A model generated the notes under the pieces. That model was not told where the DNA came from, searched no databases, and worked only from the letters and a program-made list of their open reading frames with translations. A stretch of 64,000 nucleotides of DNA from Candidatus Bathyarchaeota archaeon (GTDB lineage Archaea; Thermoproteota; Bathyarchaeia; Bathyarchaeales; Bathycorpusculaceae), in assembly GCA_963780185.1 (NCBI GenBank), contig CAWABA010000004.1, positions 32,001-96,000 on the forward strand. Reading direction: 5' to 3'. The position numbers and the translations under genes were made by a program. Shown piece by piece: positions 1 to 64,000 of this stretch (positions within the stretch are counted from its first letter, which is position 1; every line of letters begins with the position of its first letter).

Positions 1-1
1 C

Positions 2-391
2 ATGGTTACCCCAACCAAACAAGTCACGTTCAACTTAACAATAACCAACAGTTCAATTCCCGCATTAGGCAAATCATATCTGCCTATCCCTGATGATTAC
101 AAAGAAGGCAATATGACGGCTTCCATCAACTGCTCCGACCCCCTTGAAATCCAACTGTGGTATGGGCAAGTTCCGCTCAGCAAGCTTGAAAACCGTACAG
201 GAATATATCAGCTTGAAGCGCAATGGTCTACGCAACGCGGCAACTCTTCAGCTCCGCTGGGTTCCTCATTCACATGGCACGTCGACCTCGCGGGATACTT
301 CACGCTCATAGCCATAGACAAACGAACAGGCTTAACGCAGCCGCTTAACGCAACAGTAAACATTGTTTTCCGAAACTACCTGGGAAACTAA
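2..391 (+). CDS. Hypothetical protein, probably the C-terminal part of a gene truncated by the window edge
   Basis: Open frame from the window start to TAA at 389-391; beta-rich, S/T/N-rich composition like surface proteins; no family recognised. Confidence 0.5.
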   Translation: MVTPTKQVTFNLTITNSSIPALGKSYLPIPDDYKEGNMTASINCSDPLEIQLWYGQVPLSKLENRTGIYQLEAQWSTQRGNSSAPLGSSFTWHVDLAGYFTLIAIDKRTGLTQPLNATVNIVFRNYLGN

Positions 392-541
392 AAATCCCAT
401 GGTCAAATCTAACTGACGAGGCAGCAATCACCTTCTTGCTTTTTAACCGTGACAGGGGTGTCAGTAGGCTTCATAGAAAAACTTTTAAACAAAACGTGTA
501 GAGATAGACTGCCATCAATACAATAGGAGAGAAAAAATGCA

Positions 542-1366
542 TTGAAAATGGCAGTAATTGTAGGTTTTTGCATGCTGGCATTGTGTTTTTTGTCATGTTT
601 GATTGTTGTAGTTCCTGCGCATGCTCAGGGATCCGGCGGCACACACATTGACTACGAGACGAGTAATGCTCCAACGATAGACGGACATTGGACTTCAGGT
701 TCAGAGTGGACAGATGGCAAGAGAGAAAACGTTGGATCCAACGCTATATTCTATGACGAGTGGTCATATGTCTCAACCGTTAATGAAAACATCATCATCG
801 AAACGATGGATAACACCAACGACCCAGGCGACTACTTCCAAATATGCTTCGACGGCACAAACAACCTCGGCAGCGCTCCACAAACAGACGACTTCATGAT
901 AAACATCACCGGCCACACAACATGCACGTGGTACCAAGGAACGGGATCAACTTGGGCAGCCATCGCGACCCCTGGTTCGTCAGACTTTGCCTGGAGTCAA
1001 TCTTTGGGCACATCCCCCGTCTACACAGCTCAACACTATATGCTAGAACTCACGGTCAACAAACAAGGTTTTGCAGCCCTCGGTATGCAGTTCAACATGA
1101 GGATTGCAGTCTACGACGCACACACAGGCGGATACGGACTCCAAGCGTACCCTGCAGGCAGCACCGCCAATAACCCGTCCGGCTGGGAATACATAGACTA
1201 CTCATCGAGTGCAAACTCAAGCCAAGACCCACTACCAATTCCTGAGAGCATGAACATCGCCATCATAATGGTGCTATCCGTCGTTGCCGTAACAGCTGGC
1301 TCAGTGATTTTCAGCAAAAAGTCCAAAACAGCAAATCTTGCAAGCAAACAGAATCCCACGTTGTAA
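542..1366 (+). CDS. Secreted DOMON/CBM9-like surface protein with a C-terminal PEF-CTERM-like sorting signal
   Basis: N-terminal signal peptide (AHA-Q); APTIDGHW..EW motif; D..Q.C.D..N...PQ.DD motif; ends PIPE + transmembrane helix + basic tail. Confidence 0.7.
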   Translation: MKMAVIVGFCMLALCFLSCLIVVVPAHAQGSGGTHIDYETSNAPTIDGHWTSGSEWTDGKRENVGSNAIFYDEWSYVSTVNENIIIETMDNTNDPGDYFQICFDGTNNLGSAPQTDDFMINITGHTTCTWYQGTGSTWAAIATPGSSDFAWSQSLGTSPVYTAQHYMLELTVNKQGFAALGMQFNMRIAVYDAHTGGYGLQAYPAGSTANNPSGWEYIDYSSSANSSQDPLPIPESMNIAIIMVLSVVAVTAGSVIFSKKSKTANLASKQNPTL

Positions 1367-1475
1367 GACTTTTGTTACCTTGTTCCCTTTTTCCTTCTTT
1401 TTTGTTTCAGCAAACCCAACGCGCCCATAGCAATCTTTAGATGTCTAAGTTTGAGGCGTGAGGGCTTTTTTCCGT

Positions 1476-2411
1476 TTATTGATTCAGCGTGCCTTTTTTG
1501 CCCGATGCTTTGAGCCTTTGTGACAGAAGGGGCAAAAGCTTCACCGCAACCACGAATGCCACGGTGGCGTAGAGGATTCCGCCCAAGATGTCGGTGAAGT
1601 AGTGTTCGCCAAGGTAAACCGCGCTAAACCACGTTCCAACTGGAATCGCCAAAACCGGGAGAGCCTTCCATTTCCAAAACCTGAACGCGAAAAGAAAAAC
1701 AAGCCAAGGCAACGCAGAGTGGAGACTCGGGAAGGCGGCGTACAGGTTGGGTCCCAAAAAATCGTAGAGGGTTTTGTAAGCGGGTACGCCTAAGCTTTTG
1801 TCAACTGAGGAGGACAGTATGCGGGTGAGACCGTGGCTTGTTAAGGCGGTGTTGAGCCATGGTGGCGCAACTGGATAAGCGAGAAAAGTAGCTAAGGAGG
1901 TGTACGTCACAACAAATAGCGACGCGGTGTATTTCCAGAAGTCTTTATGGTATCTTAGCCAGACGATAAAGCCGAAGGCTGTTGGGACAAAGAAATATAT
2001 TGTGTAGAAAAAGGCGCCTGTAAAATTTAGGGCAGGCGTGGTTAAGTAATGCTGCAGAACCAGGTTCGGGTTGTTTCCAGCGAAGAGCACCATGTCAAAG
2101 TTGTACGGTCCATAGTTAATGTGGAATTTTGAGACTGTTCCCACTAGGCCATTTAGTGTTTCATATGACACGAATATCAGAAGGAACGGCACCCAGTCTT
2201 TTACGAACCGCCAAATTTTCTTGCTGTAGGCTGCGTAGACTAGAAGAACCAAGACTGCGAATTCGGCGCCGGGAATGATGTCGTTGGTGAGTTCAAGGAC
2301 GGCAACTACTGCGACAAAGATGGCGGAGAACAGGACGGCTAGGATTCTTGAGAAATCACGGTCCGTTTTGGACTTCTCTTTTGGCGCCTGTTCTTCTTTA
2401 GTGTATGTCAT
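1476..2411 (-). CDS. PAP2-superfamily integral membrane protein (Aur1/inositol-phosphorylceramide synthase-like)
   Basis: YPVAPPW, YAAFPSLHSA and HYFTDILGG motifs; multiple transmembrane helices. Confidence 0.85.
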   Translation of the reverse strand: MTYTKEEQAPKEKSKTDRDFSRILAVLFSAIFVAVVAVLELTNDIIPGAEFAVLVLLVYAAYSKKIWRFVKDWVPFLLIFVSYETLNGLVGTVSKFHINYGPYNFDMVLFAGNNPNLVLQHYLTTPALNFTGAFFYTIYFFVPTAFGFIVWLRYHKDFWKYTASLFVVTYTSLATFLAYPVAPPWLNTALTSHGLTRILSSSVDKSLGVPAYKTLYDFLGPNLYAAFPSLHSALPWLVFLFAFRFWKWKALPVLAIPVGTWFSAVYLGEHYFTDILGGILYATVAFVVAVKLLPLLSQRLKASGKKGTLNQ

Positions 2412-2630
2412 AGTGAATTTCCCGTGTATTTGTCGCAGCAGTGTTTGTGTTAGCCTCTAATGCTTATTTTACGTAATCAACCTTCCGCAAAACACGCCGG
2501 CGAATGTGCTTTTAAGCCCGGAGCGCGCGCCGCAACAAAATTAAATGGAGTGCCCTAAGGAAAAATTTGTTTATTTGTGCGAGATAAAAATAAAAAAAGA
2601 AAGAGAAGTTTGGTTTTGTCTTGCCGAAGT

Positions 2631-5600
2631 TTACTGTATTTGTACGTTGTCGATGAAGATTTCTTGTCCGTATTGGGTGCGTCCTGTTAGGTAGCCGTTG
2701 CCTTGCAGTATGATGCTTGTGAGGCTGGCAGATGATGAAAGCCCTTGTCCTGTCCAGTCAGCGGGTAGGTTTCTGCTGAATTGTATCCATTGTCCAGCTG
2801 TGAAGGTGCCTTGTATGGTTCCCATGTTGATGACTTTCATGGTTGAAGTGCTGGTTGGCGCTGTTGCTGGACTGCTTCCCCACCAGTAAACCAGTTGTTG
2901 ACCGTTGCTTGCAGTCAGGGTTATCTGGAAGGAGTAGTATCCGGCAATTGAGCTTACTCCGCCGTTTCCGTTGTTGTAGATGTACATCGAAAGTGAGCCT
3001 GCAGCGTTAGGTATTGAGCTGAGGGCGATTGCAGAGCTAAATGTGTTTGTCAGAGATGCCGCAGCTGTTCCAGTGCCTGAAATTGTTGTATCTATTTCCG
3101 CGTATGCTCCTGAAAGTGCTGGTGCGCTGTCGCCTGTTACGTGGCTTTGTGCGTAGCCTGAACCGCTTGATGTCCACGGCGCGGTTTGGTCAAATCCGCC
3201 GTCTGGTACTTGGTTAGGAGTGATGGTGAATGTTGTTGTTGCTGAAGTGAGACCTGTGAACGCCGCTGTGATGGTTGAGGAGCCTGCAGCTGAGTCTTGG
3301 TAGTAGAAGCTGGCTGAGCTAGAGCCGCTTGCGATGGAAACTGAAGTTATCGGGGTTCCTGTGCCGCCTGCGTTGTTGTAGAATTTGCCTGTCGATGAAG
3401 ATGCTGTCAGCGTTATTGTTAGGGCTGAGCCTGCGTTGACTCCGCGACCGCTTGAATCCTGCTGAGCCACAGTTATCACTGATGAAACCTGGTTTACGTA
3501 GAGTGCTTGGCTTGTTCCCGCAGTGAACTTCAGTTGGGTTGCTGAGCCTGTAACGGTGAATACGGTGGTGGCTGGGGTGTATCCTGTGACGGATGCGGTG
3601 ATTGTGGGTGCTCCTTGAGAGGTGTCTTTGTAGTAAAAGCTGGCAGAATAAGGCGAAGATGTGCTGATTGTTACGGTTGTTATGGCGTGTGTTCCAGCGG
3701 AGTCAGAGTAGAATGTTCCAGATGGGGAACTTGAAGTCAAGGTTACGGTTAAGGCACTGCCTGGATTATGTGAATTGCCATTTGTATTCTGGCTTTGAAC
3801 GGTGATGGCTGCAGATACCTTGATTTGTAGGCAAGTTTTGAGTCTTGCCCGCTGTGAAGGCGAGTTGGTTGCCGTTAATTGTGAATTGGGTGGTTGCTGA
3901 AGTTAGTCCTGAGGATGAGGCTGTGAGGGTTGGGGTGCCGCTGCTGCTGTCGTAGTAGTAGAAGCTTGCTGAGCTTGAACCGGCTGCGATGCTGATTGAA
4001 GTTATCCTGTTTGATCCGCCGGAATCAGAGTAGAATCGTCCGTTGCTGGAAGATGACGCCAAATTGACTGTGATTGCTCCTGTGGTCGTCGGGTTGCTAA
4101 CTGAGTCTTGTCTTTGCACGGTAATTACCGATGAAACATCGCTGGTGGTTATCGATTGACTGATGCCTGCGGTGTAGACCAGTTTGGAGGCGGCGGCTGC
4201 GTTTACTGTTATTAGCGGGCTAATGTTGGTTACGGTGCCGTCTGATGCGGTGATTGTTTCTGAGCCTGCAGTCTTCAACGTGACGGTGAAGGTTTTTGTG
4301 CCAGAGTTAAGGGTTGAATCGCTGGGGAGAATTGCCTGGCTGTCGGATGATGTGAAGTGAATTGTTCCCGTGTAGGTTGTGACGGTGTTTTGTGATTCGT
4401 CTTGGGCTGTTACTGTAACGCTGAAAGATGAGCCTGCGGTCGCTGAAGTTGGGACGGTGATGGCGAATTGGTCAAGTAGCGGGTTCGGGTTGCTGGAAGG
4501 TGTAGGTGTAGCCGTCGGGCCAGATGAAGGTGTAGGCGATGACGTTGGGGGCGGTGTTGGGGTTGGAGTTGGGCTGGCAACAGTCAACGTGGTACTTACT
4601 GGTGAGTATCCTGAAGCTGAAGCAGTCAAAGTTGCTGAAACAACACTTGAGTCTTTATAATAGAAGCTAACTGTGCTTGAGCCGCTGCCTGTCGCTATGG
4701 ACGTAACTTGTGTGGTTCCGCCTGCATCAGAATAGAAAGCGCCGCTTGAAGAGGTCGTTGACAACGCGACGTTTATGCCGCCGGTTGTTACCGGGTTCCC
4801 TGAGCCGTCTTGGCACTGCACCGTGATTACGGAAGACACTGCATTAACCAGTACGTTTTGTCCTGCGCCCACGGTTAGGATGAGTCTTGGGGTTGTTGTT
4901 GAGACGAAGTTGGCGGTTATTGTTCCTGCGCCGTTGATTTGTGCGGTGGTTGAAGCAGAGGTTGGGCTGTTGATTTGGATGCTTCCTGTGAAAGTCCAAG
5001 ATGAAAACTGGTATCCGCTGTTAGCAGTAGCGGCGATGCCTAGGATTGTGCCTGTGGCAATTGTTTGGGATCCTGATGGGTTCACGGTTCCTCCGGTGCC
5101 TGCTGCGAGAACAACTGTAACGCTGGTGGGTTGTGTGCCAGATGAGCCAGAACCGTTTGAGCCCGAGCTAGTGGCGGAGCCGCTTGAAGTGCCAGCGACT
5201 TGCGCGGATGTTCCTTCGACAGTGACTATTTTGATTTTGTCGCCTGGGTTAAAGGGGCAGTTTATGACAAGTGCGACTGTTTGACCTGCACCTATCGGGA
5301 CTAATGCTCCTGTGGCAACATCTTGCCCGTTAGCTCTAAGAATGCCTTCAAGCACATTGTTGACGTATACGCTGCCATCCTGCTTCAGATGAACTGTGCC
5401 TTGGCCCGTGTTTTGGACGTAAACAACCAAGTTTCCTCCAGTTGTGTAGCTTTGTATCTGTATGGCGTTGCCCGACTTCGATGTGCCTGAGCTTAAATAA
5501 CCCATTATCCAAGCATAAGCCACAAGCGAAGCCACTACGGCTATTGCAATCATCAGCAAAACAGCTATTATCGGCGAGATTGCTTTGAATGAACGTTTAA

Positions 5601-5634
5601 ATCTAGTTAGGTTTTGCAAAATTCCTTTCTCCAC
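2631..5634 (-). CDS. Giant pilin-like adhesin (~1000 aa): class III signal peptide, four Ig-like repeats and a C-terminal CBM-like domain; split by a 1-nt frameshift near 3818
   Basis: FKA-ISPIIAVLLMIAIAVVASLV N-terminus; removing one base at caaggta joins ORF 3766-5634 to 2631-3740 through NQVSAAITVQSQNTNGN, which matches the repeat consensus. Confidence 0.8.
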
Positions 5635-5713
5635 AAAAATTTTCGAAGCTTAAAAGTTAGCGCTTCTTTACTTTCTTCAATCAAACTTGCAAGCGCCTGA
5701 TATTTAAGAGTGT

Positions 5714-5730
5714 ATAGAACAAAATTCCAC
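5714..5730 (-). promoter_or_regulatory. Candidate pilin-regulon operator ATAGAA-N5-TTCCAC upstream of the TATA box at 5701-5708
   Basis: Similar 17-mers at 7976-7992, 15072-15088, 15108-15124 and 43827-43843, all upstream of pilin genes. Confidence 0.55.
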
Positions 5731-5810
5731 AAAAACTCGGATAAAATCCTTAAAGAAAAAGAGAAATTTGTTGTTAGATTCCAAAAAAAGAAAGAGGGGG
5801 TTTGTTCGGT

Positions 5811-7880
5811 TTATGTTCCTTTGATTGCATCGACTATTATTGCCCAGTTGTATGAATAACCCAACGTGTAGCTGACTGACAGGTTTGACTGGGTTGTCGT
5901 TACTGCTTTGTATTCAGCGCCGACTTCGGGGTCGTTGGCTGTTACGGAGCCTATTGATGTGAATCCTGAGGCAGGGGTCAACGAATTTGAGATGAGGAGT
6001 TGGCGAACGCCTACGGATCCGATGATTAGGTCCGCGGAGTTTGTGGTTGTTATGCTTGCGCTGGCTGTGCTGGAGGAGCCTGTGTTTGTAACTGCGTTGG
6101 TTGTGTCAAACGGTGAAGCTGTGTTACCTACGCCGCTTATTGCGAACGCTACTGCCTGGCTGCTTTGACCACCACAGTTGACTGTGATTGTTACTTGACC
6201 GCTTGTGGTTTTCACTGACCAGAAGGTTTGCAAAGTTCGAGAACTACTTATTGCCGCTGTTGCCCTTTGACTGAAGGTTAGCCCTGTTGCAGAGAGGCTT
6301 GCTGTGCCGGAGCTGCCTGTTGATACTGCGACGTAGATTATGTCGTTGGCGTGTGTCGTAGTTAACGAGATTGTGTAGGTTGAACCGGAAGTGCGTTCTC
6401 CAGTGGCAGAGACATCAATTGATGGAGCAGCTGCTGATGACGAACTGAAGGTTGCTGTGATTGTGCTTGCTGCCGTGACCGTCATCGTTGTGGATGCTGA
6501 GGTTGAGCTGGCGAAGGTTGCTGACCCTGATGGGCTTGCACTCCATGAAGAGAACGTGTACCCTGTGCCTGCGGTTGCTGAGATTGCTATTCCAGTTTGG
6601 CCTGAGTCATACCATGCTGTCGAAGGAACCGTTCCTGAGCCGGATGGGCTTGCAACAAAGGTAACTTGGTACTGCGTCTTGAAGTTGGCTGCTACGGTTG
6701 CGGCTGCGTTTGGAACAGTGTATGTGTGTGATTGTGCTCCGCTGTCGCTCCAGCTTGTGAAGACGTACTGTATGCCGGTTCCGCCTGAAACAGTTGAAGC
6801 TGCAGCTATTGTGTGGGTTGTGCCAGGTGCCCAGTTGAAGATCTGTGGGGTTGTCGTCGGGTTTTGGCTGTTGTCAACTGTGATGTAGCCTGTACCTGTC
6901 GGGCTTGAAGTTACGGTGATGGCTACGGTGCTCTGGGCGAAAGTAGCTGTTATGGTGCCTGCGGCGTTGATTGTTGCCTGGGTGGAAGCAGAGTTCGCGT
7001 TGGCAAATGTCACTGAGCTTGATGGGGTTGCGCTCCACGATGTGAAAGCGTATCCGTTTGCAGCAGTTGCGCCTATAGTGACTGGATAGCCGACAGTGTA
7101 TGATTGGGTTCCGCTTGGACTAGTCGTTGAACCCGATCCGCCGCCGCTTGTGGCAAAGGTAATCGAAACCTGACTGGCCTGCGTGAAAGTTGCGGTTATG
7201 GTTCCTGCTCCATTAATAGTTGCAGTAGTCGCTGCCGAAGCTGAATTAGTGAATGTAACTGAACCTGAGGGGCTTGCACTCCAAGATGAAAATGAGTAGC
7301 CGCTGCTTGGAGAAGCTGTTATTGAGACTTGCTGACCGGAATTGTAGCTTTGAGAGCCAGATGGGGAAGTTGATGAGGAGCCTCCGCCGCTTGTGGCAAA
7401 TGAAACGGTGTAACCTGAGCCGTTGGAGCCTGAACCGCCGCCTGTTCCTTGACCTGTGACTTGCGCGAATGTTCCGCCGCCTGAAACGACTTTAATTGTA
7501 ATCTGTTGGCCCACTGTCCACGTAATAGAAGTTGCCGATAAATCAGCGATAAGGATAGTTGTGTCGCCGGGTGCAATTGTTTTGCTTGAATCAATAGGAA
7601 CCCCCTGATTGTCGATGTATACGCTGCCGCTTTGTGCAAGCTGCACTGATCCTTGCCCAACATTTTGCACATAAATAATCACGTGCTTGTTGTCTACTCC
7701 TGGAGCATAGCTTTGTATTTGGAGGGCTTGTCCCGACTTCGCTGTGTTGCTGCCTATGTAACCCATTACCCACGCGTAAACCACAAGTGAAGCTACGACC
7801 GCGATCGCTATCATTAGTAGAACTGCGATTATAGGTGAAATTGCTCGAATAGAACGTCTAATTCTGGTTATTTTCCGCAA
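5811..7880 (-). CDS. Large pilin-like adhesin (689 aa) with InlB-B/Flg_new-like repeats
   Basis: IRA-ISPIIAVLLMIAIAVVASLVVYAW class III signal; repeated ..PSG..SY..G..V.I.A....GY.F.SWS...ITATF units. Confidence 0.85.
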   Translation of the reverse strand: MRKITRIRRSIRAISPIIAVLLMIAIAVVASLVVYAWVMGYIGSNTAKSGQALQIQSYAPGVDNKHVIIYVQNVGQGSVQLAQSGSVYIDNQGVPIDSSKTIAPGDTTILIADLSATSITWTVGQQITIKVVSGGGTFAQVTGQGTGGGSGSNGSGYTVSFATSGGGSSSTSPSGSQSYNSGQQVSITASPSSGYSFSSWSASPSGSVTFTNSASAATTATINGAGTITATFTQASQVSITFATSGGGSGSTTSPSGTQSYTVGYPVTIGATAANGYAFTSWSATPSSSVTFANANSASTQATINAAGTITATFAQSTVAITVTSSPTGTGYITVDNSQNPTTTPQIFNWAPGTTHTIAAASTVSGGTGIQYVFTSWSDSGAQSHTYTVPNAAATVAANFKTQYQVTFVASPSGSGTVPSTAWYDSGQTGIAISATAGTGYTFSSWSASPSGSATFASSTSASTTMTVTAASTITATFSSSSAAAPSIDVSATGERTSGSTYTISLTTTHANDIIYVAVSTGSSGTASLSATGLTFSQRATAAISSSRTLQTFWSVKTTSGQVTITVNCGGQSSQAVAFAISGVGNTASPFDTTNAVTNTGSSSTASASITTTNSADLIIGSVGVRQLLISNSLTPASGFTSIGSVTANDPEVGAEYKAVTTTQSNLSVSYTLGYSYNWAIIVDAIKGT

Positions 7881-7975
7881 AAAAAGTTTTCTCCTTGTCT
7901 ATTTTGGAGAGAGTAATCGCTAAAATGCTTCTCTCCAGTTGGAGCTAGTTAACTCCAAGCGGTATATAAGAATAG

Positions 7976-7992
7976 GTAGAGCATTGTTCCAC
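7976..7992 (-). promoter_or_regulatory. Candidate pilin-regulon operator GTAGAG-N5-TTCCAC
   Basis: Same spacing to the TATA box (7963-7970) as the site at 5714-5730. Confidence 0.55.
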
Positions 7993-8115
7993 ACCCAAAA
8001 GGCAAAATTCATCTTTGTTTCACGCGGAAAAACAGCGGCGATTTGTTTCCGATAGGTTAAAATTCACCGCTAAGTTAACTAGTTAGCGATCAATTTTTGA
8101 GGAGTTACCGCTACA

Positions 8116-9297
8116 ATGGATCTAGCGGATGTACGTATTAAAGAGCATTTTGGGTTAGTCACCAACGACACAAACACCGCACAATTCAGTTTCTTAGTTA
8201 GCCCCCCAAAAAACCGTGAAACCATCGAAAAACACGACATAGTCTGCTTTAACCATCCCAAATACGGCGAAGCCTGCCAAGTCCTGGCTGAAGTTAAAGA
8301 AATAACTAGCTACGAAGAAGTTGCAGGCTCAACCATCGGTGATCGGGCAGGCAAAATGTTAGCCACTGCAAAAGTAATCGGGTACTTTGACCTGCGAAGT
8401 GACATTCGACCACTCTGCAAACTTCTTGCGCCGCCAAACCCAGGCAGCCGCGTCCATATGCCCTACGCTTCATTTCTGGAGAATGTGTTGAACCGAGGAA
8501 CAAACGGAGAAGCCTACTCTCAACCCGTTTATCTGGGAAAGACGGAAATCGTTGGGGCTTCACAGCAGGCAAATGACGTTCAGGTTAACTGTTACTTGGA
8601 TGCTGCCAACCTTACCCGCAAAAACACACTTATCTGCGCCATAGACGGAGCAGGCAAAACCCATCTTGCAAACACAATCCTCGATGAAATCGCCCAAAAA
8701 GGAAACCGCTCAATCGTAGTTCTAGATCCAAATAACGAATATTCAAAGATAGACGTGAATTCAGGTTCAGACCAGGGCAAACTATTCAGTTTTCAATCCG
8801 CCACAGCCAACTCAAAGACCCCTTCAGACGCGATTATGAGGCAAATTCGCAGTAGCCAAGTCACGGTGTTAGCAGCCGAAAACTTGACGCTTAACGAAAA
8901 AAGCACCTACTACACAAACATCATAAACCTGCTAGCTGAAGGTAGACGAGAAAACAGTCTAAGGCCATTTCTTTTAATTATTGAAGACGCAGAGAATCTT
9001 CCCCTAGCAGCACTTGAAGAGTTACTTTGCTCCAGAGTTGCAGCAATCCTTGTCACTTCTCACCCAGCGGGGCTCGGCGGCAAAGTCCTTTCTAAAATAA
9101 GCAACCAAATTGTCGGAAGAACCATTGACCCTGAGGACCTGGCTTTTCTTAAGAACGTAACTGAGGGCAGCGAAGATCAACTGTCAAGTCTGCGCGTCGG
9201 CGAATGGATAATCAACGGGTTAAGCATGATGCGTCCTCTAAAAATTCACGCTGGGAAAATCTCTTCAAACCCAACAATTAGCCAGGAGGTGAAATGA
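8116..9297 (+). CDS. HerA/DUF87-family ATPase with an N-terminal HAS-barrel-like domain
   Basis: PPNPGSRV, VYLG, AIDGAGKT (Walker A), VVLDPNNEY, LLIIEDA (variant Walker B), NQIVGR. Confidence 0.8.
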   Translation: MDLADVRIKEHFGLVTNDTNTAQFSFLVSPPKNRETIEKHDIVCFNHPKYGEACQVLAEVKEITSYEEVAGSTIGDRAGKMLATAKVIGYFDLRSDIRPLCKLLAPPNPGSRVHMPYASFLENVLNRGTNGEAYSQPVYLGKTEIVGASQQANDVQVNCYLDAANLTRKNTLICAIDGAGKTHLANTILDEIAQKGNRSIVVLDPNNEYSKIDVNSGSDQGKLFSFQSATANSKTPSDAIMRQIRSSQVTVLAAENLTLNEKSTYYTNIINLLAEGRRENSLRPFLLIIEDAENLPLAALEELLCSRVAAILVTSHPAGLGGKVLSKISNQIVGRTIDPEDLAFLKNVTEGSEDQLSSLRVGEWIINGLSMMRPLKIHAGKISSNPTISQEVK

Positions 9298-9300
9298 ATT

Positions 9301-9753
9301 ATGGCTCAAAAGAAGAAAACGTCAAATATCACAAACGTCCTTGCCATCGCATGCACCGTTTCGCTGATCTTCCTGAGTGCTTCATTGATTTTTTACTCCC
9401 AACAAACCAGCAACGTAGTCAACAAAAACAATCAGATAACCAGCCTCCAAGACAAATTATCGGCGACGAAGCCTAATCTCATAAGCATCAGTTTACAGTA
9501 CACGGATAACCGCTCTAACACAAACACGCCTTTCCTTCAGGTTTCAGGCTACGTGGTTAACGTTGGGAACGGCCAAGCAAACAACTGCACAATCCACATT
9601 ACCGCCTACCGAGACGGCAACGTAACTGCTTTGGAAACTTCCGCAACCATCCCATCGCTTGATGCAGGCGCATACGAAAAAATCAACGTGCAGTTCCCAT
9701 ACACGGGACAACCACTAGGATTCTACAACAGTTACCTAACATGGACAAACTAG
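9301..9753 (+). CDS. Membrane-anchored protein with a short coiled coil and an FxLYD/CARDB-like Ig domain
   Basis: N-terminal transmembrane helix; VSGYVVNVGNGQANNCTI motif; SD GGAGGTGA upstream. Confidence 0.7.
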   Translation: MAQKKKTSNITNVLAIACTVSLIFLSASLIFYSQQTSNVVNKNNQITSLQDKLSATKPNLISISLQYTDNRSNTNTPFLQVSGYVVNVGNGQANNCTIHITAYRDGNVTALETSATIPSLDAGAYEKINVQFPYTGQPLGFYNSYLTWTN

Positions 9754-10129
9754 GCAACTGCCATCTCCCATTTCCAAACTTAGGCTTTTTTAAACCTAAA
9801 CTATAAGCTGCAAGACCTCGCAAAAAACTTACCCGTTTTATAGACCCGCCGCCAAATCTACGAAAATTCTTGGGATAAGTCGAATCCATGGATCAATCGG
9901 TAGTTTTTTGCATGGCGAATTAAGATGCAATTCATGTTTCTGTTTACGCTTGAAAAGGCTTGTTTCCCAAAAAGTGTTTGATAAGAAAACCTGGCGGGGA
10001 ACTTGACAAAAAATGGTTAAAACTGAATTTGAATAGAACAGTTGCATCCGCTGAAGCGTATCCAAAGTAAAATTAAAGTTCGCCAATTGGACAAGTCAAT
10101 TCTTGGCAAAATCTTTTACTCATTAGCGT

Positions 10130-10615
10130 TTAAGCTGCTTGGAAAATGGTTGATTCAGTTACGCCAAGAGTGTTTACGGCTGTGCATGTTATAGATTGCC
10201 CAGACGTTGGCTGATAATCAATCTGTGTCCCTCCATCCTGTTGCTGCGTGTCGACTTTTTCGGTTGGGTTAGAGCCGCTATTTACAAACGTAAGAGTATA
10301 ACTTTGGCCTGCAGCGACGTTTACGCTTCCCAAGTCGGCGTACAAGTGTCTGCCGTTTGCGGACTCCTCAATTATCCAGAGTCGTGATAGACTGATGCCT
10401 GACCCGCCGTTGGCGGTGAGAGTTAGAGTGTTCTGATCGGTTTGCTGGATTTTGAACGTGGAATTTATCTCTTTTAGATAAAGCTGATTTGCATTCTTAG
10501 TTGCGGTGTCGTGCCACAGGTAAACGTTCGTGAAGAAGAATAGCAGTATCATAACGAACATCATTGTGCCGATTACCTCGGCTGTTCCTCTGCGGTTTTT
10601 AATAAACAGTCTCAT
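10130..10615 (-). CDS. Minor pilin-like protein
   Basis: NRRG-TAEVIG class III signal peptide followed by a hydrophobic helix. Confidence 0.75.
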   Translation of the reverse strand: MRLFIKNRRGTAEVIGTMMFVMILLFFFTNVYLWHDTATKNANQLYLKEINSTFKIQQTDQNTLTLTANGGSGISLSRLWIIEESANGRHLYADLGSVNVAAGQSYTLTFVNSGSNPTEKVDTQQQDGGTQIDYQPTSGQSITCTAVNTLGVTESTIFQAA

Positions 10616-10630
10616 TCATTTTCCACCTTG

Positions 10631-11134
10631 CTACGTGCTAACGTAATGTACCAAAGCTTCAAAGTGTGAACCTCTTTCAGTTACAATCTTAAAATCATAA
10701 GTATTCGAGCTAACGAAGTTTCCATTGAAAAATTGGCCTTCAATCGTCACGTGACTGCCCGCCTTAACCTGAATGCCGTTGAAGTTGATTGTGCCAGTCA
10801 ACGGGTTGTTAAGCGCCGTGCCGTTAACGTAAATCGCTGCAACTGTTATGACTACGCCTGAATCGGTCCCCAAATTTGCCTGAGTTCCCGTGTTGTACAC
10901 CGTAATGTTCACGGTGCTAGAAAGGACGTTACCAGCAGGCTGAATCCAAACATCTTCCAACGTCATGGACTCCAAAATAGAGCCGCCTGAACCAGCCTTG
11001 TAACTGTCAGCGTAAAAAACAACGGAGGAAAAAACGATGGTCATCCCCACCATGACAACCATAATCATCAAAATCGTTGAAATAACGGGTGAGAGGGCTT
11101 TTTTGTTTCTGAACAGTTTCATCAATGTTTTCAC
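10631..11134 (-). CDS. Archaeal type IV pilin
   Basis: NKKA-LSPVISTILMIMVVMVGM class III signal; YNTG and KIVTERG motifs. Confidence 0.85.
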   Translation of the reverse strand: MKTLMKLFRNKKALSPVISTILMIMVVMVGMTIVFSSVVFYADSYKAGSGGSILESMTLEDVWIQPAGNVLSSTVNITVYNTGTQANLGTDSGVVITVAAIYVNGTALNNPLTGTINFNGIQVKAGSHVTIEGQFFNGNFVSSNTYDFKIVTERGSHFEALVHYVST

Positions 11135-11979
11135 ATCCAGGTCGGGGGAATCGAAATAAAGAAAATAGCGTATCCAACAACGCCTAAAATTATCGCGTGT
11201 TTTAAACCAGCGGCAACTCTTCGTTCAGCAAGCTTACCAGCAACCAATCCCCCGGTGACTGCGGAAACGATCATGTCTTTGTAGAAGAAATCTTTCAATC
11301 CGCCTATGGAACCTACGGAGCCTTGGCCAAGGATCTGCTGTTGCCCCTGCACTGGAGCAAAGAACGACTGCACCAAAAGGATTGCCACGACCAAAAATAT
11401 TGCGAAAGCCGTGTAAATGACGATTATGTATGGTTTCATCTGGGCGCTTGTCTCTTTATCCATATCCTTCATCTCCTCCATGAAACCTGACGTCTCCGTG
11501 AAAACCTTCTTAATTGTGCCTCCTGAACGGCTAGCCTCAAGCACCAAAGCGCAGAACCTGTTGACAATCGGCGAGTTGATTCGGTTTTTGAAGTTGATTA
11601 GAGCTTGTTCGAAAGATGCGCCCCAAGCCATTTGAACCGTCAACTTCTTAACTTCGTCAGACAGGGGGTGCCCGATCATTTTGTTTTCCACGATTTTTTC
11701 CAGCGACTTAATCAAGGTTAACCCAGTTTCTTGAGATTCTGAAATACCGCGTACAAGCTGCGGCATCTGGTCTTCTATCGCCGACATCCAACGTTGATTT
11801 TCAAAATCCATTACAGCCGCGGGAACAATAATGATGAACAACGCGGCAAGGAATATTTCGTTAGCGAAACTCGTTAAAGCATTGAAATCGGCGAAGGCGA
11901 GGACAGCGACGACTAAAATTACTAGTACCGAGGAAACCGCTACGGTCATTTGCCTTGTTTTCTTGGATATTTGACGCAT
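11131..11979 (-). CDS. Type II secretion F / TadC-like pilus platform membrane protein
   Basis: P..VRGISESQETG, EASRSGG, AAGLKHA; multiple transmembrane helices; ATG at 11979 preceded by AGGTGA. Confidence 0.9.
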   Translation of the reverse strand: MRQISKKTRQMTVAVSSVLVILVVAVLAFADFNALTSFANEIFLAALFIIIVPAAVMDFENQRWMSAIEDQMPQLVRGISESQETGLTLIKSLEKIVENKMIGHPLSDEVKKLTVQMAWGASFEQALINFKNRINSPIVNRFCALVLEASRSGGTIKKVFTETSGFMEEMKDMDKETSAQMKPYIIVIYTAFAIFLVVAILLVQSFFAPVQGQQQILGQGSVGSIGGLKDFFYKDMIVSAVTGGLVAGKLAERRVAAGLKHAIILGVVGYAIFFISIPPTWM

Positions 11980-11986
11980 TTTTTGT

Positions 11987-12847
11987 TCACCTAGGAGGAC
12001 TGATCGAATCAACTATCAACAAGATTATGCCCACGCCCGCAGGTGTTATAACGTAAACCAGAAGGGTAAGCAAAACTTGCGGGCTGATGTTTCCAAGCAT
12101 CGTGGCGCCGCCGCCTAAAAACGACATTACAGTAAGCATAACAACCAGCGACAGAGGAAGAGCAATCATGAAGCTAACATACACCTCAGCCATGCCTGCC
12201 AAACTCTCCAAGTAGCCCTTCATCGAGGCAACTCTGGCTTTCTTGTACTTCTCACCCGCATCCCGCAAATAAGCAGCCAAGTCGCCGCCGACATGCGTCG
12301 TAGTCACAATGCCGTCAAGCATCCCCGCGAACTTGCGCGACGCCGAACGCAAAGCCCCGCTCTTTAGGGCTTCGTTAAGGTCTAACCCTAACACTTCAAT
12401 GTCACCGATGATTCGGCGAACCTCTTGCCCTAAACCAAACTCATCGCCCACATTAGCCAAGGAACGAAAAACTCTTTCAGGAGGCATCCCAGAGCTGGCA
12501 AGAACAGCCATGAAATTTGCCGTAAGAGGAAGGCATGCATCTATCCTTCTTGCTTTTGAAGAAATCCCCAGCATGGGATACGTGTAGGAAATGCCGAACG
12601 CACAAACAAAAAATAGGAGCCCGATCAGAAGCGAAAGGACAACGTTAAATGAAATCATGAGTGCCAGATAAAAAGAGACTGTGCCCGAAACGACTGAGGC
12701 GAAAGCCATTATTCCCACATAGGCTTGAAAGGTGATCTTTAAGCTGGCTTTAGCAAGGCTTGATTGTAGGGAGCTGAATTTGGAGACAAGGCTTTTTGGG
12801 ATAACGTCGAATATTTTCAGCGACAGGTTCAGCAATGCCTTATTCAT
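11987..12847 (-). CDS. Type II secretion F / TadB-like pilus platform membrane protein
   Basis: FMAVLASSGMPPE, GLDLNEAL, GGDLAAYL motifs. Confidence 0.9.
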   Translation of the reverse strand: MNKALLNLSLKIFDVIPKSLVSKFSSLQSSLAKASLKITFQAYVGIMAFASVVSGTVSFYLALMISFNVVLSLLIGLLFFVCAFGISYTYPMLGISSKARRIDACLPLTANFMAVLASSGMPPERVFRSLANVGDEFGLGQEVRRIIGDIEVLGLDLNEALKSGALRSASRKFAGMLDGIVTTTHVGGDLAAYLRDAGEKYKKARVASMKGYLESLAGMAEVYVSFMIALPLSLVVMLTVMSFLGGGATMLGNISPQVLLTLLVYVITPAGVGIILLIVDSISPPR

Positions 12848-14486
12848 TTTTAATAACCTCTTTTAAGATCGGCTCGGGTTTTTCAAGGTAGCTTCGCACG
12901 ATGTTTGAGACCTCTTTGTAGTTCCGCGTGTTATTCTTAACCAGCCAACGAATCAATTCGGCTCTGCGGCCAATCTCCTCCATGGCTTCTTCAGGAGTTT
13001 TACCTACTTTCTCAGCAACCTTCTCCAAAATGTAGCTTCGACCAGTAAAATCAAAAGTATCCTGACTCGGGTTCCACCTGTAAACCTCATTCGTCAAAAT
13101 TTCACCCGACCGCGGATCTAACCCCACTATTTCGGAGGTTGAAACAGTTTTCCTCACGGGTTTCCCGTTTAACTCCACCCTTTTTTGGACGAGAATGATG
13201 TCTATTCCTGCGATAAGCGTGCGCGGAATATTCATAGGCGCCGATTCCAGCCGGTAAACCGCTGACTCCACGGATTCAGCGTGAACAGTGGACATTCCAA
13301 GGTGACCCGTGCTTACGGCTTGGAAAAGAGTGTAAGCTTCCGCGCCCCTGATTTCGCCTACAATGATGTAGTCGGGTCTTTGCCTCAGCGACGCCTTCAA
13401 AAGATCAAAAAGCGTCACGTCTGAGTTTTCAGTTGAAAGACCAAAATGTGTCCTTGTCGCCGCAGGAATCCAGTTCTGATGCGGAAGATTCAACTCAGGA
13501 GTATCTTCGATCGAGACCACTTTTAGGTCTGGCTTGATGAACATGCTTAGGCAGTTCAGCAGGGTAGTTTTGCCTGCCGCGATGCCGCCTGCCACCAGAA
13601 TCGAAACCCGGTTTTCCACCGCGTACCAGAAGAAAGCAGCCATCTCAGCCGACAACGTGTTGAAAGACACCAGGTCGGTTACCGTGAATGGGTCAAGCTT
13701 GAATTTTCTGATGGTGAAAGTTGAGCCTTTACGGGTAACTTCGCTGCCGTAGGTTAAGTTAATTCGGCTGCCGTCAGGCAAACTGGCATCCAGCATGGGC
13801 TGCGCGATGGACACGTGGCTTCCGCAAAGGTAAGCCAGCCTCAAAGCGTAAGTGTCAAGCTCCTCCGCGGTTTCAAACCGAATGTTAGTGGGGATAGACT
13901 CGAATTTTCTGTGCCAAATATACATGGGAACGTTGACGCCGTCGCATGAAATGTCCTCGATTAAGGGGTCATGCATAAGCGAGTCGATTTTGCCGAAGCC
14001 AAGGTTATCCCTTACGATGTAGTAGAGCAGTTTGCTGCGGGTTTCGGGGGCTAAGTCGAATTTGTAGTCGTCGAATATCTTCTTGCTCTTTTCAACCAAG
14101 TATTCTGCAGCGGCCTGCTTCGACTTGAGCTCTTTAGGCTTAAACTCTAGCACTTCGTTTAGAATAAGTTTCAGCCGCTCCAGATTCGCAAGGTCCACTT
14201 TATCCAGCGCGGGTTCCTCAACGGCATAGTTAATGTTGCCTCTTGACATGTCCCGAGTGACCTGCGCGTAGGCGTATGGAGCGTTAAGCGCGTAGCTTTC
14301 CAGCAAAGCAACGTCGTTTGCAAGAACCTCCGCTTTGGTTTCAGGTACCGACGCATTTTGATCTGAATTGTCAACCGTGCTCCCTGCTGCCATGTCTTCG
14401 ATAACTGTGCTTTCCGTTATGGCAACGGGTTTTTTTCGGTTAAACAGTTTTCCTATCTGTTTGTTGAACACCGTGAATATATCCAT
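12840..14486 (-). CDS. Type IV pilus/archaellum-family secretion ATPase (PilB/ArlI/TadA-like)
   Basis: IEDISCDG, GGIAAGKTT, SIEDTPEL, LRQRPDYIIVGEIRG, TGHLGMSTVHA. Confidence 0.95.
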   Translation of the reverse strand: MDIFTVFNKQIGKLFNRKKPVAITESTVIEDMAAGSTVDNSDQNASVPETKAEVLANDVALLESYALNAPYAYAQVTRDMSRGNINYAVEEPALDKVDLANLERLKLILNEVLEFKPKELKSKQAAAEYLVEKSKKIFDDYKFDLAPETRSKLLYYIVRDNLGFGKIDSLMHDPLIEDISCDGVNVPMYIWHRKFESIPTNIRFETAEELDTYALRLAYLCGSHVSIAQPMLDASLPDGSRINLTYGSEVTRKGSTFTIRKFKLDPFTVTDLVSFNTLSAEMAAFFWYAVENRVSILVAGGIAAGKTTLLNCLSMFIKPDLKVVSIEDTPELNLPHQNWIPAATRTHFGLSTENSDVTLFDLLKASLRQRPDYIIVGEIRGAEAYTLFQAVSTGHLGMSTVHAESVESAVYRLESAPMNIPRTLIAGIDIILVQKRVELNGKPVRKTVSTSEIVGLDPRSGEILTNEVYRWNPSQDTFDFTGRSYILEKVAEKVGKTPEEAMEEIGRRAELIRWLVKNNTRNYKEVSNIVRSYLEKPEPILKEVIKNE

Positions 14487-14556
14487 CCTAAGTTTTTACA
14501 CTAATAAATAAAAAAGAAAGAGAGGCAAAAAGAATGCAAAAGCTCAGTTACGACTC

Positions 14557-15000
14557 TTAAGGTGCCTGCTGTGTTGTTTGGCTGTATGTTCCGCCTTGGG
14601 TAGTTACTTTAATGGTGACTGTTTGTCCGCTTATCAGTGAAGGACCAGATGCCGATGTAATGATCGCGGTGCTCCCAGCAGCTAACGAAGACGTCGAAGA
14701 AGTAGCACTGGCATCCTGCACACCATTAATGTACAGACACTGCGCCGAAACAATAGTAACTGTATTCGTACCCACATTTTGCAGATACACAGTTGCAACC
14801 TTTTCACTAGTAGGCGTGCCCGTAAAAGTCACGCTTTGAACCTGCACTGCGCTGCCGGTGTTACTCGTTTGAAAACCGATGTAGCCCATAACCCAAGCAT
14901 AAACAACAAGCGAAGCCACGACTGCAATAGCTATCAAAAGTAACGTCGCAATTATAGGCGAAATGGCCTTGCCATTTTTACGAATTTTACGAAAAATCAT
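14557..15000 (-). CDS. Archaeal type IV pilin (probable major pilin)
   Basis: NGKA-ISPIIATLLLIAIAVVASLVVYAW; 147 aa; first gene upstream of the ATPase. Confidence 0.9.
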   Translation of the reverse strand: MIFRKIRKNGKAISPIIATLLLIAIAVVASLVVYAWVMGYIGFQTSNTGSAVQVQSVTFTGTPTSEKVATVYLQNVGTNTVTIVSAQCLYINGVQDASATSSTSSLAAGSTAIITSASGPSLISGQTVTIKVTTQGGTYSQTTQQAP

Positions 15001-15071
15001 GTTAAGAAAGCTCTCCTTTCTTAAGGAAACTCTCGGCTGCCTGCTTAAAAAGCGGTATGCAACAATCTTCT

Positions 15072-15124
15072 ATGAAACAATATTCCACCTTAATTCTTAT
15101 AAGACAAGCGACGAAACATTCCAT
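15072..15124 (-). promoter_or_regulatory. Pilin promoter: TATA box (15096-15103) flanked by two copies of the TTCCAC/TTCCAT operator-like motif
   Basis: ATGAAACAATATTCCAC at 15072-15088 and GCGACGAAACATTCCAT at 15108-15124. Confidence 0.5.
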
Positions 15125-15231
15125 AGAAGAGTTAGCGCTAACAGCCACCACACCAACGGATTTGAAAAGGAAAAGATAGCTCCAAAGCTTTGTTTATCTA
15201 AGCATCTTAAACATAAAAGGAAAGCCAAATT

Positions 15232-15882
15232 ATGAAGCTTATTAAAACTGGAATCGCAGGCTTAGACGAATTCTTGACTGGAGGGTTACCCCCTAAAATC
15301 CTTCTTTTAATCGGCTTGCCAGGGTCAGGAAACGAAGTCTTCGCGAGGCAAATAGCCTTCTGCAGAGCGAAAGAAGCCAAAGTAACCTACTTCACCGTCC
15401 ACTCAACCCCGGAGGGAGTAAAAGAAGACATGAGCCTCTACAACTGGGACATCTCACCGCTTGAAGCAGCTGGAAACTGGAAATTCCAAACCCTCGCCAA
15501 AGCAAGCAACCTGGCAGAAACCGTAATTGAAGAAATGCAGCAAAACAGAACCGTCATCATCGACTCTTTCTCCGAAGTCCTCTTAACCCGAAAGATCGAG
15601 GAACTAGTAGGTCTCCTCAGCGCTATGTCCCGCGAAAACAGAAACAGCGACCAATACCACCTGCTCCTCTTAACCGAGGGAATGCAAGACCAAAAATCCG
15701 AAACCGCAATGCAGCACTTCGCCGAAGGCGTAATAATATTCAACACCGCATGGACAACAGATAACACGCAAAGAGACATCTTGATTAAAAAAATGAAAGG
15801 TGCCATCGTGCCCTCACGAAGACTACCCTACTCAATCGGCAAACGCGGCTTCCTCATAGAAACAGCAACCAGAATAACCTAA
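15232..15882 (+). CDS. Single-domain KaiC/RAD55-family ATPase with a degenerate Walker A
   Basis: IKTGIAGLDEFLTGGLP, GLPGSGNE, VIIDSF, IKKMKG, ends TRIT. Confidence 0.85.
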   Translation: MKLIKTGIAGLDEFLTGGLPPKILLLIGLPGSGNEVFARQIAFCRAKEAKVTYFTVHSTPEGVKEDMSLYNWDISPLEAAGNWKFQTLAKASNLAETVIEEMQQNRTVIIDSFSEVLLTRKIEELVGLLSAMSRENRNSDQYHLLLLTEGMQDQKSETAMQHFAEGVIIFNTAWTTDNTQRDILIKKMKGAIVPSRRLPYSIGKRGFLIETATRIT

Positions 15883-16000
15883 AAAAAACGGTTTTTCCCG
15901 CTTTCTACGGAATTGCCGCAAGAAAAAATCGGGCCAAAGCTTAGCGCAGAAAGTTTAAGAGAAACATCAAACATACTAGCGTATAGATATTTTCCAAGCG

Positions 16001-16360
16001 GTGAAACGCTTGAAGAAACTGTTGATTTTTGAAAGTCGAAGAAATCATTTTCAGGTTCTATCAGACATTCTTGAGTTATGTAGGATGCCTCAGGCAAAAA
16101 CCTGCATTTTACGCAGCACAAACACAAGTTTTAAGCTGCTTGAGAAGTACCTGCTGCAACTGCAAACATCTGGGCTTTTAGACCTGCAAGACAAAACAAG
16201 AAAATACACAACAACAAAAGAAGGACAAAAATTCATCGAAACATGGGTCTACATAAAAACAATGCTCTACCCCCAAGCCGCGCCAATGCTGACACACAAC
16301 AAAAAACGAACCCTATACAACCACTTAACCGCCATACCCGTAAGAGCAACCGCCGCCTAA
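16001..16360 (+). CDS. Winged-helix transcriptional regulator (HTH_45-like)
   Basis: RRNHFQVLSDILE...KT.I....N.S...L.KYL..L...GLL...Y.TT.EG..F. Confidence 0.8.
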   Translation: MKRLKKLLIFESRRNHFQVLSDILELCRMPQAKTCILRSTNTSFKLLEKYLLQLQTSGLLDLQDKTRKYTTTKEGQKFIETWVYIKTMLYPQAAPMLTHNKKRTLYNHLTAIPVRATAA

Positions 16361-16674
16361 CACAAAACCGACACCGAAAACGTTGCCTGCACAGAACTTA
16401 CGTAACCCAAGTCCAAAATCCTAGATACCCCTTTTCGCCCGCCCAAACTTGAATTCGAAAGTCCGATTACCCAATAAACTTTTTTTCCACCGTCAGAGCA
16501 TCAGGGGCGGTGAGGGTTTTTGTTTTTGGTTATGTGTTTTGGTGTTCAACACAACTAAGTATAGTTTATTAATACATAATATACTTAAGCAACTTGCCAC
16601 GAAAAAATAACAAGAAAACCCCACGCAAACGCACACTCACAGTGCCGCCAGAAACAAATGGCAAATAAAAAACG

Positions 16675-18840
16675 TTGAACAGTGAAAGAAAAATGTTCAG
16701 AAAAACAAAAACCGTAACCATAGCACTGATAATTACAGTTTCATTACTCATGATAGTGGGCCAAAACAGCGGCTACGCCTCAACAAACGCCCCAGCCGCC
16801 CTAAAAATCTACATCGGACCCACGAGCGTGTCCGCAGACAACAACTCCTACACCTGCATTTACGTTCAACTTCTGGATTCCAGCCAACACCCAACAAGGG
16901 CATTGCAGGACACAGCCATTGGATTATCGTCTTCTAACACAAACATAGGAACAGTCAAACCGTCAATCACCATACCCGCAGGCGCAACATATACGTCAAC
17001 AAGCTTCCAGACAACTTTCAGCCCGGGATCCTCAACAATTGCGGCTACAGCAAGCGGGTTCGCAACCGTGCAGGCAGCAATAACCACCATTGGACCGATT
17101 CCGGCGAAAGTGGCTGTCTACGGGTACCCATCGAGCCTGCCGGCAGACGGCAACACTTACAACTGCATATTAGTTCAGTTGCAGGATTCAAGCGGCGCCC
17201 CCGCGAAAGCTCCCAAGGAAGGAGTCCAAGTTACGCTTTCATGCTCCGACACCACAAACGTCGGATCTGTCGCATCAAACGTCACGATCGCAGAAGGAGG
17301 AACCTACGCAACCACCAGCTTCACCACAGTGGCGGGCACGAACAAAATTTGGACCGCTTCGGTAAGCGGCGTCGCCCAAGGATACACGTCTGTACCACTA
17401 ACCATCACAACCACGCCAGTTGCCACGAACCCGAACATACTCAAAATCTTCAATGGACCCACGCAGATCCCCGCAGACAAGAGCGAGTACCATACGGTAG
17501 CGCTTGAACTGCAGAATGCGACAGGTTTTGTCAGTGAACTTCCATCTGACCTAAGCGTTTCTCTATCGTCATCAGACCAGACCATAGCCCAGATTAACTC
17601 GCAGATAACTATTCAGGCGGGTCAAGCCTTTGGATTGGCGGATTTAACTACAACTTACAAGCCAGGCGCCACGACCATAACCGCGGCAGCCAACAACGTC
17701 AACTCAGGAACACTGCTGATAACAGCGAAGGGCTTTACGCCTTCGAAACTGGCGGTTTTCTGCGTTCCAGCAAGTTTACCCTCTGACAACGGAACATACA
17801 GCGCAATCCAGGTTCAGGTTCAAGATTCAAGCGGGAACCCAGCGAAGGATCCGACCTCCGACGTGACGGTAAGTCTGTTTTCGTCGCAGCCGACGGTTGG
17901 CACTGTCATTTCAACGTTGACTATTCCGTTTGGGCAGTCGCAAGCCGCAGGAACCATCACAGTAACCAACTCGCCTGGAACAACCTCAATCACCGCGCAG
18001 GCGTCAAGCTACACCACGGGGCAAGCAACGATGAATACGTACGTCATAGATTTCATGCCGTTGCAGTTGACTCTAACACCGGACTCCGCAAGCCTCTACA
18101 ACGGACAACAAACAAAGATAACCGTGTACGTAACCGCCAATGACGCCCCAATATTAGGCGCCACAGTACATTTCACATCAGACAACGGAGGAACCTTCAC
18201 GACACCGAAAGAACAAGGAAACGGCTACTACACCACAAACTTCACAGCCACCAGCTTCACAAAAGCAACAACCTGCACAATCACAGCCGCCGCCTCAAAA
18301 ACAGGATACGCAAACTCCCAAGCAACCACATCGATAACTGTCCAGCCGCCCGATTCCACCTCAACCTCAAATTCCACCGCCAACTCCACAACTTCGAACT
18401 CCACCCAAACTTCAAACTCCGCCTCAAAAGCCGCCATGAAAATACAGTTACACCTCCAAGATAGCCAAGGCAACCCGCTAGCCGAAGCAAACCTAACCTC
18501 AATAGTTCAACCAGCTGGAGTGTCACCGCTCTTCGGCGTCACAAACTCAACGGGCTACGTCGTTTTCCAGAAGGTTCCCACGGGAAACTACACGTTTAGA
18601 ATAGTCAAAGAAGGATACTACAACACAAGCCAACGCGTCAACCTGAAAGACGCGCCGATAGCGTTGACATTGACGCTTACCAGCCTCACCAGCGCATCGA
18701 AATCAGCTGGCAGCGGCAACAGTTCCCTACCCACCATTCTAATCGCCGCAGTCGTAGCGGTCGTAGCGGTAGTTGCCGTCATACTGGTCGTTAAACGCAG
18801 AGGGTCAAAAGCCCCCGAAGCGCCAAATTCACAATACTAG
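16675..18840 (+). CDS. Large surface protein with tandem Ig-like (invasin/Big-type) domains, an S/T/N linker and a C-terminal membrane anchor
   Basis: Four repeats of ..P..LPAD...Y..I.VQLQDS.G.P...D..V.LSSS; carboxypeptidase-regulatory-like domain; C-terminal transmembrane helix + KRR. Confidence 0.8.
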   Translation: MNSERKMFRKTKTVTIALIITVSLLMIVGQNSGYASTNAPAALKIYIGPTSVSADNNSYTCIYVQLLDSSQHPTRALQDTAIGLSSSNTNIGTVKPSITIPAGATYTSTSFQTTFSPGSSTIAATASGFATVQAAITTIGPIPAKVAVYGYPSSLPADGNTYNCILVQLQDSSGAPAKAPKEGVQVTLSCSDTTNVGSVASNVTIAEGGTYATTSFTTVAGTNKIWTASVSGVAQGYTSVPLTITTTPVATNPNILKIFNGPTQIPADKSEYHTVALELQNATGFVSELPSDLSVSLSSSDQTIAQINSQITIQAGQAFGLADLTTTYKPGATTITAAANNVNSGTLLITAKGFTPSKLAVFCVPASLPSDNGTYSAIQVQVQDSSGNPAKDPTSDVTVSLFSSQPTVGTVISTLTIPFGQSQAAGTITVTNSPGTTSITAQASSYTTGQATMNTYVIDFMPLQLTLTPDSASLYNGQQTKITVYVTANDAPILGATVHFTSDNGGTFTTPKEQGNGYYTTNFTATSFTKATTCTITAAASKTGYANSQATTSITVQPPDSTSTSNSTANSTTSNSTQTSNSASKAAMKIQLHLQDSQGNPLAEANLTSIVQPAGVSPLFGVTNSTGYVVFQKVPTGNYTFRIVKEGYYNTSQRVNLKDAPIALTLTLTSLTSASKSAGSGNSSLPTILIAAVVAVVAVVAVILVVKRRGSKAPEAPNSQY

Positions 18841-18920
18841 CCAACCGCCCTTCTCCCTCTTTTACTGTAGCGGCAGGTTAACCATAACGTTATATTAACA
18901 GAAAGTTGAGTTAAGACACT

Positions 18921-19313
18921 GTGACAGATACAGTGCAAAATAGGAAGGTTCCTGACCCGAATCATAAGCATGACATAAAGAAAACCCACGTCGCATTCGT
19001 TGAATATGACGACGTCAACTTCTCCAAACTTGTCAAGGACACAAGATACTTCGGGGAAGGCAACTCCAAAGAACGGGTTATAGAGTTCGATTTCGAATAC
19101 TGCCTCGGCTGCGGGTTAAGGTTGCTTGACGGCAAACCAATAATGACAAGGGACATTTTAGAGCACGAATTCGAAAGACTCGTAAGGCAGGCAAAAAACA
19201 ACAAATACGTTAGCGCAGAGCAAACAACCATACAACATTCAGATTTCGAGACAATGGAGCGACTAATCAAGAGCGCTTTAGAATTTGGAAAACTTCAAGA
19301 AAACAAGGCGTAA
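18921..19313 (+). CDS. Hypothetical protein with one CxxC
   Basis: 130-aa ORF with an upstream TATA-like element; HxH and CLGC motifs. Confidence 0.5.
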   Translation: MTDTVQNRKVPDPNHKHDIKKTHVAFVEYDDVNFSKLVKDTRYFGEGNSKERVIEFDFEYCLGCGLRLLDGKPIMTRDILEHEFERLVRQAKNNKYVSAEQTTIQHSDFETMERLIKSALEFGKLQENKA

Positions 19314-19374
19314 ACACACTCTCGATCGTATTATTCTAAGAATTTTAAAAAATTTTGGAGCTTAACATGTAGTG

Positions 19375-19970
19375 CTATTGACTTGGAACGCCCAATCTAC
19401 GATATCTAAGCAACGGGTCCTTAACCAATAACTGTTGATCTTTCTGGTTAACAATGTCCTTAATCATCTCCAAAATCTCTGTATGATGCGCTTCATCGCC
19501 GATTATTCTTCTGAAAATCCGTTTAACATGCTCTGAACCAAAGTTATATTTTTTCGGTATTTCGGATTCAAAGAAAAGCAAAGACTTCACTTGGATAAGA
19601 ACCTCATACTCTTCGCCCATCTGACTTTCAAGCAAATTGAGTTTTTCCGTTAATTCAGGTAAATTATCTTCTGAGATTTTGGCTGTGTCAACGAAATATG
19701 ATTCGAATTTGTCCATTGCTTTCTGGGCTTTATGCATCTTTTTTTGGGTGTCTTTTGTTTTCCAGTGACTTGAGGTATACTCTCAACTATGCCTTCAAGT
19801 AAATGGTAGTGTTTTTGGCTATCCAAGGAGACTTCAAGAAGGAGTGCTTTGATTAAGGGGAAATCAACCTTGTCTGCGATGTTTTTGTAAAGTCTGGCGG
19901 TGTTGTCTTCCAAAAGGCTCAGGTTATAAATAAAACCCACTATGTCGTCGGGATTCGCGGTTTTTTTCAT
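19375..19970 (-). CDS. Ferritin-like/rubrerythrin-family protein, split by a 1-nt frameshift near 19752
   Basis: LEDNTARLY, DSQKH in the first frame; E...EEY, DEAHH in the second; adding one A in caaaagac joins them (KQKDTQKKMHKA). Confidence 0.75.
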
Positions 19971-20088
19971 GTTGACTCTATTCAAATTAGAATTTATATG
20001 GTTTATTAATACTTTATGAACCAGAGATCCTGCCAAACCCCCAAAGCACTCAAAACAGGCTTGCCTGAAGGTTCCTTGCCTACGGAAA

Positions 20089-20114
20089 CCCAAGTCTACA
20101 AGCCTAGACCAAGC
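20089..20114 (-). repeat. 26-bp exact copy of tRNA-Pro positions ~15-37 (att-like remnant)
   Basis: cccaagtctacaagcctagaccaagc is identical to 23197-23222. Confidence 0.9.
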
Positions 20115-20203
20115 GCAATTCTGTTTGCATTCAACTTTGTGGAAGATTTATAAATTGGTGGTCTCATATTGAGGAGTGGGAAAGAATTTCAAAGTGGGAA
20201 AAA

Positions 20204-20455
20204 ATGGAAGAAGCAACTACAAAAATAGATGAAAAAGGCAGGATAATAATCCCAAAGGCCATCAGAAAAAAAGCCAAGTTAAAGCCTGGAACATATGTTA
20301 ACGTGAAATCGAAAGATCACCTAATAATAATTGAACCATCAGAGCCAATAGCAGAGAAGTATTTTGGAATCTTCCAAGTCTCCAAATGGCCAGAAGATTT
20401 AGACGAGTTCGCAACAGAGGCAACCAAAAAATGGTGGATCCAGCAAGGTACATAG
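20204..20455 (+). CDS. AbrB/MazE-family antitoxin
   Basis: KIDEKGRIIIPKAIRKKAKLKPG; overlaps the downstream PIN gene. Confidence 0.9.
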   Translation: MEEATTKIDEKGRIIIPKAIRKKAKLKPGTYVNVKSKDHLIIIEPSEPIAEKYFGIFQVSKWPEDLDEFATEATKKWWIQQGT

Positions 20456-20853
20456 ACGTAAACATATTCGTCTACTGGCTTGGAAACCACCCCGACTACG
20501 CCCAGACAGCCAAAAACTGGATTCAAAAAATTGAAAAGGCGCAGCGAGGCAAATACTTCACCGCCAGCCTGACATTGTACGAAGCAACGGTCATTTTAGC
20601 TGGGCTGACAGGAAAAAACCTCAAGGACAAGGACTTCATAACCCAAGTCATAACTCCGATAACGGCGCTCAAGCAATTAACGATAGAACCCCTCAAAGCC
20701 GAAGACCTCAAAAAAGCCGCACAGATAATGGAAATGTGCAAACTCGACTATGAAGATTCACTGCATCTAGCCGTGGCGCAAAGAGTGGGAGCCCAAGAAA
20801 TAGTCTCAAACGACAAAGACTTTGACAGAACAGAAATAAAAAGAACAATCTGA
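20431..20853 (+). CDS. vapC: VapC PIN-domain toxin
   Basis: YIDVNIF, LYE, LDYEDSLHLAVA, IVSNDKDFD. Confidence 0.9.
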   Translation: MVDPARYIDVNIFVYWLGNHPDYAQTAKNWIQKIEKAQRGKYFTASLTLYEATVILAGLTGKNLKDKDFITQVITPITALKQLTIEPLKAEDLKKAAQIMEMCKLDYEDSLHLAVAQRVGAQEIVSNDKDFDRTEIKRTI

Positions 20854-20922
20854 GAATTAGCCACCCAAAAAACATCCGATTGGTGGGGGCTGCTGGCACA
20901 CATACCCTCAGCACTTAAAAGC

Positions 20923-21993
20923 TTAAGATATAATTTGATCTAATTCTCTTCTACTCACTAAGTTGTGATTTCCTATTGGATAAAAACTTAACTTTCTTTC
21001 TTTAACAAGCTGTTCTATAGTTTCCGCAGGAACGCCGAAACTTCCATTTTCTTCTTGAATTGGGATTAATTCGCTTTTAACAAAGTTTAGGTTAAGTCCT
21101 GGAATAGAGTAATTGTTCCAGCCAACATAAGGACAAACAATTTTATCAACGGCCTTTTTGTAATCGTTTGAGACTTCAATAAAATGCCTTTTCTGAAAAT
21201 ATTTGTCACACTTAGAGTTAAGCTGCAAAGACTTTATTTCTACTCTTAAACCGAATAGCAAATTTTTCATCTTGGAGATTATTCCTGACTTATTTATCCG
21301 TCTATTCTCAAGGTTTTCAACCTGCTCAGCCATCTCAATTATTTGCGAAGAAATAGCCAACTCAGCATTTTGCAGAAAGGTTTTATGATTTTCCAAAGAT
21401 TGCTTAAGGGCTAAGTCCAATTGCGAATCGTTTCTTGGGCTAAGAACAGATTTGGCAACTAGATAGCTTGCTCTATAACCTAAATTGAAGTCAATTATTG
21501 GCTTAGCGAAAGTACGCTCTTGTTTGACTCCGGCTAAGGTAGCTATGTATAACGTACCATCCTTGCCTTGAACTTCCTTTGTTAAGGCATTAGCCAGTCC
21601 TAAACACCTATTTCGCTCAAATGTTTTGTTTCTTAGCTGATGCTGAATGGTTTCTTCTAAATTAGGTATTAAACTACAGTTCTCAATACTTTCTTCCCAG
21701 CTATGATGTGTTGGATAAAAAGAAGCCATTGACGTATAAGAGTCTTGAATATAATGAAGCGATACCCCCAAGTAAAAATAAGCATTCAAAAAATCTTCTC
21801 TAAGAAAATAATCTCTTGAAGTTAACAAATTTTGCTCAATTACATATGATTTACCGAAATGATGAGGGTAATCACCCCAAGTATCTGGTGCAATAACGCC
21901 TTCTCTAAGCCTTGTTGCCTCTAAGTTTGAAAGAGATATTTCTAATTTTTTGAAAACATCAAAAGTAATTCGGATATGAGTTTTCCAAAGCAT
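20923..21993 (-). CDS. Zn-dependent phospholipase C/nuclease P1-like domain fused to a coiled coil and a C-terminal excisionase-like HTH
   Basis: WKTH, GVIAPD, HH, LGVSLHYIQD, HHSWEE; C-terminal TIEQLVKERKL...LVSRRELDQII; AT-rich. Confidence 0.65.
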   Translation of the reverse strand: MLWKTHIRITFDVFKKLEISLSNLEATRLREGVIAPDTWGDYPHHFGKSYVIEQNLLTSRDYFLREDFLNAYFYLGVSLHYIQDSYTSMASFYPTHHSWEESIENCSLIPNLEETIQHQLRNKTFERNRCLGLANALTKEVQGKDGTLYIATLAGVKQERTFAKPIIDFNLGYRASYLVAKSVLSPRNDSQLDLALKQSLENHKTFLQNAELAISSQIIEMAEQVENLENRRINKSGIISKMKNLLFGLRVEIKSLQLNSKCDKYFQKRHFIEVSNDYKKAVDKIVCPYVGWNNYSIPGLNLNFVKSELIPIQEENGSFGVPAETIEQLVKERKLSFYPIGNHNLVSRRELDQIIS

Positions 21994-22189
21994 GCAATTC
22001 CTTACTAGAACCAAGCGCTTTTTATGATTTATGAATCAGTGCTCTTTCTGTGGCAAGAATAGTTGATGTTGAGAAAGGTGAGTTGGTAAAGATTCCCCAA
22101 ATTTGAACCCTAGCCCATAAAGTTTAACCCTATAAATTGACCAGGCTAAAGTAGGAAATTCTTTAAGCGAGTAATTACAATTTGCATCC

Positions 22190-23113
22190 ATGCCCATTCC
22201 AAAATACGAAGAAATGATGCTTCCATTTCTCCAATTCTTAGGAGACAAAGAGACACATCGCTTAAGCGAGGTAATTGAGCACTTATATGAAGTCTTTCAT
22301 ACAACCGAAGAAGAGAAAAAAGAGCTTTCGCCTAGTGGCGAAAATAGAGTTTTTCCTAATCGAGTAAGATGGGTAAAACTGTATCTGGAAAGGGCTGGGC
22401 TTATCGAAGCACCGCTCAGGGCAACATATAAAATTACAAAAACGGGCAGTTCCGTCTTGAACGAAAACCCTCAACGGATTGATGTGAAATATCTCACGAG
22501 ATTTCCTGATTTTGTAAAGTTCAAATTTCATAAAAGCGAAAACAAAACACCTACTGAGATTTCAGATACCGGAAAGGAAATAGCACAATCACTAAACCCT
22601 ATGGAATTACTTGAGAATGCATACATTAAAATCAAGGAAGAATTGGCTGAGGATTTGTTGAGAGAGCTAAAAAAGGCAACCCCGTTGTTTTTTGAAAACG
22701 TGGTGGTTGAACTACTAGTAAAAATGGGTTACGGTGGCTCAAAAAAAGATGCAGGTCAAGCCATCGGTCGAAGTGGAGATGAAGGGATTGATGGCATAAT
22801 AAAAGAAGATCGTTTAGGCTTGGATGCGATTTACATTCAAGCGAAAAAATGGGAGGGAACAGTCGGCCGTCCCGAACTGCACAAATTCGTAGGAGCATTG
22901 AAAGGCCAGAGAGCAAACAAGGGGATTTTCATAACTACATCCAACTTCTCAAAAGACGCGATCGAATACGCTTCAAAAATAGATTCGCCAAAGGTTGTGC
23001 TAATAGATGGCCAAAAATTTACCGAATTAATGATTGAACATGGAGTCGGGGTTTCCGAAGTTACATGCTTTGAGATCAAAAAGATAGACCAAGACTATTT
23101 TACTGAGGAGTAA
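22190..23113 (+). CDS. mrr: Mrr type IV (modification-dependent) restriction endonuclease
   Basis: MPIPKYEEMMLPFL, NRVRW..YL..AGL, FFENVVVELLVKMGYG, DEGIDGII.ED.LGLD.IYIQAKKW. Confidence 0.95.
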   Translation: MPIPKYEEMMLPFLQFLGDKETHRLSEVIEHLYEVFHTTEEEKKELSPSGENRVFPNRVRWVKLYLERAGLIEAPLRATYKITKTGSSVLNENPQRIDVKYLTRFPDFVKFKFHKSENKTPTEISDTGKEIAQSLNPMELLENAYIKIKEELAEDLLRELKKATPLFFENVVVELLVKMGYGGSKKDAGQAIGRSGDEGIDGIIKEDRLGLDAIYIQAKKWEGTVGRPELHKFVGALKGQRANKGIFITTSNFSKDAIEYASKIDSPKVVLIDGQKFTELMIEHGVGVSEVTCFEIKKIDQDYFTEE

Positions 23114-23158
23114 AAGAAAAAACATTTTTAGGATTTATTAAATTGTAAAAGTTTTGAG

Positions 23159-23236
23159 TGGTGGGGCTGCCCGGATTTGAACCGGAGTCTATAGAGCCCA
23201 AGTCTACAAGCCTAGACCAAGCTAGCCGACAGCCCC
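23159..23236 (-). tRNA. tRNA-Pro(UGG), CCA encoded, no intron
   Basis: GGGGCTG acceptor stem; anticodon arm GTAGA-CTTGGGC-TCTAT; T-arm TCCGG-TTCAAAT-CCGGG; ends ACCA. Confidence 0.95.
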
Positions 23237-23676
23237 GCTGTGTGCTGGGAAACAATAGTTTGTGTTGGGTCATAAAAACCTTAGCTACGGCGGCGGGGCA
23301 GGTGCAGGTGGGTTTACGGGGTTGCTGACGGTTTCGCCGTTGAATCTCCGTGGATAAGCGTGGGTTAAAGAGCGTGATTTTAAGTCAAACTTTTGTAATA
23401 TTACAAAACTTCAAGTCGCAACCCGCCCTTTCCCTGCCGCCCTCAATCCGAACCTAAAAAAGAACTCCAGCCCCAAACCAAAAAAGCAACCCAAAACAAG
23501 CACTTAAAAAAGCAGCCTACCCGAGGGAGGGGTCTAATATTTGCACAAAAAACACCACAAAAATGGGTTCAACTCATGCCTTTACCGAAGGGAGGGTACC
23601 CCCATTTTAACATCAAAAAACCAAGGTAAAAATGGATACGAAAAGGCAAGGAAAAAAAAGAAAGGGAGGGGGGCGC

Positions 23677-23955
23677 CTACATCATTGGGTATTCTTTGAC
23701 GGCTGTGGCGGGCATGGTGATGGTTTCGGTGACGCCTTTGATTGAGCGGATTTGTTCTCCTACGAAGTGGACGGCTTCTTCGTTGGTGTTTGCTTCGAAC
23801 CAGACGGCGAAGTCCCAGTTTCCGAAAACGTTGTAGGTGGCGTCAAGCCTTACGCCTTCAGCCGGCATGTTTGACAACGCGGAGATTGAGTTGAAGAAAT
23901 CCAGCGTTTTTGTGGTGTCGACTTTGATTAAAACAAGGTATTTCTGCATGTTCAT
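23677..23955 (-). CDS. Stand-alone Lrp/AsnC ligand-binding (RAM) domain protein
   Basis: YNVFGNWDF and IRSIKGVTETITM motifs. Confidence 0.8.
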   Translation of the reverse strand: MNMQKYLVLIKVDTTKTLDFFNSISALSNMPAEGVRLDATYNVFGNWDFAVWFEANTNEEAVHFVGEQIRSIKGVTETITMPATAVKEYPMM

Positions 23956-24116
23956 CCTTTTTTCGTTCGCTCTCCCATCCGCTCCATGTTTCGTTTCTTT
24001 ATGTCTCGTTCATTTCTTTCCATAAAATTCGCCAACAAAATTAGCCTTGGCTAAAGTTTAAACATGTGTGACTGTCACGGCACGGCAACAAGCCACCAAA
24101 AACAGGCAACCACGCA

Positions 24117-24399
24117 TCAGGCAGACAGAACGGTGAGCGCTTCTTTAATTTGGGCTTGGCACAGCTTACATTTCTTCATGAACTCGTCAGTTGCCAAGGG
24201 ACCGCAAACGTCGCACACGATTCTGCGAGCAGTCGTCGTAGGTGAAGCAGCAGACTGGGTAGCGGTCAGACTCTTTAAAGGCGCCTTTGATTATGGCTAA
24301 CTGCGCCGCGACGCTGCCCGAAGCCTCTTGGTCAGGCACATAATCCATGACTGAAAGCTCATTTAGGACATAGTCTAAACGTTTTTTTATACTTGTCAC
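24117..24399 (-). CDS. Small Cys-rich protein, frameshifted near 24220
   Basis: Adding one A after cag-aa continues IVCDVCGPLATDEFMKKCKLCQAQIKEALTVLSA-stop, giving CC-x4-C-x5-CxxC-x11-CxxC. Confidence 0.6.
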
Positions 24400-24508
24400 T
24401 TACTTCCCCTCTCGCCTCTCTGAACAAATCAGCAATGCCAACTAGAAGTATAAGAAATTAACCATTAAACAGACTGAAAATTCAGGCGCACAAGCCAAAA
24501 TCTGGGGG

Positions 24509-25459
24509 CTATGCCTTAGCTTTTCTGACGTAGGCTGAAGCACGCATCGCCGCCATGGCGCCTTCGCCAGCCGCAGTGACCACCTGCATTCCGCCGCATG
24601 TGCAGTCTCCAGCTGCGAACACGCCTTCGACGCTGGTTTTCTGCTGCCGATCCACACTTAGGCAGCCCGACGGGTCTGTGGCGACGCCGGCGTTCTTGAC
24701 GATAGCGGTCATGGGAACCCCGCCTAAAGAAACAAAAACACCCTTCACCGCCCGCTCCACCTCACGCTCAGACTCGAACTCCAAAACCCGCACGGCACTA
24801 ACAACCTGTTCGCCGACGACTCTTACAACCTGCCCCATGACAACTTCGATGTTCGACTTGCCCTTTAGCCTGTCCATCAACGCGCCTTCAAAGTTGAGTT
24901 CCCGCTGCTCACTAACCAGCAGAACCTGACTTGCCAAATCAGCCATAAACAACGCGTCAATCGCGGCTTCCTCCCCGTTGCCTACCACCGCCACCGCGGC
25001 TTTTCTGAAGAATGGGCCGTCACAGGTCACGCAGTAGCTGACTCCTCTCCCCACAAAGTCGGTTTCGCCTGCCACCAGTAGTTTTCGGCGCTGCGTTCCC
25101 GTGGCAATAATCACCGAAGACGCTTCATAGGTTTGTTTGCGGGACACGACGCGTTTGAGTTCGCCACGGAGGTCGAGCCCGATGACTTCTTCGTTGTCGG
25201 CTATCTCCGCTTCAAAACGCAGAGCTTGCAGACGCATCTTCTCCGCCAAATCGCTGCCTTTAACGCCGAACTCGAAGCCTGGAAAATTCTCAATCTTCGG
25301 CGCCAACCACGCCCGACCCCCAACCATACCCGCTTCCAAAACCACGGTTTTCAACCCTAACCAAGCAGAGTAAATAGCCGCAGTTAACCCCGCGGGTCCG
25401 CCCCCGATGATTAAAACGTCAACGCGTTTGTTTGCTGTTTCCATTGTCGATTCCGCCAA
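24509..25459 (-). CDS. trxB: Thioredoxin-disulfide reductase
   Basis: GGGPAGLTAAIY, IENFPGF, GRGVSYCVTCDG, GVFAAGD. Confidence 0.95.
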   Translation of the reverse strand: MAESTMETANKRVDVLIIGGGPAGLTAAIYSAWLGLKTVVLEAGMVGGRAWLAPKIENFPGFEFGVKGSDLAEKMRLQALRFEAEIADNEEVIGLDLRGELKRVVSRKQTYEASSVIIATGTQRRKLLVAGETDFVGRGVSYCVTCDGPFFRKAAVAVVGNGEEAAIDALFMADLASQVLLVSEQRELNFEGALMDRLKGKSNIEVVMGQVVRVVGEQVVSAVRVLEFESEREVERAVKGVFVSLGGVPMTAIVKNAGVATDPSGCLSVDRQQKTSVEGVFAAGDCTCGGMQVVTAAGEGAMAAMRASAYVRKAKA

Positions 25460-25589
25460 AACTGTTTTATCTACTTAATTGAATTCCCCTGGGGGTTCAT
25501 GAGGTTTTCGTTTGCGGCAGAAAAAGAGTGGTTTTTGGCTTGGGTTTTTAAGGCGGAGCAGCCTAAATGGTTGCAGGGTGCCTTTCGGC

Positions 25590-26030
25590 TTGGAGCCAAA
25601 CGAGGAGCTTAACGCGTCGACTTTCCAAACTTACATGTATCTTGTTAAAGTCGGCAAACCCGTTGGACCCCGAGACGTCATGCGTGGAGCCAACCTAAGC
25701 AGCCCCAGCGTCGCGTACGGAACCTGCAGAAACTCGTGGACTTCGGCTTAGTCGTCAAGGACGAGTACAGTAACTATGCGGCTAAAGAAAAAATGAACAA
25801 GAAAGGCTACCTGTGGGTTGGGAAAACCCTGATGCCGAGCTTCGTGATTTTCGGCTTCGTTTTCGTTGGGCATGTTGATCGCTGAAATCGCCGTTTTGAT
25901 TCCCCACTTGATTTTAGGCTCCTCGATAGAAGAGGCGTTTTGGCTTTGGATAATAACAACCGTCGCCGCCGCCCTGCTATTCCTGGTGACTGCCGTTCGG
26001 TTCAGGATGAAGAGTAAGACCCAGCCGTAA
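25590..26030 (+). pseudogene. HTH regulator with two C-terminal transmembrane helices, interrupted by two indels (pseudogene or assembly error)
   Basis: GPRDVMRGANLSSPSVAY continues in a shifted frame as RNLQKLVDFGLVVKDEYSNY; second shift near 25865. Confidence 0.7.
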
Positions 26031-26101
26031 ACGTAAAGATGGCTGACAGAGATTTTTCGGGTTTAAAAAACAAAAAAATAAAATAGAGTTAGATGTTTGG
26101 T

Positions 26102-27748
26102 TTATTCTTCGCCGCCGGGCATTCCGCCGCCTGGGCCGCCTGCTCCGCCTTTGGGAGATTTGGCTGTTATGACGTCGTCGATGCGTAGGATCATGGCTGC
26201 TGATTCTGCTGCTGATTTGATGGCTTGTTCTTTGACTACGATTGGTTCGATGACTCCGTTTGCGATGCTGTCTTGCAGTTTGCCTGTGAAGACGTTGATG
26301 CCGAAGTTTTTGCCGTCTGCTGCGTCGTGTTTTTGGCGTAGTTCAACGAGGATGTCTATGGGTTCTAACCCTGCGTTTTCCGCCAGCGTTCTCGGGATGA
26401 CTTCTACCGCGTCTGCGAATGCTTCCACGGCGAGCTGTTCTCTTCCGCCGACTTTCGTCGCGTATTTGCGTAGTTCCTTGGCGATTTCGATTTCTACTGC
26501 GCCGCCGCCTGGAACGATCTTGTTGTTTTCGATAACGTCTGAAACCACGGAGAGTGAGTCAACCATGGCGCTTTCAGCTTCGTCTACGAGGCGTTCTAAG
26601 CCTGCGCGTATGAGTATGGCTACGCTGTGTGGGTCTTTGCATTTTTCGACGAAGAGCATTTTGTCGTCGCCGATTTTGCGTTCAGTAACTGAGCCTGCGA
26701 ATCCAAGGTCTGCTGCTTTGAGGTCGTCGAGGTCACTGATGATGCGTGCGCCTGTTGCCCGCGAAAGCTTCTCCATGTCGCTTTCTTTGACGCGCCTTGC
26801 CGCCATAATGCCGACTTTGCTGAGGAAATGCTGAACCATGTCGTCGATGCCTTTCTGGCAGAAAACCACGTCTGCGCCTGAAGCTTTGACTTTGGTAACC
26901 ATCTTCTGCATCATGTCGCTTTCCTGGTCAAGGAACGCTTTCATCTGAGACGGGTCTTTTATGCGGATTTCCGCGCTGATTTCGGTTTTTTCGATTTCCA
27001 GCGCTGCGTCCAAAAGCAGGATTTTCGCGTTTTCTTTGGCTTTTGGCATGCCTGGGTTAACGACTTCTTTGTCGATGATTATGCCTTGGATAAGCTGGGT
27101 TTCGAGGAGGCTCTTCCCTGTTTTCTTGACGAGTTGGATGTTGTCGATGTCCGCGATGGTTTTGTCTCCGCGTTTCTCAGCAATCTGCATGACGGCTGCT
27201 ATGCTTATTTCGGCTAGGTGTTCACGTGCGCTGCCTACTGCTTTGCTGCTCATGCTGGTTAAGGAGATTTGGAGTAGTGTGGCTTTGTTGTTGACGTCAA
27301 GTGGGGTGGCTAGTTTGTTTATGATTTCTATGGCTTTTTGCCCTGCTTTTCGGTATCCGCTGACCAGGATTGTTGGGTGGATGTTTTGGTCGAGGAGTTC
27401 TTCGGCTTTTTTGAGGAGTTCGCTTGCGAGAACGACTGCGGTTGTTGTTCCGTCGCCGACCATGTCGTCTTGGGTTTTTGCGATTTCAACCATCATTTTG
27501 GCTGCTGGGTGTTCGACGTCGATTTCTTTGAGGATTGCGGCGCCGTCGTTTGTTATTGTTATGTCGCCTAGGCCGTCGATGAGCATTTTGTCCATGCCTC
27601 TGGGTCCTAGGGTTGTTTTGAGTACTTCGCCGATGACGCGTGCCGCCATGATGTTGTTTCGTTGGGCTTCTTTGCCCCTGCTTCTGGTTGTTCCTTCTTT
27701 AAGAATCAAGACTGGCTGTCCTGAATTTGTAGTTGTTAAATACGCCAT
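26102..27748 (-). CDS. ths: Thermosome (group II chaperonin) subunit
   Basis: [44 protein letters not shown] tail. Confidence 0.98.
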
Positions 27749-28256
27749 ATGTTACACCATCTTAATAGAACATGTTTTTATTATATCGGAAATAAGCAAA
27801 AAGTCTGCGGAAATATAAACTTTTAGCTTCGGAAACTGTAGGTTTCTGATTTTTTCTGGTTGGTTTTGGTTTTTTTCGGGTTTGGTTTTTCTGAAATAAT
27901 TTTTAAGTTGAGACTTTTGTTTTGGTGAAAGTTGAGACTTTCCGCCTTGGGTCTTTGTGTTTTGGGTTGCTTTTTTGGTTTTGGGCTTGGCTTTTGCTTG
28001 AGCATTGCCACATTTGGGATGGGCGGATTGCGACTTTGTATGTTGAGGCTATGTTGAAGTTATTGTCGCGTATGGGCGCTGCGACTTTCTCGGCGGTGGT
28101 TCAGGTTTGCTTAAGTGTTGGTTTTCCAATGTGGGAAGCTTGGAGGCTTTTGGGGTTGCGGCTTTTGGGATGGGTGCTGGTTGAAGAGTCAATGGGCAGG
28201 TTTTGATGCTGGGTTGTTTTTACAAAAAAAGATGACTGTGAGAATGTTTTTCTGTG

Positions 28257-28574
28257 TTATTGCGGCTGCTTTGGATTCCTGTAAGTCCGCACAACGTAGA
28301 AGCCGATGATCCAGACGCCCAGAAGCACGAGCAGCGTTGCCCAGAACAGGTCCCATGGAATGTCAGGGACAACAATGCACAGACCAGCCACAATGACGAT
28401 GGCGCCTGCTATCAGTGCCCCGAAGCCGGAGCGGCCGTGTTCGTGGTCGTGATGCCTGTGCCGCCTGAATTGGTCTGGGGTTGACGCCGCCTGTAGTTGT
28501 GCGCCGCATTTTTTGCAGTACGCTGAGTCCTCAGAATTCATCATTCCACATTTCGAGCAGTAAACCGACGACAA
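28257..28574 (-). CDS. Zinc-ribbon domain membrane protein
   Basis: YCSKCG..N...S.YCKKCG, His-rich linker, two transmembrane helices. Confidence 0.8.
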   Translation of the reverse strand: MSSVYCSKCGMMNSEDSAYCKKCGAQLQAASTPDQFRRHRHHDHEHGRSGFGALIAGAIVIVAGLCIVVPDIPWDLFWATLLVLLGVWIIGFYVVRTYRNPKQPQ

Positions 28575-28715
28575 TTTCCTTACACCTACTGAGCCTGTCT
28601 TTCAATTTTTTGATTGCTTGGGAAACTTGGGTTTCGTTTTTTCTCGCATCTTTTTGCATGCAAATTCCATCCATCCAGTCGACCTTTGTTTTTGGGGAAT
28701 TAGAAAAAGGGAAGG

Positions 28716-29831
28716 TTAGTCTTCTCTCCATTTGAAGAGTTTAACTGCCAGCGTGAAGACGACCCCTGTCATGACGGCTATGACTGCTAAGTCGATTATT
28801 GCTCCCATCGTGTTGCTGTAGACCATGACGTTGTTTAAGCCTTCGACGACGTAGAACAGCGGCAGCGCGTGCGCGAAGTTTTTCAGGTAGGTTGGCATGA
28901 GACTGATGGGGAAGAATGTGCCAGAGAGGAACATCATTGGGTAGGTAACTATGTTGCCGATTATGGCTGCTGTTTCGGGGGTTTTGGTGACTGTACCTAC
29001 GAGCATGCCTAAAGAGGCGAATAGCGTTGGTCCAATGAGCAGAAACGGTATGATTCCCACGGTTAGGTTAATGTTGGCGCCGAACACGTAGGTTCCGACT
29101 GCAACCATCAGCAGAAAACTTGCAAGTGTTACGAGCAGGTACAGCATGATTTTTGAGGTGAGCCACTCCATCTTTGTTAGCGGTGTAAGTGATAGTTGCT
29201 TGAAGAGTTTTGTTCTCTTGTACTCTGAGGAGATGTTAACCAGCGAGAACATTGGGCTGACCAGTATTGTGAAGCCTACAAGTCCTGGGATTAGGAAATC
29301 GACGTATTTTGTTTGGTGGATGTTAACGGTTGCTGCTGTAATGCCGATGACTGTTGTGCCGTTGAAGCGTTGCAGATTAAAGTAGTTGGTGTAGCCGTTG
29401 ACTGTGCTACTTACGATGCCACTGGTGCTCGACGTTGGGTTCCCGTAAACTGTTATGTTTATTGGGTTGCCTTGTAAGTAGTTGGAACTGAAGTTCGCTG
29501 GGATTATGATGCCATCTGAGGTTGAATGCGCTGATAGGTATTGTGAAAAGTTTTCTGATGGGTCAACTGTGATAACTCTGACTGTGCTGGAAGTGTTTAG
29601 GGCGTTGAGGAATTGGGCGGCTATGTTTGTTTGAGGTGTCACGAAGGGGCTTGTGTCTTGGTTTTGGGTATAAACGTTGATTGTCCCTGAACTGTTTCCT
29701 GAGAAGATAGTACCGAATATGAGGATTAGGATTATTGGGAAAACAAGAGCGAAGAAAAGTCCCAGTCTGTTTCTTAGGTAGCTGCGTCGGAAAACTTTGA
29801 AGTCTGATATTATTCTTTTTATGCTTGACGT
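28716..29831 (-). CDS. ABC-2 type exporter permease; probable start is ACG at 29831
   Basis: The frame is open 63 codons upstream of the listed GTG and encodes TM1 (RNRLGLFFALVFPIILILIFG); later YVDFLIPG and PMMFLSGTFFP. Confidence 0.9.
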   Translation of the reverse strand, partial: TSSIKRIISDFKVFRRSYLRNRLGLFFALVFPIILILIFGTIFSGNSSGTINVYTQNQDTSPFVTPQTNIAAQFLNALNTSSTVRVITVDPSENFSQYLSAHSTSDGIIIPANFSSNYLQGNPINITVYGNPTSSTSGIVSSTVNGYTNYFNLQRFNGTTVIGITAATVNIHQTKYVDFLIPGLVGFTILVSPMFSLVNISSEYKRTKLFKQLSLTPLTKMEWLTSKIMLYLLVTLASFLLMVAVGTYVFGANINLTVGIIPFLLIGPTLFASLGMLVGTVTKTPETAAIIGNIVTYPMMFLSGTFFPISLMPTYLKNFAHALPLFYVVEGLNNVMVYSNTMGAIIDLAVIAVMTGVVFTLAVKLFKWRED

Positions 29832-29833
29832 GT

Positions 29834-30796
29834 TTAGGGTCTCCTGTGGTTGGTTTTAACTTGGATGTATTGAGTAACTTCACCTTGCTCGTTGACTGCT
29901 CCGCTGACAAGTTTGACGAAAACGTCTTCGAGGCTGTCTTGCCGTGTCTGGATTGCACCCCAATCCATGTCTGACTGCTCAGCCGCCGCCAAAGCTGCAA
30001 GCGCATCAATCCTTTTTCGCAGGGACACGCAGACTTCGCTTCGGGTTGGGTCGTAGTCAACCTGTAACTCAGTGTTGGCTTTGATGTACTCTGCCAGTGC
30101 TGGACCGCCGTGGATTTGCAGGCGCTCACCTGAACCGTTCTCGGCAATGATTTCCTCTGTAGTTCCCAAAGCAACGATGTGCCCGTGGTTCATGATTGCA
30201 ACTCGGTCGGATAGCTGCTGTGCCTCGTCAAGGTAATGCGTGGTGAGGATGATTGTTTTGCCCTTGGCTTTCAAACCGCGGATAACGTCCCAGATGGCTC
30301 TTCTTGCGTTGGGGTCTAAGCCCGTTGTGGGTTCGTCGAGAAACAGCAGTTCCGGCTGGTTCACCAACGCCAACGCCAGACCTGTCTTCTGTTTCTGTCC
30401 ACCTGAGAGATTCTCAAAGTTTACGCCTGCTTTGTCCTCAAGGAGCACGTCGCGCAGTATGCTGTCAGGGTCTACTTTGACGTCGAATAGGTCAGCGTAG
30501 TAGACGATTGCTTCCCGAGGTGTCGCTTTCTCGATGAAACTGAACTCCTGCGGGATAACGCCTATTCTCTTGTGCAGTTCGTAGCCGTTTTTCCACGGGT
30601 CTAAGCCGAGAACTTTGGCGTCGCCGCCACTTCTTTCCCGCAGACCCTCAAGGATTTCTATGGTGGTGGATTTGCCTGCGCCGTTTGGCCCCAGTAAACC
30701 GAAGACTTCGCCCTGCTTAACCGTGAAGGATATGCCGTCGACCGCTTTCAAGTCGCCGTAACGCTTCTCAAGAGAGGAAACCTCTATCGGATTCAA
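29834..30796 (-). CDS. ABC exporter ATP-binding subunit
   Basis: GPNGAGKST, LSGGQKQ, LFLDEPTTGLD, TTHYLDEA. Confidence 0.95.
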   Translation of the reverse strand: MNPIEVSSLEKRYGDLKAVDGISFTVKQGEVFGLLGPNGAGKSTTIEILEGLRERSGGDAKVLGLDPWKNGYELHKRIGVIPQEFSFIEKATPREAIVYYADLFDVKVDPDSILRDVLLEDKAGVNFENLSGGQKQKTGLALALVNQPELLFLDEPTTGLDPNARRAIWDVIRGLKAKGKTIILTTHYLDEAQQLSDRVAIMNHGHIVALGTTEEIIAENGSGERLQIHGGPALAEYIKANTELQVDYDPTRSEVCVSLRKRIDALAALAAAEQSDMDWGAIQTRQDSLEDVFVKLVSGAVNEQGEVTQYIQVKTNHRRP

Positions 30797-30954
30797 TTAT
30801 TTCGCCTCCCAATGCAGTACGCGCCAGCTGTTGTTGTGGCTGCACCATTCCTGCCATGTGAACTCATGGAGGCACCGTCTAGAGCGGTTGAGGCGGCACC
30901 AGTTGTTCCACGAGTGTTTATGTGCGTTTTCTGTGATTGTTTTTGCGGATTCAT
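30793..30954 (-). CDS. Putative 53-aa peptide translationally coupled to the ABC ATPase
   Basis: ATG 30954 to TGA overlapping the TTG start of the ATPase (TTGA). Confidence 0.4.
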   Translation of the reverse strand: MNPQKQSQKTHINTRGTTGAASTALDGASMSSHGRNGAATTTAGAYCIGRRNN

Positions 30955-31006
30955 GCTTTTATCCCGAAAACAAAAATGGCAAAGTTTGATTAAAAGCTGG
31001 ACACTT

Positions 31007-31039
31007 GTTCATTTTATGAACCTGTTCACTTTGTGAACA
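31007..31039. promoter_or_regulatory. Tandem palindromic operator GTTCA-N5-TGAAC x2 in the divergent promoter
   Basis: GTTCATTTTATGAAC (31007-31021) and TGTTCACTTTGTGAACA (31023-31039). Confidence 0.7.
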
Positions 31040-31084
31040 AGCATTAACGTTAAAAACAAACGAGTTAAGATAGTATCTGCCAGC

Positions 31085-31747
31085 ATGGAAGTGGACACTA
31101 TTACGCAAGAAAACGATTTGGAGCCTGAAGGGCGAGACCCAAAACAGATTGCTCTCGCCGCATTTCGTTTCAGGGCTAGGCGAGGCATAGGCGTATTCTA
31201 CACCTCAGTCGCCCTCCCGCCGCTGCTTGCAAGCATAATGACTGCCTTACACACACCAGGCTACCTGACGTTAACTGGCATAGTGGTCTGCTTGATTATA
31301 GTTTGGATGGTTGCCCGAGCGGCTGGAATGAAAGGCTTTTACCACATGACCCACGTTATCGACTTATACAATGGTAAATTGGAAAATAAGAAAAGAGGAT
31401 TTCTCCACATGCTAAGAGGGCTACTTATTTTTGTTTTGCCCTTCGCAGTTTTCACGGTACTGAACATTTACGGTCTTAACTACTTAGCAGCTACAACAAT
31501 TTTCTGCTGGGTCGTCGTATGGGTCTTCTACCACATCTTTGTCACTTCACGGGCCTCAAAAGATGCTATTCTGCAGAGCCACATCGAAGATTGGCTTGCC
31601 TCGCCTTTGGCAATGCTCATTCTCATACTCGCGTCGCTCCCCGGTGTACCAAGTATCACTTTTGCCTTCGCAACTCCTGTTCTAATAGCCGCTGGCATCA
31701 AATCAATGTATGAAGCGCCCCAGGAGCTAGTACGAAGCAATGAGTAA
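31085..31747 (+). CDS. Hypothetical polytopic membrane protein
   Basis: About six hydrophobic helices; coupled to the downstream regulator. Confidence 0.75.
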   Translation: MEVDTITQENDLEPEGRDPKQIALAAFRFRARRGIGVFYTSVALPPLLASIMTALHTPGYLTLTGIVVCLIIVWMVARAAGMKGFYHMTHVIDLYNGKLENKKRGFLHMLRGLLIFVLPFAVFTVLNIYGLNYLAATTIFCWVVVWVFYHIFVTSRASKDAILQSHIEDWLASPLAMLILILASLPGVPSITFAFATPVLIAAGIKSMYEAPQELVRSNE

Positions 31748-32084
31748 ACCACCCAGCGACCACGACCAAGCCCTCTCGCAGTTCACTTCAGCAGGCGCAC
31801 TGTCGAGCTCCGTGCGGGTAGGCATCATGCTTGCGCTTCTCGGCGTTGAACGCATTACCTTCACCAACCTGCTGCTTGCCGTCAACGTCAGCAAAAGCTC
31901 GCTGAACAAAAGCATCAAGATTCTGGCGGATGAAGGCTACGTGAAAGAACGCTTCGGCTTCAAAAACACAGGCGGCCCACGCACCTTCGTACAGATTACC
32001 GATAAAGGAAAAACCGCCATCCGCACGCATCTGGAAACCATGCGCCGCCTAACCACAAAGTACCTGCCCGAAAGCCAACCATGA
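31740..32084 (+). CDS. MarR/ArsR-type winged-helix regulator (HTH_34-like)
   Basis: VRVGIMLAL, F..L...V.VSKSSL, L..EGYV, PRTFVQITDKGK. Confidence 0.85.
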   Translation: MSKPPSDHDQALSQFTSAGALSSSVRVGIMLALLGVERITFTNLLLAVNVSKSSLNKSIKILADEGYVKERFGFKNTGGPRTFVQITDKGKTAIRTHLETMRRLTTKYLPESQP

Positions 32085-32113
32085 AGTTTCAAGCTGTTCA
32101 GGCGTTTGATGCT

Positions 32114-32500
32114 TTAGATCCAGGCTGTTTCTATTTCTTTGATTTGCTTGAAGTGTGGGTCGTCTGTAATGCAGACTGCCTTGAGCATAAGTGCTGTGGC
32201 GGCGATTATGCTGCCACCCATGGACAAACGGTATTTGTGTCTTAACTCTGCGGAAATTTGGGCAATCTGCTCGTCAACAAGAACCACCTCAAATTCCCCC
32301 AGAATACCGGCAATTTGAGTTTTTACCGTTTCTCGGCTTCTCCTTGAAAGTGCAAAGTTATAGAATTCGTGGATTACAACAGCTGATATGTATCTACCTT
32401 TTCGGATATTTTGTGACCGCATTTTGTTTAGCAGCGACTTGTTTTCCGAGTAGTAATAGTCTACGAAGAACCTAGTGTCAAAGACTGCTTTGTTCGTCAT
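32114..32500 (-). CDS. vapC: VapC PIN-domain toxin
   Basis: VFDTRFF, VIHE, IIAATA, ITDDPHF; the usual Asp in LSMxDS reads Gly (LSMGGS). Confidence 0.85.
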   Translation of the reverse strand: MTNKAVFDTRFFVDYYYSENKSLLNKMRSQNIRKGRYISAVVIHEFYNFALSRRSRETVKTQIAGILGEFEVVLVDEQIAQISAELRHKYRLSMGGSIIAATALMLKAVCITDDPHFKQIKEIETAWI

Positions 32501-32828
32501 CTGGGTCTACTTCATGTCTCATTTTGTCAAGTTCTGCTTTCACTTCTTCGACTGTGGCCTGACCTGCGTAAGCTCCAGCCATATCCCAGAAGGTCTTCTT
32601 CCTCTTCAAAAGGACACCATCTCCTGTGTCGATTACCTCGAGCTTCGTGCCCTCTTCAATTTGGTATTTTCTGCGAAGCTTGACAGGAATCGTTGTCTGT
32701 CCTTTTTTTGTTACAACGACCACGACTTCCTTGACTTTGCTTCTTTTTGGAAAACTGATTTCCTCAAGCCTTATTTCCGATTCTTCCGTCAATGGGCTTT
32801 CTGCTGCTTTTGGCTCTAACTTTTCCAA
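32478..32828 (-). CDS. AbrB/MazE-family antitoxin (true start may be downstream)
   Basis: VTKKGQTTIPVKLRRKYQIEEG. Confidence 0.85.
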   Translation of the reverse strand: MEKLEPKAAESPLTEESEIRLEEISFPKRSKVKEVVVVVTKKGQTTIPVKLRRKYQIEEGTKLEVIDTGDGVLLKRKKTFWDMAGAYAGQATVEEVKAELDKMRHEVDPDDEQSSL

Positions 32829-32952
32829 CTTTTTTCGCCGTATTACTTTTAGTTTGTATTACCTTTAAGCGTTGCGGAATAACTTGCAAATTGCCGCCTG
32901 GGGGTGCGAAGGCTTTTTAGCGCAAACCACCCAATAACACACGTGAACCCAA

Positions 32953-33489
32953 ATGAGCCTACTTGACGCATCCGACTTCATCATCCAAAAGAAAATCCTC
33001 AGCGCTTACGAACACTACGATTTTTTGGACCTGCAAGGAAACAAACTGGCGGAAGCCGACGGCAGCCTCATCCAAATCCCACCCAAATTCGAAGTCAAAG
33101 ATACCCACCAAATTGAACTCCTCCACATGCAAGGCAAAACCCTCAGCCTCCACCACGAATTCACCCTCTATGGCACAACTGGGGAAGAGTTGGGAACCAT
33201 AAAAAAGAAAATCGCAACCTTTGGGCACCAAGAATACTGGATCGAAAAAAACGGGCAAGAATTCATGCGCATCTACGGCGACTTCACCTGCCACGAATAC
33301 CAAATGGAAACAGCCGGGCAATCCGTCGCCGCCGTACATAGGAAATGGGTTTCGCTGCGAGACCAAATGGGAGTCTCCATAACAGGCAACGTAGACCACC
33401 GAATAATCATAGGCGCAGTAATCGTAATAGAACATGTTGAAGCCACAGAACAACACTCTTCTTCGGGCACAGTCAACGTTAGATTTTGA
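32953..33489 (+). CDS. LURP-one-related/scramblase (Tubby C2) family protein
   Basis: IQKKILS, LGTIKKKI, GDF..HEY, V.RKWVSLRD. Confidence 0.85.
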   Translation: MSLLDASDFIIQKKILSAYEHYDFLDLQGNKLAEADGSLIQIPPKFEVKDTHQIELLHMQGKTLSLHHEFTLYGTTGEELGTIKKKIATFGHQEYWIEKNGQEFMRIYGDFTCHEYQMETAGQSVAAVHRKWVSLRDQMGVSITGNVDHRIIIGAVIVIEHVEATEQHSSSGTVNVRF

Positions 33490-33544
33490 AGCCATTGAAA
33501 ATATCAGCAGAATTAAATGATAAAACAACAAGAAGTAAAACCCT

Positions 33545-33728
33545 ATGGAAGAAATGACCTACCTAAACAAGGCAACAACCAAAAACGAATCCCTAAGAAC
33601 AACCATTCCAAGAAGCATAGTACAACAATTCGGCTTAACAGAATATGATATGCTTGAATGGATTCTAAAAGCGGAAGGTGGAGAACTGAGTTATTAGTGT
33701 GAAGCCTAGAAAAGGGGAAGTCAGGTAA
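33545..33728 (+). CDS. Small AbrB-like DNA-binding protein, frameshifted near 33689
   Basis: MEEMTYLNKATTKNESLRTTIPRSIVQQFGLTEYDMLEW; removing one base continues VISVKPRKGEVR-stop. Confidence 0.65.
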
Positions 33729-33730
33729 AA

Positions 33731-34366
33731 TTGACGAAGGCTATCTACCCACTAAATTTTGAGTGCCAAAAAAATGAAGCTGTATTCTATAATCATTTAC
33801 TTTATCCATCCTCCCTAAATAGGGCACGAATTGATGTACTTCAACGAATGGCACATTACTTTGAGCATTTAGACAAGAATGATGATAGGCTCCTCGTTTT
33901 AACGGCAGAATTATTGTTAGAAAATGCAATCGACAGATATTTGTCCGAATTAATGCCTTCTTATAAAAAGAATCTGAACGATAAGAAAGAATTTACTTTT
34001 TCCCTAAAGATTGCGGTAGCAAAATCACTCAAATTGTCACCACCACAGTTTTTTAACAGCGCAGATTTGATACGGAGAATAAGAAACCAATTTGTTCATC
34101 AGTTGGAAATCACAAAGTTTGAAATGCTTAACTCTAAGATACAGAAAGAAATAAGCGACAATTTGCTACTTTATATTCCGAAAGAGAAACTTGCTGAAAA
34201 AACATTGCAAGAACGTTTCAGGTCTCTTTCTTTGTATACTTTTTACGGCATGAACCGTCAAATTGAAAACGTGCATTCTCTTAATGTTTTCATAAGAGAT
34301 GATGGATTTCTGAGCAACTTGACAAAATTTTTTGCTCAAAAAGGAATATGTACCCCCACTAAGTGA
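33731..34366 (+). CDS. MtlR-like HEPN-domain protein
   Basis: DDR..VL....LLE, FTFSLKI..A, IRRIRNQFVH (R-x4-H); AT-rich. Confidence 0.65.
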   Translation: MTKAIYPLNFECQKNEAVFYNHLLYPSSLNRARIDVLQRMAHYFEHLDKNDDRLLVLTAELLLENAIDRYLSELMPSYKKNLNDKKEFTFSLKIAVAKSLKLSPPQFFNSADLIRRIRNQFVHQLEITKFEMLNSKIQKEISDNLLLYIPKEKLAEKTLQERFRSLSLYTFYGMNRQIENVHSLNVFIRDDGFLSNLTKFFAQKGICTPTK

Positions 34367-34480
34367 CGAAATGGCTAAAATTGGCATCCCTTGAAAGTTT
34401 ACGTGGAGAGCTATCCCTTAGAGACTTTACAGAACCCAAAATAGCAACCATTAAAAGTTAGAGTTGCAAAAATAAGCGGT

Positions 34481-34812
34481 TTATTTTTTGCGTATGTTGC
34501 ATTGGAGTACTTTGGGGCAGATTAGGCATTCGTCTTGTGTTAGCATGCTTTCTCCTGGCATGTGGAGTAGGCTGCTGTAGTGGGCGCATTTGGCGGTGAG
34601 TCGAAGACGGTTGGGTATTCGGTGGGTTTGACTTCGATGACTCGGTTTTTTTCGGTGATGAGGTTGAGTTTGCTCATGCAGTAGGGGCAGGCGAAGTGGG
34701 TTTGTCGTGGGATGGTGTTGGTGTCGGTTATGACGGTCGGCTTGTCAAATACTTTTTCGCATCCTTTGTAAGGGCATTTGAGTTTTTGCTCGTGCCCATG
34801 GAAAAGCTGCAC
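34481..34812 (-). CDS. Multi-zinc-finger small protein, frameshifted near 34594
   Basis: CPYKGC..F, CPYC; the shifted frame continues AKCAHY...DECLICPKVLQCNIRKK-stop. Confidence 0.7.
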
Positions 34813-35091
34813 GTCATTCGCCTCCCATGTTTATTTAACATCGAGTGTAGCAATATTTAATAAACTTTATCGACTAACGCTTCCTCCGTCTAATTGCACA
34901 ACAGAAATACACAAACGCCAAACCCCATAGCGACAAATGCAAAGCCTTTTAGACAATAACCAATCAATACCACATCACAGCCCGTTGAAATTATGCTATT
35001 TATGCAACATTTCACAACAATTATGAACAAATCTCAACCACCCTTATATCGCCTAACGACCCATCAATATCAAAAAAGAACGGTGAAAAAA

Positions 35092-35154
35092 ATGGAAAAA
35101 CCATCCCCAAAAAAAGCAGCCCCAAAAGAAGTCCTGTACTTCCCGCATGTATAG
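35092..35154 (+). CDS. Putative 20-aa micro-ORF MEKPSPKKAAPKEVLYFPHV
   Basis: TATA-like CTTATAT at 35043-35049 and GGTGA SD. Confidence 0.4.
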   Translation: MEKPSPKKAAPKEVLYFPHV

Positions 35155-35164
35155 GTGACATGAA

Positions 35165-35314
35165 ATGTTTGCGGAGACAAGTATGCCCATATTTGTGCTG
35201 TGCACAAGCTCGCTGACGGCAGCCTTCGTGTACTATAATCTGAAATACCGAAAGTTCCTCAAAGAAAACCCAAGCTTAACCAACCCATCCACAGAGCAAA
35301 ACAGAAGGAGGTGA
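35165..35314 (+). CDS. Putative 49-aa single-pass membrane peptide
   Basis: AGGTGA SD overlapping the previous stop; hydrophobic stretch then a basic tail. Confidence 0.45.
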   Translation: MFAETSMPIFVLCTSSLTAAFVYYNLKYRKFLKENPSLTNPSTEQNRRR

Positions 35315-35430
35315 ACCAGAAGACAAAACGAAAAAATGCAAACACATCAACAAGCCAATTCCGCGCCCACCCGCCCAACAGGAATTTGGCTTCCCCTTTT
35401 TCTTTTTTTTAACGTCAAAGTTTTTATCCT

Positions 35431-36021
35431 CTATGCGAGGACTTTATGGCAAGTGATATTCTTGGTTGAAATTTTGACGGGTAAGATGGTTTCAATAGTA
35501 ACGAAGACCATGTTTCCAATGGTGGATAAGGTGGTTTCTGAATTTGCGAGCTGATAGAAATCTGAAAAACGACTTGGAAGCTCTAAAAAGATGTTTTCCT
35601 CGGTTTTCTTGATGGGTACAACCTCTTTTGAAAGTGATGTGCCATTCCACTCCGCTATTTCCCGATCAGCAACCCCGACGGTTGACCTTGAAAGCGCATA
35701 AACAAATGCTTTTTCGCCCCAAAGGTCAAAGTTTACCATCTCGCGAGGTATCTCAACCTGATTAATCGGTCGTTTCTGGAAGTCCTTTGGGTAAACTGTC
35801 TTGACGAGCACACCTTTTTTCAAATTATGTTTTATTGAGGCTTTGTTTTCGGCTAATAGGCGGTTTACGCTTCCATCTATTTTGCCGTTTGTGCACTGAA
35901 GGTTTTCAGCGATTTCTGAAATTGTTATGCCGTGCTTCTTCATGATTTGCTGCAGGACGGCTGCGTCGGTTGATTGCCCTTTTTTGTGCATTACGACGGG
36001 TGCTCCTGAAAGACGGCTCAT
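35431..36021 (-). CDS. HTH-domain protein
   Basis: GITISEIAENLQCTNGKIDGSVNRL helix-turn-helix; C-terminal domain not recognised. Confidence 0.7.
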   Translation of the reverse strand: MSRLSGAPVVMHKKGQSTDAAVLQQIMKKHGITISEIAENLQCTNGKIDGSVNRLLAENKASIKHNLKKGVLVKTVYPKDFQKRPINQVEIPREMVNFDLWGEKAFVYALSRSTVGVADREIAEWNGTSLSKEVVPIKKTEENIFLELPSRFSDFYQLANSETTLSTIGNMVFVTIETILPVKISTKNITCHKVLA

Positions 36022-36125
36022 ATCATCACATTGCCTGTGGAATTGATGAGTGTTAGTTGCTAATAAGCGTTTAGAAGCTTCCAAACGACTATTAAATTAA
36101 CACAAAAAACCCATAAGTCTACGAC

Positions 36126-36374
36126 ATGACCAAGGCAGTGCTCATGAGCCCTACAGCCTACAGGTGGCTACAAAGACACCCATTCGTCTCAGAAGAAGCC
36201 ATAATAGGCATAATCCTAAACTGCCCGACAAGAGAGCGCAAGTACTTTGACGATGAGAGATTCCAAATCACCTTCAAAAGAAGAAAAAACGGCAAATTCG
36301 TAAACATCACACTATGGATACATGAAAGACAGGACTCGTTTTACATAGGCAAAATGCATTCAGAAAAAGCGTAA
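36126..36374 (+). CDS. Small basic hypothetical protein (RelE/BrnT-like fold suspected)
   Basis: 82 aa; beta-rich C-terminus ending IGKMHS; divergent from the HTH gene. Confidence 0.55.
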   Translation: MTKAVLMSPTAYRWLQRHPFVSEEAIIGIILNCPTRERKYFDDERFQITFKRRKNGKFVNITLWIHERQDSFYIGKMHSEKA

Positions 36375-36415
36375 GGCAAACTGCCCTTTGAACCAACATT
36401 GTTGGGATTGGGGTG

Positions 36416-36431
36416 TGGAGCCTCGAGCGGG
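36416..36431 (-). repeat. tRNA-Thr 3'-end copy 3 (16 bp)
   Basis: TGGAGCCTCGAGCGGG identical to 38821-38836. Confidence 0.8.
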
Positions 36432-36548
36432 AATTAATCATTTGGGATGTAAAGCACTCTGGAGTTTTGCATATCCGAAGATTTCGTAGAAACCCCAATT
36501 TTATTATTTAGGCGCTGACATAACTGTGAATCAGGGGAAGATTACTGC

Positions 36549-37229
36549 ATGAAGGTTTTCGAAAGACCCGGTCCCGTAAACACTGATAGCGTCATAGATA
36601 TTGCAAGTGAGGCTGCATCCAGAGCTGATTTTGTCGTTGTGGCGTCGGTTACGGGCAGCAGCGCCGTGAAAGTAGCTGAGAAAATACGGGACAAACCCGT
36701 CGTCTGTGTTACCTGTCCTCAAGGCATGTTCTGGCAAGTTAACGAGATGAAAGACGACCTCTTCGCCAGAATCCCTGAACTGAGAAGCCGACGCGACGAC
36801 TGGGTCAACAAAGGCTTAGAAAAGGTTCCCATGTTTGTAACGGAGGAAAACAAAGCCAAGCTGGACAGTTTAGGCGTCAAGATTGTTCGAGGAACCATCC
36901 CCCTGTTTGGTCCAAGCTTCTCCATGAGAACCCACCTCAAAAAAACAACTTCACTGGATGTAATCGCGAAGACGTTGGAGTTGATTTCCACCGGAACGCT
37001 GGTTTGCATGGAAACCGTTCTGATGGCAACCGACGCAGGCGTCATTCCTGAAGAGAAACGGGTTCTTGCCTGTGCAGGAACAGAAATGGGTTTAGACACC
37101 GCGTGGATTCTGAGAAACAGCGCGTCGGCGAACCTGTTTCATCCCGAGAGAGGCTTCAGGTTCGTGGAGCTGCTGGCAAAGCCCGGGGTTGCACTTACTC
37201 CCAAAGTAGACATTAAATACCTAAGATGA
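36549..37229 (+). CDS. Pyruvate kinase C-terminal alpha/beta domain protein (COG1751-like)
   Basis: FERPGPVNT, VVVASVTGSSA, VC.E..LMATDAG.I, AGT..GLDTA. Confidence 0.85.
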   Translation: MKVFERPGPVNTDSVIDIASEAASRADFVVVASVTGSSAVKVAEKIRDKPVVCVTCPQGMFWQVNEMKDDLFARIPELRSRRDDWVNKGLEKVPMFVTEENKAKLDSLGVKIVRGTIPLFGPSFSMRTHLKKTTSLDVIAKTLELISTGTLVCMETVLMATDAGVIPEEKRVLACAGTEMGLDTAWILRNSASANLFHPERGFRFVELLAKPGVALTPKVDIKYLR

Positions 37230-37275
37230 ACCGCATAATCCGAAGAGCATTTTTGGGTAAGGCTTAGCCTTGCAA

Positions 37276-37297
37276 AGGTGGAGCCTCGAGCGGGCTT
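37276..37297 (-). repeat. tRNA-Thr 3'-end copy 2 (22 bp)
   Basis: AGGTGGAGCCTCGAGCGGGCTT identical to 38818-38839. Confidence 0.9.
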
Positions 37298-37485
37298 TTG
37301 TTTTTATCAGGCACCGGGAGTTAAGGTACCTGTTCGCAGGAAGGGAAGCGGGAGCTATTAGTACACCGTTTAAAGGAAGAAGAAGTTGAAGGACAAGGAA
37401 TCAGCTCATCCGTCTTCTTTTGACAAAATTCACTTCAAGACTTCAACTCAGAAATTGCCTTTTGCCAACTGCTAAAACGACAGTT

Positions 37486-38037
37486 TTACTTGTGATTTGA
37501 AGGCGGCTTCTCGTTTAATTCACGGTATCTTTCCATCGCGTAAGTTACGATTTCAGCTGCTTCACACGCATTCTTCCATGCACGTACTTTCACCCATTTG
37601 TGAGGTTCAAGCCGCTTGTATGTCTCGAAAAACTCTTGAATTTCAACTAGCCGATGCTTATGAACATCGGTAATATCCTTGTAGCCTTCGAAGCGGGCAT
37701 CATTGACAAGCACTGACAGAATCTTTGCGTCAAGCCCTTCTTCATCTTCGATTATTAACGCCCCTATAACGCGGACTTTAACGATACAGCTTGTCGTCAA
37801 AGGAGCATAGCTAAGCACCATTATATCCAATGGGTCTTCGTCATCAAACCATGTTTGAGGAACAAAACCGTATTCTACAGGGAAAACAACCGATGAAGGA
37901 ATAATCCTATCTAAAACGAAACCTTCCCACTTTAAACTGTACTCATACTTATCTCGAGAACCGCTTGAGACTTCAATAACCATATTTAGTTGTTGAGGCG
38001 GGTTATCTCCGGCAGGGATGTCTTTCCAGAAGTTCAT
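37486..38037 (-). CDS. ppa: Inorganic pyrophosphatase, family I
   Basis: KYEY, YGFVPQT..DDEDPLD, DEEGLDAK, FFETYK.LE. Confidence 0.95.
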   Translation of the reverse strand: MNFWKDIPAGDNPPQQLNMVIEVSSGSRDKYEYSLKWEGFVLDRIIPSSVVFPVEYGFVPQTWFDDEDPLDIMVLSYAPLTTSCIVKVRVIGALIIEDEEGLDAKILSVLVNDARFEGYKDITDVHKHRLVEIQEFFETYKRLEPHKWVKVRAWKNACEAAEIVTYAMERYRELNEKPPSNHK

Positions 38038-38105
38038 CTTTTATCAACTTTTACCAAACTCTAATCCAGCGATTTAAACATAACCAACATTAAAAATGGA
38101 AGTGT

Positions 38106-38147
38106 TGGAGGCTCGAGCGGGCTTCGATCCCGCGGCCTGCAGCTTAC
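38106..38147 (-). repeat. tRNA-Thr 3'-half copy 1 (42 bp, 3 mismatches; starts in the anticodon loop)
   Basis: tggaggctcgagcgggcttcgatcccgcggcctgcagcttac versus 38821-38862. Confidence 0.95.
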
Positions 38148-38203
38148 AGTAGCCTTATATCGATTTGTATACATATTAAACTAATCGTTTACAGGTGTGT
38201 ACT

Positions 38204-38428
38204 ATGGAAACAGAGGTCCTGTCTGTCAGAGTTAAGAAAAGCCTCAAAAAAGAAGCAGAAAGGATGGGTATTGATATAAAAGCTGCTGTAGAAGAGCGTC
38301 TCGAGGAACTTGTGGAGGAAAAGAAAGCGAAAGCCAAAAGACGCGCGGAGGAGCTTCGTCGCGCTATGGGAAACGTTACTGTGGAGGAGTGGGTAAAAGA
38401 CGTCAAAGAGACAAGGCAAGAGATGTAA
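38204..38428 (+). CDS. vapB: VapB-type antitoxin (ribbon-helix-helix-like)
   Basis: TEVLSVRVKKSLKKEAERMGIDIK; EEWVKDVKETR. Confidence 0.85.
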   Translation: METEVLSVRVKKSLKKEAERMGIDIKAAVEERLEELVEEKKAKAKRRAEELRRAMGNVTVEEWVKDVKETRQEM

Positions 38429-38801
38429 ATACCTACTAGACGCATCCTCATTGTACCCCCTACTGCTTTCTGGAGAAGCCTTCGACTTTGAGCAATGTGC
38501 TGTAAGTACCCTGACGGAATATGAATTAGGCAACGTACTTTGGAAAGAAACTAGGAGAAAGAGAATCGACTTCAAGCAGGCATCGCAAACTTTTTCGGAT
38601 GCTCTGTCAGAGCTAAAGAAAATCGGCATCGGCAGTATAGACGATATTTTGGTATTAGCACTGGAGAGAAACCTTACCTTTTACGATGCCTCATATGCTT
38701 ACCTCGCTGAAAGGGAAGATATGAAACTAGTTACCGAAGATGTTGATTTGATTAAGAAATGTAAGTGTGCCATCCACACAAAAGAGATGGAGCCAACTTA
38801 G
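38400..38801 (+). CDS. vapC: VapC PIN-domain toxin; probable start is ACG at 38400
   Basis: KYLLDASSLYP lies upstream of the first TTG; YELGNVLWK, LTFYDASY, LVTED. Confidence 0.85.
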   Translation, partial: TSKRQGKRCKYLLDASSLYPLLLSGEAFDFEQCAVSTLTEYELGNVLWKETRRKRIDFKQASQTFSDALSELKKIGIGSIDDILVLALERNLTFYDASYAYLAEREDMKLVTEDVDLIKKCKCAIHTKEMEPT

Positions 38802-38820
38802 CTTGCTTGTTTGAATGAGG

Positions 38821-38897
38821 TGGAGCCTCGAGCGGGCTTCGGTCCCGCGGCCTGCTGCTTACGAGGCAGCCGCTCTACCAGGCTGAGCCATCGAGGC
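38821..38897 (-). tRNA. tRNA-Thr(CGU), CCA encoded, atypical T-loop ACCGAAG
   Basis: GCCTCGA/TCGAGGC acceptor stem, U73; anticodon arm GCTGC-CTCGTAA-GCAGC. Confidence 0.95.
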
Positions 38898-39006
38898 GCA
38901 CCGTTTATGTTTGCTAATCAGTGAAGCCCAAGTTTTTAAATGTTTTATCGCAGAGGTGCATGTTGAAAAGCGCCATTCCACATAGAAAAGTGCATGTGTC
39001 GAATGT

Positions 39007-39194
39007 ATGTTGAAGTATGTTGTTTCATATTTGGAGCCTATTTGGTGCATCTAGTTGACGGAGGGGGTAGATGTTGCATTCAAACATAAACGGGGTTCAG
39101 GCGCTGTTCTTTGTGTCTATTTGGCTCATCTAGATGTCCCTATTTGGATCCTATAGAAAACCGTAGGGAGGCTGGGTACGAAAAAATAAAAACC
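39007..39194 (+). repeat. ~190-bp non-coding repeat, copy 1 (inverted relative to 46559-46748)
   Basis: Near-identical flanks with a divergent ~15-nt centre; internal TATTTGG x4 and TATTTGGnnCATCTAG x2. Confidence 0.95.
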
Positions 39195-39312
39195 CGACGG
39201 GGAAGACACCGATTTACGTGACCAAAACTCAGCCCAAACACGGCTTAAGCGTCAATCTTAAAAGGTTTAACCAGCTTATCTTGATTTGTAGTTTTAATTC
39301 AGAGGCGATTAC

Positions 39313-40338
39313 GTGAGCAACGAAAAAGCAGGAAAAACTCCAGCCCGAGACGGCGCAGGTATCGGCGAACGAAGGATAATTGACATTATCGCCAGCCACC
39401 TTGAAGCCATGCCTAACCTGCCCGTGCCCTTCGGAGACGACGTGTCCGCCGTCAACATAGATGAAAAACAGGTTGCCGTGCTCAAAACGGACATGCTTGT
39501 AGGCAAAACCGACGTGCCCCCAAATATGAGCCTTTGGCAGGCCTCACGCAAAGCAGTTGTCATGAACATCAGCGACTTCGCTTCCAAAGGTGTGCAGCCA
39601 ACAGCCGCGCTTGTATCCCTGGGGTTACCTAAAGGCTTCATGCAAAAAGACATTGAAGAAATCGCGCGGGGACTAAACGCGGGTGCAAGAGAATATGGGG
39701 CATACATCGTCGGCGGAGACACGGGTGAAGCCTCAGACCTCATAATTTCAATCAGCCTCTACGGTACAGCAGAGAAAACGAGCCTGATACTGCGCAACGG
39801 AGCTAAGCCAGGAGACGTTTTGGCTGTCACAGGGTTCTTCGGCAAATCAGCCGCTGGACTACGGTTGCTGATGGATAACTGTTCAGCGTCTGCTCATCTT
39901 CGGGATGTTTTGCTTGGGGCGGTTTGCATGCCTAAGGCGCGGCTAAAAGAAGGATTAGCCCTTAGCCGTTCGGGTGCAGCGTCAGCTTCGATCGATTCAA
40001 GCGACGGCTTAGCTTGGAGCCTGCATGAAATCGCCAAAATGAGCAACGTCGGCTTTGTCGTTAACACCGTTCCCGTCTCCGACGAAGTTAGACGGTTCGC
40101 GGAATTCAACCATCTCAACCCCACGGAACTGGCACTTTACGGCGGCGAAGAATACGAACTAGTCGTAACCATCAAGCCAGACAAATGGGTCGAAGCGGAA
40201 GACGCAATTGAAGCCGTCGGCGGATGCCTCCTGCCCATTGGAAAAGCAACAAGGGACACGCAGATGCTCTTAGACGTTGACGGCACGAAGCGCCCTGTTG
40301 AAGCCCGCGGCTGGGAGCATTTCAAGAGCAAGATTTAG
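39313..40338 (+). CDS. thiL: Thiamine-monophosphate kinase
   Basis: FGDD, KTDMLV, NISDFASKG, VGGDT, IDSSDGL, GGEEYELV, GWEHF. Confidence 0.95.
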   Translation: MSNEKAGKTPARDGAGIGERRIIDIIASHLEAMPNLPVPFGDDVSAVNIDEKQVAVLKTDMLVGKTDVPPNMSLWQASRKAVVMNISDFASKGVQPTAALVSLGLPKGFMQKDIEEIARGLNAGAREYGAYIVGGDTGEASDLIISISLYGTAEKTSLILRNGAKPGDVLAVTGFFGKSAAGLRLLMDNCSASAHLRDVLLGAVCMPKARLKEGLALSRSGAASASIDSSDGLAWSLHEIAKMSNVGFVVNTVPVSDEVRRFAEFNHLNPTELALYGGEEYELVVTIKPDKWVEAEDAIEAVGGCLLPIGKATRDTQMLLDVDGTKRPVEARGWEHFKSKI

Positions 40339-40891
40339 CTTTGCAGTCAAGCAAATAATTGATGATTGTAATACACGAAGCCGCCAAATAAGGCTGTTTG
40401 CCTAAACTGATTTTTTCGCCAAACCTGAGGGCGAACCTTTCCACGTTTCTTGGCAACCCAACATGGTCACCAAGAACGAAAACGGCGTCGTCCGCAAGCT
40501 CGATGTCAGCAACGTTTTTTCCGCCCTCTTCCAAAACGTAGACACGATGAGTCTGGGCTTCAGATTTTAGCAAGGCTTCAAAACTTGTCTTGTCGACGCT
40601 GATGCCTGGGTGAGATTTGCCAGCGATAGTTTTTCTTAGGATTTGCTGCCATGTGTCAACGTCTGTTCGCACATCATAAAGTTGTTCTCCGTCGATTTTT
40701 ATGTGCAGCGGAGGATTCGGAGGGCCATTCAAAACGGCGTGGAAGAACACGTCTCTGCGTAAGCCGTGAGAAAGGAAAAGGCTGGTTACTATGCATTCGT
40801 ATGCGATGTCTAAGCGTCCTGCATCGTGGAGGTTGTGGAATGACGGGTCGGTTTTTCCTAAACGTGAGAACAGGATGAATTGTCTTGGCAA
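40322..40891 (-). CDS. trmY: tRNA (pseudouridine54-N1)-methyltransferase (SPOUT)
   Basis: AGRLDI, LFLSHGLRRD, L.GPPNPP, FVLGDHVG, ISLG...YLAASCI. Confidence 0.9.
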   Translation of the reverse strand: MPRQFILFSRLGKTDPSFHNLHDAGRLDIAYECIVTSLFLSHGLRRDVFFHAVLNGPPNPPLHIKIDGEQLYDVRTDVDTWQQILRKTIAGKSHPGISVDKTSFEALLKSEAQTHRVYVLEEGGKNVADIELADDAVFVLGDHVGLPRNVERFALRFGEKISLGKQPYLAASCITIINYLLDCKAKSCS

Positions 40892-40966
40892 CGGGGTTCA
40901 CATTTTACTGCTGTGCAAACTTGCTTTAAAGCACTTCCCAAATAGCCTGCTTTTGACTTACAGATT

Positions 40967-41398
40967 TTAGACAATTACGTGCGTAAGGACAAGGATGTTG
41001 TTTACTACAACCGCGGCAAGGAACACAACGATAGTTAAGTAAGCCATCTTTAGCGTTTTCAAAGCAATTCTGAAAGAGTTGGAGCTGTGGTCAGAAGTCC
41101 GCATTAGCGTTTTTTGCGCCAGAACAAAAATCAAACCAACGGAAATTGTCACAACTAATTTTATAACCACAAAACCCGACAGATTAGTGCTAACTAACCC
41201 TGCAAGTACAGGATTCAATTCTCTTGTGCCGAAAAACACAGCGCCCACGACCGTGGTAAGGCAATCCATTGAGCCCATAAAAATCAGAAGCAAACAACTT
41301 GAAAAACTTTGGGGACTCTGCAAAACTTTTTCTCCTTTCCCATTCAGAAAACTAACGCTACAGTTGAGAGACGTACTCGAAAAGTCAAGGGTTGCCAA
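40967..41398 (-). CDS. DUF5658-like membrane protein
   Basis: D.LTT.VG...G..ELNP, F...K, VVVNN. Confidence 0.75.
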   Translation of the reverse strand: MATLDFSSTSLNCSVSFLNGKGEKVLQSPQSFSSCLLLIFMGSMDCLTTVVGAVFFGTRELNPVLAGLVSTNLSGFVVIKLVVTISVGLIFVLAQKTLMRTSDHSSNSFRIALKTLKMAYLTIVVFLAAVVVNNILVLTHVIV

Positions 41399-41550
41399 AA
41401 TCAGTGGTCTTCGGCTACAGACTTAGAATGCGTGTAGCTTTCAGCATAGTTATTGTTGAATGTGTTTTTATATGTTCACTGTTTCGAGTGATGCAATAGG
41501 GTGGTATGGGTAACTTGGAAACTTTGACAAGTTAAAGCCGTGCTACTTGT

Positions 41551-41949
41551 TTAGACTAGAACTCTCTTGATTATCGATGAGTGATTCACGGTTTTTTCCA
41601 TGAACACGCTGATTTTGTTGCCGCCGATCTTCATGAAAAGCACTTTCAGGGTTTTGCCTTCAACCAAAGCGCTTTCAATTTCGGAAACACTTAGCTGTTT
41701 CGCAATATCCAAGCAGGACTCGTACAGTTGATAGGACAGAAAGGCGTATTGGCTTATTTTGTCGCTTTCAGCTAAATCCAGCACAGCCGAAGTGTTGCCT
41801 CTCATGATGTAGCCTAATACACCGTTGAGTTTCCGTATTTCAGCCAAGCTCGCGCCTAAACTTGCGTAAGCGGGGTCTTCGCCGTCTACGGCTGTTATCG
41901 CAACCACGTTAGTCAACGCCGTTTCCGTTTGCCTGACGGTTGTGGTCAA
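41551..41949 (-). CDS. Roadblock/LC7 (MglB-like) domain protein
   Basis: L.EIRK..GVLGYI, IESALVEGK..KVLF..IG..KISVF. Confidence 0.75.
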   Translation of the reverse strand: MTTTVRQTETALTNVVAITAVDGEDPAYASLGASLAEIRKLNGVLGYIMRGNTSAVLDLAESDKISQYAFLSYQLYESCLDIAKQLSVSEIESALVEGKTLKVLFMKIGGNKISVFMEKTVNHSSIIKRVLV

Positions 41950-42770
41950 TTTTTCGCCTCCGACGACGTGGGGATAACGGGCTTAACCATCACCAGTTTG
42001 CCTTCGCCTGTGCGCAAAGTCTGAAGAATCCTTTCAGGAATCTGAATTACCCCCTTCGCCTTGCCATCTGCCTCGCGTATAGGCTTGAATTTACACATGA
42101 CTGATTTGCCCTCTAAGGTTTCAACGTTCACCAGCAAAATTTCCCTGTCACCGTAAAGGTCGCTCCACTTGGCTACGACGTCGGCGTCAACCCGCACCAT
42201 GTCCGAAGCAACCAGCAACCCCCCGATTTTCTCAACCATAAACTGGTTCACAGGCGGCTTAGGAAAAACCTCTTCGGGAGGTGAGGGCGACGTGTCTGTA
42301 AATTGATCCGTTAACGTAGGTTCTTCAGGCGGCTGAACGGTTTCTTCAACCTGTTTAACCCCAGACGCAGCAACGTCTGATGATGGGTTGTCGATGCTTG
42401 CGGGAGAAACTTGATCCAGAAGCCTGATGATGGTTGGCACGATAACGCAGGTTAACGCTTTAACCATTTTTTCATCTGCCGCCCGAGAAGAAACGGTTGC
42501 TAAGTAGCGGCTGTTGGTGGATGTTATGTCTAGTTGGCTGCTTACGCCTTGGATAGTTAGGTTTTCTACGCCGCCTATGGCTGCCGCTTGGTTGGCTATT
42601 TCGTCGTAGGCGTCTGCGAGTTTTTTTGCTTGGTCCTCGGCTACGTCGTCTTCGTTGGCAGCTAAGATTTGGCCGTCTTTTTTGAAAATTATGGCTTTGG
42701 TCAGTTCTGGGCTGATGTTTCGAAATTCGGCTAGAACTGTCTGCAGCGTGGTTGAGGAGGCTTGGGTCAC
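41946..42770 (-). CDS. Roadblock/LC7 domain + Pro/Glu linker + double-psi beta-barrel-like C-terminal domain
   Basis: L.EF.N.SPE....IF..DG.ILA, GGVENLTIQG; C-terminal VRVD....W, GVIQIPE.I...L....G.LV.VKP; GTG start at 42770. Confidence 0.75.
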   Translation of the reverse strand: MTQASSTTLQTVLAEFRNISPELTKAIIFKKDGQILAANEDDVAEDQAKKLADAYDEIANQAAAIGGVENLTIQGVSSQLDITSTNSRYLATVSSRAADEKMVKALTCVIVPTIIRLLDQVSPASIDNPSSDVAASGVKQVEETVQPPEEPTLTDQFTDTSPSPPEEVFPKPPVNQFMVEKIGGLLVASDMVRVDADVVAKWSDLYGDREILLVNVETLEGKSVMCKFKPIREADGKAKGVIQIPERILQTLRTGEGKLVMVKPVIPTSSEAKN

Positions 42771-42790
42771 CTTTGCTGCCTGCCTCTGGG

Positions 42791-43216
42791 TTATGTTATT
42801 TTGAATAGGATTCGCTCTGGGATGCCTTCGTCCTGCAACACGAGGTACCGTAGTCCTTCGGTGTCGCCGAGTTGATCCAGCCACTTTAATGCTTCCCGCA
42901 CTTTCTGCAGCACCAACAGCCGCTCCTGGTAGCTGCGCACGACCGCTTCTATGGCGGTTAACTCGTGGAATGCGTTGGCGTCAAGAACGATGTTTAGGGT
43001 GCCGACTGTGATTTCGCTTGGGTTCTCCGCGGTTGCTTTTTTGCCCGCCAGCTTCATCACGACTTCGCGAACCTTCTTTGACTTCTCAGCCAAAGTGCGA
43101 ATCTCATCCAAACGACGCAGGTACTCACCTAAGACACTTTTGGTCTCAGACAATTCCTTGTCGAGGGCATCCGCTATTGCCTGCGCTGAATTGTATTCTT
43201 GTATTTGAGTTACCAT
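42791..43216 (-). CDS. Coiled-coil protein with a prefoldin-like helix-hairpin-helix layout
   Basis: Two long amphipathic helices separated by ITVGTLNIVLD; DEGIPERIL C-terminus. Confidence 0.7.
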   Translation of the reverse strand: MVTQIQEYNSAQAIADALDKELSETKSVLGEYLRRLDEIRTLAEKSKKVREVVMKLAGKKATAENPSEITVGTLNIVLDANAFHELTAIEAVVRSYQERLLVLQKVREALKWLDQLGDTEGLRYLVLQDEGIPERILFKIT

Positions 43217-43313
43217 ACTTTTTTACCCTCCAAGAGGAAACGAAAGAGAAAAGGAAAAAGGTGGTGAAGCAAATTTCACCTTACCCCCAATTTTCAAACT
43301 AAAGCTTGCGCGC

Positions 43314-43800
43314 TTATGGACCAGTGTATGATGCTTGGGTTGTAAGTGTAGTTGCCTTTTGCAGTCATCAGTGAGATTGTGTACTGTGCACTGTTGCTAG
43401 CGAACGGAGTGTCGGTTGTACGTCGTGAGTGTCTACTGCAGCTGCTTTGACGTAATTGGCAACTTGATTAGGCCAAGCGTCATGCCAGTGCACTGGTAGC
43501 GCAGCCTATTATGCTGTTTTTCCATCGACAGTTACTAGAGTTTATCGTGACTGACGCTGAACCTGTGTTAATTGATAGAGCAATAACAGCTGACCATCCT
43601 CCGCCTTCAGTGTTGGCTAATACTACGTTTGTTATTTTTGCCTGCTCCGAATTACCCATGAAACCGATAGTTAATGCTCCCATCCATGCTGCTACGACAA
43701 CGCTGACTGCTACGGTGACGGCGATCAGTATGATTGTTGCGATTACGGGGCTTAGTGCTTTTGCGCTTTTCCTAAATTTCCTGAGTTTCTTGAAATTCAA
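43314..43800 (-). CDS. Archaeal type IV pilin, interrupted by several indels
   Basis: SAKA-LSPVIATIILIAVTVAVSVVVAAW; the distal frame gives QYTISLMTAKGN, a typical pilin C-terminus. Confidence 0.75.
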
Positions 43801-44006
43801 TTTGTTTTTTACCCTCCTTTGGGTTTCTGAATATACGTTCCACGCACAATGCTAATAAATATTATGACTTAATACATAATATTATAGATATGTTAAACAC
43901 AACTACAGCCAGCAACCAAAACCCTCATCTACAGCCGCATCTGTCTGACGATTTATTGTGTAAAAAAGATGAAGGGCGAGTACAAAAAAACTTTGTGAAT
44001 TTACAC

Positions 44007-44339
44007 TTAAGATTCAAGCTCGCCGAAAAATCCGAGAAGAAGCTTCGCAACTTTTTCGCCGAGTTCGGTTTTCAGGTAGTATTTTTTGAGCGGGTCGATT
44101 CGTTCGCTTTTGGCTAGGCCCAGCGATTCGATTTCGATCATTCTTGCCCTGAATGTGCCGTCGCTTAGTGTGAGTTTGTTTTTGCGCATGAAGTCTTTTG
44201 CTTCTTTCCATTTGCCTCGGCTTGCGTAGAGTAGTAGTAGGCAGTCGATGGCGTGGTCTTTTTCAAGCATGGTTTTGACTGCGGATAGTTTGGGGTCGGT
44301 TAGGATGTGTTTGATCTTCTCGTCCTCGTTTTTTGCCAT
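44007..44339 (-). CDS. Winged-helix transcriptional regulator
   Basis: LSDGTFRARMIEIESLGLA...YYLKTELGEKVA. Confidence 0.75.
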   Translation of the reverse strand: MAKNEDEKIKHILTDPKLSAVKTMLEKDHAIDCLLLLYASRGKWKEAKDFMRKNKLTLSDGTFRARMIEIESLGLAKSERIDPLKKYYLKTELGEKVAKLLLGFFGELES

Positions 44340-44701
44340 TTTTTTTTAACACCTTTCCTTTATTTGTTATTAAACCAAAAGTTAGCGTCTTACGCTTTTA
44401 AATCATATTGCGAATTGTGAAACATATCTGCAGACGCCTTCCTTCAGAAAACAAGTATAGAGCGTAACTTACTTATAAATTGTTACCAGACGTGTAAAAA
44501 ATGATTGAGGTTAAACATTCAGCTTTAAAATGGAATTGAAATCAATAAAGCTCTGATTTTTTTTGGAGATTGACGGTTGGTTTGGCTGTGCATTTCGGCA
44601 GGGTAAGCGATGTCGATGCCGATTTGGGAGGGGTGTGGTTTGGGAGGGTTAAACTTAACTAAGGACGCTTGCAAATCAATCGTTTAGGTGAGGTGTAATC
44701 C

Positions 44702-45295
44702 GTGGTTGCTGAGGTTGAGTATGAAGTTCCAACGTGGAGTCAAATCTACGGCATGCTGCTTAGCCAAGCCCGCAAAATCCGCGGTGACCACTACCTGCCG
44801 CAGGTCATCGTGGGTGTGGCGCGGGGCGGGTTGGTGCCTTCATGTGTCTTGGCGGATCTGCTGCAGACGCGTGAGCTGGCGGTAATCACCATTGAATCCT
44901 ACGTCGGCATCGCGCAGACCACGGCGCAGCCCATCCTAAAGCAGTGCCTCCAAACTGACTTGGCGGGCAGGAGGGTTTTGTTGGTTGATGACGTTTCCGA
45001 CAGCGGCAAAAGCTTGCAGCTTGCCAAAAAACACCTCCAAGACCTCGGCGCCCCCCAAATCAAGACCGCCACCCTCTACAGCAAACCCGGCACCGCAACA
45101 ACCCCTGACTATTTTGAGAGTCAGACAAGCCGCTGGATTGTTTTTCCATGGGAAGCTATGGAAACCTTGACGCGCCTAAGCTGCCGAGCAGAGGGCAAAC
45201 GGGCGATGGCTAAAGAAGTCTCCAACCTGGTGCGGTCAGGCTTCCCCAAGGCTTTGGCTGAGAAACTGCTCCAAGACGGCGGTGCCAACCCCTAA
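44702..45295 (+). CDS. Type I purine phosphoribosyltransferase-like protein
   Basis: IVGVARGG, VLLVDDVSDSGKSL, WIVFPWE. Confidence 0.9.
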   Translation: MVAEVEYEVPTWSQIYGMLLSQARKIRGDHYLPQVIVGVARGGLVPSCVLADLLQTRELAVITIESYVGIAQTTAQPILKQCLQTDLAGRRVLLVDDVSDSGKSLQLAKKHLQDLGAPQIKTATLYSKPGTATTPDYFESQTSRWIVFPWEAMETLTRLSCRAEGKRAMAKEVSNLVRSGFPKALAEKLLQDGGANP

Positions 45296-45861
45296 TGCTG
45301 CATCAGATAGAAGAATTCGGCGTCTACTTGGAAATCGCCGGCTTTAGAGGCGTAAAATTCGGTGACACAGAAGCTTTCCTCAAAGAAAATCGAAAAAAAA
45401 GCCGCCTCGGTCTTGAGATGCAGTTTTTCGACGCAGACTTAATCGCCACCAGCAGACACCTCTACTTCGCCGTCCTAAACGCCCTGCAAGCCTTCCACGG
45501 CAAAACAAACATCTCCAAAAGCCTAGCCGTCGAAACCATGCTCTACGCCTCCGCTCAGAGGCAAATACAGCGGGCCATCCAACGATGCGGCATCAAACCT
45601 CAAACCCAAAACATGGCAGCCACCATAATCGGAGAAAAACCCGCAGAAATCCACGCCTTGCTCAGGGAAATCAGCCGCTGCGTCGGCGCGGAACCCGATG
45701 AAGGCGTTCTGGAAATGTCTGCGCTCAAGCTTGAACGAATCGAAGAAGCCTTCCAAATCAAAGCAGAAGAGGTTAACTCTGTGATGAACGGTGGCAGCTT
45801 GGACGCGGCGGTTGTCAGCCTCGTCGTGGAACGCGTAGCCCTCTTGTCGACGCAGCTCTAG
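45295..45861 (+). CDS. cgi121: KEOPS complex subunit Cgi121
   Basis: QFFDADLIA...HL..A, NISKSLAVE.MLYASAQRQI..AI...G. Confidence 0.9.
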   Translation: MLHQIEEFGVYLEIAGFRGVKFGDTEAFLKENRKKSRLGLEMQFFDADLIATSRHLYFAVLNALQAFHGKTNISKSLAVETMLYASAQRQIQRAIQRCGIKPQTQNMAATIIGEKPAEIHALLREISRCVGAEPDEGVLEMSALKLERIEEAFQIKAEEVNSVMNGGSLDAAVVSLVVERVALLSTQL

Positions 45862-46389
45862 CTACATCATTTTTTCTTTCATGACCGATATGACGTCGCT
45901 GGGTTTTAGCAGCGCGATGCCTGTTAAGGCGCCAAGAACCTCGATTTGCAGGATACGGTCAGGATTATTCATATCTGCCCTGCGTTTAACGCCGTTGGCG
46001 GCTGCCTCCACGATTTCTTGCGTATGCAGTGCAGTGAAACGTTTCTCCACCGTAACCCGAAAAGACTCAGCTTCCCCGATTTTGGCAGCCAACTCCTGAG
46101 CTACCCGCCTAATCTCCTCCAAATCCGTGGGCACAACCCGCTCGATAGGCACAATGCGTAGGGCGTAGCGGAACTCATAGGGGCGCTCTTTGAGAATGGC
46201 ATGCAGTTTCTCGACGGCGACGAAGGGGTCCAGCGTGGTTTTAGCCACGATTAAGCCGCGGATTTTGGTTTTGCTTGTCTGCGGCTCTGGGTCGCCCAAC
46301 TGGTCTTTAAGCAGGTAGAGCAGCTCGTTGCACATTGGGCGTTCATTTCCCCGTGAAGTCGTCGCCACCAAATTAAAGTCACTAATCAT
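45862..46389 (-). CDS. Stand-alone THUMP-domain protein (Tan1-like)
   Basis: FNLVATTSRGNE, RIVPIE, SFRVTVEKR, NPD.I..IEVLG. Confidence 0.9.
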   Translation of the reverse strand: MISDFNLVATTSRGNERPMCNELLYLLKDQLGDPEPQTSKTKIRGLIVAKTTLDPFVAVEKLHAILKERPYEFRYALRIVPIERVVPTDLEEIRRVAQELAAKIGEAESFRVTVEKRFTALHTQEIVEAAANGVKRRADMNNPDRILQIEVLGALTGIALLKPSDVISVMKEKMM

Positions 46390-46558
46390 AACAGTTCCCA
46401 GAAATGAAAATGCAGGCAGGTTATTTCTGCCTTTAGCTTAGCCGCAGAAATTTTGGCTTCACTGCGTCGTTTACTCGTCATTTTTGAAAAATGAGGAAAA
46501 TACCCCATGAATCATCGCCACAACATAATTCGCAGACCCGCTTGCCCTGATTATCGCC

Positions 46559-46748
46559 GGTTTTTATTTTTTCGTACCCAGCCTCCCTACGGTTTTCTAG
46601 AGGATCCAAATAGGGACATCTAGATGAGCCAAATAGACACAAAAACCACCCGCAGGGCACCTCGTCTATGTTTGAATGCAACGTCTACCCCCTCCGTCAA
46701 CTAGATGCACCAAATATGCTCCAACTATGAAACAACATACTTCAACAT
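46559..46748 (-). repeat. ~190-bp non-coding repeat, copy 2 (inverted)
   Basis: Reverse complement aligns end-to-end with 39007-39194. Confidence 0.95.
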
Positions 46749-47078
46749 GGGAAAGGATGCGCAAAATTGTATGTTGAATTGTTGTTTTTAGCATGTAAAT
46801 CGCTGTTTTTTCATGGAAGAACCGATGAAAAAGGAAGTATGTTTCGCCTTTTTTGGGTCAGCGTTATTTGACGTTTTCTCACAGCGTAAGCTCGAAGCCG
46901 TCGCCTCACATCATCCCGCCATCAATGTGGGTCTGCGGAAATTTATTCATTTTGTTGCTGAAAAGCAACCGAGGAAAAACTGGTTTTCCCTTTGGCCTTG
47001 ACATTTCTTGCGGTGGTATGTGGGAGTTGGCTTTAATAATTTCTTTTCCCATTGCGAGGTATTCAAGAGGTCACTTAA

Positions 47079-47903
47079 ACGTTCGCAATTGGCCACTTTG
47101 CCTTGGGATACTTAGCTGGGAAGGGTTCTTCGAAGCTTGCCAAAGTCAAAGTGAACTTGCCCCTCCTGCTTGCAGCTTCAGTGCTCCCCGACGTAGACCT
47201 CCTGCTAAGGTTCCTAACGCACAGGGGACTAACACACTCACTAATCATCATAACCGCGCTGATGATTCCGTTTTTTGTGGTTTACCGAAAACAAGCCATA
47301 CCATACTACGCGGCGTTGCTATCCCACATTCTCATAGGCGACTTTTTCACTGGAGGAATCCAACTTTTTTGGCCTCTATCTCAAACAAAGTTCGGCATTC
47401 TAAACCTCAACGTGTCTAGCTGTGCCGACGTGACAGTGGAGCTTGCCCTGTTCTTGGTAACTTTACCCATTATGTATAAACTGGGCGATTTGCAGACTCT
47501 TCTAAAACCGCACAATAAGAACTGGGTTCTAGTAATTCCTTTTGTCGCAGTTCTAGGGCCTATGCTTTCCCTTGTTAAAAACTCGATGATAACGCCTCTG
47601 AGTCTTCTTTTTGTTCCAAGCTTGTTCTATCTGGGGCTGTTTGCTTTTTCCATCCTTGTTGATCTAAGAAGTACGCTCAATAAGACTGAGTGCAAGCTAG
47701 ATTCAGGCAACACTTCTCTAACAAGTTCTGCTAAGCTTCTCTGCAATGAAAACAGGAAAGATAAGCGTGCAAGCGTTGTTTCTACGTTAATTGGTTTACG
47801 AGTTCTTGGGCTCTTGTGTCGAGGTTTTCGGTTTGCCCAATTTTCACTACGACGGCATCGGACAGTTTACCGTTGGTTCCGAGTGCTGACACAGAGTTCT
47901 TAA
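47079..47903 (+). CDS. Membrane metal-dependent hydrolase (YdjM/DUF457-like); probable start is ACG at 47079
   Basis: TAA-ACG-TTC-GCA-ATT-GGC-CAC gives MFAIGH; SVLPDVD, HRGLTHS, SHILIGD, LFWP; the 3' end overlaps the opposite gene, so the true stop may be earlier. Confidence 0.85.
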   Translation, partial: TFAIGHFALGYLAGKGSSKLAKVKVNLPLLLAASVLPDVDLLLRFLTHRGLTHSLIIITALMIPFFVVYRKQAIPYYAALLSHILIGDFFTGGIQLFWPLSQTKFGILNLNVSSCADVTVELALFLVTLPIMYKLGDLQTLLKPHNKNWVLVIPFVAVLGPMLSLVKNSMITPLSLLFVPSLFYLGLFAFSILVDLRSTLNKTECKLDSGNTSLTSSAKLLCNENRKDKRASVVSTLIGLRVLGLLCRGFRFAQFSLRRHRTVYRWFRVLTQSS

Positions 47904-48345
47904 GCATTGACACGTCGCTCGGGGTTGTTGCGCCTGACCCGCTTCCGAACACGCCAACTTTGGTGCCTTGGTCGGGTTTGAGGTTGTTTAGGCAGTCTTT
48001 GACGGAAGCGGTTAATGAGCCTGCGTAGGTTGGTCCGCCTACGACTATTATTGCGTAGCCTGAGGTGTGTGATGCGGCTGAGCTTTTTATGCCTGCCAAA
48101 GTGACAGTATAGCCTTTTGCCTGCAAATCACTTGCAATTTTGTCAGCGACGCCTTTTGCAGCTCCAGACAACCCAGGATCATAAAGAACCAGGGCTTTTC
48201 CCGTTGAAGCCCCCGTGGGAGTTAACGTTTTTGATCCAGTTGCCGTGTAGGCAGCCAAATCCAAGAAGATTAATGCGCCAAAGGCGGCTACCAAAATAAT
48301 TATGACAGCAAACACTGCCAAGATAATTTTGAATACTTTCCTCAT
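47782..48345 (-). CDS. Membrane-anchored flavodoxin-domain protein
   Basis: N-terminal transmembrane helix; ALVLYDPG.SG, IVVGGPTYAG, VGVFGSG. Confidence 0.8.
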   Translation of the reverse strand: MRKVFKIILAVFAVIIILVAAFGALIFLDLAAYTATGSKTLTPTGASTGKALVLYDPGLSGAAKGVADKIASDLQAKGYTVTLAGIKSSAASHTSGYAIIVVGGPTYAGSLTASVKDCLNNLKPDQGTKVGVFGSGSGATTPSDVSMLKNSVSALGTNGKLSDAVVVKIGQTENLDTRAQELVNQLT

Positions 48346-48558
48346 TTTAATGCCCGCTTGCCTATTCCCCATTGCGATATTTAAGAGTAATCCATTCTCA
48401 GTCGGACTTCGAGGAAAATTTTGTGGAAAAATTTGTGCACGAACATGTTTAGCCCTAAATTATCATGTGAGATTAACGACATTTGTCGAATCTAAATGTT
48501 TAAACTGACGCGAGAGTAGGGTAGATTGTACGGCGTTATTTGGAGGTGAAAAAGAGAT

Positions 48559-48627
48559 ATGATATTCGAAGAGGAAGATGAATGGGAAGAAGGCGAAGAC
48601 GAAGAATGGGAAGAAGAAGAATGGTAA
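48559..48627 (+). CDS. 22-aa acidic Trp-repeat peptide MIFEEEDEWEEGEDEEWEEEEW
   Basis: Perfect GGAGGTGA SD, TTTAAA box at 48499-48504, T-rich tract after the stop. Confidence 0.7.
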   Translation: MIFEEEDEWEEGEDEEWEEEEW

Positions 48628-48782
48628 ACAGATCGTTAAACTCCAACTTTATTGTATTTTTCTTTTGAGCCAATTTTTGGTAGCGACTTGTTTTTGCTTG
48701 CGGGTGCCTCTGTTGCACGTAGTATGGGCATATTTGGATAAAGTTTAAAGGCATATACCCCCAGTATATACGATGAGAGTAT

Positions 48783-49040
48783 ATGCAAGAAACTTTAAAC
48801 CCGCCTGCACCTTCAAGCAGCCAAACGGTAATTACAGTAAAAATACCCGCAAAAATGAAAAAAGAAATGAAGAAAGCGGGTATTAACTGGAGTGAATACA
48901 TTCGGCAATGCATTCAAAAGAAAATCAATCAGCAGAAAATGAAAGAAGCATCCGATGAGCTCGATGAAATACGGAAAAGCACGAAGCCAACATCAACAGA
49001 AGAAATAGTAGCTTGGATTAGAGAAGACAGGGAGAGATAA
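48783..49040 (+). CDS. vapB: VapB-type ribbon-helix-helix antitoxin
   Basis: VITVKIP..MK, INWSEYIR..I, WIREDRER; GCATATAC...GTATATGC inverted repeat at its promoter. Confidence 0.85.
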   Translation: MQETLNPPAPSSSQTVITVKIPAKMKKEMKKAGINWSEYIRQCIQKKINQQKMKEASDELDEIRKSTKPTSTEEIVAWIREDRER

Positions 49041-49046
49041 AGTTCA

Positions 49047-49478
49047 ACGCTGCTTTACGTGCTAGATGCTAGCGTCGCAGTTAAATGGGTATTATCAGGC
49101 GAACCTTTAGAAGAAAACGCCACTAAGCTCAAGGCCGACCTAATGTCTGGAAATGCTGAACTATGTGCTCCTTCTTTCCTAATACAAGAAATAACAAATG
49201 CAATTTGGCGTGCTATTAAACTGAGAAGAATCACTCCTGAAAAAGCAGAAAGAGCCCTAATACGACTTGACGATTTAGCGATTACTTTTTATGATTTTAA
49301 CTGGAAAGACGCCTGTGAAGAATTGGTTATAGCGACAGAGCTAGACTTGACAATTTACGATGCCGCATATATTTTCCTTTCCAGAAAACTAAATGCCAAA
49401 CTAATTACGGCTGACGAAAAAATGTACCAAAAAGCAAAAAGCACTTTTCACGTACTTCACCTTAAAGATTACCTGTAA
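49047..49478 (+). CDS. vapC: VapC PIN-domain toxin; start may be ACG 49047 rather than GTG 49059
   Basis: (M)LLYVLDASVAVKW, QEITNAIW, LTIYDAAY, LITADE. Confidence 0.85.
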   Translation, partial: TLLYVLDASVAVKWVLSGEPLEENATKLKADLMSGNAELCAPSFLIQEITNAIWRAIKLRRITPEKAERALIRLDDLAITFYDFNWKDACEELVIATELDLTIYDAAYIFLSRKLNAKLITADEKMYQKAKSTFHVLHLKDYL

Positions 49479-49540
49479 AGCCTTATTTCTGGTTTTTAAA
49501 TTTATTACTTAGTTGTTACCTTGATAGTGAGAGTTTAGCC

Positions 49541-51346
49541 ATGACGAGAATCGCTGTCCTCAACCAAGACAAATGCAAAGTCAAAAAATGCAACCAAGTC
49601 TGCGTAAGCTTCTGCCCAATGGTTCGCAGCAGAGTAGAAGCCATAAGGATAGAAGGAAACAAAGCACTCATATCCGAGGCTCTTTGCAGCGGCTGCGGAA
49701 TCTGCGTCAAAAAATGCCCCTTCAAAGCCATCAGCATCGTCAACCTACCCGACGAGCTGGAGAAAGATTGCAGCCACCGCTTCAGCGAAAACAGCTTCAA
49801 ACTTTTCCGTCTACCCATGCCTTCACCTGGCACAGTGCTGGGTTTACTTGGACAAAACGGCATCGGCAAAACTACGGCGCTTAAGGTTTTTGCAGGCGAA
49901 ATCAAACCCAACTTCGGCAGGTTCATTGACCCGCCTGATTGGTCAGAGATTATTCAGCATTATCGGGGTTCCAGCCTTCAAGATTATTTTCAGAAAATGA
50001 GTGAGAAAAAGCTCAAGGTTAGCAGTAAACCGCAGTACGTTGATAAAATTCCGAAGGCGGTCGCTGGGAAAGTCGGCGATTTGCTGGAAAAGGTTGATGA
50101 GAGAAAACAGTTAAACGCGATTGCCGAAGAGCTTGAGCTAACAAAGGTGTGGGATAGACCGTTAGATGTGCTTAGCGGCGGGGAACTTCAGCGTGTTGCG
50201 GTTGCCGCTGCGCTTAGCCGTGAGGCGGATGTTTACCTTTTTGATGAGCCGTCAAGCTACTTGGATGTGAAGCAGAGGCTTGTGGTGGCGAGGGCGATAC
50301 GCAGCCTCAAGGAGCAGCAGAAAACAATCGTTGTAGCTGAACACGACTTAGCCATAATCGACTACCTCTCAGACCAAATCTGCCTCTTCTACGGTGAACC
50401 AGCCGTCTACGGAGTGGTTTCCCACACGCATGGCGTCCGAACAGGCATTAACATTTACTTGCAAGGTTACATCCCAGACGAAAACATAATGTTCCGTAAA
50501 GAAGCGATCGTTTTCCATGAGAAGCCGCCGACTGCAGGGTCAAACGTTGGGGAACCCATCTTAAAATGGGACAACATGGAGAAATCCTTCAATGAATTCA
50601 AACTTTTCATAGAACCTGGCGAAATCAGAGTCGGCGAAATCGTTGGCATTCTAGGTCCAAACGGCATCGGAAAAACCACGTTTGTAAAGATTCTTGCTGG
50701 CGTTGAGGAAACGGATGACAAACGGAAGCTTGGCGAGTTAACGGTAAGCTACAAACCCCAGTATATAGCACCCGACTACGCAGGCTCGGTTCAAGAACTG
50801 CTGATGAGTGTTGCTAAAGAGAACTTTACGTCAAGCTGGTACAAAACCGAGGTTGCTCAGCCTCTGAGGCTTCAGGTTTTGATGGATAAGAACGTGATGG
50901 AGCTCAGCGGTGGAGAGCTGCAAAAAGTCGCCATCGCCGCCTGCCTCAGCCGCAAAGCTGACCTGTTTCTGCTTGACGAGCCAAGCGCCTACTTAGATGT
51001 TGAAGAACGCTTAAACATGGCTAAGACACTTCGGCGGGTTGTTGAAGCACACGGCATCCCAGCCTTCGTGGTTGAGCATGACGTTGTAACCCAGGACTTC
51101 ATCGCCGACCGATTAATGGTCTTCAACGGTGAGCCTGGAATAAGCGGTACTGCTCATCCGCCCACAAGCCTGAGGAAAGGCATGAACACGTTTCTTAAAG
51201 AAATGGACATAACCTTCCGCAGAGACTCAATCACTTTCCGCCCCCGAGTAAACAAGGAAGATTCCCAGATGGATAAGTTCCAAAAAGGCATAGGCGAATA
51301 CTACTACACCAAAACAACCAAACCCGAAGCCCCACCCAAAAAGTAG
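49541..51346 (+). CDS. rli: Ribosome recycling ATPase ABCE1/Rli1
   Basis: N-terminal Fe-S Cys motifs (CSGCGICVKKCPF), two ABC domains, FRRD...RPRVNK. Confidence 0.98.
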   Translation: MTRIAVLNQDKCKVKKCNQVCVSFCPMVRSRVEAIRIEGNKALISEALCSGCGICVKKCPFKAISIVNLPDELEKDCSHRFSENSFKLFRLPMPSPGTVLGLLGQNGIGKTTALKVFAGEIKPNFGRFIDPPDWSEIIQHYRGSSLQDYFQKMSEKKLKVSSKPQYVDKIPKAVAGKVGDLLEKVDERKQLNAIAEELELTKVWDRPLDVLSGGELQRVAVAAALSREADVYLFDEPSSYLDVKQRLVVARAIRSLKEQQKTIVVAEHDLAIIDYLSDQICLFYGEPAVYGVVSHTHGVRTGINIYLQGYIPDENIMFRKEAIVFHEKPPTAGSNVGEPILKWDNMEKSFNEFKLFIEPGEIRVGEIVGILGPNGIGKTTFVKILAGVEETDDKRKLGELTVSYKPQYIAPDYAGSVQELLMSVAKENFTSSWYKTEVAQPLRLQVLMDKNVMELSGGELQKVAIAACLSRKADLFLLDEPSAYLDVEERLNMAKTLRRVVEAHGIPAFVVEHDVVTQDFIADRLMVFNGEPGISGTAHPPTSLRKGMNTFLKEMDITFRRDSITFRPRVNKEDSQMDKFQKGIGEYYYTKTTKPEAPPKK

Positions 51347-51576
51347 CCAACGCCCCAATTTACTCGCCAATTAAAGCCAAAGTCTTCCTAAAGCGGGTAA
51401 CGCGTGAAATAGGGTTTATTTTACATTTTTAAGGCAAAAAGAACCATTTCCCAGCAGCAGCGCCCTGTCAAAAGCAAAGGTTTTCTTCTCTGGGTGCAGT
51501 TAACTTAAAAAACAAGCAGCAAATATACTAAGCACTCTACAGGGAGATAACAGGGAAAAAGTGGGGTAAGCAGCAA

Positions 51577-53202
51577 GTGGCTCAAGCAACCTTCGAAGAG
51601 ATTTCCGCCAGTGACTTTTTTTACAGAAACAGAGACATCGCTGGCTTCACCAACCCATCCAGAGCCATATTCGCAGCAATCCGAGAGCTAGTTGAAAACT
51701 CTTTAGATGCCGCGGAAAGCCAAAAAATCCCTCCTGAAATCTATGTGCGCCTCTCCTTTGAGGGAGAAGCCAGCAAAGACACCCAAATTTACAAGCTGCG
51801 CGTGGAAGATAACGGCAGCGGAATCCAGCCTCGCTTTATACCGTCGGCTTTTGGGCAAGTGCTTTTCGGCAGCAAGTACAAGCTCAAGCAGATGCGTGGG
51901 ACGTTCGGTTTAGGCGGCAAGATGGCTGTCCTCTACGGGCAAATCACTACACACCAGCCAGCGTTCGTTACTTCCAGCACGGGTCAAGCGAAAATTTACA
52001 GCTTCAAGTTGATGATTGATATTCAAAGGAACCGCCCGATAATTCTTGACCGCAAAGTCCTAATCAACAAGGATAACTGGCGTGGAACTATCGTTGAGTT
52101 CTCTTTGGAAGGCGACTACCTGAGGGCGATGCCTAAAATCCTCGATTACTTCAAACAAACAGCCATGGTCAACCCCTACGCCAACCTGACTTTTGTCGAC
52201 CCCAAAGGAAGGCTATACAAGTTTACCCGCGCAACCACCGAGATGCCGGAGCCCCCGAAAGAAACGTTGCCTCACCCCTACGGCGTAGACGTGGAGCTGT
52301 TGCAGCGTCTCATAACTATTACGCCTTACAATAACATGACTGATTTCTTGACGGGACACTTTCACCGTGTCGGCGCCATTACAGCGCTTAAATTCTTGAT
52401 CTTTAGCGATTTAATAACGTTCACATGCGCGGAGCATGGCAAAATTCCAAGTGTCCAGATAAAATTGGTTGACAACAAACCCGTCTGCCCCACTTGCGGC
52501 AAGGAAACGACGTCAACCACAAAGAACCCCAAACGCCTATCCCACGAAGAAATCGTGCGTCTAATGCAGAACCTCAAGAAATACAAGGAATTCCTGCCGC
52601 CTGACGCCAGCTGCCTTTCACCACTGGGCGAGGAGCTGCTGAAAGCAGGCGTTCAAAAAGAGCTAAACCCTGAGTACCTTGTCGTGGACCAACGCAAGCC
52701 ATCCACTTATGCGGGTCACCCCTTCATTGTTGAAATGGCCATAGCCTACGGCGGCGGAGTGCCAAAGAGAGGCAGCTTCGTGATTTACCGTTTCGCAAAC
52801 AAAATCCCCTTGTTGTACGATGAGGCAAGCGACGTTTCTTACCGTGTTATCTCAGCCATGAACTGGCGCCGCTACAAAGTCGCGCCGGATATGCCTATCG
52901 CCATCGTTATTCACATTTGCAGCACAAAAGTGCCCTACAAGACGGTTGGAAAAGAATTCATCGCTGACCGCCCTGAAGTCCGTCGTGAAGAAGCAAACGC
53001 GATCCGCGAGGTTGCCCGTCAACTGCAACATTTCCTTTCACGTCAAGAGCACGTGCACATGGAGAAGAAGCGGCTGGGAATCTTCAGCAAATACCTGCCT
53101 AAAATCGCCCAGTTCTCAGCAACTTTAGCTGGGCAAGAACGTGTTCCTGACATAGATAAATTGTTAAAGAGTGTACAGAAGTATGGCGCAGAAGAAAGCT
53201 AA
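51577..53202 (+). CDS. top6B: DNA topoisomerase VI subunit B
   Basis: ELVENSLDA, DNGSG, RGTFGLG, PHPYG, RFANKIPL, VPYKTVGKE. Confidence 0.98.
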   Translation: MAQATFEEISASDFFYRNRDIAGFTNPSRAIFAAIRELVENSLDAAESQKIPPEIYVRLSFEGEASKDTQIYKLRVEDNGSGIQPRFIPSAFGQVLFGSKYKLKQMRGTFGLGGKMAVLYGQITTHQPAFVTSSTGQAKIYSFKLMIDIQRNRPIILDRKVLINKDNWRGTIVEFSLEGDYLRAMPKILDYFKQTAMVNPYANLTFVDPKGRLYKFTRATTEMPEPPKETLPHPYGVDVELLQRLITITPYNNMTDFLTGHFHRVGAITALKFLIFSDLITFTCAEHGKIPSVQIKLVDNKPVCPTCGKETTSTTKNPKRLSHEEIVRLMQNLKKYKEFLPPDASCLSPLGEELLKAGVQKELNPEYLVVDQRKPSTYAGHPFIVEMAIAYGGGVPKRGSFVIYRFANKIPLLYDEASDVSYRVISAMNWRRYKVAPDMPIAIVIHICSTKVPYKTVGKEFIADRPEVRREEANAIREVARQLQHFLSRQEHVHMEKKRLGIFSKYLPKIAQFSATLAGQERVPDIDKLLKSVQKYGAEES

Positions 53203-54283
53203 GATTATTGAGAGAAGAAACGAAGTTCTTGCCGGTTTACAAAAGTTCGGTGCTAAAATGTACAGTCAGTTGGATCAAGGTGTTTTTCCAACCATTGACA
53301 TGCCTAGCCGCGGAACCGACAACATCATGTATGATGCGGCTCTTCGTCAATACATCCTTGGCGAAAGAAACGTCAGTCGAAGCGCCCGAAACATACGCCA
53401 CATTAAACCGTTCACTCAGCTGGCGTGGGCAGCCATGTTCAGCAACGAACTTACCAGCCAACGCAAAACCAGCACCCTAAGAGACGTCTACTACTCCGCG
53501 CAGGCTTACGAGATGACATTCACGGACCAGCAGGAATCCAACAACATCATCACCGACCTGGAAACCTTAACTGGTTTTGCCCGAGAAGACTTTCATATTT
53601 TCCCTGAAGAACGCAGCGCCATCTTCGGCGACTTAGACATTGGCTACACAGTACCCGGCTACGAAGGAAAAACCCTGAATTTAACCAGCCACCCCGACGG
53701 CGTCTTGATTGGCCCCGCTTTGACTTCATCCGAACTGATCCACACGAGAGCCGACAAGGTAATCGCCATCGAAAAAGGCGCCCTTTTCACAAGATTCATC
53801 GAAGAAAACGTACACAACAAGCACCATGCTCTGTTGATTTCGTGCGGTGGACAAGCGCCAAGGCAAACCCGAAGCTTCATTCGGCGACTCCACGACGAAC
53901 TTAACCTGCCAGTCTACATCCTAACCGACGGCGACCCATGGGGAATGCACATTGCACAAGTCATCATTTCAGGTTCAGCCAACGCTGCCCACTTAAGAGA
54001 GCTTAACACTCCTGACGCGGTTTGGAGCGGAGTTTGGGCAAGCGACATAGTTGAATACAAGCTGCCGACTGACCCGCTGGATGAAGTAGACATAAAACGC
54101 CTGTACGAGCTACAGAAAGACCCCAGATACCAGAATGACCCTCTTTGGCAGAGAGAAATCAAGCTTTTCCTAAAAATAAAGCGCAAGGCAGAGCAAGAGG
54201 CTTTCAGCCGCTACGGATTGACCTACATAGTTGACGAGTATTTACCGACGAAGCTTGAAGCCAAAAGTGAAAAGAAAAAATAG
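53183..54283 (+). CDS. top6A: DNA topoisomerase VI subunit A
   Basis: STLRDVYY, QQES, IEK, GQAPR, TDGDPWG, KAEQEA. Confidence 0.98.
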   Translation: MAQKKAKIIERRNEVLAGLQKFGAKMYSQLDQGVFPTIDMPSRGTDNIMYDAALRQYILGERNVSRSARNIRHIKPFTQLAWAAMFSNELTSQRKTSTLRDVYYSAQAYEMTFTDQQESNNIITDLETLTGFAREDFHIFPEERSAIFGDLDIGYTVPGYEGKTLNLTSHPDGVLIGPALTSSELIHTRADKVIAIEKGALFTRFIEENVHNKHHALLISCGGQAPRQTRSFIRRLHDELNLPVYILTDGDPWGMHIAQVIISGSANAAHLRELNTPDAVWSGVWASDIVEYKLPTDPLDEVDIKRLYELQKDPRYQNDPLWQREIKLFLKIKRKAEQEAFSRYGLTYIVDEYLPTKLEAKSEKKK

Positions 54284-54460
54284 GTAGGCAACTAAGAAAC
54301 CCTCTTTTTTGGTTTTCGCCTTTCTATCGAGTTTACATCATTAGCGCTTCCATTAAGTCGCCTGTTGAGGGAGACGAAATGGGTGGGAAGAACAAATAAT
54401 TTAAAATACCCCTCTTGTTTAATGTAGCCATTAACACGGAGAAGTAGGGCGCAAACAACT

Positions 54461-54664
54461 ATGAGTGAACAAGGCGACACATTCTGGGTATCGCTTGCCG
54501 AAAAATTCTTCGGCTTGATAGTAATAGTAATCGGCGGAGTACTGCTCTACTTGACAGCTACAAGCACCAGCCAACTTGGGCAGTTCAGCCTGTTTTTCGG
54601 GGTAATAAGCGCAATTTTGCTTGCCATCGGCTTGTTTATGCTGCTTGTTAGACCTTCAGAATAG
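54461..54664 (+). CDS. Small two-helix membrane protein
   Basis: 67 aa with two hydrophobic helices. Confidence 0.65.
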   Translation: MSEQGDTFWVSLAEKFFGLIVIVIGGVLLYLTATSTSQLGQFSLFFGVISAILLAIGLFMLLVRPSE

Positions 54665-54807
54665 CATATTTCACCATTATTTCTTCAGTTAAAACTCCAC
54701 GTGCGGGCAAATCTAAGCTTGACGGCTTTTGCTTCAGTTTCCAGCATTCATTTATAAACTATAAAAACATTAAACTCATGGATAATTTGTAACGGAAGCG
54801 AAAAACA

Positions 54808-56595
54808 ATGCCCACACGCCAACCCATTGTATGTGTCTTAGGACACGTAGACGCAGGCAAAACCTCACTTCTTGACGAACTACGAAAAACCAGCGTGCAA
54901 GCCCGAGAAGCCGGAGGAATGACCCAGCACATCGGCGCAAGCTTCTTCCCCGTTGAAACACTCAAACAGCTCATCGGGCCGCTGCTGTCTAACTTCAAAA
55001 GTGGCATTGAGATTCCGGGGTTGCTGATTGTTGATACGCCTGGGCATGAAGCTTTCACGAATCTGAGGCGTAGAGGCGGAAGCGTAGCCGACATCGCCAT
55101 CTTAGTTGTTGATGTTTTGCGGGGTTTTGAGGCGCAAACCTACGAATGTATAGAAATCCTAAAGGCACGTAAAACACCGTTCCTCGTAGCCGTCAACAAG
55201 ATTGACCGTGTTCCCGGTTGGAAGCCGCAGCAGTCGATGCCTTTTTTGCAGTCCTACGCGTCCCAATCGAGCTTTGTTCGTGAGGAATTGGATAACCGTC
55301 TGTACAATATTATGGGTTTGTTTAGTCGGCAAGGTTTCAAAACCGACCGCTTTGACCACATCCGAGACTTCACAGTAAACGTGGCTTTGGTGCCGACCAG
55401 CGCCAAAACAGGCGAAGGCCTATCCGAGCTAGTTATGGTTCTGGTTGGGTTAAGCCAGCAGTTCCTTAAGAAACGGTTGCAGACCACTGAAGGCGCAGCT
55501 AAAGGCTCCGTTCTCGAAGTAAAAGAGGAACCAGGCTTAGGCTTAACGCTAAACACGATTATTTACGACGGCACCCTGCATAGAGATGACTTGATCGTTG
55601 TCGGCGGACGCAACGGACCGATTTCTGCTCGCGTACGGGCGATTTTGGTGCCGAAACCACTGGATGAAATGAGGGATCCCCGAGACAAATTCACGCCAGT
55701 AGAATGCGTTTTTGCCAGCGCAGGAGTAAAAATTGTTGCACCCGATTTGGATGGAGCTTTGGCTGGTGCGCCCCTGTTTGCAGTGCCCACAGGCGAAGAC
55801 CCTGCAAAGTACGCTAAACTTATCACTGAAGAAATAGGCAGAATCCGAATTGCCAAAGAGATTGAAGGCGTCATCGTTAAAGCTGACACGCTGGGTTCAT
55901 TGGAGGCAATGGCTGAGATTTTGAAGGCAAACAACGTGCAAGTGCGTATTGCCGACGTCGGCGACATCAGCAAACGTGACGTAATCGAAGCATCAGTAGT
56001 GAAGACCCGTGAGCCACTGGTGGGCGCAATCTTGGCTTTTGGCGTAAAAACCTTACCTGACGCCGCGGAAGAAGCAGCAGCTAACGGCGTCCCAATCTTC
56101 AACCAACCCATCATCTACAACCTCATAGACGCGTATCTGCAGTGGGCTAAAAACAAACGTGAAACGAAGAGTGAAGCTGAATTTGAAGCGTTGGTTAAGC
56201 CGGGCAAAGTTACGGTTTTGCCTAACTGCATTTTCCACAGGGCCAAACCATTGGTCGTGGGTGTGGAAGTGCTGGCTGGACGGTTAAAGCCGAAGTATGG
56301 GCTTATGCGCAAAGAAGACGGAAGCGACCTAGGCGAGGTTGACCAGATTCAGGACCAAGGCAAAGCAGTAGCCGAAGCTAAGGTAGGAATGCAGGTGGCG
56401 ATTTCAATGGACAAACCCATTGCAGGCAGGCACGTTTTCGAAAAAGACGTGTTATACGTGAAGGTGCCCGAGAAAGACGCACAGGCGCTGTTGACGACGC
56501 ATGCCGATGATTTGACGGCTGACGAGCAAGAACTGCTCAAAGAATACGTCAATTTGATGCGCAAAAAGATTCCCTTCTGGGCAGGCGTCATGTAA
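54808..56595 (+). CDS. infB: Translation initiation factor aIF5B (IF-2)
   Basis: RQPIVCVLGHVDAGKT, EAGGMTQHIGA, DTPGHEAF, NKID, DTLGSLEA. Confidence 0.98.
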   Translation: MPTRQPIVCVLGHVDAGKTSLLDELRKTSVQAREAGGMTQHIGASFFPVETLKQLIGPLLSNFKSGIEIPGLLIVDTPGHEAFTNLRRRGGSVADIAILVVDVLRGFEAQTYECIEILKARKTPFLVAVNKIDRVPGWKPQQSMPFLQSYASQSSFVREELDNRLYNIMGLFSRQGFKTDRFDHIRDFTVNVALVPTSAKTGEGLSELVMVLVGLSQQFLKKRLQTTEGAAKGSVLEVKEEPGLGLTLNTIIYDGTLHRDDLIVVGGRNGPISARVRAILVPKPLDEMRDPRDKFTPVECVFASAGVKIVAPDLDGALAGAPLFAVPTGEDPAKYAKLITEEIGRIRIAKEIEGVIVKADTLGSLEAMAEILKANNVQVRIADVGDISKRDVIEASVVKTREPLVGAILAFGVKTLPDAAEEAAANGVPIFNQPIIYNLIDAYLQWAKNKRETKSEAEFEALVKPGKVTVLPNCIFHRAKPLVVGVEVLAGRLKPKYGLMRKEDGSDLGEVDQIQDQGKAVAEAKVGMQVAISMDKPIAGRHVFEKDVLYVKVPEKDAQALLTTHADDLTADEQELLKEYVNLMRKKIPFWAGVM

Positions 56596-56635
56596 AGGCG
56601 AACCGTTCTTGATTTAGCTTTGAAAAGGTATTCAG

Positions 56636-57154
56636 TTATTTTTTGAAGAATTTTTTGAGCACCAAGTCTAGATTGAAGAGGTAGTCTTCTTCTGGTCTAA
56701 GGTACGTTTGAACCAGCAACAAAGCCCGTTCTCTGATTTGGTCTTCTGAAACCTGTCCCTTGTTGATGCAGGTTTCTATGTCTTGCATATCTCTCGCGTT
56801 TAGTCTGCCAATTTTTGTTACGATTATGTCGAGCGGTTGAAGGGCTCTGAGCGATATGCGGCTAAAATCTTTTATTTTGATGCTCCGTTCCAAGTAATCG
56901 CTCGGTAGTGTCTGGCAGAAAATACGTCCATCTATCCATCGGTCGACTTTGTAGCCGGGTGGATTGTTTTTCAGAGCTAGCTCAAAGTATATCATGTCGC
57001 TGCTTGGAATTGTGAAGTCAATATCCAATGTAGAGGGCTTTAGGTCAAGCAGAGTCATTGCTGTCCCGCCTACAGCAACAAGAGTGATCTTCTTGGTCAG
57101 GTCCTCGTCTAACACGCTTAGAAAATCGAAGAGCGCAGTTTTGTCACAGGGCAT
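56636..57154 (-). CDS. DUF6036/AbiEii-like nucleotidyltransferase
   Basis: VGGTAM...K.ST.DID, D..VTK..R...RD..DI. Confidence 0.8.
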   Translation of the reverse strand: MPCDKTALFDFLSVLDEDLTKKITLVAVGGTAMTLLDLKPSTLDIDFTIPSSDMIYFELALKNNPPGYKVDRWIDGRIFCQTLPSDYLERSIKIKDFSRISLRALQPLDIIVTKIGRLNARDMQDIETCINKGQVSEDQIRERALLLVQTYLRPEEDYLFNLDLVLKKFFKK

Positions 57155-58196
57155 TGTATAGCTCCAACTTTTGTCTTATGCTTGATTCATCTGCAGGAAG
57201 TTCTTTTTGATCAATAGCCTCTAAAAACTTGATGGTTCTGTCAATTTCTGGTTTTGAAATGGTTTGCCTTAATATTTTTAGTATCCCGAGCAATCTTGAC
57301 GACGTCAGGTACTTTTGGCTCAAGAAAAACAGGAGGTTGCTGTTGAAATTGTTTTTTGCAAGAATAACTGCTGCGGCGTCTATTCCTCGTGCCTCTTCTC
57401 TGAGAAGCAAAGAGACAGTAATGTATTCAACACAGATTTTTCTTCCTTGAGCAAAAATGGCGCCGAACTCGCTGTACCCAAATCTATTGAGATTAAACGT
57501 CAAGTCTGAATCAGAGATGTTAAGGAGTTTTGTTTCCGAGCTAATAGTTCGAATTTGGTTTTTTTGAGCGATTTCCTTAATCTCGCTCCAGAATGCTTGA
57601 GGATTATAGAGAGCAATTTGTTTGCTTAAAGCTTCTCTAACTGGATTAATTTCATCCGACGTTAATAGATCATAAAAATCGCGCTTGTCAAGAATTAAGT
57701 TGTTGATTTTGAGGTTATTTTTCTTCTGCAGGTTTTGCATTTCTTTACAGAGCGCAATGGTCTGTTTTGGAAAATCAGTTGTTTCGCGAAGCAGAAAGAG
57801 CAATTCAATTCGGTTAGCTTTTATGTTCCTTAATGGATTGAATGCAATAATTGATTTTACGGAGCCCCTTTCAGTCAAGAATTTATCCATTTCAATAAAG
57901 AAGGAGTAAAGGTTGGTTCTCTTGGACAGAAACTCCAATTTCTTTTCTATTTCCATTTCGGCTAACGTGTCGATTAGAAGGTAATTTTGAAAATCCAGGC
58001 TAATGCTCGAGGACCTGCCTATCGGCTCTATATCGAGTAAGCCTTCGCTTTTCAGTTTCTGCAATTTTTTATAAATATTTGCGTAATAGGCTGATCCGTA
58101 GTTGTCCTTGATTTTTTCAGTGAGTTGGTTGATTGATAAAGAATCACCTATGCTCGATGATATTGTTTCTAAGATTCGAAGTGTAGGTGTATCCAT
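57144..58196 (-). CDS. Winged-helix protein with a degenerate nucleotidyltransferase-like domain and a helical C-terminal domain
   Basis: SINQLTEKI...YANIYKKLQKL..EGLL; IELLFL; coupled to the downstream nucleotidyltransferase; AT-rich. Confidence 0.7.
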   Translation of the reverse strand: MDTPTLRILETISSSIGDSLSINQLTEKIKDNYGSAYYANIYKKLQKLKSEGLLDIEPIGRSSSISLDFQNYLLIDTLAEMEIEKKLEFLSKRTNLYSFFIEMDKFLTERGSVKSIIAFNPLRNIKANRIELLFLLRETTDFPKQTIALCKEMQNLQKKNNLKINNLILDKRDFYDLLTSDEINPVREALSKQIALYNPQAFWSEIKEIAQKNQIRTISSETKLLNISDSDLTFNLNRFGYSEFGAIFAQGRKICVEYITVSLLLREEARGIDAAAVILAKNNFNSNLLFFLSQKYLTSSRLLGILKILRQTISKPEIDRTIKFLEAIDQKELPADESSIRQKLELYNAL

Positions 58197-58338
58197 TCTA
58201 ATGTTTTCTTCCCACCGCCATTATAGCAAATTCAATATATATTAAATTTACTATAACATCATAGCATTTTTACTATAATTTAAGCCAAAATTGGTTTAAG
58301 AGACGTCGGGTGAGATATTAAATTAACCAATGATGCGG

Positions 58339-58935
58339 CTAAGGCTTCTTTTTATAGCACATCGTTAGCATGCCGTCGATGCAGAAAGGCGACAGCTCCC
58401 CCTCCGAATCCTGCCTAATACACAGCGGCTTCATATCGCATTTCGGGCACACCGCACTTCTAAGCTGAGCCCCCGTGGTTGCCAGGAGACTTTTTTCTTT
58501 AAGCGTCTCGTAAGCGAACTTTAGGTATTTGCCTTCAGCTATGCGCGGCACGTCATATTTGGCTGCTTCGACGCCTGCGTCAAGCGCGAAGTACTCGTAG
58601 AGCCTTCTTGCACCCTTCGACGAGTTGCAGCTTTTACAGATCCAAACAAGATTCTTCTCAACATTAGGACCATGATACTTCTGCGGCAACAAATGCTCCA
58701 AAGTCAAATTTGCAGTCGCACCACAGAAACCGCACAAGTTCCCCGTTTGCCGTTCTTTGATGTACTCGCGGATTTCGTTCCAGCTAATGTCACCCGCCTT
58801 GAGCTCTTTGAACTTATTCATGATAAAACCGTAATCTTTCTTTCCCATGCCAGCAGAGTCAGCGATAATTTTCGCGTACTGCCAATAAATCAAGTCCCTA
58901 ACAGTTTTAACCACAGCTGGAGGCATAATGCTCAC
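58339..58935 (-). CDS. HNH endonuclease
   Basis: CGFCG, LTLEHLLP...G.N...NLV..CKSCNSSKG; additional C-terminal Cys cluster. Confidence 0.9.
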   Translation of the reverse strand: MSIMPPAVVKTVRDLIYWQYAKIIADSAGMGKKDYGFIMNKFKELKAGDISWNEIREYIKERQTGNLCGFCGATANLTLEHLLPQKYHGPNVEKNLVWICKSCNSSKGARRLYEYFALDAGVEAAKYDVPRIAEGKYLKFAYETLKEKSLLATTGAQLRSAVCPKCDMKPLCIRQDSEGELSPFCIDGMLTMCYKKKP

Positions 58936-59061
58936 CTGTAAGTTCTATGAAAGATAACTTTGTTATTAGAGCAGGTTTACTTTTTAGGGTTTACTGAAAT
59001 CCAACCTTTTTCTTTGCAAAAGACCGCTTAACTGAATGTTAGAAAGGGTCATTGATTTTTG

Positions 59062-60420
59062 TTAGTGGCTTTTTCGGTGCCTTGCATAGAGCAGCACCAA
59101 TAACGAAGCAATTGCAGCCAACAAAATCGCCACAACAGTTACGAAAACAGTTGCTGGCACGGAAAAAGCTAAGGGACCAGCGGGTTTTGTGGTTGATGCT
59201 GAAGTCGAGGAAGGCGTCGGGCTGGAAAAAGAGAGTGCTGGAGAGGGACTTGGAGAAGCTGTTGGGATAGGTGTAGAAGTTTGAGTAGGAATTGTTGGCG
59301 CTTGGGGGTTTGGCGCGGTTAAGAACGGAACAAATGTTACTGTGCCTAAGTTGAAATCGTCCTTAGAGTCACGAATGGACTGGCTGATGACTGATTGATT
59401 AGTTGTTCCCCACCAGTTATTGGCTGCATTAATATTGTTCGGTGTTTCACAGTCAATCAAGTATCTGGATATTTCCTCAAAGTTGTTGTTAGCAAGAGTC
59501 AGATTACCTGTCATAGTTGAATCTACCAAGATTCCAGTAGAACTGCCTACGACCGTGTTGTCTTGAATGGTGATGTCTGATTGAGGTCCTGAGGCTTTTA
59601 TTCCAACTAAGGAAGACTGAATTAGCAGTAGGTTATTTTGGATTGTCGCTTCTCCTGAAGCAATAATACACATATTATAATTTCCTGTAATTGTGTTGCC
59701 GCTGACAAATGATACGTCGGTTTCATCCAAAGCGTACCGGGAACCTAAGGCAATTGCAAAGTTGCCGCCTCCCGTTATGGTGTTGTCTGTTATTGTTGGT
59801 GAACCAGCTGAGACTGTGACTCCGGAGCCTAATGTGTTTCCAGAAATAGATGGAGACCCACCCCACTCCAAGATGGAAAGATGAGAATTATCGGAGATTA
59901 CCGAAGAACCGCCTTCAATCAGTAACGCCGCTCCTTGAGTGTTTGTTATTTTGGAAGAGGCGTCTATCGCGATTTGGGTCGAGTTAAAAACCGCGTTGCT
60001 AATTATGCAGCCTGATCCATCTTGTTCATTCCAGCTGGTACTCGATGGGTAGAAGGTTATTCCGGCTGGAGTAAATGGACCGAAAGGATTATTCACATCC
60101 ATAGAGCTGCCGCCGCTTATTTGGATTGGATTTGCGTTTGTACCTATAGCGATAAGGGTTCCGTTAACTTGCATGTAATAACTGTTCAGGTTCACCATGG
60201 CTCCAGGTTGGATTGTCAATGTAATGCCTTGAGCGACAGCAACCGGGCCAGTGAGACTGTACGGACTACCACCTCGGGTCCAAATAGCATCAGAAGATAT
60301 TATGCCATTCTCAGTTGTCCCATTTTGAGCCAACCCGTACGGCATGGACCCAACCAGTGCAATTCCTGCTAAGACAGCCAAAATGAGAAGAATCCCCAAG
60401 GTCTTGTGGAAATGGCTCAT
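59062..60420 (-). CDS. Surface protein with right-handed parallel beta-helix repeats, a P/S/T linker and a C-terminal membrane anchor
   Basis: Signal peptide; WT..GSPY, LTIQPG, I..N.I repeats, A.NNWWGT. Confidence 0.85.
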   Translation of the reverse strand: MSHFHKTLGILLILAVLAGIALVGSMPYGLAQNGTTENGIISSDAIWTRGGSPYSLTGPVAVAQGITLTIQPGAMVNLNSYYMQVNGTLIAIGTNANPIQISGGSSMDVNNPFGPFTPAGITFYPSSTSWNEQDGSGCIISNAVFNSTQIAIDASSKITNTQGAALLIEGGSSVISDNSHLSILEWGGSPSISGNTLGSGVTVSAGSPTITDNTITGGGNFAIALGSRYALDETDVSFVSGNTITGNYNMCIIASGEATIQNNLLLIQSSLVGIKASGPQSDITIQDNTVVGSSTGILVDSTMTGNLTLANNNFEEISRYLIDCETPNNINAANNWWGTTNQSVISQSIRDSKDDFNLGTVTFVPFLTAPNPQAPTIPTQTSTPIPTASPSPSPALSFSSPTPSSTSASTTKPAGPLAFSVPATVFVTVVAILLAAIASLLVLLYARHRKSH

Positions 60421-60504
60421 AATCCAGTCTGAGGAATTGATGGCGATAAAAGCATTCTCGTAAATTTATCTTGACTAAGTTAAGTCAAGGTTTCTTGACT
60501 GGAA

Positions 60505-60801
60505 TTAGCCGCCGCCTACTGGAGGCAGAATCGCTAATACATCCCCGTCCCGAAGCTCCGTTTCCAAGCCGTTCATGGTTGAGGTGCTGTTTCCGTTGAC
60601 GAGGAACTGCAAGAAACTTTTAGGCTGCCCAGTTGTGCCGTCATAAACGTAATCCTTGAAGGCAACGCCATATTTTTCTGAGAGCATTTTGAGGACAGAG
60701 TCAACCGTTGCCTTCGTGCCCGTGGGGAGAGTTAGGGTTTCTTCTCTTTTGTTCACGATTTCCCGCAGGGAAGTGAAGAAGCGAACTTTAACCTCGACCG
60801 T
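60505..60801 (-). CDS. moaD: MoaD/ThiS/SAMP ubiquitin-like sulfur carrier; probable start is ACG at 60801
   Basis: (M)VEVKVRFFTSLREI upstream of the listed GTG; LVNG, T.L.DGD.LAILPPVGGG. Confidence 0.9.
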   Translation of the reverse strand, partial: TVEVKVRFFTSLREIVNKREETLTLPTGTKATVDSVLKMLSEKYGVAFKDYVYDGTTGQPKSFLQFLVNGNSTSTMNGLETELRDGDVLAILPPVGGG

Positions 60802-61240
60802 TTCGATTCACCGTTACCTACTAATGCGAAAACCTGAAAAATAACCGTTGCGCCAAACGCAACCATTCAAACTTGATTAACCAGAGACTACCCCTGAATC
60901 GCCGTGTCCGAGGTTGATGAGAAATCTTGGCTGAGGCTCTGGAAAATTTAAGGAAGAAAAGACGGACATGGGGAATTGCAGTATATCCATCTCGGTGAGT
61001 TTAACCAGAGACCTCAGCCAATAATTAGGAAGTTGCAGCTAGTTACATATATTATTTTTCCTTCTACGAGCATAAATGTTACAAAAATGAAGTGAATTGT
61101 TTAGAAGCATTTAAAAAAAGGCTCAAAACCACTTGGAAAATAGCGGAGTTTTTTTGTGGAAATTGGTTGATGTTTTCCATCGGACAGTATTTGCAATCTT
61201 AGCAAAGCAACAGTTTATAAAAAGCTAATTAGGGATAGCC

Positions 61241-61714
61241 ATGTGGGGAGACAATAAGCCCATGCTGATCGAAACCGCAACCATCGACGATGCTACAGAG
61301 ATATTATCTCTTCAGAAGCTAGCTTACCTAGGCGAGGCAGAGATATACAACGACCTTTCTATTCCGCCGCTAGTTGAGTCTCTCAACGAGTTGAAGCAAA
61401 TTTTTAAAAGCCACATCTTTCTGAAAGCAACGGTTAATGGAAAAATCGTCGGGTCAGTCAGGGCATTTGAGAAAGACGGCACATGCTACGTTGGCAGGCT
61501 AATGGTTCACCCCGACTTTCAGAACAAAGGTAACGGCACGAAGCTTCTGCTGAAAACTGAGTGCGTATTTGCTTCTTGCCTCAGGTTTGAGCTTTTTACA
61601 GGAAGCAAGAGCTTCAAGAATATTCACCTGTATGAGAAGCTCGGTTACAAGGCATTTAAGACTGAGGAAGTCTCGGGCAATTTAAAGCTTGTATTTCTTG
61701 AAAAGCTGAAATGA
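61241..61714 (+). CDS. GNAT-family acetyltransferase
   Basis: IVGSVRA, GRLMVHPDFQNKGNGT, N..LYEKLGY. Confidence 0.9.
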   Translation: MWGDNKPMLIETATIDDATEILSLQKLAYLGEAEIYNDLSIPPLVESLNELKQIFKSHIFLKATVNGKIVGSVRAFEKDGTCYVGRLMVHPDFQNKGNGTKLLLKTECVFASCLRFELFTGSKSFKNIHLYEKLGYKAFKTEEVSGNLKLVFLEKLK

Positions 61715-61756
61715 ACCGACTTGTTTATCTCTTAAGCACATTTTAGAGTACTTTAA

Positions 61757-62545
61757 ATGCAGAGGCTCAGCGGTATGAAGTTAAGTTTGTCTAACGGATT
61801 ATTCAGTAAGCTACGCTTGGATGGGAACTTCGCGGCTGTTAAGCAACTCGGGTTTGAAAACATCGAGTTTAACATGAAAGCCATAAAGAAAGAGCACGAC
61901 AGAGACGTTTACCGGGAACAGAAGGCGTTGGCGGCTTCGGGGCTGAACTGCTTAACTCTTCACTCAGCTATTCTGCACGTGAAAGACCCCATCGAGGTGC
62001 ATCAAGCGGTTTACTATGGCAAAATCTCGCTTGAATGTGCCCGCGCACTTGGCGTTTCACTTATGACCGTGCATTCAAACGTTTCAAAGAAGCTTCCCCG
62101 CAACGTCAGAGAAAGATGCCTCAACGAGATTTTTAATGATGAAATCAAACCTTTCGCGAAAAAGCTGGGCATAAAGTTGGCTTTGGAAAACCTTTCCTAC
62201 ACGTCAACGGGGTTTGGCAAAAACGTTGAGCAGCTTGAAGAAATCCTATCGGTCATAGACGACGAAGGTACCATGGGGATAACGTTTGATTTGTGCCACG
62301 CGTTGGAAACCAAGCAAACGGACAGTCTTCTTGAGAAGTATGGCAGCCGCGTCTGCAACGTTCACATGGCAAACAAAGCACATCAACCGTTCACCGAACC
62401 CAAACCCGAACTCCTATCCTTTCTGATAAAGTTACACTGCTTCGGCTACGATGGCCCCATAACGCTGGAGCTTGTGCACGACACGTCTATGGAAGAAATT
62501 GCAAAAAGCAAAGCCCTCTTTGACAGGCTTCTAAGCGAGTTTTAG
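61757..62545 (+). CDS. Sugar phosphate isomerase/epimerase (AP endonuclease 2 TIM barrel) family protein
   Basis: LGFENIE, LALEN, ITFDLCHA, NVHM, GPITLE. Confidence 0.85.
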   Translation: MQRLSGMKLSLSNGLFSKLRLDGNFAAVKQLGFENIEFNMKAIKKEHDRDVYREQKALAASGLNCLTLHSAILHVKDPIEVHQAVYYGKISLECARALGVSLMTVHSNVSKKLPRNVRERCLNEIFNDEIKPFAKKLGIKLALENLSYTSTGFGKNVEQLEEILSVIDDEGTMGITFDLCHALETKQTDSLLEKYGSRVCNVHMANKAHQPFTEPKPELLSFLIKLHCFGYDGPITLELVHDTSMEEIAKSKALFDRLLSEF

Positions 62546-62804
62546 GGTTCAGGCAGGTTTTGGTTCACTCTATGGTGCAACAGCGGCAGACGCATTTTGC
62601 GCGTTTATAAGCGTGGGCTCCCTTATGTAGGCTGAAGAGTTTCTTTTGTTCTCTGGGTAATTGTCCAGTCACTGATTCTTTTCTGAGATAAGGAGAAGAA
62701 GGGGTAAAAAAACATGTATTTTATGGTTGGAGCATGGGCTCTGGAAGAAAATCTGCGGGAAAATTCCTGCAAAACAAGAGTCGCGCAAACGGGGGATTCA
62801 GTTT

Positions 62805-63011
62805 ATGGTTAATATAGGCGACGCGATGAAGTGCCCGGAATGTCAATCGTTAGGGTCCGTTGTCTGGCTCTCGCTTGACAAAAAAACGATGGGTGTGCGG
62901 TGCCACATGAGCCATCGGGAAGCGATTAGACCAGCATCTAAATACGGCGGAAAAGTAGCTGTCTCAACCAAGTCCAGAAAAAACGTGGTTTTCATAACGG
63001 CTGTAGGCTGA
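62805..63011 (+). CDS. Small zinc-ribbon protein
   Basis: KCPEC and VRC...H motifs. Confidence 0.6.
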   Translation: MVNIGDAMKCPECQSLGSVVWLSLDKKTMGVRCHMSHREAIRPASKYGGKVAVSTKSRKNVVFITAVG

Positions 63012-63091
63012 ATTTAGCGGACTTGAGCGGCTTTTTTCTGCTCTTTTTTTAAATCGCAATCATCGGGGATCGAACATAATTGTTTTCGTTG

Positions 63092-63403
63092 TTATAGAAC
63101 GTAGACGTCTTGTATGGTTACTAACCCGTTGTCCCCGACTATCCGTTTTAGCTCTGGCAGAAGCGGTTCAAGCTTTGACTGCTCATCAATCACTTCAACT
63201 ATTATAGGCATGTTAACCGTAACGCCTTCAAGCTTCAGAGTGGACTTACCCCGTTTACCAAACCCGTCCACACCCGTCCAAACGGTGGCGCCGCTGACTC
63301 CAGCTTTGGTCAAAAGGTCTATGACGAGGGGTTCAAGCCGTTTGCCGCCGACCTCATCGTTCCGTTTGAATCTTACCGTTAAACTCCACATTTTAAGCCT
63401 CAC
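63092..63403 (-). CDS. DUF190 (PII-like) protein
   Basis: GVSGATVWTGVDGFG, PIIVEVID, GLVT; DUF190 is a common crcB neighbour. Confidence 0.9.
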   Translation of the reverse strand: MRLKMWSLTVRFKRNDEVGGKRLEPLVIDLLTKAGVSGATVWTGVDGFGKRGKSTLKLEGVTVNMPIIVEVIDEQSKLEPLLPELKRIVGDNGLVTIQDVYVL

Positions 63404-63789
63404 CTTACTATCCGCTCCATCAACTCGTTCCCCACCACTTTCCCACCTAGCACCGCGCCTAAAGACAATCCAACATTCGCTAAAATGTTCAGCGCAACTA
63501 GGATAAAGCGGTTGCTATCCATGAGGTTGCTGGTTTCCAGCGCGAAGGACGACATTGTTGTGAATGCTCCGCAGAACCCAGTGGCGACAAGCAGGGTGTA
63601 GTTTGAATCCAAGTTCAAGGCAACAGCGAGAACGGAGAATAACCCAAGGATGAAGCTGCCAAGAATGTTTACAGCTAAAACGTTGACGGGCAAGCCGCCG
63701 ATGGTTTTGGGTGAAGCAACCATTACGTAACGGAGAAAAGCGCCCACTACTGCGCCAGCCGCCAGCAATGCGAATTCTATCATTTTCAT
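63400..63789 (-). CDS. crcB: Fluoride channel Fluc/CrcB
   Basis: GAFLRY, VNILGSF, TGFCGAFTTMSSF..E. Confidence 0.95.
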   Translation of the reverse strand: MKMIEFALLAAGAVVGAFLRYVMVASPKTIGGLPVNVLAVNILGSFILGLFSVLAVALNLDSNYTLLVATGFCGAFTTMSSFALETSNLMDSNRFILVALNILANVGLSLGAVLGGKVVGNELMERIVR

Positions 63790-63814
63790 GTGTGCCTACC
63801 TTGTTTTCGTTTGG

Positions 63815-63878
63815 GTAGGCATTATCAGCGTCCATCGGAGCAGTTCTGACCAGGCGGTCAAGGCTAATGCCATAGCGC
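63815..63878 (-). ncRNA. Fluoride (crcB) riboswitch
   Basis: GCTA-TG-GCAT-TAGC P1, ACCGC...GCTGAT, and pseudoknot GGCATT/AATGCC ending CCTAC, directly upstream of crcB. Confidence 0.8.
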
Positions 63879-64000
63879 AGATTTAGCTCAAAAATACGGC
63901 TGAAACATTTAAGCCTATTGGGCTGCCTCAAGCGTTTTTGTTGGTTAGTCAAGAAAATTTGACTGAGTTTAGTCAAGAAACCTTAACGAGAACCCTTTAA

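Follow-up and report, generated by a model that had tools for sequence, protein, structure and literature searches.

Conserved ACG codons at gene starts suggest near-cognate translation initiation in Bathyarchaeia

Background

Translation can start at ACG in eukaryotes and viruses, for example in mammalian cells and on the P/C mRNA of Sendai virus, where such starts are less efficient than AUG and set the level of expression. The cases described here, from Bathyarchaeia, resemble these in that ACG would be read as a start, presumably by the initiator Met-tRNA. The eukaryotic and viral cases, however, involve scanning and a Kozak context, whereas in Bathyarchaeia ACG lies 6-10 nt behind an SD-like motif, and many species share it as the fixed codon of a conserved, replication-associated gene. 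A rare start is also known in bacteria, where infC begins with AUU and is linked to IF3; this arrangement and the cases in Bathyarchaeia both place a weak codon behind an SD. The judging of start codons has so far been studied mostly in yeast and bacteria, and prokaryotic annotation assumes ATG, GTG or TTG starts. ACG is absent from the start codons of NCBI table 11 (TTG, CTG, ATT, ATC, ATA, ATG and GTG in the Biopython list).

Of the putative alternative initiation sites detected by ribosome profiling in the archaeon Haloferax volcanii, about 30% were at near-cognate codons (PMC7261190). These sites were alternative, unverified and set aside by the authors (PMC7261190), whereas the near-cognate codons in Bathyarchaeia stand at the main, conserved start of known genes. 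In the main texts of a limited literature set, we found no publication that describes ACG starts for Bathyarchaeia or for archaea in general.

The DNA analyzed here, referred to as the window, is a stretch of 64,000 nucleotides (positions 32,001 to 96,000 of contig CAWABA010000004.1) from a soil archaeon, a Candidatus Bathyarchaeota. The genome carrying it is designated G000, and G001, G002, G003, G008, G009, G033 and G122 are genomes of relatives.

Results and discussion

A sequence-only reading of the window had proposed that five genes, encoding an ABC permease, a YdjM-like hydrolase, MoaD and two VapC toxins (here vapC1 and vapC2), start at ACG. All five codons are present in the window sequence. 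The same reading held that their flanking contexts share no motif, which was not borne out, since an SD-like G-rich motif was found 6-10 nt upstream of every one (GGAG, GAGGT, GGTGA, GGAGGAG and GGGAGAG, in the order given above). The five reading frames are unbroken and match their profiles along the length of the gene. Profile matches extend 5' of the first ATG, GTG or TTG in the permease, ydjM, moaD and vapC2, and no canonical start lies between the in-frame stop and the conserved block that defines the N-terminus of each family, the GTG of vapC2 and the TTG of ydjM lying downstream of the ACG.

The ydjM-family membrane hydrolase gene (47079-47903, plus strand) would begin with the ACG at 47079-47081, 7 nt behind GAGGT (47067-47071). 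A TAA (47076-47078) directly abuts the ACG, a TTG 8 codons further on is the first canonical start after it, and position 4 of PF04307 falls on residue 4, in agreement with the earlier claim that a downstream start would drop the conserved His. The ACG is kept in five genomes (G000 and 4 of 14 relatives, namely G003, G002, G009 and G001), all of which retain the motif and its spacing, and synonymous changes adjoin the conserved codon. More distant orthologues carry ATG (5), TTG (4) or TCG (1) at this position.

The moaD/SAMP-like gene occupies 60505-60801 of the minus strand, with ACG at 60801-60799 and GGTGA at 60808-60812, 6 nt upstream, and positions 1-88 of TIGR01687 align with residues 4-98. 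A TGA lies 3 codons 5' of the ACG and the next canonical start is a GTG 15 codons 3' of it, confirming that the alternative would lose beta-1. On the other hand, 12 of 14 loci of relatives start one codon after the ACG position, a point on which the original proposal needs correcting. The ACG occurs in three genomes (G000, G122 and G003), two of which lack a canonical start: besides G000, G122 has the identical SD-like motif and reads TGA-GTC-GAA-ACG-GTT. In G003 the ACG is followed by GTG.

Both vapC genes encode PIN domains and lie on the plus strand. vapC1 (38400-38801), read from the ACG at 38400-38402, overlaps the end of vapB1 (38180-38428), and GGAGGAG (38383-38389) lies 10 nt upstream, with GAGGAG or GAGGAA kept in homologues. 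A TAA is found 2 codons 5' of the ACG and no canonical start precedes the catalytic Asp, as expected if the first catalytic Asp requires the ACG start; in the profile search the PIN alignment left the N-terminal part uncovered. Close homologues have ACG (3) or ATG (4) at this codon, which is ACG or ATG across eight genomes. vapC2 (49047-49478), with ACG at 49047-49049, lies behind GGGAGAG (49030-49036, 10 nt upstream) and the TAA of vapB2 (49038-49040), and position 1 of the PIN profile falls on residue 4. This site had been rated weaker, with GTG named as an alternative, and a GTG at 49059, 4 codons 3' of the ACG, is indeed still a possible start. In G003 the SD-like motif is also present and ACG occupies the same codon, with GTG at a different one. 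Comparison of orthologues at the homologous Met, a check suggested with the original proposal, revealed that ACG is conserved across species, beyond chance, in ydjM, moaD and vapC2 and, outside the window, in the DNA primase gene dnaG. Judged from these alignments, the predicted ACG starts of ydjM and moaD are well supported among the five window sites, and those of vapC1 and vapC2 are plausible.

The signal is stronger beyond the window than within it. The start of dnaG was ACG in all 79 evaluable species loci of Bathyarchaeia (80 loci were fetched and one, cut off, was left out), and 69 of the 79 have no ATG, GTG or TTG from the preceding in-frame stop up to the ACG. It was ACG in 19 of 19 loci of the genus and in 3 of 11 loci of other families, the remaining 8 having ATG. 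Position 1 of NF003108 falls on DnaG residue 10. In general, at the sites considered here ACG stands where relatives start, with no canonical start and with an SD at working distance, and the codon itself is conserved over many species. The sequence-only reading had stated that such genes are truncated in annotations. This is the case for some public DnaG products (P0004, 366 aa, shortened by 22 residues), but others start upstream, at ATC (P0001) or ATA (P0040), and some are extended into the promoter region (P0011).

These public products could indicate that ACG is not the start at all, the true one being a canonical codon downstream, which would shorten the protein, or an ATA, ATC, ATT or CTG upstream, as in the NCBI annotation, and ACG being kept as a Thr codon or RNA element. 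The downstream GTG of vapC2 and TTG of ydjM are in line with this, as is an ATC 2 codons 5' of the moaD ACG in G000. The upstream codons, however, are not conserved: dnaG of G009, G008 and G033 has no table 11 start between the stop and the ACG, and the ATC of moaD is GTC in G122. They also sit 5' of the SD motif or within it, those of P0001 and P0040 being upstream of it. Starting downstream would remove conserved parts: DnaG would lose 135 codons (in G000, the distance from ACG to the nearest canonical start downstream), the permease its TM1, MoaD its beta-1 and YdjM its conserved His. In addition, more distant orthologues of ydjM and dnaG have ATG exactly at the ACG position. We consider a start elsewhere improbable.

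The permease site differs from the others. The gene (28716-29831, minus strand) belongs to the ABC-2 family, positions 3-346 of PF12698 aligning with residues 24-363 when it is read from the ACG at 29831-29829. An in-frame stop lies 9 codons 5' of the ACG and the first canonical start is a GTG 63 codons 3' of it, so that the claimed loss of 63 codons and TM1 is correct. GGAG (29841-29844) lies 9 nt upstream and the upstream ATPase gene ends with a TAA (29836-29834) 2 nt before the ACG. However, each of the 13 relatives, like the paralogue within G000, carries ATG at this codon; even G122, 95% identical and with nearly identical upstream DNA that includes the same GGAG, has ATG. The ACG may therefore be a recent change confined to G000, or an error. 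If real, it is perhaps tolerated, since its position 2 nt past the upstream stop is a re-initiation context.

Occurrence in G000 only, among 14 genomes, raises the question of whether T was read as C during assembly or base calling, or whether decaying genes of G000 have suffered recent inactivating mutations. The quality of G000 is imperfect: a crude count gave 168 frameshift-type breaks, in the hdrA-like, enolase and nadE genes among others, against 36 in G003, and indels relative to short contigs occur at 32855, 35272 and 46688. On the other hand, the fully matching contigs among the matches listed (about 2.4 kb) contain no substitutions, and one of them, a short contig of run X2, is identical to 38307-38570, including the vapC1 ACG. 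The intact frames of the five genes also argue against decay, and ACG at four of the five window sites (ydjM, moaD, vapC1 and vapC2) and at dnaG recurs in independent genomes. The doubt originally cast on a base-calling error is justified for these sites, the permease ACG alone being confined to one assembly. Even there, we regard error or decay as rather unlikely, and as an account of the whole phenomenon it is very improbable.

G000 has non-canonical starts without an alternative at 13 of 639 evaluable positions and G003 at 13 of 615, or about 2% each. Since the two genomes have the same rate, errors peculiar to G000 are a poor explanation, and the level may lie above expectation. ACG was the commonest such codon (6 of the 26 in both genomes together), although a decaying ATG would, through transitions, most often turn into ACG or ATA even if these had no function. 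A stricter genome-wide screen demanded a near-cognate codon together with an SD and with a partner codon that looks like a start; 10 of 84 candidate genes passed in G000 (ACG 4) and 8 of 71 in G003 (ACG 5), compared with 1 of 84 and 1 of 71 decoy positions, which is more than chance would give. One of the genes that passed, nadE, is really a frameshift. The genome-wide SD signal is weak, and ACG 5' of the first canonical start showed no clear enrichment behind strong SDs (18 of 418, 4.3%, against a background of 2.9%).

In rpS11, purF, mobB and abrB, as in dnaG, the interval from the stop to the conserved block lacks a canonical start. In 24 loci of the genus, rpS11 starts with TTG (13) or CTG (11), overlapping the upstream stop as YTGA. 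The purF start is ATA in 7, ATG in 3, ACG in 1 and ATT in 1 of 12 genomes. A cdvB-like gene, also in 12 genomes, has ATC (7), ATA (2), ATT (1) or TTG (1), with one unclear, always preceded by an invariant GGAGGG at conserved spacing. The start codon is conserved or interchanges with other starts in dnaG, ydjM, moaD, purF and rpS11; the permease ACG fits neither pattern. Judged from these conserved starts, ACG is not the only codon involved, since CTG, ATA, ATC and ATT occur as well. Table 11 already allows these four as starts, whereas ACG lies outside it.

These observations are best read as near-cognate initiation behind an SD, probably lineage-wide in Bathyarchaeia and affecting a minority of genes. 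The relaxed choice of start codon suggested in the sequence-only reading fits ACG at dnaG in 79 of 79 loci, ydjM in five genomes, the interchange at purF and the equal rates in G000 and G003. As a candidate cause, that reading named altered aIF1 or aIF2. The initiation machinery shows neither an absence of aIF1 nor a CGU anticodon on the initiator tRNA: SUI1/aIF1 was found in 41 of 41 genomes, the initiator-type tRNA has a CAU anticodon and an intron, and the tRNA-Thr(CGU) looks ordinary, without initiator features.

If C-to-U editing of the mRNA changed ACG to AUG, and CUG to UUG, ahead of translation, the genes would merely appear startless in the DNA. We know of no description in archaea of editing of the plant-organelle kind. 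The non-canonical codons seen most often, ACG and CTG, are exactly those that a single C-to-U change makes canonical. In plant organelles (rpl2, psbL and ndhD), a genomic ACG likewise stands at a conserved start and is edited to AUG (PMC9845219). Bathyarchaeia, however, also have ATA, ATC and ATT at equivalent sites (purF and the cdvB-like gene), which C-to-U editing could not repair. Under editing a genomic ATG should moreover be neutral and common, yet dnaG has ACG in every evaluable locus. Editing is thus an unlikely explanation.

In the preferred reading, near-cognate initiation, the ribosome would use such a codon, placed behind an SD, to begin translation of a minority of genes, most frequently ACG but also CTG, ATA, ATC and ATT. 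The ordinary initiator tRNA (CAU) likely recognizes ACG with one mismatched pair, that at the second position, so that translation would begin at ACG with Met as the first residue. Since pairing with a single mismatch would make initiation weak, we propose that ACG acts as a built-in attenuator. Attenuation would suit genes needed at low dosage, such as dnaG, the vapC toxins, second genes of operons, moaD, mobB and ydjM, and may be the purpose of the ACG starts. On balance, we favor the view that a relaxed start-codon check evolved in this lineage and that ACG became a regular, selected start, fixed at dnaG throughout a clade that comprises at least 79 species. Together with CTG, ATA, ATC and ATT, it would serve a few percent of genes and hard-wire low translation rates. 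By analogy with infC and IF3, a start-checking factor could regulate the near-cognate genes of Bathyarchaeia.

Conclusions

If this reading is correct, most public gene calls for near-cognate genes of Bathyarchaeia, a lineage abundant in sediment and soil, carry wrong N-termini, and gene calling would require a separate start model for a lineage that routinely uses ACG. Weak starts that are conserved on dnaG and toxin genes point to an attenuation of translation that is hard-wired in archaea. Bathyarchaeia would then offer a natural system for studying start-codon discrimination by aIF1, aIF2 and the archaeal 30S subunit.

Results

Translation of the stop-to-stop frames confirmed the layout of the five genes that the sequence-only reading had proposed to initiate at ACG, and each codon was found where that reading had placed it. 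The frame of the ABC-2 permease gene (ACG at 29831, minus strand) opens 8 codons before the ACG, and its first canonical start (ATG, GTG or TTG) lies 63 codons after it. In ydjM (ACG at 47079) a TAA immediately precedes the ACG, which is the third codon past a TGA in moaD (60801), the second past a TAA in vapC1 (38400) and the third past a stop in vapC2 (49047), where a GTG follows 4 codons later. The contexts had been described as lacking a common motif, which proved wrong: a G-rich Shine-Dalgarno-like (SD) motif lies 6 to 10 nt 5' of all five ACGs (GGAG in the permease gene, GAGGT in ydjM, GGTGA in moaD, GGAGGAG in vapC1 and GGGAGAG in vapC2).

Family profiles extend 5' of the first canonical start in the permease, ydjM, moaD and vapC2 genes. 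Positions 3-346 of PF12698 align on residues 24-363 of the permease, counted from the ACG, position 4 of PF04307 on residue 4 of YdjM, and position 1 of TIGR01687 and of the PIN profile on residue 4 of MoaD and VapC2, respectively. In the profile search the N-terminus of VapC1 lay outside the PIN alignment. The ABC ATPase gene located 5' of the permease gene (29834-30796, minus strand) has a TTG start directly after an in-frame stop. A tRNA-Thr(CGU) gene (38821-38897, minus strand) lies directly 3' of vapC1; contigs of the public run X3 match it and nothing else in this neighbourhood.

ACG occupies the ydjM start position in the genome under study (G000) and in four of the 14 relatives compared (G003, which belongs to the same genus, G002, G009 and G001). 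In all five genomes the stretch from the upstream stop to the ACG is free of canonical starts, GAGGT precedes the ACG at a spacing of exactly 7 nt, and the codons that follow the ACG show synonymous changes. The remaining relatives have ATG (5), TTG (4) or TCG (1) at this position, one distant paralogue having been left out of the comparison. The TCG belongs to the G013 homologue (L040), where it is preceded by AAGGAGG and the frame upstream contains no canonical start.

For moaD, 12 of 14 relatives start one codon past the ACG, at GTG (10), TTG (1) or ATG (1), and the other 2 have an ATG aligned with it; G000 has GTC at the codon after the ACG and G003 reads ACG-GTG. The relative G122 (85% identical) reads TGA-GTC-GAA-ACG-GTT and, like G000, has no canonical start; the ACG and GGTGA are kept in it and the upstream ATC of G000 is not. 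Of 7 close vapC1 homologues, 3 share the ACG and 4 have ATG in its place; the codon before it is ATG in 3 of the 7. Both G000 (AAG-ACG) and G001 (CTG-ACG) lack a canonical start ahead of the catalytic Asp. In vapC2 the G003 homologue has ACG at the same codon, while its nearby GTG does not coincide with that of G000.

At the permease site the homologous codon is ATG in all 11 same-genus loci, in the paralogue of G000 itself and also in G046 and G122; the G122 protein is 95% identical to that of G000 and the 60 nt upstream are nearly identical. Since this ACG was found only in G000, either an error or a very recent T-to-C change would account for it. The stop codon of the ATPase gene ends 2 nt before it, which is a re-initiation context.

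Sequence error need be considered as the source of an ACG start only at the permease site. The G000 assembly, 2.75 Mb in 13 contigs (the window is C4:32001-96000), is imperfect: a crude count that includes shadow ORFs gave 168 frameshift-type gene splits in G000 versus 36 in G003. One-base frameshifts relative to G003 occur just after the start of an hdrA-like gene (C9 227408-229853, plus strand), enolase (C4 98021-98636, plus strand) and nadE (C11 115889-116737, minus strand). The ABC permease orthologue of G003 (C1 2122613-2123697) is split into three overlapping frames, and therefore G003 has frameshifts too. Comparison with otherwise matching short public contigs revealed single-base indels at window positions 32855, 35272 and 46688; the last would join the adjacent minus-strand ORFs 46478-46684 and 46666-46857, and the window probably carries a frameshift there. 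The fully matching contigs (about 2.4 kb, among those listed) showed 0 substitutions relative to the window, and one is identical over 38307-38570, including the vapC1 ACG. Contig coverage thus includes the vapC1 site, does not demonstrably include the ydjM and vapC2 sites, and offers no same-strain contig at the permease site, the contig with an A at 29830 being that of a diverged relative. Among the public runs matching the stretch were two DNA runs with small shares (0.11 and 0.09) and no listed RNA run.

Predicted near-cognate starts in conserved genes outside the window

The dnaG gene of G000 (C10:113293-114456) is read from an ACG behind GGAG(T)G, with no canonical start in the 145 codons past the upstream stop, and equivalog NF003108 begins at residue 10 numbered from this ACG. 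Every one of the 19 genus loci has ACG here, as do 3 of the 11 loci taken from the order's other families; the remaining 8 have ATG. ACG is also found in all 79 evaluable loci of a species-representative collection (80 fetched, 1 incomplete), which by their record titles belong to a wide range of MAG series; 69 of the 79 have no canonical start upstream in frame. The start codons of NCBI table 11 are TTG, CTG, ATT, ATC, ATA, ATG and GTG, ACG being absent, and in G009, G008 and G033 none of these lies between the stop and the dnaG ACG either. Perfect retention of ACG in dnaG, set against the ATG of more distant relatives, speaks for maintenance of the weak codon as such. Three loci with dnaG of the Bathyarchaeia type (L221, L240 and L282; 81-91% identical) are on contigs filed under bacterial or Methanocella names, which are probably mis-binned.

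In rpS11 the start codon and the stop of the preceding gene overlap in the sequence YTGA; among 24 genus loci the start reads CTG (11) or TTG (13), and in 5 of 6 loci from other families it reads ATG. In 12 genomes, a cdvB-like gene starts 7 nt past an invariant GGAGGG, at ATC (7), ATT (1), ATA (2) or TTG (1), one case being ambiguous. The purF codon two before the catalytic Cys, likewise compared in 12 genomes, is ATA (7), ATG (3), ACG (1, G014) or ATT (1). The mobB gene and an abrB-family gene have ACG in G000 versus TTG or ATG in G003.

A less likely alternative is that C-to-U editing of the mRNA repairs such starts, as reported for plant organelles, where ACG is edited to AUG (PMC9845219). 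Such a change could turn ACG and CTG into canonical starts, whereas ATA, ATC and ATT are beyond its reach, and it would leave unexplained why ATG never replaces ACG in dnaG.

Genome-wide comparison of G000 and G003

Stop-to-stop ORFs of the whole G003 and G000 genomes were paired by reciprocal best hits, and 1505 pairs were kept for third-position substitution bias. The G000 codon at the first canonical start of G003 was then tabulated, with conserved residues required just after it. Both genomes were canonical at 562 of 639 positions. G000 was non-canonical and lacked any other start, whether upstream or up to 5 codons away, at 13 of 639 (CTG 3, ACG 2, others 1 each), and in the reverse direction G003 was non-canonical at 13 of 615 (ACG 4, ATA 2, TTA 2, others 1 each); the rate is therefore equal in both genomes. 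This share of about 2% describes the G000/G003 pair alone. ACG was the commonest single non-canonical codon (6 of 26, both genomes pooled).

A second screen demanded that a conserved block begin 5 or more codons 5' of the first canonical start, together with a near-cognate codon, an SD match and a start-like codon in the partner. In G000 10 of 84 genes passed (ACG 4, CTG 3) and in G003 8 of 71 (ACG 5), and decoys placed 30 codons inside the same genes passed in 1 of 84 and 1 of 71. These counts are indicative only, as the nadE match in G000 is a frameshift artefact and the filters miss true cases, dnaG, purF and rpS11 among them. The class of genes whose conserved block begins 5 or more codons 5' of that start (84 of 1159, 7%) was rejected as a rate because it includes conserved leaders and frameshifts (nadE) and misses true cases. 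Because SD motifs are weak in G000, enrichment of ACG behind them alone (18 of 418 versus a 2.9% background) was too slight to rely on. A motif search for the 16S 3' end gave no match, and the anti-SD sequence behind the SD calls is assumed. Stop-codon recoding or read-through was rejected as the cause of start-less ORFs: splits at a single in-frame stop were rare and about equally numerous in the two genomes (19 in G000 and 22 in G003, from the crude split count), and no stop codon was favoured at them.

Initiation machinery

Initiation factor aIF1 (SUI1) was found in 41 of 41 genomes searched. All 18 genus sequences carry GGT-S/H-K and DGM/DGL, and the 12 from other families carry GGTAK and DGI/DGL/EGI (L325-L354). 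Genus-specific aIF1 residues were rejected as the cause of near-cognate starts because genomes outside the genus use such starts too, so that the residues do not follow the trait. A sequence-pattern scan for the anticodon arm of the initiator tRNA gave no match. With introns allowed, aragorn found an initiator-type tRNA with anticodon CAU in G000; this tRNA-Met (172217-172317, aragorn -i) begins with AGCGGGG, and its anticodon loop is followed by an intron of 22 nt. With introns disallowed, aragorn missed it and found only 41 tRNAs. The tRNA-Thr(CGU) adjoining vapC1 resembles an ordinary elongator.

Discussion

Use of ACG as a translation start in these genes is predicted from the comparison of relatives, which supports it. 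The lineage-wide relaxation of start-codon choice proposed from the window is supported by the comparative evidence from dnaG, ydjM, purF, rpS11 and the cdvB-like gene and by the G000/G003 rates.

In Sulfolobus extracts aIF1 reportedly selects against non-canonical starts (PMC8211752), and in Haloferax volcanii about 30% of putative alternative initiation sites are reported to lie on near-cognate codons, and these were not considered further (PMC7261190). A literature search, mostly at abstract level, found no publication that describes ACG starts in Bathyarchaeia or other archaea. The practical cost of ACG starts is seen in the predicted starts of public dnaG products: P0001 begins at ATC and P0040 at ATA, both 5' of the SD, P0004 is shortened by 22 residues and P0011 reaches into the promoter region.

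The simplest reading is that the lineage tolerates, and in some genes may select, near-cognate starts behind an SD, ACG being the most frequent. The likely purpose of such a start would be to keep expression low, which fits the gene set of dnaG, toxins, distal operon genes and cofactor carriers.

Follow-up and report, generated by a model that had tools for sequence, protein, structure and literature searches.

A compact array of gene modules and tRNA 3'-end copies downstream of tRNA-Thr(CGU) in a Bathyarchaeia genome

In integrons, small single-gene units are placed between recombination sites, toxin-antitoxin units are common, and order and content vary between relatives. The array is adjoined by the gene of the integrase IntI, by attI and by a promoter, the recombination sites are attC hairpins, and the cassettes are promoterless and share one orientation. 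Gene capture in archaea was reportedly treated by She et al. in 2001 under the title 'Gene capture in archaeal chromosomes', and Pavlovic et al. are said to have worked on ICESt1 and CIMEs in 2004. For Sulfolobales, sections of the Acidianus hospitalis genome paper and of a review on archaeal tyrosine recombinases describe elements at tRNA genes that are trapped and degenerate, leaving few genes and a trace, and state that successive integrations at one tRNA are possible (PMC3119797; PMC8371274). The ssrA islands of Dehalococcoides are described in parts of PMC3146451 as tandem islands with 20-bp direct repeats of the ssrA 3' end and an insertion point within the T loop; an integration module is missing from 15 of them, which the authors proposed to be CIMEs mobilised through accretion (PMC3146451). 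The integrated elements of Thaumarchaeota, as characterised in parts of PMC6563490, mainly target tRNA genes, form arrays by re-use of the site and carry VapBC as cargo; the smallest of them contains, within 2.6 kb, two small ORFs besides the genes of an integrase and a wHTH protein.

The window analysed here is a stretch of 64,000 nucleotides from an uncultured soil archaeon of Candidatus Bathyarchaeota (assembly GCA_963780185.1, contig CAWABA010000004.1, positions 32,001 to 96,000), and all coordinates are positions within it. The source genome, labelled G000, is a metagenome-assembled genome (MAG) of 13 contigs and 2.75 Mb with 93% completeness and 3% contamination; the contig of the array is designated C4. 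The array downstream of tRNA-Thr(CGU) is a compact, unusually shuffled case of the known archaeal capture of foreign genes. The tRNA-Thr(CGU) gene itself (38821-38897, minus strand) was identified by ARAGORN and by Rfam (RF00005, 57.9 bits), has an encoded CCA and is the intact integration target on the attL side. The initial annotation had reported three co-oriented copies of its 3' end downstream (42, 22 and 16 nt), and these were confirmed on the minus strand. Att copy 1 (38106-38147) comprises 42 nt from the anticodon loop to CCA, is identical in 39/42 positions and carries a T at T-loop position 55 like the tRNAs of the relatives, whereas the tRNA of G000 itself has a C. Att copy 2 (37276-37297, 22/22 identical) begins in the T loop ('AAGC|CCGC'), at the one start position that is common to the short att copies of G000 and of the relatives G017, G019, L092 and G051. 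Att copy 3 (36416-36431) is identical in 16/16 positions, extends to 17 nt with the preceding base and is possibly the stump of a longer fragment. Copies 2 and 3 together show 0 mismatches over 39 nt, and they continue past CCA into the genomic flank by 3 nt and 1 nt, respectively. The start-to-start spacings of the tRNA and the att copies are 715, 827 and 863 bp.

With up to 2 mismatches allowed, the 16-mer occurs 4 times in the window versus 0.08 times expected, a number reached by 0/100 shuffles. Elsewhere in the 2.75-Mb genome it is present only in the 3' end of tRNA-Thr(UGU), and it is therefore not the genome-wide repeat that the initial annotation had considered as a counter-explanation. 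An Rfam scan of 35300-39400 revealed no RNA family besides the tRNA. Two other origins of the copies were rejected: a primer-binding-site-like match of a retroelement to the 3' end of the mature tRNA is contradicted by the extension of copies 2 and 3 past CCA, and tRNA-like minihelix processing signals by the absence of the 5' acceptor strand from these copies. A shrinkage of the copies with distance from the tRNA, also proposed at the outset, is seen in G000 but is not a rule: outward from the tRNA, the repeats of L092 have 22 and then 53 nt and those of G051 20 and then ~33 nt, the latter being a decayed fragment in the slot distal to module C.

The array of G000 consists of four modules. 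Module A (38148-38820, plus strand) encodes a vapB-like gene (38195-38428) and a PIN/vapC gene (38451-38801), with Pfam matches to PIN (1.1e-6) and CcdA-like (8.3e-5) and an NCBIfam VapB match below the cut-off. Module B (37298-38105, minus strand) contains the family-I inorganic pyrophosphatase gene ppa (37486-38037; Pfam PF00719, E 2.7e-49) and module C (36432-37275, plus strand) a PK_C-like gene (36549-37229), the protein of which reaches 27.6 bits with Pfam PK_C, just under the 28-bit cut-off; each of these two genes has a conserved upstream region of ~60 nt. The earlier assignment of one cargo unit per interval was thus borne out by Pfam. Between the att copies, modules A, B and C hold only vapBC, ppa and the PK_C-like gene, respectively, which is a feature of CIMEs, and the genes are oriented plus, minus and plus. 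The att cores are located 19-190 nt from the gene ends and the modules are free of pseudogene debris. Module D (35464-36415, both strands) contains a wHTH gene (35431-36084, minus strand) and an 82-aa ORF (36126-36374, plus strand); the C-terminus of the wHTH protein is changed through fusion with the old flank, and the distal att copy of the module is lost in G000. Neither PADLOC nor NCBIfam assigned a firm name to the PK_C-like protein, the wHTH protein or the product of the 82-aa ORF. The old flank (35352-35410), a terminator-like hairpin with a T run, was read in the window and in L057, L061, L085 and L093. The conserved Zn-ribbon-like gene 'p90' (34540-34812, minus strand), with tblastn matches in the loci of 16 relatives, is the ancestral 3' neighbour of tRNA-Thr(CGU). 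The 5' side of the tRNA is occupied by a conserved AIR-synthase-related gene (39313-40338, plus strand; Pfam AIRS and AIRS_C), which adjoins tRNA-Thr(CGU) in the loci of 19 relatives and was used as the anchor of the comparison.

The gene ppa is an accessory cargo gene in the genus. It is present as a single copy in G000, has a match in 21/40 relatives and coexists with a membrane H+-PPase, all of which agrees with the initial proposal of a metabolic gene as cargo; the second ppa that was sought in G000 does not exist there. The homology to the ppa loci of 14 relatives is confined to 37486-38096. These 14 loci contain no tRNA-Thr fragment, an unrelated tRNA lies within 4 kb in 3/14 of them, and the ppa flanks are non-syntenic among three relatives.

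Comparison with related genomes revealed that the 3' end of tRNA-Thr(CGU) is an insertion hot spot in the genus. The gap between 'p90' and the tRNA measures 105-112 bp in 6/16 relatives, in which the site is empty, 346-2453 bp in 10/16 and 4008 bp in G000. Empty sites with the boundary at the tRNA end are found in the close relatives L057, L061 and L085, which keep the old flank beside the tRNA with its hairpin 12-150 bp from the tRNA end, while in 10/16 relatives the inserted DNA shows no recognisable distal repeat or a decayed one only. The modules occur as A alone, as D alone, as D-A-X, as D followed by C+E and then F, and as A-B-C-D in G000. An invariant gene order and a lack of empty sites, named in the initial annotation as possible outcomes, are therefore at variance with these loci. 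Module A lies beside the tRNA in L093, L063 and L071/G004 and one slot off in L092, in the array of which module D adjoins module A; L093 retains just ~50 nt of module D. Homologues of module D immediately adjoin the tRNA in G019/L079, where a 13-nt repeat follows distally, in G051 (94.5% nucleotide identity, distal 20-nt repeat) and in five metagenome loci, and the module has ~0.95 kb and no integrase wherever it was seen at tRNA-Thr(CGU) (G000, G019, G051, L092 and the five metagenome loci). The latter came from metagenomes, which were scanned with an alignment of three D protein sequences; D stood beside tRNA-Thr(CGU) in 5/5 loci and 0/5 encoded an integrase. The D-like pairs of G045 and G111 have no tRNA location.

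Strong matches to the PK_C-like gene exist in 8/40 relatives. Module C of G051 is located in the same tRNA array, its protein is 92% identical, and it additionally holds an M29 peptidase gene that is broken up into two ORFs, a decaying extra gene from which it follows that modules are able to shrink after capture. Among the modules with perfect repeats at this site, ppa was found in G000 only, and PK_C outside of G000 in G051 only. Elsewhere in the relatives, neither a tRNA nor a fragment of tRNA-Thr or tRNA-Lys accompanies the 11 vapBC copies and two PK_C-like loci; the sole fragment match among these loci is a tRNA-Cys-like stretch in L115. For the age of module A in comparison with its flanks, assessed between G000 and L093, L063 and L125, the counts of four-fold sites are small, and L093 has frame breaks. 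A neighbouring 7.6-kb segment is inverted between relatives via 190-240-bp inverted repeats, showing active homologous recombination at the locus. Data of three sequencing runs from one study covering 34400-39400 yielded contig pieces that are short and of low depth, contain no joints and in no case bridge a repeat; pieces from other runs are identical (0 differences) to parts of modules A, C and D.

Modules C and D occur in reversed order in G000 and G051. In their genes, 184/212 four-fold sites are identical between the two genomes, compared with 421/652 in six flanking core genes (87% versus 65%; Fisher p = 1.7e-10). As the modules are more alike than the core flanks, integrase-less modules do move between species, and modules C and D were recently exchanged horizontally between the G000 and G051 lineages. 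The module bodies are 92-95% identical, whereas the linkers of 2-56 nt from the module body to the att core are non-homologous between G000 and G051, a difference not expected if whole modules simply recombined at their att cores. The suggestion that the newest module is next to the tRNA has become doubtful, since the proximal vapBC is common to at least four relatives and has the repeat with the highest divergence, whereas the ppa and PK_C modules with their perfect repeats have the narrow occurrence described above.

A search of G000 with the PF00589 profile gave no match on contig C4, all matches being confined to contig C7, and tblastn with the integrase of the relatives found nothing on C4, in line with the original observation that no integrase or fragment of one is visible. 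One match on C7 lies beside tRNA-Leu and is broken by one TGA stop. An integrase gene inside the element, absent from the G000 array, is present in relatives at tRNA-Thr(CGU). In G017, a 428-aa PF00589 integrase starts 8 nt past tRNA-Thr(CGU) and is followed by TFIIB-like, ParB-like and T4SS-pilin-like genes, and an integrase paralogue with 56% identity is encoded on another contig beside a 17-nt att copy. An N-terminal integrase remnant adjoins tRNA-Thr(CGU) in L087, which belongs to another genus. With the G017 element, the gene pool includes an autonomous element whose integrase is cognate to the same att. A parent element combining an integrase with any of modules A-D was found in neither the viral nor the metagenome scans, and scans of viral contigs with the G017 integrase and with the module D protein confirmed 0 relatives in each case.

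Similar units occur at further tRNA genes of G000. For 12/41 tRNAs, the same strand contains a copy of at least 13 nt of the own 3' end in the 3 kb downstream, compared with 2 cases upstream and 0 on the opposite strand; after removal of neighbouring tRNA genes, ~8/41 tRNA genes are left. The att-bounded modules of G000 have 0.54-1.1 kb and encode mostly hicAB, vapBC or Fic, and ten of them at seven tRNAs contain one gene or one toxin-antitoxin pair each and are debris-free. At tRNA-Thr(GGU), a hicAB module of 544 bp is located between the tRNA and a 14.7-kb integrase-encoding element. A Fic module together with a tRNA-Ser fragment is retained in at least 12 genomes of the genus, 0-10 kb from the tRNA, and for the tRNA-Lys vapBC module an empty site exists in G051.

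Tandem site-specific accretion with erosion, i.e., CIME-like 'gene capture', is the best reading of the array and is on balance probable. The 3' end of tRNA-Thr(CGU) would be the attachment site of tyrosine-integrase elements, and every integration would restore the tRNA and shift the duplicated 3'-end piece outward, so that successive integrations would have left the three repeats as attR-type scars. The array would have lost the integrase genes and the larger part of the element backbones, and selection would have retained four compact modules, i.e., the vapBC addiction module, the accessory soluble pyrophosphatase, the PK_C-like gene and the wHTH gene pair. As the modules are flanked by att copies, each could disappear, pass from one species to another or change its place in the order as a unit, with shuffling probably proceeding by att-by-att recombination when an element with a cognate integrase is present; as no such integrase was found in G000, the array is presumably frozen. 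We infer that integrases made every junction and that a share of the small module size is due to erosion rather than to insertion of an already small unit. Direct signs of erosion are the split M29 gene of G051, the ~50-nt remainder of module D in L093, the integrase stump in L087 and the stop-interrupted PF00589 match on C7. The compact modules and the perfect copies 2 and 3 nevertheless fit poorly to a slow erosion of large elements, and they direct attention to a cassette system, in which sub-kb integrase-less circles with a tRNA-like att would be inserted and excised as units in trans by the integrase of a resident or visiting ICE-like element, so that the tRNA would act as the platform of an integron-like system. 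The narrow size range of the ten modules at seven tRNAs, the recent exchange of the integrase-less ~0.95-kb module D between the G000 and G051 lineages, in which it occupies different slots, and the position of the 544-bp hicAB module between tRNA-Thr(GGU) and the integrase-bearing element all favor such a system. It appears rather unlikely all the same, since G000 yielded neither a circle (in low-depth contigs) nor a free mini-element with an att nor a cognate integrase, the linkers beside the att cores are unconserved between G000 and G051, module C of G051 contains a decaying extra gene, and both the vapBC paralogues elsewhere in the relatives and the D-like pairs of G045 and G111 are placed away from tRNAs or their fragments. 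The extension of the cassette system to the whole genus, in which tRNA-anchored cassettes of toxin-antitoxin pairs and of metabolic genes such as ppa would be excised, traded among species and re-inserted by the integrase of ICE-like elements, with shuffled arrays at about one fifth of the tRNA genes as a functional analogue of integrons, is likewise rather unlikely. The initial annotation had offered integrase capture in trans or eroded tandem islands; the att-type scars derived from a tRNA at a real hot spot stand, and there is evidence for each of its two alternatives.

The non-homologous linkers, the variable junction distances among G000, G019, L092 and G051, the many inserts of relatives without a distal repeat and the inverted 7.6-kb segment could also be explained by a hot spot that operates free of integrases, by homologous recombination in the tRNA and core genes and a microhomology-based or illegitimate join at the far end, the tRNA-end copies being by-products. 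This is improbable in view of the repeat starts, which fall in several genomes and tRNAs on two discrete, recurrent tRNA positions, the anticodon loop and T-loop A58, a signature of integrase crossover sites; moreover, integrase genes of relatives lie directly beside the same tRNA and beside an att copy, and the tRNA 3'-end copies in G000 lie downstream on the same strand (12) as opposed to upstream (2) or on the opposite strand (0). That the array is an artefact of MAG mis-assembly or consists of chance repeats is hardly credible: the assembly is in 13 contigs with the completeness and contamination given above and no independent contig bridges a repeat, but 4 copies stand against 0.08 expected by chance, the independent assemblies G019, G051, L092 and G017 contain a like array at the same tRNA, the pieces from other runs agree with parts of modules A, C and D, and repeats of 16-42 nt are too short for mis-joins on the scale of modules.

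Compared with the described systems, the array shares with archaeal gene capture the degenerate tRNA-integrated elements of which few genes are retained. In the cases from Sulfolobales, the SSV-type integrase splits its own gene, intN lies over the tRNA, and recognisable virus or plasmid remnants and pseudogenes are present, whereas G000 has no integrase fragment and instead four stacked modules of at most 1 kb with intact genes and tRNA-end copies, the same modules being re-ordered in a related species. The ssrA islands of Dehalococcoides resemble the array in being tandem units behind a small-RNA gene, some of which are without integrase. They are, however, bacterial, depend on a serine recombinase, have kb to tens of kb and carry rdhA operons, in contrast to the archaeal array with a tyrosine recombinase in relatives, modules of 0.7-0.95 kb and a mixture of att copies of ~42 and ~20 nt. 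The 2.6-kb element of Thaumarchaeota resembles module D plus an integrase; all Thaumarchaeota elements in the cited parts of PMC6563490 carry an integrase and these parts describe no sub-kb integrase-less units, unlike the modules of G000, which are without integrase. In a full-text literature search, no description was found of stacks of att-bounded modules below 1 kb and without integrase at tRNA genes of archaea; the supplementary tables of PMC6563490 and PMC7253208 may contain small elements or ones that lack an integrase. With integrons, the array has in common the small units, a toxin-antitoxin pair among them, the recombination sites between the units and the variable order and content. 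The term integron-like, used in the initial annotation, is nevertheless misleading, as there is no IntI or other adjacent integrase and no attI, tRNA ends take the place of attC, the genes face both ways with their own conserved upstream regions, and the platform is a tRNA.

Bathyarchaeia are abundant, uncultured archaea of sediment and soil, and little is known about their gene exchange. The array offers a concrete route for such exchange, with tRNA tails as landing pads at which single useful or addictive genes accumulate, persist without their vehicles and cross species. If erosion accounts for all of it, the known process of 'gene capture' has in this locus a clean example that can be dated. 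If it is true that a borrowed integrase moves the modules as units, they would represent cassette capture beyond the integron paradigm, and genetic tools for Bathyarchaeia could draw on such a system for a naturally occurring site and its recombinase.

The gene for tRNA-Thr(CGU) is encoded on the minus strand (38821-38897, Rfam 57.9 bits) and three copies of its 3' end follow downstream on the same strand, i.e., at lower coordinates. Copy 1 (38106-38147, minus strand) comprises 42 nt from the anticodon loop to CCA, of which 39/42 are identical, copy 2 (37276-37297, minus strand) matches at 22/22 positions, beginning in the T loop and running through CCA into three flank bases, and copy 3 (36416-36431, minus strand) matches at 16/16, or 17 nt counting the preceding base. 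If up to two mismatches are allowed, the window contains four occurrences of the 16-mer vs 0.08 expected, four were reached in 0/100 shuffles, and elsewhere in the 2.75-Mb genome it is found only at the 3' end of tRNA-Thr(UGU). Outward from the tRNA the array reads module A, 42-nt copy, module B, 22-nt copy, module C, 16-nt copy, module D and the old flank, with intervals between the repeats of 715, 827 and 863 bp. Module A (38148-38820) is a vapBC pair with a VapB-like gene and a PIN gene by Pfam, and B (37298-38105) is ppa, a family-I inorganic pyrophosphatase (Pfam, E 2.7e-49). Module C (36432-37275) encodes a PK_C-like protein with 27.6 bits in Pfam, slightly below cut-off, and D (35464-36415) a wHTH protein and an 82-aa ORF. 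The description in the initial annotation of three co-oriented tRNA 3'-end copies bracketing small gene units is borne out as written; the observation is real and an artefact is regarded as highly improbable.

All short copies examined, i.e., copy 2 and those at L092 (a related locus) and in the relatives G019, G051 and G017 (three copies), start at one and the same T-loop position, AAGC|CCGC, and the long copies (copy 1 and a 53-nt copy of L092) start in or beyond the anticodon loop. Two discrete start points, found only downstream and only on the same strand, are the pattern expected of integrase crossover sites; such start points correspond to the "sublocation" concept that the work on Dehalococcoides cites (PMC3146451). 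The T loop of tRNA-Thr(CGU) itself has A54 C55 C56 in G000 (the genome under study), L057, L085 and G051, and the usual T at position 55 is seen in most relatives and in the displaced 42-nt copy. A C at this normally invariant position is unusual and may have been brought in with the att copy of an element. The flanks just past copies 3 and 1 (36375-36415 and 38038-38105) have the 10-nt AATGTTGGTT in common, in both about 15 nt from CCA and in the former part of a small palindrome (CCAACATTGTTGG, plus strand), which may be coincidental or represent a residual arm-type site.

The site was compared in 20 stretches from 19 genomes of the same genus. The conserved neighbour on the 5' side of the tRNA is an AIR-synthase-related gene and on the 3' side a small Zn-ribbon-like gene (34540-34812), which was seen in 16 genomes and had no match within the stretches taken from G004, G015 and G017. 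It lies 105-112 bp from the tRNA in six genomes (G002, G010, G012, G021, G022, G023), 346-2453 bp in ten, and 4008 bp in G000. In the closer relatives L057, L061 and L085 the tRNA end is followed at 12-150 bp by a terminator-like hairpin that corresponds to window 35352-35410, therefore about 3.4 kb (35464-38820) are inserted in G000 relative to the empty site. Gene order downstream of the tRNA is not invariant and empty sites are present. A stands alone at the tRNA in L063 and L071/G004, and also in L093, which keeps about 50 nt of the far end of D, so D was lost there by deletion. G019/L079 carry D alone, followed by a 13-nt copy, and L092 carries a 260-bp unit, a 22-nt copy, A, the 53-nt copy and D. 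In G051, D is followed by a 20-nt copy, C together with the two ORFs of a split M29 peptidase gene, a decayed copy of about 33 nt, a HEPN-nucleotidyltransferase pair and the old flank; the HEPN pair adjoins the tRNA in G016. D lies beside tRNA-Thr(CGU) in 5/5 metagenome loci, and B is found at this site only in G000 among the relatives compared. Extra co-oriented tRNA-end copies are uncommon, with one in 19 relatives' loci of the first set plus a decayed one in G005, and three in 43 loci (34 with tRNA) of the second set, among these L072 with a near full-length second tRNA-like copy.

The surroundings are rearranged as well. A repeat of about 190-250 bp, 78-93% identical and present in at least seven genome copies, lies between tRNA-Thr and the AIR-synthase-like gene (38955-39206), with an inverted copy 7.6 kb off (46559-46748) and further copies at C6:84369, C6:266119, C12:39254, C10:29965 and C11:290769; no Rfam family was found in the 38955-39206 repeat. 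Compared to G000, the segment between the two window copies has the opposite orientation in G051, L061 and L085, and the tRNA-side flank is present as an inverted duplicate in L093, which looks like a repeat-driven invertible segment beside tRNA-Thr. The spacing to tRNA-Pro(UGG) also differs, being 0.6-3 kb in G022, G005, G008 and G014 vs 15.6 kb in G000, where the extra DNA (23159-34540) encodes an ABC ATPase, a wHTH protein, a second PIN/AbrB pair and a LURP-one-related protein, making this a second variable region. The 5' half of tRNA-Pro recurs as a 26-nt copy 3 kb downstream of that tRNA (20089-20114).

The array holds no integrase, as the initial annotation had stated: the three PF00589 matches of the genome are all on contig C7, and neither the PF00589 profile nor tblastn with the integrase of relatives detected one on contig C4, which carries the array. 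In the gene pool integrases of this site exist. A 428-aa tyrosine recombinase of G017 (PF00589, 9e-15) begins 8 nt past the tRNA end, reading away from it, and TFIIB-like, ParB-like and T4SS-pilin-like genes follow, which suggests an integrated plasmid or ICE-like element. On another G017 contig a 56%-identical paralogue adjoins a 17-nt tRNA-end copy, two further copies on contigs C61 and C80 have a near-identical element-side flank in common, and in a different genus (L087) an N-terminal stump of this integrase type lies beside tRNA-Thr(CGU).

Similar units are found elsewhere in G000. For twelve of 41 tRNA genes, 13 nt or more of the 3' 45 nt are repeated on the same strand within the 3 kb downstream, with two such copies upstream and none on the opposite strand on either side as controls; about eight tRNAs are left once neighbouring tRNA genes (His, Arg-UCU, two Gly) are taken out. 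The units span 0.54-1.1 kb and encode hicAB (Thr-GGU), vapBC (Lys-CUU), vapBC and then a Zn-ribbon protein (Ala-UGC), Fic (Ser-GCU), a HicB-like protein with a 199-aa ORF (Leu-CAG) and a membrane protein (Pro-GGG). At tRNA-Thr(GGU) (C7:2500-21000, locus L101) the 544-bp hicAB unit and a 19-nt copy precede an element of 14.7 kb that encodes a tyrosine integrase (403 aa) with an upstream ORF (316 aa) and is closed by a 23-nt copy. At least 12 genomes of the genus retain the Fic unit with its tRNA-Ser fragment, at distances of 0 to about 10 kb from the intact tRNA, and the tRNA-Lys vapBC unit is missing from G051, where flank homology picks up 18 nt past the distal copy. Five stretches uncalled by ARAGORN show matches to tRNA genes, either to both halves or over long parts (C1:14259-14314, C6:551278-551384, C6:165032-165081, C11:262957-263065, C6:541003-541135) and may represent long att fragments or else tRNA genes that carry an intron or are disrupted in another way; they matter because only 41 tRNA genes are called in the assembly.

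The ppa gene was considered unexpected cargo. A second ppa was sought and the genome encodes one family-I enzyme only, together with a membrane H+-pyrophosphatase. Of 40 genus relatives, 21 have a protein match and 19 do not, several of the latter being >95% complete; the ppa loci of relatives show no mutual synteny, no tRNA-Thr fragment was found at them, and homology to G000 ends within 10 nt of copy 1. From these findings, ppa belongs to the accessory genes of the genus, and the G000 copy came in together with its own upstream region.

The close relative G051 (86% nt identity in the AIR-synthase-like gene) is informative for C and D. Nucleotide identity between the two genomes is 94.5% for D and 91.6% for C, compared to 79-90% for flanking segments, and four-fold degenerate sites are identical at 184/212 (86.8%) in three module genes vs 421/652 (64.6%) in six flanking core genes (Fisher exact p = 1.7e-10). 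Furthermore, the order is reversed, with D then C outward from the tRNA in G051 and C then D in G000. C and D were thus either exchanged or taken up from a shared source once G000 and G051 had diverged, and they entered different slots. Integrase-less modules move between species, this case being the strongest support for module-level mobility.

A serial-integration hot spot is well supported; of the two alternatives in the initial annotation, eroded islands or the capture of tiny cassettes in trans, each has evidence in its favour. For erosion, G000 has a 56-nt linker and the 16-nt copy in place of the broken peptidase gene in the C module of G051, so the shortest copy may be the remainder of a longer one. 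The distal tRNA-end copy of D, kept in G019 and G051, is lost in G000, where the old flank is fused to the last codons of D, a junction also seen in L093, and on C7 a PF00589 match broken by one TGA stop lies beside tRNA-Leu(UAG), the neighbour of tRNA-Thr(GGU). The integrase stump of L087 likewise points to erosion. Slow erosion of large elements is at odds with how compact the modules are, with the absence of debris and with copies 2 and 3 being perfect. The linkers of 2-56 nt from module body (the gene with about 60 nt of upstream and 6-15 nt of downstream sequence) to att core are unrelated between G000 and G051 although the bodies are 92-95% identical, which misfits att-core recombination of whole modules because the linkers would travel along. 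A true cassette system mobilised in trans is possible but distinctly less probable than accretion with erosion. A recombination hot spot working free of any integrase, to be set against the discrete start points of the copies, is unlikely. Accretion and erosion with occasional att-mediated reshuffling is the reading we favour as probable. The proposed order, newest next to the tRNA, is doubtful, as the proximal A is common to at least four relatives with identities near or below those of the flanks, and its copy 1 is the most diverged while the copies of B and C, modules rare at the site, are perfect; a module may also have gone into an internal att copy, or the order may have changed.

Archaea trap integrated elements at tRNA genes, where these degenerate to few genes, and one tRNA can receive several integrations in succession (PMC3119797, PMC8371274). 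In the bacterium Dehalococcoides, 20-bp copies of the 3' end of ssrA delimit tandem islands, many of which have no recombinase and have been proposed as cis-mobilizable elements (PMC3146451). Among the cryptic integrated elements of Thaumarchaeota, the smallest described in PMC6563490 has 2.6 kb and its own integrase. The G000 array belongs to the same kind but differs from these three cases in its units of <1 kb, four of them stacked, in the mixture of two att lengths, and in the evidence for exchange and re-ordering of integrase-less units between species. Tested for membership, it is not an integron, contrary to its earlier designation as integron-like. Full-text searches of main articles returned no published description of such arrays in archaea. 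For an uncultured lineage the locus is a compact example, clear and supported by comparison, and the recent exchange and re-ordering of integrase-less modules is the result that deserves follow-up.
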